DNA from: an uncultured virus (IMG/VR IMGVR_UViG_3300042510_001812)
Taxonomy: Duplodnaviria > Heunggongvirae > Uroviricota > Caudoviricetes
Virus record (IMG/VR): IMGVR_UViG_3300042510_001812
Length of the DNA stretch: 20,000 nucleotides
Direction: 5' to 3' (one strand)
Part shown: piece by piece, positions 1 through 20,000 of the stretch
How positions within the stretch are numbered: the stretch's first letter is position 1
Layout of the letters: each line of letters opens with the position of its first letter
The notes under the pieces: model-generated
Seen by the model: only the letters and a program-made list of their open reading frames with translations
The model's database searches: none
What the model was told of the DNA's origin: nothing
Program-made: the position numbers and the translations under genes

Positions 1-2
1 CT

Positions 3-278
3 GTGACGTCAACAACTGCAACCCTAAGATTCTTGCCCCTATCTGTTCCTGGGGGCGGAGACGGCGGCGGAATTATCTCCAACTACCAATATGCGCTGTC
101 AACAGATGGGACAACATATGACCCATACGTTGCCCTGTCTCCCCCAAAGGGTAGCCCGCCAATAACCATAACCGGTCTAAGCAGTTCGACAAACTACTAC
201 GTCAAGCTCAAGGCAGTTAACGAGGCTGGTGTCAGTGCTGTTGAATCTACACCAGTGACCTTCACGACTTCAGCATAA
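3..278 (+). CDS. 3' end of a fibronectin type III (Fn3) domain protein, probably a virion structural protein; truncated by the window edge
   Basis: Fn3 signature GG..ISNYQYALSTDG...SPPITITGLSSSTNYYVKLKAVNEAGVS. The frame is open from the window start. Confidence 0.75.
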   Translation: MTSTTATLRFLPLSVPGGGDGGGIISNYQYALSTDGTTYDPYVALSPPKGSPPITITGLSSSTNYYVKLKAVNEAGVSAVESTPVTFTTSA

Positions 279-285
279 ATAAAAA

Positions 286-314
286 TGATAAACTTTTCAC
301 TTAATAATAAGGAG
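286..314 (+). promoter_or_regulatory. Candidate extended -10 (TGaTAAACT, 286-294) and Shine-Dalgarno AAGGAG (309-314) for the 323 gene
   Basis: Read directly in the 279-322 intergenic gap. The SD is 8 nt before the ATG. The promoter call rests on pattern only. Confidence 0.5.
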
Positions 315-322
315 ATTTAAAA

Positions 323-1465
323 ATGGCTGGCTCAGGAATCAGAGTATTCGCTTCTGGAGAAATACTCACCGCAGCACAAGTTAATGGCTACCTCATGGAC
401 CAGGCTGTTGCCCGTTTTGCTGACGCCGGTACGCGTGACGCCTCATTTGGCGGTGCTGGCCAGCCGGTCCTGACAGAGGGCCGTATTTGTTACCTCGATG
501 ATGTCAACTTAATTCAATTTTATGACGGAGCTTCATGGGTCAGCTCCTCCCAGTTTACCGTGGGCGATGGAACAATTACAGAAGCAAAATTAGCTGCGAA
601 CTCCGTAACATCTGACAAAATCGCTCCAGGAACAGTCATTGCAGCCGATATTGCTGCTGGAACGATTACGGCAACGGAACTAGCAGATGGCGCTGTCACG
701 TCAGGAAAGATTCTTGACGGAACTATTGTCAATGCAGATATAAATGCTTCTGCTGCAATTGCATTATCAAAACTAGCCACAAGCACAGCTGGGAACATAA
801 TTGTCTATAACTCTTCAGGTGTACCAACCGCAGTAGCTGAAACTGGAGACGTAACAATCTCGGATACTGGAGTTACCGCAATCGCATCTGGTGTCATTGT
901 TGATGCCGACATCAATTCCTCAGCAGCTATTGCCGATACCAAACTAGCGACAATTTCGACGGCAGGAAAAGTTTCAAACTCTGCGACAACAGCAACAAGC
1001 GCGAATACGAACTCAGCGATTGTCGCTCGTGACGCCAGTGGAAACTTTTCTGCTGGGGCCGTATCAGCAACCAGTGCATCAGTATCAGGAAGATTTGATG
1101 GAACATCAATTAGAGAAGTTGTCTTAGATGCTTCGGTTTCTGCAAGCGTTGTTACAGCAGACTACTCAACTGGTGATATCTTCTATGTTGGTACAGCACC
1201 TTCAAGTAACTTTACGGTGAACCTGACTAATGCACCAACAGACAATGGAAAAGCAATTACGGTCGTTATTTTCGTAACACAGGGTGCAACTGGCTACATA
1301 CCGAATGCTGTTCAAGTTGCTGGAGCTGGTCAGACAATAAAGTGGGCAAATAGTGCCGCACCTGTACCAACATCTTCTGCCGGAAAGATAGACATCTTTT
1401 CATTTACGTTCATACGTCGTAGTTCTGCGTGGACCGTATTTGGTAGCTCAAACCTAGGTTACTAA
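323..1465 (+). CDS. Phage tail fibre / minor tail protein (380 aa)
   Basis: N-terminus (VFASGEILTAAQVNGYLMDQAV..F.....RD...LTEGRICYL....QFYDGASW) of a type common in phage minor tail proteins. Fibre-shaft repeats (GTIT.A.LA.GAVTS.KI.DGTIVNADI). C-terminal beta domain ending IDIFSFTF....W.VFG. Strong SD. Confidence 0.75.
   Translation: MAGSGIRVFASGEILTAAQVNGYLMDQAVARFADAGTRDASFGGAGQPVLTEGRICYLDDVNLIQFYDGASWVSSSQFTVGDGTITEAKLAANSVTSDKIAPGTVIAADIAAGTITATELADGAVTSGKILDGTIVNADINASAAIALSKLATSTAGNIIVYNSSGVPTAVAETGDVTISDTGVTAIASGVIVDADINSSAAIADTKLATISTAGKVSNSATTATSANTNSAIVARDASGNFSAGAVSATSASVSGRFDGTSIREVVLDASVSASVVTADYSTGDIFYVGTAPSSNFTVNLTNAPTDNGKAITVVIFVTQGATGYIPNAVQVAGAGQTIKWANSAAPVPTSSAGKIDIFSFTFIRRSSAWTVFGSSNLGY
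716..913 (+). repeat. 66-codon fibre module, copy 1 (inverted homologue of 18005-18202)
   Basis: DGTIVNADINASAAIALSKLATSTAGNIIVYNSSGVPTAVAETGDVTISDTGVTAIASGVIVDADI. Manual alignment to copy 2 gives 61/66 identical aa and 146/198 identical nt. Confidence 0.92.
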
Positions 1466-1466
1466 T

Positions 1467-2465
1467 ATGCCGTTTTTGGCTTCTGTTTCAGCTAGACAAG
1501 GCGGTTTTTTGCTCGCCAATGCTGCGAAGCTTCCTGCCCCGACATTTGGTGCGTCAACCGGAACTTCAGGCGGCTACACGTTCTCCATATCAAATTACGA
1601 CGCGACAATAACATATTCATTTTCCGTATCAAACGGTGGTAGCGCATCGCAGGTCGGTGGAGCTGTTACGGTAACTGGTCTTGGCAATAACGTCACTGCA
1701 ACATGTACTGTTACCGTCAACAAAAATGGCTGGTTAACAAACTCATCCAGCACAACTGGCACTTCTTTCTCCCAGCTAGCAACTCCGACATTTGGTGCGT
1801 CAACCGGAACTTCAGGCGGCTACACGTTCTCTATTTCAAACTACAGCGCTCTTAATACATATGCATTCTCTGTAACGAATGGAGGAAGCGCTACACAGTC
1901 ATCAGGGACGGTTACTGTTACAGGACTTGCCAACGCAACAACTGCAACATGTACGGTGAATGTAAGTAGAATCGGATTTGTTGCAAACTCAGCCAACACA
2001 ACAGGAACATCATTCTCTCAGCTTGCAACGCCAACATATGGTAGTTATGCCATTGGAGCAGACCCAGGAAGATTTAAGTTTAGAGTTTCTATAGCAAACT
2101 ATGATGCGCTAAACACATACACTGTTAGCGTAAGTGCTGGCTCCTTTACTCGTTCTGCTGCGGCAATCACTGTTACCGGATTGTCGGATAGTCAATCTTC
2201 TACTGTATTTGTAACCGCAAGTCGTTCTGGGTTTGCAACCAGCACTCAGGCTTCAGAAGCATTTTCCGCACCAGGAACTCCATGTACTGCTGGAACCTTC
2301 TTATCTGGGCCTAAGTACTTTAATACATTCGGTGGTGTGGTTAATGGTTGTGCCTATAACGATGTATGCGATGGGAACTATGGCATTGTTCTATCGTTCG
2401 TCAGTGGTCCATGCGCAACATTGAGCGGTGGAGACTACTGTAGTGGATGCTCCCCAGCATACTAG
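1467..2465 (+). CDS. Putative fibre-tip/adhesin protein: three ~82-aa Fn3/Ig-like repeats plus a Cys-rich C-terminal tail (332 aa)
   Basis: Separated from the fibre stop by 1 nt. Repeats PT(F/Y)G...F.ISNYD...Y..SV..G......TVTGL.....T..V.....G(W/F) start at 1539, 1785 and 2031. Six Cys in the last ~60 aa. Confidence 0.7.
   Translation: MPFLASVSARQGGFLLANAAKLPAPTFGASTGTSGGYTFSISNYDATITYSFSVSNGGSASQVGGAVTVTGLGNNVTATCTVTVNKNGWLTNSSSTTGTSFSQLATPTFGASTGTSGGYTFSISNYSALNTYAFSVTNGGSATQSSGTVTVTGLANATTATCTVNVSRIGFVANSANTTGTSFSQLATPTYGSYAIGADPGRFKFRVSIANYDALNTYTVSVSAGSFTRSAAAITVTGLSDSQSSTVFVTASRSGFATSTQASEAFSAPGTPCTAGTFLSGPKYFNTFGGVVNGCAYNDVCDGNYGIVLSFVSGPCATLSGGDYCSGCSPAY
1539..2270 (+). repeat. Intragenic tandem repeat, 246-nt period, 3 units; exact 47-nt duplication at 1539-1585 and 1785-1831
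   Basis: ccgacatttggtgcgtcaaccggaacttcaggcggctacacgttctc occurs twice, 246 nt apart. The third unit (from 2031) is more diverged. Confidence 0.9.
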
Positions 2466-2496
2466 AAGATAGTATGCTTTTGATTAAGGAGAAATT

Positions 2497-2709
2497 ATGA
2501 GCGATAGCAAGCAGGAATTTAAACATTTTGCTTTTGTGGTTGATGGAGTAGTTGTTGAGATAATGTCAATTGCATCTAGTCCAGAGTGGAATAACTTTAA
2601 TGAACTATATTCGTCAAGGCCGACAATCATTGAAGTTCCCGCAAGCCTTGAAGAATTTGGAAAAGGTTATAGGTGGGATGGAGAAAACTTTAGCCCTCCA
2701 ACAGAATAA
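2497..2709 (+). CDS. Small phage protein (70 aa), possibly tail-fibre associated or a chaperone
   Basis: SD AAGGAG at 2486-2491. Pattern FAFVVDGVV...GYRWDGENF.PP resembles small proteins found after phage fibre genes. Confidence 0.6.
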   Translation: MSDSKQEFKHFAFVVDGVVVEIMSIASSPEWNNFNELYSSRPTIIEVPASLEEFGKGYRWDGENFSPPTE

Positions 2710-2933
2710 TGACACCTTGGCAGGAGTATAAGAAGAAACTTGGAGAAACACGTCCCTGGGATGTAGTTAATCTAAAAAACCATACAACAGAAGAAGAAGC
2801 AAATTCTCGACTTGCTGTATGCGAAGTATGTCCAAGCCTGTTAAAACTCACCCACCAATGCAAAGAGTGTGGTTGCTTTATGAAAATCAAAGTTAAATTG
2901 AAAGCCGCAACATGCCCACTAGGTAAGTGGTGA
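2709..2933 (+). CDS. Small Cys-rich putative Zn-binding protein, DUF6171-like (74 aa)
   Basis: RLAVCEVCP...CKECGCFM..K..L..ATCPLGKW. TAATG coupling to the upstream gene. Confidence 0.7.
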   Translation: MTPWQEYKKKLGETRPWDVVNLKNHTTEEEANSRLAVCEVCPSLLKLTHQCKECGCFMKIKVKLKAATCPLGKW

Positions 2934-2977
2934 TATTTAATTTTTAGACAAAATAATCTAAATAAAAATGAATTGTC

Positions 2978-3976
2978 ATGGACACTTATTCTACAAATTG
3001 GAAAAATCAACTAAATAGCAATAATAGAATATTTGTATCAATAGCTTCTTTAAATGAAGAAGACCTGCTAAATACAGTAAAAAATATTTATGAAAAAGCA
3101 GATAATCCAGATGGTGTAAGAATCGGAATTTGCAATCAAAAAACAATTGGAAGTTTTGAAGATTTTTCAAATTTTAAAAATGTAAAAACTATAAATATAA
3201 GCCACCCACTAATTCGTGGGATTGGAATTGCTAGATGTGAATCACTATGGTTGTGGGGCGGTGAGAAATACATCCTTCAGGTTGATGCACACAGCCGATT
3301 TGTCGAATCTTGGGATTCAAAACTTATCAGCTGGTATAAAAAACTTGAATGCATAAACAAGAATATAATTATTTCTCAACGCCCATCTGCTTTCACAAAA
3401 AATAAAAATGGGGTTATTAGTTATGATACGAATCTTCCAAGCGTTGAAAAGTTAAGAGAATTTCAAATTATTGATGCAATAGAAAAATTTACAAATACAA
3501 AATTTTCAAATGAATATCGAACTTCAATTTCATCAAAAATAGAGCATAATTTTATAAGTGAAGATTTCATAGAGCATTATCTTGTTGCTGGTGGATTTAT
3601 ATTTTCAACATGGAAATTCTTTACAGAAGTCATGCCGGACCCGAGAATACAATTTTTCGGAGAAGAGCACACTATCCCGATGAGAGCTTTTTCACGCGGA
3701 TATTCAATCTATGCAATAAACGATATTATTATCCACACCCTTGAAAAAACAGATGAATACCTGGATTCCGATATTGCACGGGATGTTTGGCATAACATCT
3801 TCAATGCAGATATTGCATGCACTACCTATCTACACTTTATTGACTATTATAAGAACATACTTACAGCAGGCGAGCTAGGCTATTATGGGGCCACTGATAT
3901 GGAAACATACAATGAATATGTAGATAAACTGGGATTTGATTATAGGAATATAAGTGGAATTGAGTTTTATGACTGA
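2978..3976 (+). CDS. GT-A glycosyltransferase, [Skp1]-hydroxyproline N-acetylglucosaminyltransferase (Gnt1/GT60, Pfam GlcNAc)-like
   Basis: IFVSIAS...L..TV..IYEKADNP..VRIGICNQ; GIGIAR......GEKYILQVDAHSRF...WD (DxH motif); AGGFIFS...F..EV..DP...FFGEE.....RAF.RGY.IY. Confidence 0.8.
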   Translation: MDTYSTNWKNQLNSNNRIFVSIASLNEEDLLNTVKNIYEKADNPDGVRIGICNQKTIGSFEDFSNFKNVKTINISHPLIRGIGIARCESLWLWGGEKYILQVDAHSRFVESWDSKLISWYKKLECINKNIIISQRPSAFTKNKNGVISYDTNLPSVEKLREFQIIDAIEKFTNTKFSNEYRTSISSKIEHNFISEDFIEHYLVAGGFIFSTWKFFTEVMPDPRIQFFGEEHTIPMRAFSRGYSIYAINDIIIHTLEKTDEYLDSDIARDVWHNIFNADIACTTYLHFIDYYKNILTAGELGYYGATDMETYNEYVDKLGFDYRNISGIEFYD

Positions 3977-4526
3977 AATGATTGGAAGAGACGGCTCTGA
4001 CATATTCCTTTGTAGTGGCTTGTTTGATAAAGAAGAAATAAGAGAAATACTTGATTTCTACATCTTGAATTCTGGTGAAATTCATAACGATGGAAAAATA
4101 TCTGGTGAATTTCAGACTATACAGATATCTGAAAGCAATATAGATATTTCTAAATACGTAATTTCAAAGCTTGAAAAATGTTTGTTTAATATTTTTAGAA
4201 ATACATTTTCCCCAATATCTCTGCCCGACAAGAGGACTTCTATAAAAATTCAGTCAACCGGACAGAGACATCCATTACATAGCGACTCCTCAAAGACAAC
4301 TCATTCCGGGTATAACTATGGAGAGAATCTTGCCTATTCAGGAATTTTATCAATGTCCGATGACTACACGGGAGGCGAGGTTAACTTTCCTGGAGACAAA
4401 GCTTTTGCAAGGCTGGGTGCTGGCGATGCAATTTTTTTCCCATCACAAAAACATATTCACCAAGTAGAAATGGTTGATTCTGGAAAAAGATTTACATTCT
4501 TGACATTTTGGGAAAATTGTGAATAG
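3969..4526 (+). CDS. 2OG-Fe(II) oxygenase, prolyl-4-hydroxylase-like
   Basis: HSD...DDYTGGEVNF...GDAIFFPS...HQVEMVDSGKRFT (HxD..H..R). ATG 3969 gives an 8-nt overlap with the GT stop; the ORF track starts at 3954. Confidence 0.85.
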   Translation: MTEMIGRDGSDIFLCSGLFDKEEIREILDFYILNSGEIHNDGKISGEFQTIQISESNIDISKYVISKLEKCLFNIFRNTFSPISLPDKRTSIKIQSTGQRHPLHSDSSKTTHSGYNYGENLAYSGILSMSDDYTGGEVNFPGDKAFARLGAGDAIFFPSQKHIHQVEMVDSGKRFTFLTFWENCE

Positions 4527-5559
4527 TGATTTACATAATTCAATATTAGATAAATTAAAAAACACACAAATATCAGATGTTCAAATAGACCCATTTGGGT
4601 ATTGCAATGCAAAGTGCTGGTTTTGCCCTGTTAGTACTCATGGGAATATGCTTGACTACTCCAGGCATATGGATGTTGACGTTTTGGAAAATATACTTTT
4701 TGATATTGACTCTGAAAAATCAAAAGATAACGGAATTATTTCGAAAAGATTAAGGCAGATACACACTGCTCACTATAATGAAATTTTACTCTATAAGCAT
4801 TTTGAGGAATTTTTAATTATTCTTTCAAAATTTAAACTTAAAATGCTCATACTTTCAAATGGGGTAAATTTAACCCCAGAAAAAATAGACATTATAAATA
4901 AGTATAAGGATTCAATCAGTGGAATATATTTAAACATTCCAGCTTTTGAAAGAAGCCTGTGGTCGGAAAGAACCGGAATGAACGAGTTTCTTTTTGATTC
5001 ACTAATATCAAACCTGAAATATGCTGAAGCCAACCTCGTATATTTCACACAGAAAAATTCTTTCTCTATCGGTGTGAATTGCCCTACCTATGATTCTCTT
5101 TCTGAAAACGGAGGAATTATATCGAGCTTAAGCAATTTCCCAAATATTGATTTACGTACAACTGATGGGGAACTGGATGTGCAAATAAAACAAGCAAAAC
5201 TTTTATTCCCGTCCTTAAGGTTTCATCCAGAAACAGATTTGTACGATAGGGCAGGACTGTTGCAAGAGTCTTCGATTATTTCAAATTTGCACTTAATTAA
5301 TAAAAACAATAAAAAATACGTAACCGATTGCAGTTATGGTCCAAAAGGTCGAACTTTCGGATGGCTAAACATAAACAGCAAAGCAGAAACATTCTTATGC
5401 TGTAATGATTTTAAATATGAATATGTATTTGGGAATATGCGCGATTCTAAATTAAGTGAGATTTGGTTTAGCGACAAACATGTAAACACCATTAATTCAT
5501 CATTCAGCGAGATATGTACTAGGTGCATACATTCTGTATGGGCGGACCAGCGTGTATAG
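4519..5559 (+). CDS. Radical SAM enzyme with C-terminal SPASM/Twitch domain
   Basis: CNAKCWFC (CxxxCxxC), YNEILL, SNG. C-terminal DC...LCCND...FGNM....LSEIW...ICTRC. Confidence 0.88.
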   Translation: MNSDLHNSILDKLKNTQISDVQIDPFGYCNAKCWFCPVSTHGNMLDYSRHMDVDVLENILFDIDSEKSKDNGIISKRLRQIHTAHYNEILLYKHFEEFLIILSKFKLKMLILSNGVNLTPEKIDIINKYKDSISGIYLNIPAFERSLWSERTGMNEFLFDSLISNLKYAEANLVYFTQKNSFSIGVNCPTYDSLSENGGIISSLSNFPNIDLRTTDGELDVQIKQAKLLFPSLRFHPETDLYDRAGLLQESSIISNLHLINKNNKKYVTDCSYGPKGRTFGWLNINSKAETFLCCNDFKYEYVFGNMRDSKLSEIWFSDKHVNTINSSFSEICTRCIHSVWADQRV

Positions 5560-6406
5560 CGATTCCATATTTTCAACCACATTCGCAGAAATAGTAAAGA
5601 ATATAGATTACTTTGCAGAATTTTATAGAAAAAATGGAATTCTTGTATTTGAAAAGCTCAACGCATCGGAAGAAGAACAATATGAAATACTCTCGCTTCT
5701 TGGAGACAATCTTGGATTTAATCCAAATTCATCAAATAAAAACGAACTTAAAATCTGGCTTCGTTATGAAGAAAATCATTCCAAGTCTCTTGAGCTGAGA
5801 AATCAATTTGGACCTCACCCACTTGATGATGAAATATTAATACATTGGCACTTAGAGCACATAGAAAACGATGTTCCACAGGTTGCTGCTGCTTGGAATA
5901 TGTTGAAGAATAATGTCTCAAGCCCAAATAATGGCTCTACTGGTTTTGTGAGTTGTTCCTCCGAGAATCTCTCCACACCAGATGAATATATTGACTTCTT
6001 GAATCGGGTGGAAATAAAATGCACCGAAAATACCGGGTGGGAGATGGGATGGGATTCCTCGGATAGAAGGGCCGTGATTACTCACGAGGTGACAGGAAAG
6101 AAAATAATTCGCATCTGCCCGCTTGGACACGTTCAGACGGTTGTGTCATTTGACAGTACAGAACCAACCCGTGAGCATCAAGAAATGATGAACAAAATTA
6201 ATTGGTGGTTTCTTGAAAAAATATGGAAAGATAAGTCAATTCAGTTTTGGTGGGAATGGTCTGTTGGTGACCTTGTAATTCCAGATTTAACACAAATGGC
6301 TCATGCTGTAAAAACAGGTTTTAAACATAATCAACGAAATTTTGTTGGGTACTGGGCCTTCGGTGATGGATATGAAAAAAGAATAAAAAATCCACTAAAT
6401 ACCTAA
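5552..6406 (+). CDS. TauD/TfdA (clavaminate-synthase-like) 2OG-Fe(II) dioxygenase
   Basis: GILVF.K, WHLEH (HxE), H.VTGKK, W.WSVGDLVI.D...MAHA...R. Paralogue of 15458-16279. Confidence 0.8.
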   Translation: MYSDSIFSTTFAEIVKNIDYFAEFYRKNGILVFEKLNASEEEQYEILSLLGDNLGFNPNSSNKNELKIWLRYEENHSKSLELRNQFGPHPLDDEILIHWHLEHIENDVPQVAAAWNMLKNNVSSPNNGSTGFVSCSSENLSTPDEYIDFLNRVEIKCTENTGWEMGWDSSDRRAVITHEVTGKKIIRICPLGHVQTVVSFDSTEPTREHQEMMNKINWWFLEKIWKDKSIQFWWEWSVGDLVIPDLTQMAHAVKTGFKHNQRNFVGYWAFGDGYEKRIKNPLNT

Positions 6407-7177
6407 CAGTGTTCCAACTGGTACGTACCCGAAATCAAGACCTTCAACTTTTTCAACATCTTTTTTTAAATTAACAAGCCATTTAAAATCTGCATCTTCT
6501 TTTCTCATTGAGTCGTAATCAAAGTGCTCTAATCCATGACAAAACCATGACAGATACGAATACCTGACTCCAGAGGTAACTGGAAGTATCTCGTGTGCAC
6601 CAATGTACGATGAAGGGTATACTGTCACCGAACCAACTTTACCCTTGTGCGTAATCCCCCATGTTTTAAACTTTAACTCCCCGCCATCGTAGTTATCGTT
6701 TAGTGCAACCGTCGTCGTGAGTGTGTTGTATAGCGGGAAAATGTGAAGCGGGTTATAGGTATCCCCATCATATGGAAGCCCACAATCAGAATGTGAACCT
6801 ATGTACTGCCCGGGTTCATACCTTGCAATATGCCCATTTGTTCTCCATGTTAATTCAGAAATAGAAACAGGAAAAACTCTTGCGTACAGGACAACGGCAG
6901 AGTATATGGCATCGTCAATTAATTTTCTTATTAAATCATCCTCTTCTGTCTTGCCATCGTATTGAAAGTTATCAAAGCGTGTAGGTCTGGTATCAACTGA
7001 ATTTTTTGAAAATTCGTACCCACCCTGATTTAGCTCTACTGAATCGTCCACCTCAATGTAGGCCTGCGGACTAGAACCTGCCTCAATTCTTTCCAACCAC
7101 GCAAGACTCCTCTTGTTATCCAAATCCAGCAATCCGTCAATAGCTAAAATTCCATTTCCAAGATGACGAACATTCAC
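6395..7177 (-). CDS. 2OG-Fe(II) oxygenase, P4H-like (260 aa)
   Basis: RYEPGQYIGSHSD, LNDNYDGGELKF, YPSSYIGAHEILPVTSGVRYSYLSWF. Confidence 0.88.
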   Translation of the reverse strand: MNVRHLGNGILAIDGLLDLDNKRSLAWLERIEAGSSPQAYIEVDDSVELNQGGYEFSKNSVDTRPTRFDNFQYDGKTEEDDLIRKLIDDAIYSAVVLYARVFPVSISELTWRTNGHIARYEPGQYIGSHSDCGLPYDGDTYNPLHIFPLYNTLTTTVALNDNYDGGELKFKTWGITHKGKVGSVTVYPSSYIGAHEILPVTSGVRYSYLSWFCHGLEHFDYDSMRKEDADFKWLVNLKKDVEKVEGLDFGYVPVGTLLGI

Positions 7178-8040
7178 GAATGCATGCTTTCGACCAAAGA
7201 CAGGGCAAGGGCCGGTGCCTTTGCACCAAGTGTTTCCAAATAATTTTTAAAATCTTTTCGTAAATTCGGCATATAAACGTTTGTTGAAAGATTGGCAATT
7301 TGAGGATTTTCTATAGGGTCTATTATTACTTCGTTTAGTTCAACATTTGGGCTACCGTGGGAGTACCAACCAAGATAGGTGTACCTATTCCCGCTGGTAA
7401 CCGGTTTCACTTCATGAGCAGCAATGTAATTTGAAGGAAACATCATTATGTCTCCGGTTTTTGGTTTATATTCGATGTCCAAGTAGTTAAAATAATGCTC
7501 TCCACCACTGAAATCTTCGTTTAAATATACGATACAAGAAATTGTATTCCTTGTAGCAATCTGGTCGGATGGTTCAGGCATGCCATACGTGTAATCGGCA
7601 CTAGTATCGGAGTGTTGTCCAAGAAAAGTTCCACCATGTTCTACCGAGTATGAAACAATATGGCCTTTTACCTTCCACCAGACATTCTTGTAGGCAAGTG
7701 GAAAAAGAACGAAATACTTTAATAGATATAAATCTTTCGATTTTTCAATGAAGTGTAGGAAAGTTTTAATTTCTTCATCCTCTACTCCATGTATTCTAGA
7801 TGCACGTCTTGGCATCTCGTTGACCCCATCTGCGTCAAAATAGTATCCGCTCCTGTTCAGGAATAAAATTGCCCCTGTCTCCGGGTCAATTGCCTCTGTG
7901 TACATTTCTGAACGTTCACGACTAACTTGTTTTTCAGCAAATGAACAAGCCCATTCAGAATCAAATGTTATTGCATTCTCGAATAAGACCACACCACCAC
8001 CAAGATGTTTTGCATCGACATCATTGAACAAATAGTTCAT
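7174..8040 (-). CDS. 2OG-Fe(II) oxygenase, P4H-like (288 aa)
   Basis: HSD, YLNEDFSGGEHYF, FPSNYIAAHEVKPVTSGNRYTYLGWY. Confidence 0.88.
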   Translation of the reverse strand: MNYLFNDVDAKHLGGGVVLFENAITFDSEWACSFAEKQVSRERSEMYTEAIDPETGAILFLNRSGYYFDADGVNEMPRRASRIHGVEDEEIKTFLHFIEKSKDLYLLKYFVLFPLAYKNVWWKVKGHIVSYSVEHGGTFLGQHSDTSADYTYGMPEPSDQIATRNTISCIVYLNEDFSGGEHYFNYLDIEYKPKTGDIMMFPSNYIAAHEVKPVTSGNRYTYLGWYSHGSPNVELNEVIIDPIENPQIANLSTNVYMPNLRKDFKNYLETLGAKAPALALSLVESMHS

Positions 8041-8735
8041 ACCTTTTCCATAACAATAACCTCTGCTGTCTCCGTATACCTGTCATCTCCCCATTGCCTG
8101 ACGGTTATAATCTCAACATTTTTTATAATATTTTTATTGGACATATTACGCACCTCTTCTTCGTATCCCTGTTCAGAGTAAGCCGAGGAATTCACACTAA
8201 TAATCGCCAAGCCCCCGGACCTCAGCGTGGAAAGTACGTTTATTATATTCTCTGGCCCAAGATGGAGTTTAGTAAAAACACCTGAGCTCAGAGCTGCATC
8301 ATATTTATTGTAAAGCTCTTTATTTTCTTCTTTTATGTTTCCAATAAACAAATTTTCATAAATGGATTCATTCGTTGGCCTAAGAGACTGTCTTGATAAT
8401 TTTTTAATTTGTTCGAATTTTTCGCTTGTCGTCTTAATCATTTCTTCAGAAATATCAATTCCATCAAGGCCGATGTTGGATTGATTTTTTAGCAGATTGA
8501 TTCCAATTGCTCCAGTTCCGCATCCAATATCAATACAGTTGGATGAATTCAAATGTTTTAATTTTTGAATAGCTATTTTTACTACATTTTCCGCTAGGGC
8601 ATAATTTGTTTTATCAATAAAAGCATCATACGATGAAGCTTGACTATCGTAAAATGCTGCAACGAATTCATCTCCGTCTTCCTGATACATTTCCAGGGCA
8701 ATGTATAGACTCTCAACTTCGTCCGGTATTTTCAT
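8037..8735 (-). CDS. Class I SAM-dependent methyltransferase (METTL27/WBSCR27-like)
   Basis: FYD..ASSYD, motif I IDIGCGTG, DGIDISEEM, YDAALSSGVF...H, LRSGG. Confidence 0.85.
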   Translation of the reverse strand: MKIPDEVESLYIALEMYQEDGDEFVAAFYDSQASSYDAFIDKTNYALAENVVKIAIQKLKHLNSSNCIDIGCGTGAIGINLLKNQSNIGLDGIDISEEMIKTTSEKFEQIKKLSRQSLRPTNESIYENLFIGNIKEENKELYNKYDAALSSGVFTKLHLGPENIINVLSTLRSGGLAIISVNSSAYSEQGYEEEVRNMSNKNIIKNVEIITVRQWGDDRYTETAEVIVMEKV

Positions 8736-8740
8736 GGTAA

Positions 8741-9850
8741 TTAAAATTTATGGATGAATTCCACGAAGTCCTCTTCGGATTCGCCTATATTTTCAAATTC
8801 TATAATTCCCATTTCTTCGTACTTTCTCCTCAACCATTTCCCATTTCTATCCAATAAACCTAACTTTGAAACATTTGGGACTATCTTAGCTGAAAGCATC
8901 CTTCTAATCCACGCTTGGGCTGGGTCGTTGAGTAGGTATGGGGCTATGTCCTTGGTTTTTACACCCATCTTCTCAAACACTTCCTGCTGAAGCATTCTTT
9001 CACCGAGCTTAAGCGTAGCCTCAAATGCAAATTCCTGTCTCTCCATTATTTCTGAATCTGTCATTTCTGAATATACTTCCCTTAGTGTAAGAACCCCAAA
9101 AGATATGTGTCTTGCTTCGTCGGACATTACATTCCTTAGGAGTTGTTTTAGAAGTGGCTCGGCTGTTAACTCACGCATGTAGGCCATTGATGCCAACCCT
9201 AAACCTTCAACCATAATCTGCATCCCGAGATATGTCATGTCCCAGCGGCTGTCCGAAATAGTGTCATCAACCAGACTTTGAATATGCCAGTTGAATGGAA
9301 GCACCCCACCGAGTTTTTCACTTGCGTACCTTGAAAAAACTTCTGTATGCCTGGCCTCGTCCATCACCTGCGTTGATGCATACAACTTTCCGTCGTACCA
9401 AGGACATGTCATTGATATTTTTGCAGAGCACATAAGAGCAGCCTGCTCTCCATGTATAAACTGTGAAATCATCCATCTTCTACTTTGAACGCCGAATTCA
9501 AGCCACTCGGATTGCCCCCAGTGCTCAACAGGGCTACCCTTATAAACAGACATATCCCTACTTGTTCCGAAGTTCATGTAATCTTCGGCTACGGATTTTT
9601 CAACATCCACGTCCGTAGACCAGTCAAGGGCGGTTGCACCATCCCACTGACTTGACTTTGCCTTTTCGTAAATCTTTTTTAATCCTTCTCTTTGGCGCGA
9701 GTAGTCCCATGTGAATATTGAATCAATATTGCTTTGAACTATGTGATGAATTTCATTTGGGTCCGAAGATGGGGCGTCAACAATTGCATCAAAATTATAA
9801 ATTTTTACATTTCCCTTTAAATGGCCAAAAGTATCCTTTGTTACCGTCAT
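8741..9850 (-). CDS. Ferritin-like diiron enzyme, AurF-like N-oxygenase superfamily (369 aa)
   Basis: Diiron ligand pattern HGEQAA / QVMDEARH / MVEGLG / MSDEARHISFG. N-terminal YEKAK..QW.....LDW. Confidence 0.8.
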   Translation of the reverse strand: MTVTKDTFGHLKGNVKIYNFDAIVDAPSSDPNEIHHIVQSNIDSIFTWDYSRQREGLKKIYEKAKSSQWDGATALDWSTDVDVEKSVAEDYMNFGTSRDMSVYKGSPVEHWGQSEWLEFGVQSRRWMISQFIHGEQAALMCSAKISMTCPWYDGKLYASTQVMDEARHTEVFSRYASEKLGGVLPFNWHIQSLVDDTISDSRWDMTYLGMQIMVEGLGLASMAYMRELTAEPLLKQLLRNVMSDEARHISFGVLTLREVYSEMTDSEIMERQEFAFEATLKLGERMLQQEVFEKMGVKTKDIAPYLLNDPAQAWIRRMLSAKIVPNVSKLGLLDRNGKWLRRKYEEMGIIEFENIGESEEDFVEFIHKF

Positions 9851-9856
9851 GAAACA

Positions 9857-9862
9857 ATGGTA
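9857..9862 (-). promoter_or_regulatory. Candidate -10 (TACCAT) of a leaderless promoter for the diiron gene
   Basis: Minus strand reads tagTACCATtgtttcATG: TAnnnT 6 nt before the start codon, with no adjacent SD. Confidence 0.45.
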
Positions 9863-9892
9863 CTACACCACCATGGGGCTTAGTAACCCGAT

Positions 9893-10747
9893 TTATATGT
9901 GGTCTTTTTCTCTGGTCCTAAAGTTAAAAAGCTTTTCATTTACTCCATTAATGTGCTCATGTTTAGAAGATATGTGCCTATCGTAATCCTCGATTATTGA
10001 GGTTAACCACCACTGACCCTCGTTCTTGTAATACTCGTCCGGGACAATCGGGGATACGCCTTTTTCTTTGTCCTCTGAACCCTGCGCGAACCAGCTCAGA
10101 TATGAATATCTAGTACCGCGCGTTATCTCATGTATTTCATGAGCGCCAAGATATCCGGCTGGCATCAGCAATATGTCACCAGAAGCAGGAGTAATATCTA
10201 TCCCAAAATACGGGATTGACATATGACCACCAGAAAATGAATGCTCTACAGATTCATCATCCGTTGAGTCGTTTATATACACAAGCGCAGAAAGGACGTT
10301 TCTTGTTGCATGTTCTGTTTTTGGTATTGCTCCGTACCTATAGTTAACATCGTTGTCACAATGCAGGCCAAGACTCGCCCCCTCGTCGTAACATAGGACA
10401 TGACCGGTTGAGCGCCACCACAGACACTGCAGAACTGCTGGGAATAACTCTATGTATTCAAGAAGGCACTGGTAAACGGCATCGTCGCATTCCCGAAAAA
10501 ATGGGTGAGTAAGGCTTTGTATTCTAACTGGTGCAGTTCTCATTGACTCTAGGTCGTAAATAAAATCACCCTTGTTCACTGCATGTGATGCATTTCCGCT
10601 GTCATCATAAATAATTGTAAAATTTTCTTTTCTCCAATTTTCTTTAATCTCGCTTAGATGCTCTATTAATTCAGCTTTTGGCACATCAAGTACATTTTTG
10701 AAGAGCACAGTTCCGCCACCCAGGTGTTCTGCATTGATTTTGCTCAT
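9893..10747 (-). CDS. 2OG-Fe(II) oxygenase, P4H-like (284 aa)
   Basis: HCD, YIND...FSGG, MPAGYLGAHEIHEITRGTRYSYLSWF. Confidence 0.85.
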   Translation of the reverse strand: MSKINAEHLGGGTVLFKNVLDVPKAELIEHLSEIKENWRKENFTIIYDDSGNASHAVNKGDFIYDLESMRTAPVRIQSLTHPFFRECDDAVYQCLLEYIELFPAVLQCLWWRSTGHVLCYDEGASLGLHCDNDVNYRYGAIPKTEHATRNVLSALVYINDSTDDESVEHSFSGGHMSIPYFGIDITPASGDILLMPAGYLGAHEIHEITRGTRYSYLSWFAQGSEDKEKGVSPIVPDEYYKNEGQWWLTSIIEDYDRHISSKHEHINGVNEKLFNFRTREKDHI

Positions 10748-11343
10748 CTTGAGTAAGCGCTCCAGTCCTGGGTTTCCATGCTTGATGGTTTTTCGGGCTT
10801 AAAGTTAGCACTAACGACTATTCTTTCTGTGTTTTTGTTTTGATGTCTATTAGTCATGTGCATTAAGTAAGAATTAAACACCACAAGCCCACCTGTCTCT
10901 GGTTTTATTGAAACACTTTTTTCTAAAGTATTGCATGCATCAACCATGAATATAAGGTCAGCGCTCCCTTCTGGAGCACTTGGATAATACGCTATTGAGA
11001 AAAACTCCTCATCATGCATGTGCGTGTTCGACTTGTGCGAATGAGCAGCTACGGATTGACCGTAATTTAAAGTCAAAGTCCATATCTCAGAAAGAACCAT
11101 TTTTACACCAACTATTGAATTAACTGCTTCGCTGAGTGTGTTTATCAACTTTTCTGATTCTGGCTGTCCAAATGGATATCTTTTATCCTCGTAATATGTG
11201 TGGTTTTCTTTGCTTAAGAATTGCTGCCCTATTTCTCCAGAGCAATCTTTTATTTCTTCTACAAGTTTGTTGTTATTCACATTTTTTATTTTTGTTTTAA
11301 AAACATTGACTGTTAGTAAGTTTACTATTTCAGCATTACTCAT
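10744..11343 (-). CDS. Putative 2OG-Fe(II) oxygenase (TIGR02466 / 2OG-FeII_Oxy_5-like)
   Basis: W......GQSVAAHSH...SIAYYP...L.F...PETG.LVVFNSYLMH......RIVVSANF. Start taken at ATG 11343; the track starts at 11358. Confidence 0.75.
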   Translation of the reverse strand: MSNAEIVNLLTVNVFKTKIKNVNNNKLVEEIKDCSGEIGQQFLSKENHTYYEDKRYPFGQPESEKLINTLSEAVNSIVGVKMVLSEIWTLTLNYGQSVAAHSHKSNTHMHDEEFFSIAYYPSAPEGSADLIFMVDACNTLEKSVSIKPETGGLVVFNSYLMHMTNRHQNKNTERIVVSANFKPEKPSSMETQDWSAYSR

Positions 11344-12010
11344 AAAAGAATTCACCAAGTTTTAGTGCTGTTGGCGGGTTGTTCCTATGCCAAACATTGG
11401 TAACCATAACTTGTCTAATCCCACTTTTTGCTGGCGTAGTGCCATGTACAACATGTCCAGCATCGAATATTATTAACCGATTCCCACGATAGGCGATTCG
11501 TTCCCTTTCTTCTATCGGTACCAGTAATGCATTGATATTCTCCGCCTCAATCGCCATTGGAGTTCCGTCAACAAGAATGGCTTTGTTGTAAATTTCAACA
11601 AATCCTCCTTCACTGTTGTCTAATCCATAATAAATTGAACCCATAAGCGGTCCACTAAATACTTTTGAGTCGGCATATAAAAAAGTGTCTTCGTCAACAT
11701 GGACATCTAGGTACTGGCCTGGGAGGTAGGTTCTTGTCCAGTATTCGATTCCAAGTATCTCTTCTTTATCGCAAGGAAGATTATTCTCCCAAATACCTTG
11801 AACCACCCTTTTCCTTGGTGTGTTTGCTGGAGACCTCCACCAACCATCCCAGAACATATATGGCGCAAAGCAGCTCGCTTGCTCGTAGTGATATGAATTT
11901 AACTCTGATGCAATCCTGTCTTCACTGCCCATTGATTCTGGATAAAAATCCTTATCCTCGAGCATTTCCTGGTAAGTTTTTGCGTCTATTGCGTTATCTT
12001 TAATCAGCAT
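11336..12010 (-). CDS. Putative 2OG-Fe(II) oxygenase
   Basis: GIEYWTR.Y..GQ.L..HVDED, GSIYY, GG, NRLIIFDAG...HGTTP..SG.R. Start taken at ATG 12010; the track starts at 12019. Confidence 0.75.
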   Translation of the reverse strand: MLIKDNAIDAKTYQEMLEDKDFYPESMGSEDRIASELNSYHYEQASCFAPYMFWDGWWRSPANTPRKRVVQGIWENNLPCDKEEILGIEYWTRTYLPGQYLDVHVDEDTFLYADSKVFSGPLMGSIYYGLDNSEGGFVEIYNKAILVDGTPMAIEAENINALLVPIEERERIAYRGNRLIIFDAGHVVHGTTPAKSGIRQVMVTNVWHRNNPPTALKLGEFFYE

Positions 12011-12746
12011 ACTCACCACCCTTTATGACTATTGTCAGGCCATAGAAAATCGGGATGTGATAAGTCCGACAGTCAGTTCTGGACTTCATTTCCTCATGAT
12101 ACGACCAAACCGGGGATGCATGCGTTTCGTTTTGGTACAAAAACGCGCTGTCAGAAGAATTTTGCACAATTAAAATACCGTTGTCGTTCAATCTATCAAT
12201 GTAAAAATTTGGTCCTGTAAATGGGTTTTCCATATCCTGAGACCAACCCAGAATCATGTCAAACTTAATGTCCTTATTACTTTCGAGACCGCTCGTCGTT
12301 ACAACCTCGTAATCAATTGGAGTATTAACTTTTTGAAATTTTTCATAGAGTGCTAATTTTTTGTTATTTAAAAAATATATTTTAGATTTAAAAACATCTT
12401 GAAACTGTTTCAATTTAAACCTATCAGGACCACCCGAAAGTGCTAAGACTTTGTGCTTTGGAGATATGTCCATGAGCATCATCACCACAAGAATGGGCAT
12501 CCACTGAGACTGGCCATACGATTGAGCCAAATTTGGCCTCGGATAATGGATGACAAATTCGAAATCAGAAGCTCCGCCAGTAGCGATGTTTCTTCTATCT
12601 ACGCCAATAGTTTCAAATAAGTATTTTGAAATCTCTACAGACTCAGGACCGTCTACAAGCGTTGATGTTTCTGCAAAACCACGCCAATCTCCATACCACT
12701 TTGTGTAGTCAAACGCTCGGTATGGTGCAAATTGATTATCAGCCAT
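12000..12746 (-). CDS. Hypothetical protein, possibly a degenerate SAM-methyltransferase fold (248 aa)
   Basis: Coupled ORF. KVLALSGG, KFDMIL, RLNDNGILIV and a terminal GLTIVIK strand recall Rossmann MTases, but there is no canonical motif I. Confidence 0.5.
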   Translation of the reverse strand: MADNQFAPYRAFDYTKWYGDWRGFAETSTLVDGPESVEISKYLFETIGVDRRNIATGGASDFEFVIHYPRPNLAQSYGQSQWMPILVVMMLMDISPKHKVLALSGGPDRFKLKQFQDVFKSKIYFLNNKKLALYEKFQKVNTPIDYEVVTTSGLESNKDIKFDMILGWSQDMENPFTGPNFYIDRLNDNGILIVQNSSDSAFLYQNETHASPVWSYHEEMKSRTDCRTYHIPIFYGLTIVIKGGEYAD

Positions 12747-13032
12747 TTTCTAGAGCCTCGTGAGAAGCGAACTGAACATCAAACCACGAACGTCTAACTG
12801 CTCTAGCCAATACTATGTTCTGTTTTTTGATGTATGCCTGCGAAGCTGAGTTCTCTGTGAATGAGTGTTTGTATACATATCTATCGCGTATTAGGTTCAC
12901 AAGGTTGTCGATGGTTAAATCGTCGAATTCTTCTTTGCCGTAGCCGAGTATGTACAGGAGTGATGCAAGGTTCCTGGATGAAATTTCAAAATCTTCATCA
13001 CTTAAGTATTTTTCAAGTTTTTGACTATTCAT
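12739..13032 (-). CDS. Hypothetical protein (~97 aa)
   Basis: 8-nt overlaps with both neighbours if started at ATG 13032; the track starts at 13065. Confidence 0.65.
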   Translation of the reverse strand: MNSQKLEKYLSDEDFEISSRNLASLLYILGYGKEEFDDLTIDNLVNLIRDRYVYKHSFTENSASQAYIKKQNIVLARAVRRSWFDVQFASHEALENG

Positions 13033-13222
13033 TTTCTTTGTCTTCGTCTTTAAACATTGCCACAAGTTGACACATGATTACTGGATTTCCAGCAACATAA
13101 TATATCCCCGTAGCAGAGTCCAGCTCAATCACTTCATTATCCCAATCAGGTAAATCGGTGATTGATTCACCCTTGCGCCTGCTCATATCAGGATTCTTGA
13201 TGTCCTCTTCGTTATTCATCAT
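13025..13222 (-). CDS. Hypothetical acidic protein (65 aa)
   Basis: Fills the gap exactly and overlaps both neighbours. Confidence 0.6.
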   Translation of the reverse strand: MMNNEEDIKNPDMSRRKGESITDLPDWDNEVIELDSATGIYYVAGNPVIMCQLVAMFKDEDKENE

Positions 13223-13436
13223 GATTACCCAATAGTTTATTTAGGGCAATTACTTCTTGGCATAGGACGTTGTATGAATCGAACATTGAATCGCCTTCGT
13301 TGTGCGGATTCTTTTCCTCTGGGTTAAATGAAGAAACGTCAATACCCATAATCATTGAAAGCGTTGCTATTGATTTAGACAAAAAAGCAACTGCTTCATT
13401 GATTGCAATTTTTTCGTCGTATTGTCCAAGTTTCAT
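13212..13436 (-). CDS. Hypothetical protein (~74 aa)
   Basis: ATG 13436 follows GGAG and the upstream TGA; the track starts at 13457. Confidence 0.6.
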   Translation of the reverse strand: MKLGQYDEKIAINEAVAFLSKSIATLSMIMGIDVSSFNPEEKNPHNEGDSMFDSYNVLCQEVIALNKLLGNHDE

Positions 13437-13437
13437 G

Positions 13438-14145
13438 TCACTCCAGGTTTGGCTCATTTAGTTTCGGTAACCCAACAAAAGATGGACCAATCTTATTGCC
13501 ATCAGCGTCCAATCCTGTCCTAATTCCTTTCGTCCATGTCCATGGGTTATCCCTATTGTTGGTCATTTTTAGTTGTCCATATTTCTGCCTGGCATCCATT
13601 AGTTCTGGTTTATCCCATAAGTTTTCCACGATGAATTCAGTATTTTCATGAATAGAGCTATCGAATATTGAAAAGAACATAAATGGCATTCCAGCACTAA
13701 AAGTAACAGGCTCTCCGACCTTGGTAACCATCCAATTCATTTGAAACTCATCTGGCCACCAACTACTTGGAATTATTGCACTGAGTGCGGATGCTCCATC
13801 AACCACGTAATTCGGAGAACCTCCAATCCATGTTTCGTACCCATCTGGTGTTCCAAATGCCCACCCCGTAGAAAACGAAACCATTCCAACTATTCCGCCG
13901 TAGGCGATTTGACGACCCTCATATTCACCGCCAGAAAGAATCGTCGGAACAGTATGCCCGCCATCCCATTGGACGACTACATCTTGTTGAAGTACAAGTT
14001 CCCATCCGTAGACATTTGCGAATGTCATTGGCAAACATTGATAGGCGTGTTTGTTGTGTGTATTATCCATCCACTCTCGCTTAATACGAGATTGTTTTAT
14101 TTCAGGTGGATTCTGCGTTGTTCTTGTAAGGGTAAACTTTGGCAC
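13438..14145 (-). CDS. DUF6065-family protein (235 aa)
   Basis: REWMD.T..KHAYQCLPM..AN.YGWEL, G.VSF..GW.F.TP.GY, GSPN, W.P..F.MNW....G..V.F..G.PF. Family recognised from memory. Confidence 0.7.
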   Translation of the reverse strand: MPKFTLTRTTQNPPEIKQSRIKREWMDNTHNKHAYQCLPMTFANVYGWELVLQQDVVVQWDGGHTVPTILSGGEYEGRQIAYGGIVGMVSFSTGWAFGTPDGYETWIGGSPNYVVDGASALSAIIPSSWWPDEFQMNWMVTKVGEPVTFSAGMPFMFFSIFDSSIHENTEFIVENLWDKPELMDARQKYGQLKMTNNRDNPWTWTKGIRTGLDADGNKIGPSFVGLPKLNEPNLE

Positions 14146-14151
14146 GCTAGA

Positions 14152-14160
14152 AGACTATCA
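14152..14160 (-). promoter_or_regulatory. Candidate extended -10 (TGaTAGTCT) of a leaderless promoter for the DUF6065 gene
   Basis: Minus strand reads aaTGaTAGTCTtctagcGTG: 6-nt spacer to the start codon, no SD. Confidence 0.5.
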
Positions 14161-14181
14161 TTCGGAAATAGGAAAACATGC

Positions 14182-14829
14182 TCACCCTTGACCATACATA
14201 TAGTGCTCTGGCTTGTGGGTTCTATCGTTGTAGTCAAACATTGTTACTGCTACATACTTTTTCCCACTTATGATTGGCAAGGATGAATGAGCGTAAATAA
14301 AAGTTGAAGGGAAAAAAACGATGTCTCCGTATTCGGGTTTAATCTTAATATCCAAATAAGGAAACCAAAGCTCCCCACCTTCATACTCATCGTTCAAATA
14401 CATAACTGAGGAAACAGTGCAATTATAAGAAAAACCATGGTCGGTGTGGATTCCAAAATGCTGTCCAACGCCGTAACGAACATAATTAATAGATTCCATG
14501 AATTCCATATTTATGTTGTATCTGCTTTGATAGTCAGCCAAACATTCACGGAGTCCGTGATTTGTGTCATCGTAAATACTTTTTATTTCCAAAAACTGCG
14601 GGGGGCAATCTTGCAAATGTTCAATTCCCATTTTGCAGTCCACACAATCCCTGTACTCTGGCATTTTTACAGCGTCACCCACCAATGCGTCCATCCACAT
14701 ATACGGCGGTAAAGAGCTAGTCCCAATTGTGTTTTCCAAGCGTTCAACCAAATTGAGTTCTTTAGGTAATGCATTTTTGTAAATAATAATGCCCAACTTA
14801 GGGTCGCCTACATGTAGTGAGTGCATCAC
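14182..14829 (-). CDS. 2OG-Fe(II) oxygenase, P4H-like (215 aa)
   Basis: VRYGVGQHFGIHTD, YLNDEYEGGELWF, FPSTFIYAHSSLPIISGKKY. Confidence 0.88.
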   Translation of the reverse strand: MMHSLHVGDPKLGIIIYKNALPKELNLVERLENTIGTSSLPPYMWMDALVGDAVKMPEYRDCVDCKMGIEHLQDCPPQFLEIKSIYDDTNHGLRECLADYQSRYNINMEFMESINYVRYGVGQHFGIHTDHGFSYNCTVSSVMYLNDEYEGGELWFPYLDIKIKPEYGDIVFFPSTFIYAHSSLPIISGKKYVAVTMFDYNDRTHKPEHYMYGQG

Positions 14830-15461
14830 AGAAACTCCTCTATCGTATAAAAAGCTGGAGTGGTAAATCTTTCTCCAGATGTAACCATACTAACTCCATG
14901 GAGGTAGTTTATGTCTCCTGGGTGAAAAACGGCAAGACCAGGTTTTGGTTTAATCACCATATCGTGTTGGGGGTAGTAAAGTTCACCACCAGTAAAATCT
15001 TCATTATAATAAAACAATGCATTTATATCGTAATCAGTAAAAGGGTTGGGCGAACCATCGGGGAGTTGTTTGTCGGCGTGGGGCTCCTGTTGTATGCCGG
15101 TAAACCATCTAATTATGCATGGGGGCCTAGTGGACACAACACAATTAAACGTCTCGTTTATTACCTTGCCCATCTTCTCGATATAGGAATCAATCAATTC
15201 ATATATTTCTGGGTTTATTTTCTGTAGAATGTCATAACCGCATTGACGGTCGTTCCAATAATTTGCATCGTACAGACATGTTCCGTCCTCTGCGTATATG
15301 CTTGTTGGTTCTTGGTTTGACCATTCCTTTATAGACCTTGCAAATAAATTTATTTTAGAAACATCTTCAGGGTCTATAAAATCTTCTATTACGTGGATAT
15401 TTTCTTTACTTGAACCAAAAAATCCAGGTTTAACTCCCCATGGAGATGTGTCGCTGTTCAT
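14826..15461 (-). CDS. 2OG-Fe(II) oxygenase, P4H-like (211 aa)
   Basis: QEPHAD, YYNEDFTGGELYY, HPGD..YLHGVSMVTSGERFT. Confidence 0.88.
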   Translation of the reverse strand: MNSDTSPWGVKPGFFGSSKENIHVIEDFIDPEDVSKINLFARSIKEWSNQEPTSIYAEDGTCLYDANYWNDRQCGYDILQKINPEIYELIDSYIEKMGKVINETFNCVVSTRPPCIIRWFTGIQQEPHADKQLPDGSPNPFTDYDINALFYYNEDFTGGELYYPQHDMVIKPKPGLAVFHPGDINYLHGVSMVTSGERFTTPAFYTIEEFL

Positions 15462-16279
15462 TGAGGTACTTTACCAAATATCCCAATAAATTCACGTTCG
15501 TGTGGCTCAAACCCACCAAGTACAGCATGACACATTCTAAACAGGTCTATTATCAAGAGGTCCCCTGGGGACCATGCCCAACCCTTAATGTAGCCACTGC
15601 CCGGGAGAAGAAGATTTTCAAATTTCTTTTGAATTTGTATATATCTAGATATTTCGGTGATGCTTGGCTTTCTTCCATCAAACGACACTAATTTCTCAAC
15701 GATATATGCTGGGTCAATCCTTATCAGCTCTGAATTGTTTGTTTTATTTATTCTTATCGGGGAACGATAGTTTTTATCTTCTTCATTTTTGTGATTAGTA
15801 ATCACTAAACATTTTTTTAAAAAATCAATTTCCTCTTCATTGAATGCATGCATTGTCTCCTGCCCATCACAGAACAACGTTATTCCATTTGATTTATCGC
15901 AATCAAACTTAGTCATATTCCAACATGATGCTGCTGTTTCAATGTTGTTCTCAATGTGCTCGTAGTGCCAGCTCACGAGAATATTATGTCTTGAAACCTT
16001 GCCAGACTCTCTACTTATTGAGAGATTGTGGTTTTCTCTATATCCACCAAGGTTCGGAACGATGTCAAAATTTTTACAGAATAATTTAAATATTTCTTTT
16101 TGTTCTTCTTCGCTTACACTCGCTTCTTTAAAACCAATAAAACCTTCTATCTTGAATTTTTCAAAGTAAAAGTTTTTATTTAGTTTTATAGAATCTGCAT
16201 TTTGTCCCGTAGTCGCGTCGAACAATGCAATGTCGCCCAACTCGTAATGAGGCTGCTCCAAGTAAGAGATGTTACCCAT
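15458..16279 (-). CDS. TauD/TfdA-like 2OG-Fe(II) dioxygenase
   Basis: WHYEH (HxE), G.TLFCD, WAWSPGDLLIIDL..MCHAV.GGF...ER. Start taken at ATG 16279; the track starts at 16288. Confidence 0.8.
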   Translation of the reverse strand: MGNISYLEQPHYELGDIALFDATTGQNADSIKLNKNFYFEKFKIEGFIGFKEASVSEEEQKEIFKLFCKNFDIVPNLGGYRENHNLSISRESGKVSRHNILVSWHYEHIENNIETAASCWNMTKFDCDKSNGITLFCDGQETMHAFNEEEIDFLKKCLVITNHKNEEDKNYRSPIRINKTNNSELIRIDPAYIVEKLVSFDGRKPSITEISRYIQIQKKFENLLLPGSGYIKGWAWSPGDLLIIDLFRMCHAVLGGFEPHEREFIGIFGKVPQ

Positions 16280-17018
16280 TATTACCACTAATTACGTAAA
16301 ACATGGATTTATGCTTCCCGAGTCTACTGCTAGGTTTATTTTTCTCTATTGCTTCAATTTCATTTTTTTCCATTGCCCTGTAATGACCGAACAACACATC
16401 CCTGCCTTTGGCCCATTCATCAGCAGGGCTTCCCCTATGCATTAGGTTCCCATGCCAAATCAAAACATCTCCTTTGTGTGGAATAAAAACAAATGGCTCA
16501 ATTCCTTTTGTCTTAATTAATTCATTATTGTACTCGCAGCACTGTTGTGGATTGCTTTTGCAATTTTCCCAGTTTATAATTTCTGAATTTTTTAGCCACT
16601 TATGAGACTTTGGTATCAACTGAAATGGACCGCAACCTTCATCAACGTCGCTCATGGCTATGTGCACACCGATGTAACCATTTGCACCAATTGCATTTTT
16701 TTCTAAATAGTCGGTGTGCCAGTCTGTTCCTGATGTACCTATTCTTGCCTCTGATATGTGTAGGGCAAAATATTTGTTTAAATGTGAGACTACCGAACTT
16801 ACTTCATCCCCGCAAAGCATCTCTAGTATTTCTTGACTTCTGAGGTATTCGTTGCGCTCAATGTATGTTTCGTATGATGTTTTTTCTTTTCCAAGAACTA
16901 CATGTTTTGGTTTATATTTACCCATGAATGCATCTATTTTATTTTCAGGAATCAACCCATTAATTACGGCGAATCCATTTTCCCAATATTGACTGATTGA
17001 ATATTGGTCAGCATTCAC
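16272..17018 (-). CDS. Phytanoyl-CoA dioxygenase (PhyH)-family 2OG-Fe(II) oxygenase
   Basis: Y.ENGFAVI.GLI, WHTD, GP.QLIPKSHKW, KGDVLIWHGNLMHRGS......R. Confidence 0.85.
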   Translation of the reverse strand: MNADQYSISQYWENGFAVINGLIPENKIDAFMGKYKPKHVVLGKEKTSYETYIERNEYLRSQEILEMLCGDEVSSVVSHLNKYFALHISEARIGTSGTDWHTDYLEKNAIGANGYIGVHIAMSDVDEGCGPFQLIPKSHKWLKNSEIINWENCKSNPQQCCEYNNELIKTKGIEPFVFIPHKGDVLIWHGNLMHRGSPADEWAKGRDVLFGHYRAMEKNEIEAIEKNKPSSRLGKHKSMFYVISGNNG

Positions 17019-17025
17019 ATGTCAG

Positions 17026-17031
17026 ATTATA
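17026..17031 (-). promoter_or_regulatory. Consensus -10 (TATAAT) of a candidate leaderless promoter for the PhyH gene
   Basis: Minus strand reads tgatTATAATctgacatGTG in the 14-nt gap: 7-nt spacer, no SD. Confidence 0.55.
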
Positions 17032-17032
17032 A

Positions 17033-17659
17033 TCACTTAAATCTTGGAGGAAAGTACGGCGGAAAGTATGGCGGGAAGTACGGGGGGGCAACTGGGGTTA
17101 CTGCGGTTGAATATGCCGAAAAGTCACTGACGCCATATACGCTTTCCGCCCTGACTCTAAATTGGTATGCAACTCCATTTGTAAGACCAGTAAAACTTAT
17201 GCTGCTAGCGTTTACTACAGTTTTCTCACTAGTGAATGGAGACGATTGAACCCTAAAAGTAACAGCGGTAGCTGCGGCCGTTCCGTTGCTGCCCTTTGTC
17301 CAGTTTACGGTGGCTGCGGCGTTGCCCGCAGCTGAAACACCAATTGTTGGGGTTGCAGGTTTGATTCCAGGTGTTATGGATGTTGATGATGACGACGCAT
17401 TTGACTCGACGCCATTTGATGAGATGGATGTGACAGTAAAAGTAACAGCAGTTCCAGCAGTTGTGGTTATTGCAATTGGTGAACTTCCCCCAGTTGCGGT
17501 TTCACCAGTGCTAGCGTTTATGCGATAACTAATCGTACCTTTTCCAGTATATGTTGGGCCAGTAAATGGAACCGAGGAGATACCAGTTCCGCTGTCAAAT
17601 GATGGCGTACCAATCGTTGGTACTCCTGGAATTTTACCGCCTGAATCTTTTGTTGCCAT
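17033..17659 (-). CDS. Putative fibre-tip protein: two Fn3 domains plus a C-terminal (PPYF)3-PPRFK tail (208 aa)
   Basis: PGVPTIG...SSPI....TFTVT....NG..S..SS.S.SITP and P.TPTIG...AGN..ATVNW...TGLTNGVAYQFRVRA...YG.S..S..S.AVTP. Separated from the fibre stop by 3 nt. Confidence 0.8.
   Translation of the reverse strand: MATKDSGGKIPGVPTIGTPSFDSGTGISSVPFTGPTYTGKGTISYRINASTGETATGGSSPIAITTTAGTAVTFTVTSISSNGVESNASSSSTSITPGIKPATPTIGVSAAGNAAATVNWTKGSNGTAAATAVTFRVQSSPFTSEKTVVNASSISFTGLTNGVAYQFRVRAESVYGVSDFSAYSTAVTPVAPPYFPPYFPPYFPPRFK
17036..17086 (-). repeat. 12-nt coding tandem repeat encoding PPYF x3 + PPRFK
   Basis: Minus strand: ccc ccg tac ttc / ccg cca tac ttt / ccg ccg tac ttt / cct cca aga ttt aag. 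Confidence 0.92.
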
Positions 17660-17662
17660 AAG

Positions 17663-19999
17663 TTATGCCGAAACGTCTCCCACCAATACCCATGTATCGG
17701 TTGCTCTCTTGATGAGCGTAGCATATGACCACTGTGCTCGTAGTTTAAGCCCTGGTGATGCATTGATTGTTACTCCAGCCCCAGCAGTAACCGTTGTTCG
17801 ACCAACTCCTGTTTGCAGGATGTTTATCTGCGAACCAACCGGGAAAGCTACTGATGAGTTTGGCGGCACTGTCAGTGTATGGGCACCGCTGTCACCCATT
17901 TCAACAATCTTATTCTTGTCAGCCAACACAAGCGTGTAATAGCTCGGTTGAGCATTCGTTGATACGTCGGCGAGCTTTCCTAGGTCAATTTCGGCAGAAG
18001 CGCTTATATCAGCATTTACGATGACGCCAGAAGCGATAGATGTTACACCCGTATCGGAAATTGTCACATCGCCAGTCTCCGCGACAGATGTAGGAACTCC
18101 AGAAGAGTTGTAAACGATGATGTTTCCAGCAGTGCTTGTCGCAAGCTTGCTTAAGGCAATCGCTGCAGAAGAATCGATATCAGCATTAACGATGGTTCCA
18201 TCAGCAATCATTGTGCTTGTTATGGTTCCAGACGGGGCACTAAATGTTCCAGTGAAGGATGCATTATTTACTGGAGCGTAGAAAGAACCGCTCTGCCCAT
18301 CTAGAAGGTCGGCATTGAGGTTTGTTACTACTGTGCTTGAAGAAACACTTAATGGGGCTGTTCCTGTTGCCACCGTACTCTCAAACACTTCTGCAACAAC
18401 TGGTGCTGCTGAATAACTGGCATGAGCAGTATTGATTGGGTCAGCTGGTTCTATCTCGTAGGAATCAAAGAACTTAAACTTTCCGTCAGTTGCATCTCTG
18501 AAAAGACCAGCATGACGATACGTTCCGTCATTGTAATTACCCACCCAACCAAGGTCTGGGTTTGTGATTGTTGAGCCATCGTTAAGATAAATAAACGTGT
18601 CTTCAATTGCAAGGTTTGTTTCATTGATGGTTGTGAGAGTTCCGTGAACACTAAGGTCTCCACCAACAATCAAGTTGCCAGTCGTTTCAACTTGAGAAAA
18701 AGTTACAGAAGCGCTTGTTGCTACTGATTGTCCAATCGCTATTGTTGGCGTTGAGGTCTCCCCAGTCCCACCAGTAACCGTCACTCCGGTTCCGGCGGTT
18801 ATTACGCTCACATAGTCGCCACTCGTATCAGCACCAAGTGCAACAGAGTTCGAAGCAATGGTTGCGGTTAGTGTTGCATTTCCGAGATTAGTAAATGTTG
18901 CAGAGCCGCTAAGGTCGCCGCCAAGGGTTATTACTGGAGACGCAGTTGCACTTGCTTTGTTGTCCAACTGTGTTTGGATTGAAGATGTTACTCCGTCAAC
19001 ATAATTTAATTCTGTTGCAGTAGCAGTTACTCCAGTAAGGTCTGTAGGAGCAATAGAAATGTCTGCTGAACCATTAAATGGTTGACCAGCAATGTTGCGG
19101 GCGGTTTGAAGAGTTGTTGCAGTCGAGGCATTGCCAATCAGCGGCGCTGTAACGGCAGCAAATTGCACTGACGACGATGTCCCTACAGCCTGACCAATAG
19201 CGATTGTTGGGGTAGCTGTTTCTCCGGAGTTATTGGTAAGGGTTACGCCTGTTCCAGCAACGAGCGACGCAACATAGTCACCAGTGGTTTTTGTGCCCAG
19301 GGCAACCGTGTTGTCCGGGAGCGTTACTACTCCAGTAAAAGTTGGAGAAGCTGAGTTCGCTTTTGCTGCAAGTAAAGCCGAATCATTTACCCACTGTGTA
19401 CCAGACCACTTGAGAATATCTCCAGATGCTGCTGATGTAATTGCTACGTCACCAATAACACCAAGTGAAGTAATAGCAGCCCCATCAACAGCTGTTTTTA
19501 CAAATGCCGTAGTAGCAATTTGCGTGGTGTTGGTTCCGGACGTAGCCGTTGGGGCCGTCGGTGTGCCGGTCAAATCCGGAGAACTCAATGGTGCTTTTGC
19601 ATTTAATTGTGTTTGTATTGCAGAAGTTGTTCCGTTTAGATATCCAATTTCTGTATCAGAAACATCAGCAACTCGTGCCTGAATTACTGTTGTATCAACT
19701 GACAGCACGTTTGATACAAGATTAATTCCACTTCCATTGGTTAGTGTCTGTGCTGCATTAAACGGTGTGTATGTGATGTTGTCAGTCCCAATAGCAATTG
19801 GATTCGTAGCGCTATTGTTTACAAATCCAAAACCAGCATTTGTTGACCCACCAGTTACGAAGCAGAAGTCGCCAGTCTTCATTTCTCCTGCAGGGTTATT
19901 GTCAGCGTCTGTTGCTCTTGTGACTACCCAAGGAGCGCTAACACTGCCGACATCCGTAACTGTGTAGATACCGTTTTCTTTAGAATCAGTCTGGGCCTT
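17663..19999 (-). CDS. Long phage tail fibre protein, 5' part outside the window
   Basis: The frame stays open upstream of the track start (KAQTDSKENGIYTV...WVVTRATDAD...G.FCFV.GG..N, a common fibre motif). Also APLSSP.LTGTPTAPTA..GTNTTQIATTAFV, GNASTATTLQTAR.I.G..FNGSADI, NLNADLLDG and C-terminal YTLVLAD...AFPVG...LRAQWS.ATLIKRATDTWVLVGD. Confidence 0.85.
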   Translation of the reverse strand, partial: KAQTDSKENGIYTVTDVGSVSAPWVVTRATDADNNPAGEMKTGDFCFVTGGSTNAGFGFVNNSATNPIAIGTDNITYTPFNAAQTLTNGSGINLVSNVLSVDTTVIQARVADVSDTEIGYLNGTTSAIQTQLNAKAPLSSPDLTGTPTAPTATSGTNTTQIATTAFVKTAVDGAAITSLGVIGDVAITSAASGDILKWSGTQWVNDSALLAAKANSASPTFTGVVTLPDNTVALGTKTTGDYVASLVAGTGVTLTNNSGETATPTIAIGQAVGTSSSVQFAAVTAPLIGNASTATTLQTARNIAGQPFNGSADISIAPTDLTGVTATATELNYVDGVTSSIQTQLDNKASATASPVITLGGDLSGSATFTNLGNATLTATIASNSVALGADTSGDYVSVITAGTGVTVTGGTGETSTPTIAIGQSVATSASVTFSQVETTGNLIVGGDLSVHGTLTTINETNLAIEDTFIYLNDGSTITNPDLGWVGNYNDGTYRHAGLFRDATDGKFKFFDSYEIEPADPINTAHASYSAAPVVAEVFESTVATGTAPLSVSSSTVVTNLNADLLDGQSGSFYAPVNNASFTGTFSAPSGTITSTMIADGTIVNADIDSSAAIALSKLATSTAGNIIVYNSSGVPTSVAETGDVTISDTGVTSIASGVIVNADISASAEIDLGKLADVSTNAQPSYYTLVLADKNKIVEMGDSGAHTLTVPPNSSVAFPVGSQINILQTGVGRTTVTAGAGVTINASPGLKLRAQWSYATLIKRATDTWVLVGDVSA
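18005..18202 (-). repeat. 66-codon fibre module, copy 2 (inverted homologue of 716-913)
   Basis: DGTIVNADIDSSAAIALSKLATSTAGNIIVYNSSGVPTSVAETGDVTISDTGVTSIASGVIVNADI. Confidence 0.92.
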
Positions 20000-20000
20000 G

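What the first reader, a model, noticed from the sequence alone, without database searches (positions are those of the whole stretch)
323..19999. Two convergent 'fibre - tip protein with peptide tail - tailoring enzymes' cassettes: candidate RiPP-like modification system for virion proteins
Seen: both strands show the same order of fibre gene, abutting Fn3/Ig-like gene ending in a compositionally odd tail, then coupled modifying enzymes. The enzyme set tracks the tail chemistry: the 6-Cys tail sits with a radical SAM/SPASM enzyme, and the Pro/Tyr/Phe tail sits with a large battery of hydroxylases. Known: P4H-like oxygenases, SPASM radical SAMs and Gnt1-type GTs include many peptide- or protein-modifying enzymes. 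No NRPS/PKS, sugar-nucleotide or nucleotide-pathway gene here supplies an alternative small-molecule substrate. Inference: the tip proteins act as precursors whose C-terminal 'core peptides' are chemically elaborated and displayed on the virion, for host recognition, adhesion, metal binding or protection. I know of no characterised system of this layout.
Basis: partly seen in the sequence, partly recalled or inferred. Interest (0 to 1): 0.92.

Follow-up and report, generated by a model that had tools for sequence, protein, structure and literature searches.

The report
Phage fibre-tip stalks beside hydroxylase island
An uncultured lake phage keeps a 14-kb block of protein-hydroxylase-like and other tailoring enzymes between two tail-fibre tip genes, one ending in Pro-Pro-Tyr-Phe repeats, which gives a testable candidate target for phage oxygenases whose role is unknown.

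Summary
The gene layout is real.

Pro tail and hydroxylases: strongly linked. Among 76 distinct proteins ending in (PPxF)n, 70 have a prolyl-4-hydroxylase-like gene within the next three genes. All seven such enzymes here keep the iron and 2-oxoglutarate residues.

Cys tail and radical SAM: weak. The Cys end is a roughly 60-residue knob that travels with the two small genes. Three related genomes carry such knobs but no radical SAM homologue. This enzyme family also occurs in replication modules of other phages.

The convergent two-tip layout recurs in four more distinct relatives, so it is not an accident of this genome.

It is not a RiPP system. It looks like tailoring of fibre-tip stalks, and in two relatives the repeat is followed by a self-cleaving fibre chaperone domain.

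No chemistry has been shown. Most loci come from one phage lineage, so the counts are not independent.

Earlier notes of this scan reached a similar reading on other windows, one of them on this same phage.

The parts
323..1465 (+). tail-fibre-like protein (380 aa)
   Evidence: PHROG tail-fibre and minor-tail hits, 1e-5 to 1e-6. Homologues at 45-88% identity precede Cys-knob tips in relatives.
1467..2465 (+). tip protein (332 aa): three ~95-aa repeats and a Cys-rich end
   Evidence: Translation. No Pfam or PHROG hit. Homologues found in 8 loci.
2274..2462 (+). Cys-rich C-terminal knob (6 Cys in ~60 residues)
   Evidence: Related knobs carry a GGYNGAYR-like motif and sit on Pro-rich stalks in relatives.
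2497..2709 (+). 70-aa protein ('s70') that follows Cys-knob tips
   Evidence: It follows 9 of 38 Cys-ended proteins and 0 of 76 PPxF-ended proteins. Also seen.
2709..2933 (+). DUF6171 (74 aa, CxxC...CxxC)
   Evidence: Pfam E 9.7e-7, PHROG_13558 E 3e-17. A virus-only family in the Atlas. It travels with Cys knobs.
2978..3976 (+). GT60/Gnt1-type glycosyltransferase
   Evidence: PF11397 E 2e-30. The family acts on hydroxyproline of Skp1 (PMC6939170 passages).
3954..4526 (+). P4H-like 2OG oxygenase (190 aa)
   Evidence: PF13640 24.7 bits, PHROG_61 E 7e-11. HxD..H plus R kept.
4519..5559 (+). radical SAM enzyme with SPASM-type end
   Evidence: Pfam. CX3CX2C motif. The only match in solved structures is BtrN, E 1.7e-4 over 32 residues. 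NCBIfam hits lie far below their cut-offs.
5552..6406 (+). TauD-family oxygenase
   Evidence: PF02668 E 1.2e-8.
6395..8040 (-). two P4H-like oxygenases (260 and 288 aa)
   Evidence: PF13640 at 36.9 and 50.4 bits. Catalytic triad kept.
8037..9850 (-). class I methyltransferase and AurF-like diiron protein
   Evidence: Pfam. Two ExxH motifs. The pair is conserved in L153/L154 and L170-175.
9893..12019 (-). three 2OG oxygenases (284, 204 and 227 aa)
   Evidence: PF13640 and PF13759..
12000..12746 (-). 248-aa protein with a catechol/CCoA O-methyltransferase-like fold
   Evidence: Model pLDDT 83.5. The top 50 chains are all of this O-methyltransferase family, Z 15.3-13.2. Present in 23 of 29 islands.
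12739..13457 (-). three small ORFs (108, 65 and 81 aa)
   Evidence: The s81 and s108 families occur in 21 and 19 of 29 islands. No family hit.
13438..14145 (-). DUF6065, dUTPase fold, invariant Cys37
   Evidence: Pfam E 2.3e-42. Z 10.7 to dUTPases. Alignment A1. Present in 29 of 29 islands (about a third of the loci behind this count were found by searching with DUF6065).
14182..15461 (-). the two most conserved P4H-like oxygenases (215 and 211 aa)
   Evidence: 57-87% identical in relatives. Closest solved structures are the B. anthracis and PBCV-1 prolyl 4-hydroxylases.
15458..17018 (-). TauD-family and PhyH-family oxygenases
   Evidence: Pfam.
17033..17659 (-). Fn3 tip protein (208 aa) with the Pro/aromatic tail
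   Evidence: fn3 E 2.7e-7. Translation. 116 relatives found in IMG/VR.
17036..17089 (-). tail APPYFPPYFPPYFPPRFK (4 PPxF units)
   Evidence: Relatives have 6-35 units. The only such stretch in the 160-kb genome.
17663..19999 (-). tail fibre (C-terminal 778 of 1113 aa)
   Evidence: PHROG tail-fibre hits, 1e-12 to 1e-18.

Best explanation
This is a changeable enzyme island of a lake myovirus lineage. It probably tailors the Pro-rich stalks of the small tip proteins encoded at both of its ends.

Shown:
- The island is bracketed by fibre-plus-tip modules.
- The (PPxF)n stalk is conserved at the protein level.
- P4H-type oxygenases with intact active-site residues follow it almost everywhere.
- In some relatives the stalk is followed by a self-cleaving fibre chaperone domain (Peptidase_S74). 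That cleavage would leave the same ...FK end as in this phage.

Inferred:
- During late infection the P4H-like enzymes hydroxylate prolines of the stalk.
- Other oxygenases and the catechol-O-methyltransferase-like protein may add and cap further hydroxyl groups, possibly on Tyr or Phe.
- The GT60-type transferase next to a P4H adds a sugar to hydroxyproline, as in the Skp1 pathway.
- The result would be a stiffer, more stable or stickier stalk on the virion.

The Cys-rich end of the other tip is a small folded knob. It is served by the 70-aa protein and DUF6171, and it is not a core peptide for the radical SAM enzyme. That enzyme is an accessory member of the island. It travels with P4H-like genes (7 of 19 distinct proteins) and GT60 genes (4 of 19), and its substrate is open.
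For: Searching from DUF6065, which is blind to the tail:
- 52 of 63 loci carry a (xPxF)n>=3 coding stretch upstream on the same strand.
- 9 of the 11 misses have 3.4 kb or less of upstream sequence.
- In L141 the upstream space is filled by 9 P4H genes. L149 is a true exception.

Searching from the repeat pattern in IMG/VR, which is blind to the enzymes:
- 66 distinct repeat proteins were found; 50 have a P4H-like gene within 6 kb downstream and 3 more only upstream.
- Only 9 of the 66 have a tip-like N-terminus, so the stalk sits on varied domains.
- Of the 10 remaining no-P4H cases tested, 4 have PF13640 genes elsewhere on the contig. The other 6 are fragments estimated 5-31% complete.

The same pattern in prokaryote genome and MAG contigs:
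- 7 of 28 loci hold P4H-like genes, and these are the loci with real tails. The other 21 hold none.

Pooled table:
- PPxF-ended proteins, n=76: P4H within the next 3 genes in 70, within 6 kb in 74.
- Cys-ended proteins, n=32: P4H within the next 3 genes in 4.
- P4H genes lie downstream in 66 of 67 cases and upstream in 2 of 67.

Other evidence:
- In 5 genomes every PF13640 gene is clustered right after the tip gene.
- 1632 repeat units average 8.1 distinct DNA forms but only 2.6 peptide forms per protein, which indicates selection on the peptide.
- Peptidase_S74 follows the stalk directly in L117 and L137, E 6e-11 and 2e-11.
- All 7 P4H-like proteins keep HxD..H and R/K.
- The closest solved relatives are peptidyl P4Hs.
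- GT60 acts on hydroxyproline (PMC6939170 passages).
- G003 has the tip, a degenerate tail and a short island but no terminase match to this phage. This hints that the module moves between lineages.
- Glycans on virion protein C-termini are a known precedent in mycobacteriophages (Freeman 2023, seen only as cited in PMC12619734).
Against: - No chemistry has been shown for any of these proteins.
- In PBCV-1, the one virus with a characterised P4H, hydroxyproline was not found in virions (PMC7019647 passages).
- This phage's tail has only 18 residues and 8 prolines, against about 17 enzymes. P4H number does not scale with repeat number (rho -0.22, p 0.30, 25 clusters).
- Most loci belong to one lineage: the terminase is 81-84% identical in 4 of 5 near-complete genomes. 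Counts and Fisher tests are therefore not independent events.
- An island that always sits at a fibre-module boundary would give the same adjacency.
- The seeds were partly biased. PPYFPPYF was one of the seed patterns, and DUF6065 was the seed.
- 16 of 66 pattern-seeded repeat proteins have no P4H within 6 kb downstream. L149 has an island without a tail.
- Cyanophage S-SCSM2R mixes the same enzyme classes (2OG, GTs, rSAM, sulfotransferase) far from fibre genes.
- Islands of relatives also hold carbamoyltransferase, fatty-acid desaturase and cyclopropane-synthase-like genes.
- The tip protein has not been shown to be in the virion.
Confidence: 0.55

Rival explanations
1. The island is a small-molecule or host-metabolism cluster: secondary-metabolite tailoring, free amino-acid hydroxylation or drawdown of 2-oxoglutarate. 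It sits beside the tip genes only because fibre-module boundaries are where these phages accept new genes.
For: - Iyer et al. 2010 read the Syn9 tandem dioxygenase array, which also has a dUTPase-fold protein with a conserved Cys, as metabolite biosynthesis (PMC2938197 passages).
- DUF6065 has that fold and an invariant Cys.
- Sullivan et al. 2010 proposed control of 2OG level and DNA repair (PMC3037559 passages).
- TauD, PhyH, AurF-like and catechol-OMT-like families are common in small-molecule pathways.
- Carbamoyltransferase, desaturase and CMAS genes occur in islands of relatives.
- The cyanophage island is not next to fibres.
- There is no scaling of enzymes with repeats.
Against: - The window has no scaffold-building enzyme.
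- Enzymes lie downstream in 66 of 67 cases and upstream in 2 of 67.
- The link holds when the stalk sits on unrelated N-terminal domains.
- In G001, G002 and G003 the island is embedded between fibre modules, not at an operon end.
- The closest solved relatives are peptidyl P4Hs.
- GT60 members characterised so far act on polypeptides.
Confidence: 0.25
2. One reading: two matched RiPP-like cassettes, in which the radical SAM/SPASM enzyme cross-links the six-Cys tail and the hydroxylases work on the Pro tail.
For: - In 4 of 11 groups of rSAM homologues the gene lies just after a Cys-knob Fn3 tip: this phage, L154, L156-159 and L160.
- SPASM enzymes include Cys-peptide maturases. This phage's rSAM has weak NCBIfam hits to such maturases.
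Against: - Those 4 groups share one lineage and one layout.
- G001, G002 and G003 have Cys knobs with s70/DUF6171 but no rSAM homologue.
- L086-88 keep the same Cys tail at 72% identity with no rSAM or GT in the following genes.
- In L170-175 the rSAM lies in mid-island. Elsewhere it lies next to an RNR-like protein with RecA, DnaB and primase further downstream, to PolB, or to crAss-like structural genes.
- NCBIfam scores are 15-37 bits against cut-offs of 250-500.
- The only match in solved structures is BtrN, a small-molecule dehydrogenase.
- The 'tail' looks like a ~60-residue knob on a stalk.
Confidence: 0.1
3. The enzymes modify something else on or around the particle rather than the short tip stalks. 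Candidates are the large fibres, other virion proteins, or host surface components during infection.
For: - About 17 enzymes face an 18-residue tail.
- One further P4H-like gene lies elsewhere in the genome.
- Glutathione-peroxidase-like and sulfotransferase genes in islands of relatives suggest wider chemistry.
Against: - The only element that recurs with the enzymes across varied proteins is the Pro-rich stalk.
- The 160-kb genome has no other PPxF stretch.
Confidence: 0.1

Closest known systems
Tandem dioxygenase array of Synechococcus phage Syn9 (Iyer, Abhiman, de Souza & Aravind 2010, PMC2938197; passages read)
   Same: Many unlike 2OG dioxygenases in tandem in a phage, together with a dUTPase-fold protein that has a conserved Cys. 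Here that protein is DUF6065 (Z 10.7, invariant C37).
   Different: No tryptophan halogenase or JmjC member was found in the window. Here the array is bracketed by fibre-tip genes with Pro-rich stalks. Iyer et al. proposed metabolite synthesis and named no protein substrate. DUF6065 has no tblastn match in GenBank phages at E<=1e-3.
Chlorovirus PBCV-1 prolyl 4-hydroxylase with the virus's Pro-rich repeat proteins (Eriksson 1999, recalled and seen as cited; PMC7019647 passages; PDB 5c5t)
   Same: A virus-encoded peptidyl-P4H-type enzyme and virus-encoded Pro-rich repeats. 2OG_215 matches 5c5t at E 9e-4 and the B. anthracis P4H at 7e-8.
   Different: PBCV-1 has one enzyme, not a battery, with no gene linkage to a tip protein. 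Hydroxyproline was not detected in PBCV-1 virions.
Skp1 prolyl hydroxylation and GlcNAc pathway (PhyA then Gnt1, GT60; PMC6939170 passages)
   Same: A P4H-type gene overlapping a PF11397/GT60 gene (2978-4526). GT60 and P4H-like genes lie within two genes of each other for 6 of 13 distinct GT60-like proteins.
   Different: The Skp1 pathway is a eukaryotic cytoplasmic oxygen sensor with one target proline. Here the acceptor is unknown.
Glycosylated C-termini of mycobacteriophage capsid and tail-tube proteins (Freeman et al. 2023, seen only as cited in PMC12619734)
   Same: Phage-encoded enzymes modify C-terminal extensions of the phage's own virion proteins.
   Different: There the enzymes are glycosyltransferases only, and the modification was shown by experiment. 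Here it is an oxygenase-rich battery with no data.
Hydroxyproline-rich glycoproteins (extensin-type SPPP repeats) and collagen P4H (established knowledge; PMC11015965 seen in a search listing only)
   Same: Pro-rich extended stalks made by P4H and glycosyltransferases. Some relatives have SPPP or poly-Pro stalks before the Cys knob.
   Different: The repeat has no Gly-X-Y period, so it is not collagen. The PPxF unit with two aromatic residues has no described counterpart: no paper in the library holds these strings.

Membership tests
RiPP biosynthetic system | Short precursor peptide with a leader and a core | tested here: not met
   The candidate substrates are 208- and 332-aa proteins with Fn3 or repeat domains. 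The apparent 75-95-aa 'mini' forms in relatives are ORF-calling artefacts.
RiPP biosynthetic system | Leader protease, exporter or RRE/PqqD-like recognition domain in the cluster | tested here: not met
   None was found among the 27 window proteins by Pfam, PHROGs or NCBIfam.
Peptidyl prolyl 4-hydroxylase type 2OG oxygenases (PF13640) | HxD...H iron triad and a basic 2OG-binding residue | tested here: met
   7 of 7 paralogues keep them. 4 of the 7 score above the Pfam cut-off and 3 just below it.
Peptidyl prolyl 4-hydroxylase type 2OG oxygenases (PF13640) | Hydroxylates proline in a peptide | not testable with these tools
   There is only homology to the solved B. anthracis and PBCV-1 enzymes.
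GT60 / Gnt1 polypeptide GlcNAc-transferases (PF11397) | Match to the family profile | tested here: met
   E 2e-30, 106.9 bits against a cut-off of 21, covering model positions 97-267 of 352.
GT60 / Gnt1 polypeptide GlcNAc-transferases (PF11397) | Transfers a sugar to hydroxyproline or Thr of a protein | not testable with these tools
   There is no solved relative by sequence.
Radical SAM / SPASM peptide maturases | CX3CX2C cluster motif and a SPASM domain | tested here: met
   C29-X3-C33-X2-C36. SPASM scores 35 bits against a cut-off of 21.5.
Radical SAM / SPASM peptide maturases | Membership of a characterised maturase family | tested here: not met
   The best NCBIfam scores are 15-37 bits against cut-offs of 250-500. 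The only PDB match is BtrN, over 32 residues.
Radical SAM / SPASM peptide maturases | Consistent pairing with a Cys-rich substrate gene | tested here: inconclusive
   A Cys-knob tip lies next to the rSAM in 4 of 11 homologue groups. Cys knobs occur without the rSAM in G001, G002, G003 and L086-88.
Syn9-type phage dioxygenase array (Iyer 2010) | Several unlike 2OG dioxygenases in tandem | tested here: met
   11 2OG-type genes from 4 Pfam families in 14.5 kb.
Syn9-type phage dioxygenase array (Iyer 2010) | dUTPase-fold protein with a conserved Cys | tested here: met
   DUF6065 model at Z 10.7, with 13 chains at Z>=8 that are nearly all dUTPases (one is a herpesvirus tegument protein, pp71). C37 is invariant in 26 sequences.
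Syn9-type phage dioxygenase array (Iyer 2010) | Tryptophan halogenases and a JmjC/MINA member | tested here: not met
   Neither is in the window. A JmjC gene was seen only in L180.
Collagen-like triple helix | Gly at every third residue | tested here: not met
   The repeat is PP[F/Y/H]F. Gly fills 19 of 1632 variable positions.
Fibre proteins with a C-terminal intramolecular chaperone (Peptidase_S74) | S74 domain directly after the fibre part | tested here: not met
   It is absent from the window's tip protein. It is present in relatives L117 and L137, E 6e-11 and 2e-11, right after ...PPxFK.

The most novel reading that the evidence does not exclude
Lake phages build their fibre tips on a previously undescribed Pro-Pro-aromatic-Phe stalk. 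Their own enzyme battery converts it into a hydroxyproline-rich stalk, possibly also aromatic-hydroxylated, O-methylated and glycosylated. This would be a viral counterpart of extensin or mussel-adhesive chemistry. It would also be the first natural substrate for the large 2OG-oxygenase expansions of phages, cyanophages included.
Probability: 0.35. Interest if true: 0.85.

Novelty: new variant of a known kind. Interest (0 to 1): 0.72.

Why it matters
Phage genomes, above all those of cyanophages, carry up to 24 2OG-Fe(II) oxygenase genes. [quoted passage not shown]

This finding links such a battery to a defined, conserved and simple peptide that can be made and tested. If the link holds, there are three consequences.
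- Phages would be shown to tailor their own receptor-side proteins with eukaryote-like hydroxyproline chemistry.
- A set of regio-specific peptide hydroxylases would become available.
- These genes would move from 'auxiliary metabolic' to virion maturation.

The phage is uncultured and comes from lake water, so the first tests must be heterologous.

Tried and rejected
No match:
- Megablast of the window against GenBank phages.
- tblastn of the tip protein, DUF6065 and the rSAM against GenBank phages.
- PDB sequence searches for the GT, TauD_276 and PhyH proteins. The AurF-like protein gave only weak diiron or helix-bundle matches.

Complex prediction (2OG_211 alignment, tip residues 165-208, Fe): no verdict, score 0.02. 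Six earlier hand-ins met a full queue.

The look-up of sequencing runs: no RNA holder listed.

Ideas dropped:
- 'The convergent layout is an accidental inversion in this genome.' G001 and G002 have it too.
- 'Relatives encode 75-95-aa stand-alone repeat peptides.' The frame is conserved about 45 codons further upstream and is homologous to the L142 N-terminus.
- 'The stalk is collagen-like.' It has no Gly period.
- 'Enzyme number scales with repeat number.' rho -0.22.

Weak or empty results:
- A Hint/intein-like domain after the stalk in L219, L251 and L273 has only sub-threshold Pfam support, and only in L273 (9e-5); there is none in the other two.
- The promoter and terminator scan found no more sites than shuffles.
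- No earlier notes for this genome by place.
- Literature: no paper holds the repeat strings or DUF6065/DUF6171. A search for hydroxyproline in phage virions gave 2 papers, judged from the listing alone to be unrelated.

Full report
**What the window is**

The window is G000:C1:4694-24693 (minus strand) of a 68,955-bp IMG/VR record that CheckV rates 46% complete. An identical, complete 160,449-bp genome with terminal repeats is also held, as G005. The rest of the record encodes tail sheath, tube, baseplate, portal and terminase, so this is a myovirus. Lake-water metagenomes from many studies hold the sequence.

**Check of the observation**

ORF, Pfam and PHROG results confirm the layout.

On the + strand:
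- A fibre-like gene (323-1465) is followed after 1 nt by a 332-aa gene (1467-2465).
- That protein has three internal repeats and 6 Cys in its last ~60 residues. Pfam does not recognise it as Fn3 or Ig.
- Four overlapping enzyme genes come next: GT PF11397 (E 2e-30), a P4H-like 2OG oxygenase, a radical SAM/SPASM enzyme with CX3CX2C, and a TauD-family oxygenase.

On the - strand:
- A 1113-aa fibre is followed after 3 nt by a 208-aa Fn3 protein ending APPYFPPYFPPYFPPRFK.
- After 14 nt come 18 genes: nine 2OG-type oxygenases, an AurF-like diiron protein, a methyltransferase, DUF6065, a 248-aa protein and three small ORFs.

All seven PF13640-type proteins keep HxD..H and the basic 2OG-binding residue. 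The enzyme genes are lower in G+C (0.32-0.43) than the structural genes (0.47-0.51). This may only reflect the Ala/Gly/Thr-rich fibres. Contigs from 3 of 4 other lake runs bridge the tail with no difference.

**The Pro/aromatic tail is a conserved, modular stalk**

- Of 116 IMG/VR relatives of the tip protein, 80 loci were kept. Nearly all end in much longer (PP[F/Y]F)n...PPxFK tails. One seed pattern was the tail itself, so this set is biased.
In the 79 loci read there are 66 distinct repeat proteins, and only 9 have a tip-like N-terminus.
- The repeat either ends the protein or is followed by an Fn3 domain, a Cys-rich knob or, in L117 and L137, a Peptidase_S74 intramolecular chaperone (E 6e-11 and 2e-11).
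- That chaperone starts right after ...PPxFK. From established knowledge of the S74 family, such domains fold trimeric fibres and then cut themselves off at their first Ser. Cleavage would leave the same ...FK end seen here. This is inferred, not shown.
- Across 1632 units in 136 distinct proteins there are on average 8.1 DNA forms but 2.6 peptide forms per protein. The variable position is F in 1015 units, Y in 433 and H in 77. The peptide is therefore under selection.
- This phage's tail, at 4 units, is among the shortest seen; relatives have up to 35. It is the only such stretch in the 160-kb genome.

**Link to the hydroxylases**

- I built an HMM from the window's P4H-like paralogues and their relatives. 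It hits only the PF13640-type proteins of the window.
- Among 67 distinct tail proteins from the first two seed sets, 66 have at least one P4H-like gene within 10 kb downstream. The single miss has only 520 bp of downstream sequence. Only 2 have one upstream.
- From DUF6065 seeds, 52 of 63 loci carry the tail-coding stretch upstream. Of the two misses with long upstream DNA, L141 is filled by nine P4H genes and L149 is a real exception.
- From pattern seeds, 50 of 66 have P4H downstream within 6 kb and 3 more only upstream.
- Of the 10 no-P4H cases tested, 4 have PF13640 genes elsewhere on the contig and 6 are fragments estimated 5-31% complete.
- In prokaryote genome and MAG contigs the same pattern gave 28 loci. 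The 7 with P4H-like genes are those with real tails, and the other 21 have none.
- In five genomes every PF13640 gene lies in one cluster right after the tip gene, with 1 to 14 copies.
- Islands after 29 non-redundant PPxF-ended tips hold: P4H 29, DUF6065 29, the 248-aa family 23, s81 21, s108 19, PF13759 11, TauD 7, PhyH 4, AurF-like 2, MT 2, rSAM 0, GT60 0.
- P4H number (3-10, median 6) does not follow repeat number.

**The unknown core members**

- DUF6065 folds as a dUTPase-like barrel: pLDDT 77, and Z up to 10.7 with 13 chains at Z>=8 that are nearly all dUTPases, against Z<=5.1 for unrelated rows. It has an invariant Cys37.
- The 248-aa protein is a class I methyltransferase fold. Its 50 best matches are all cation-dependent catechol/caffeoyl-CoA-type O-methyltransferases: Z 15.3-13.2, about 195 residues aligned, rmsd about 4.3. 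A shared fold does not prove function, but 'hydroxylate, then O-methylate' fits.

**The Cys side**

- The Cys-rich end is a roughly 60-residue module found on several tip proteins. It often follows a Pro-rich stalk: poly-Pro, SPPP, PT repeats, APPTF x4 or PPFF x6.
- It is followed by the 70-aa family and then DUF6171. s70 follows 9 of 38 Cys-ended proteins against 0 of 76 PPxF-ended ones. That Cys-ended set also holds unrelated bacterial ORFs.
- The rSAM is within 6 kb of only 3 of the 38.
- G001, G002 and G003 have such knobs but no rSAM homologue.
- L086-88 keep the same tail at 72% identity, followed by small genes and the next fibre.
- rSAM homologues at 40-62% identity fall into 11 groups. 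Four groups follow Cys-knob tips, all with the same lineage-type layout. One group sits in mid-island (L170-175). The others lie next to an RNR-like protein with RecA, DnaB and primase further downstream, to PolB, or to crAss-like structural genes.
- Within two genes of the 19 distinct rSAM proteins there are P4H in 7, GT60 in 4, TauD in 4 and DUF6171 in 3.
- The only match in solved structures is BtrN. NCBIfam maturase hits lie far below their cut-offs.
- I therefore read the rSAM as an accessory island enzyme with an open substrate, not as the partner of the six cysteines.

**The layout as a whole**

I first took the convergent arrangement for an inversion, because in L086-92 the two tip modules are collinear. 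G001 and G002 changed that view.
- G001 has a second, convergent cassette at the far end of its island: fibre, then a 339-aa protein with APPTF x4 and a Cys knob, then s70, DUF6171, P4H, GT60, P4H and PhyH.
- G002 has fibre, then an Fn3 tip with PPFF x6 and a Cys knob, then a 75-aa gene and DUF6171.
- L154 and L156-159 show the same order.

So 'tip with stalk, island, and in the opposite direction DUF6171, s70, tip with knob' recurs in five distinct genomes while the enzyme content turns over. On the Cys side, GT60 plus P4H is present in 5 of 6 cases and the rSAM in 3 of 6.

**Limits**

- Four of five near-complete relatives share a terminase at 81-84% identity, and G017 at 67%. Most counts therefore repeat one ancestry.
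- G003 (94% complete) has the module but no terminase match, which hints at transfer.
- No chemistry exists. In PBCV-1 hydroxyproline was not found in virions.
- A cultured cyanophage mixes the same enzyme classes far from fibre genes.
- Islands of relatives also hold glutathione-peroxidase-like, sulfotransferase, Asp/Asn-hydroxylase, carbamoyltransferase, desaturase and CMAS genes.

**Prior knowledge and novelty**

- The roles of phage 2OG oxygenases are unsettled (PMC3037559; PMC9602691).
- Iyer et al. proposed metabolite synthesis for the Syn9 array. They noted bacterial hydroxylase operons that also encode tail-collar-family and collagen-like proteins.
- No paper in the library holds the repeat strings or the two DUF names.
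- Earlier AI notes of this scan describe the same pairing on other windows, one on this same phage. I tested their claims myself, and they led me to the Iyer paper.
- I rate the finding a new variant of a known kind: virus-encoded tailoring of the virus's own proteins, as with the PBCV-1 P4H and mycobacteriophage virion glycosylation.

Noticed in passing
L100, L102, L117, L126, L137 (e.g. L126:5380-5850): The small stalk proteins have a conserved body of about 45 codons upstream of the first start codon. This body is homologous to the L142 N-terminus (38% identity, E 2e-12). It is preceded by a Met-initiated ORF of about 25 codons in another frame. This points to a conserved frameshift or an unusual start.
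   Followed up: partly
relatives: L117:9398-9997 and 13467-14093, L154:14182-14799, L156:14383-14994, L170:589-1212 and 11885-12505, L016:15090-15722: Glutathione-peroxidase-like (PF00255) genes recur inside the oxygenase islands of relatives but are absent from this window. They may protect against peroxide from uncoupled oxygenase turnover.
   Followed up: no
L273:5509-6750 (-), L219:3762-5138, L251:5470-6810 (-): In some phages the stalk is followed by a C-terminal domain that begins with Cys and looks Hint/intein-like. Pfam support is sub-threshold, and only in L273 (9e-5). This may be another self-processing end.
   Followed up: partly
L052, L053, L055, L059, L060 (ORF 1-885), L066:549-1595: Fn3 proteins with extensin-like SPPP or PAPT repeats run into a short Cys-rich end (for example ...CGICCGGC...).
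   Followed up: no
G000:C1:51671-62362 (L003:7672-18363): A 3563-aa protein sits next to the portal gene. It has head-maturation-protease, helicase and anti-restriction-like parts.
   Followed up: no
G000:C1:40849-43323 (L002:16550-19024, - strand): Two ParB-like genes flank a PAPS-reductase-like gene between the neck and replication genes. This may be a DNA-modification module.
   Followed up: no
window 6395-6406: The two convergent enzyme blocks end in overlapping stop regions, with no terminator-like site between them.
   Followed up: partly
L040:17359-20266 (G001): A cyclopropane-fatty-acid-synthase-like methyltransferase, an Asp/Asn beta-hydroxylase-type gene and a fatty-acid desaturase lie in the same island. 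These are lipid-type enzymes among protein-type ones.
   Followed up: no
L334 (Synechococcus phage S-SCSM2R 228299-236332): A cultured cyanophage has a run of 2OG oxygenase, four GTs, an aminotransferase-like gene, a radical SAM maturase and an amidinotransferase near psbA. The enzyme classes are similar, but no fibre gene is nearby.
   Followed up: no
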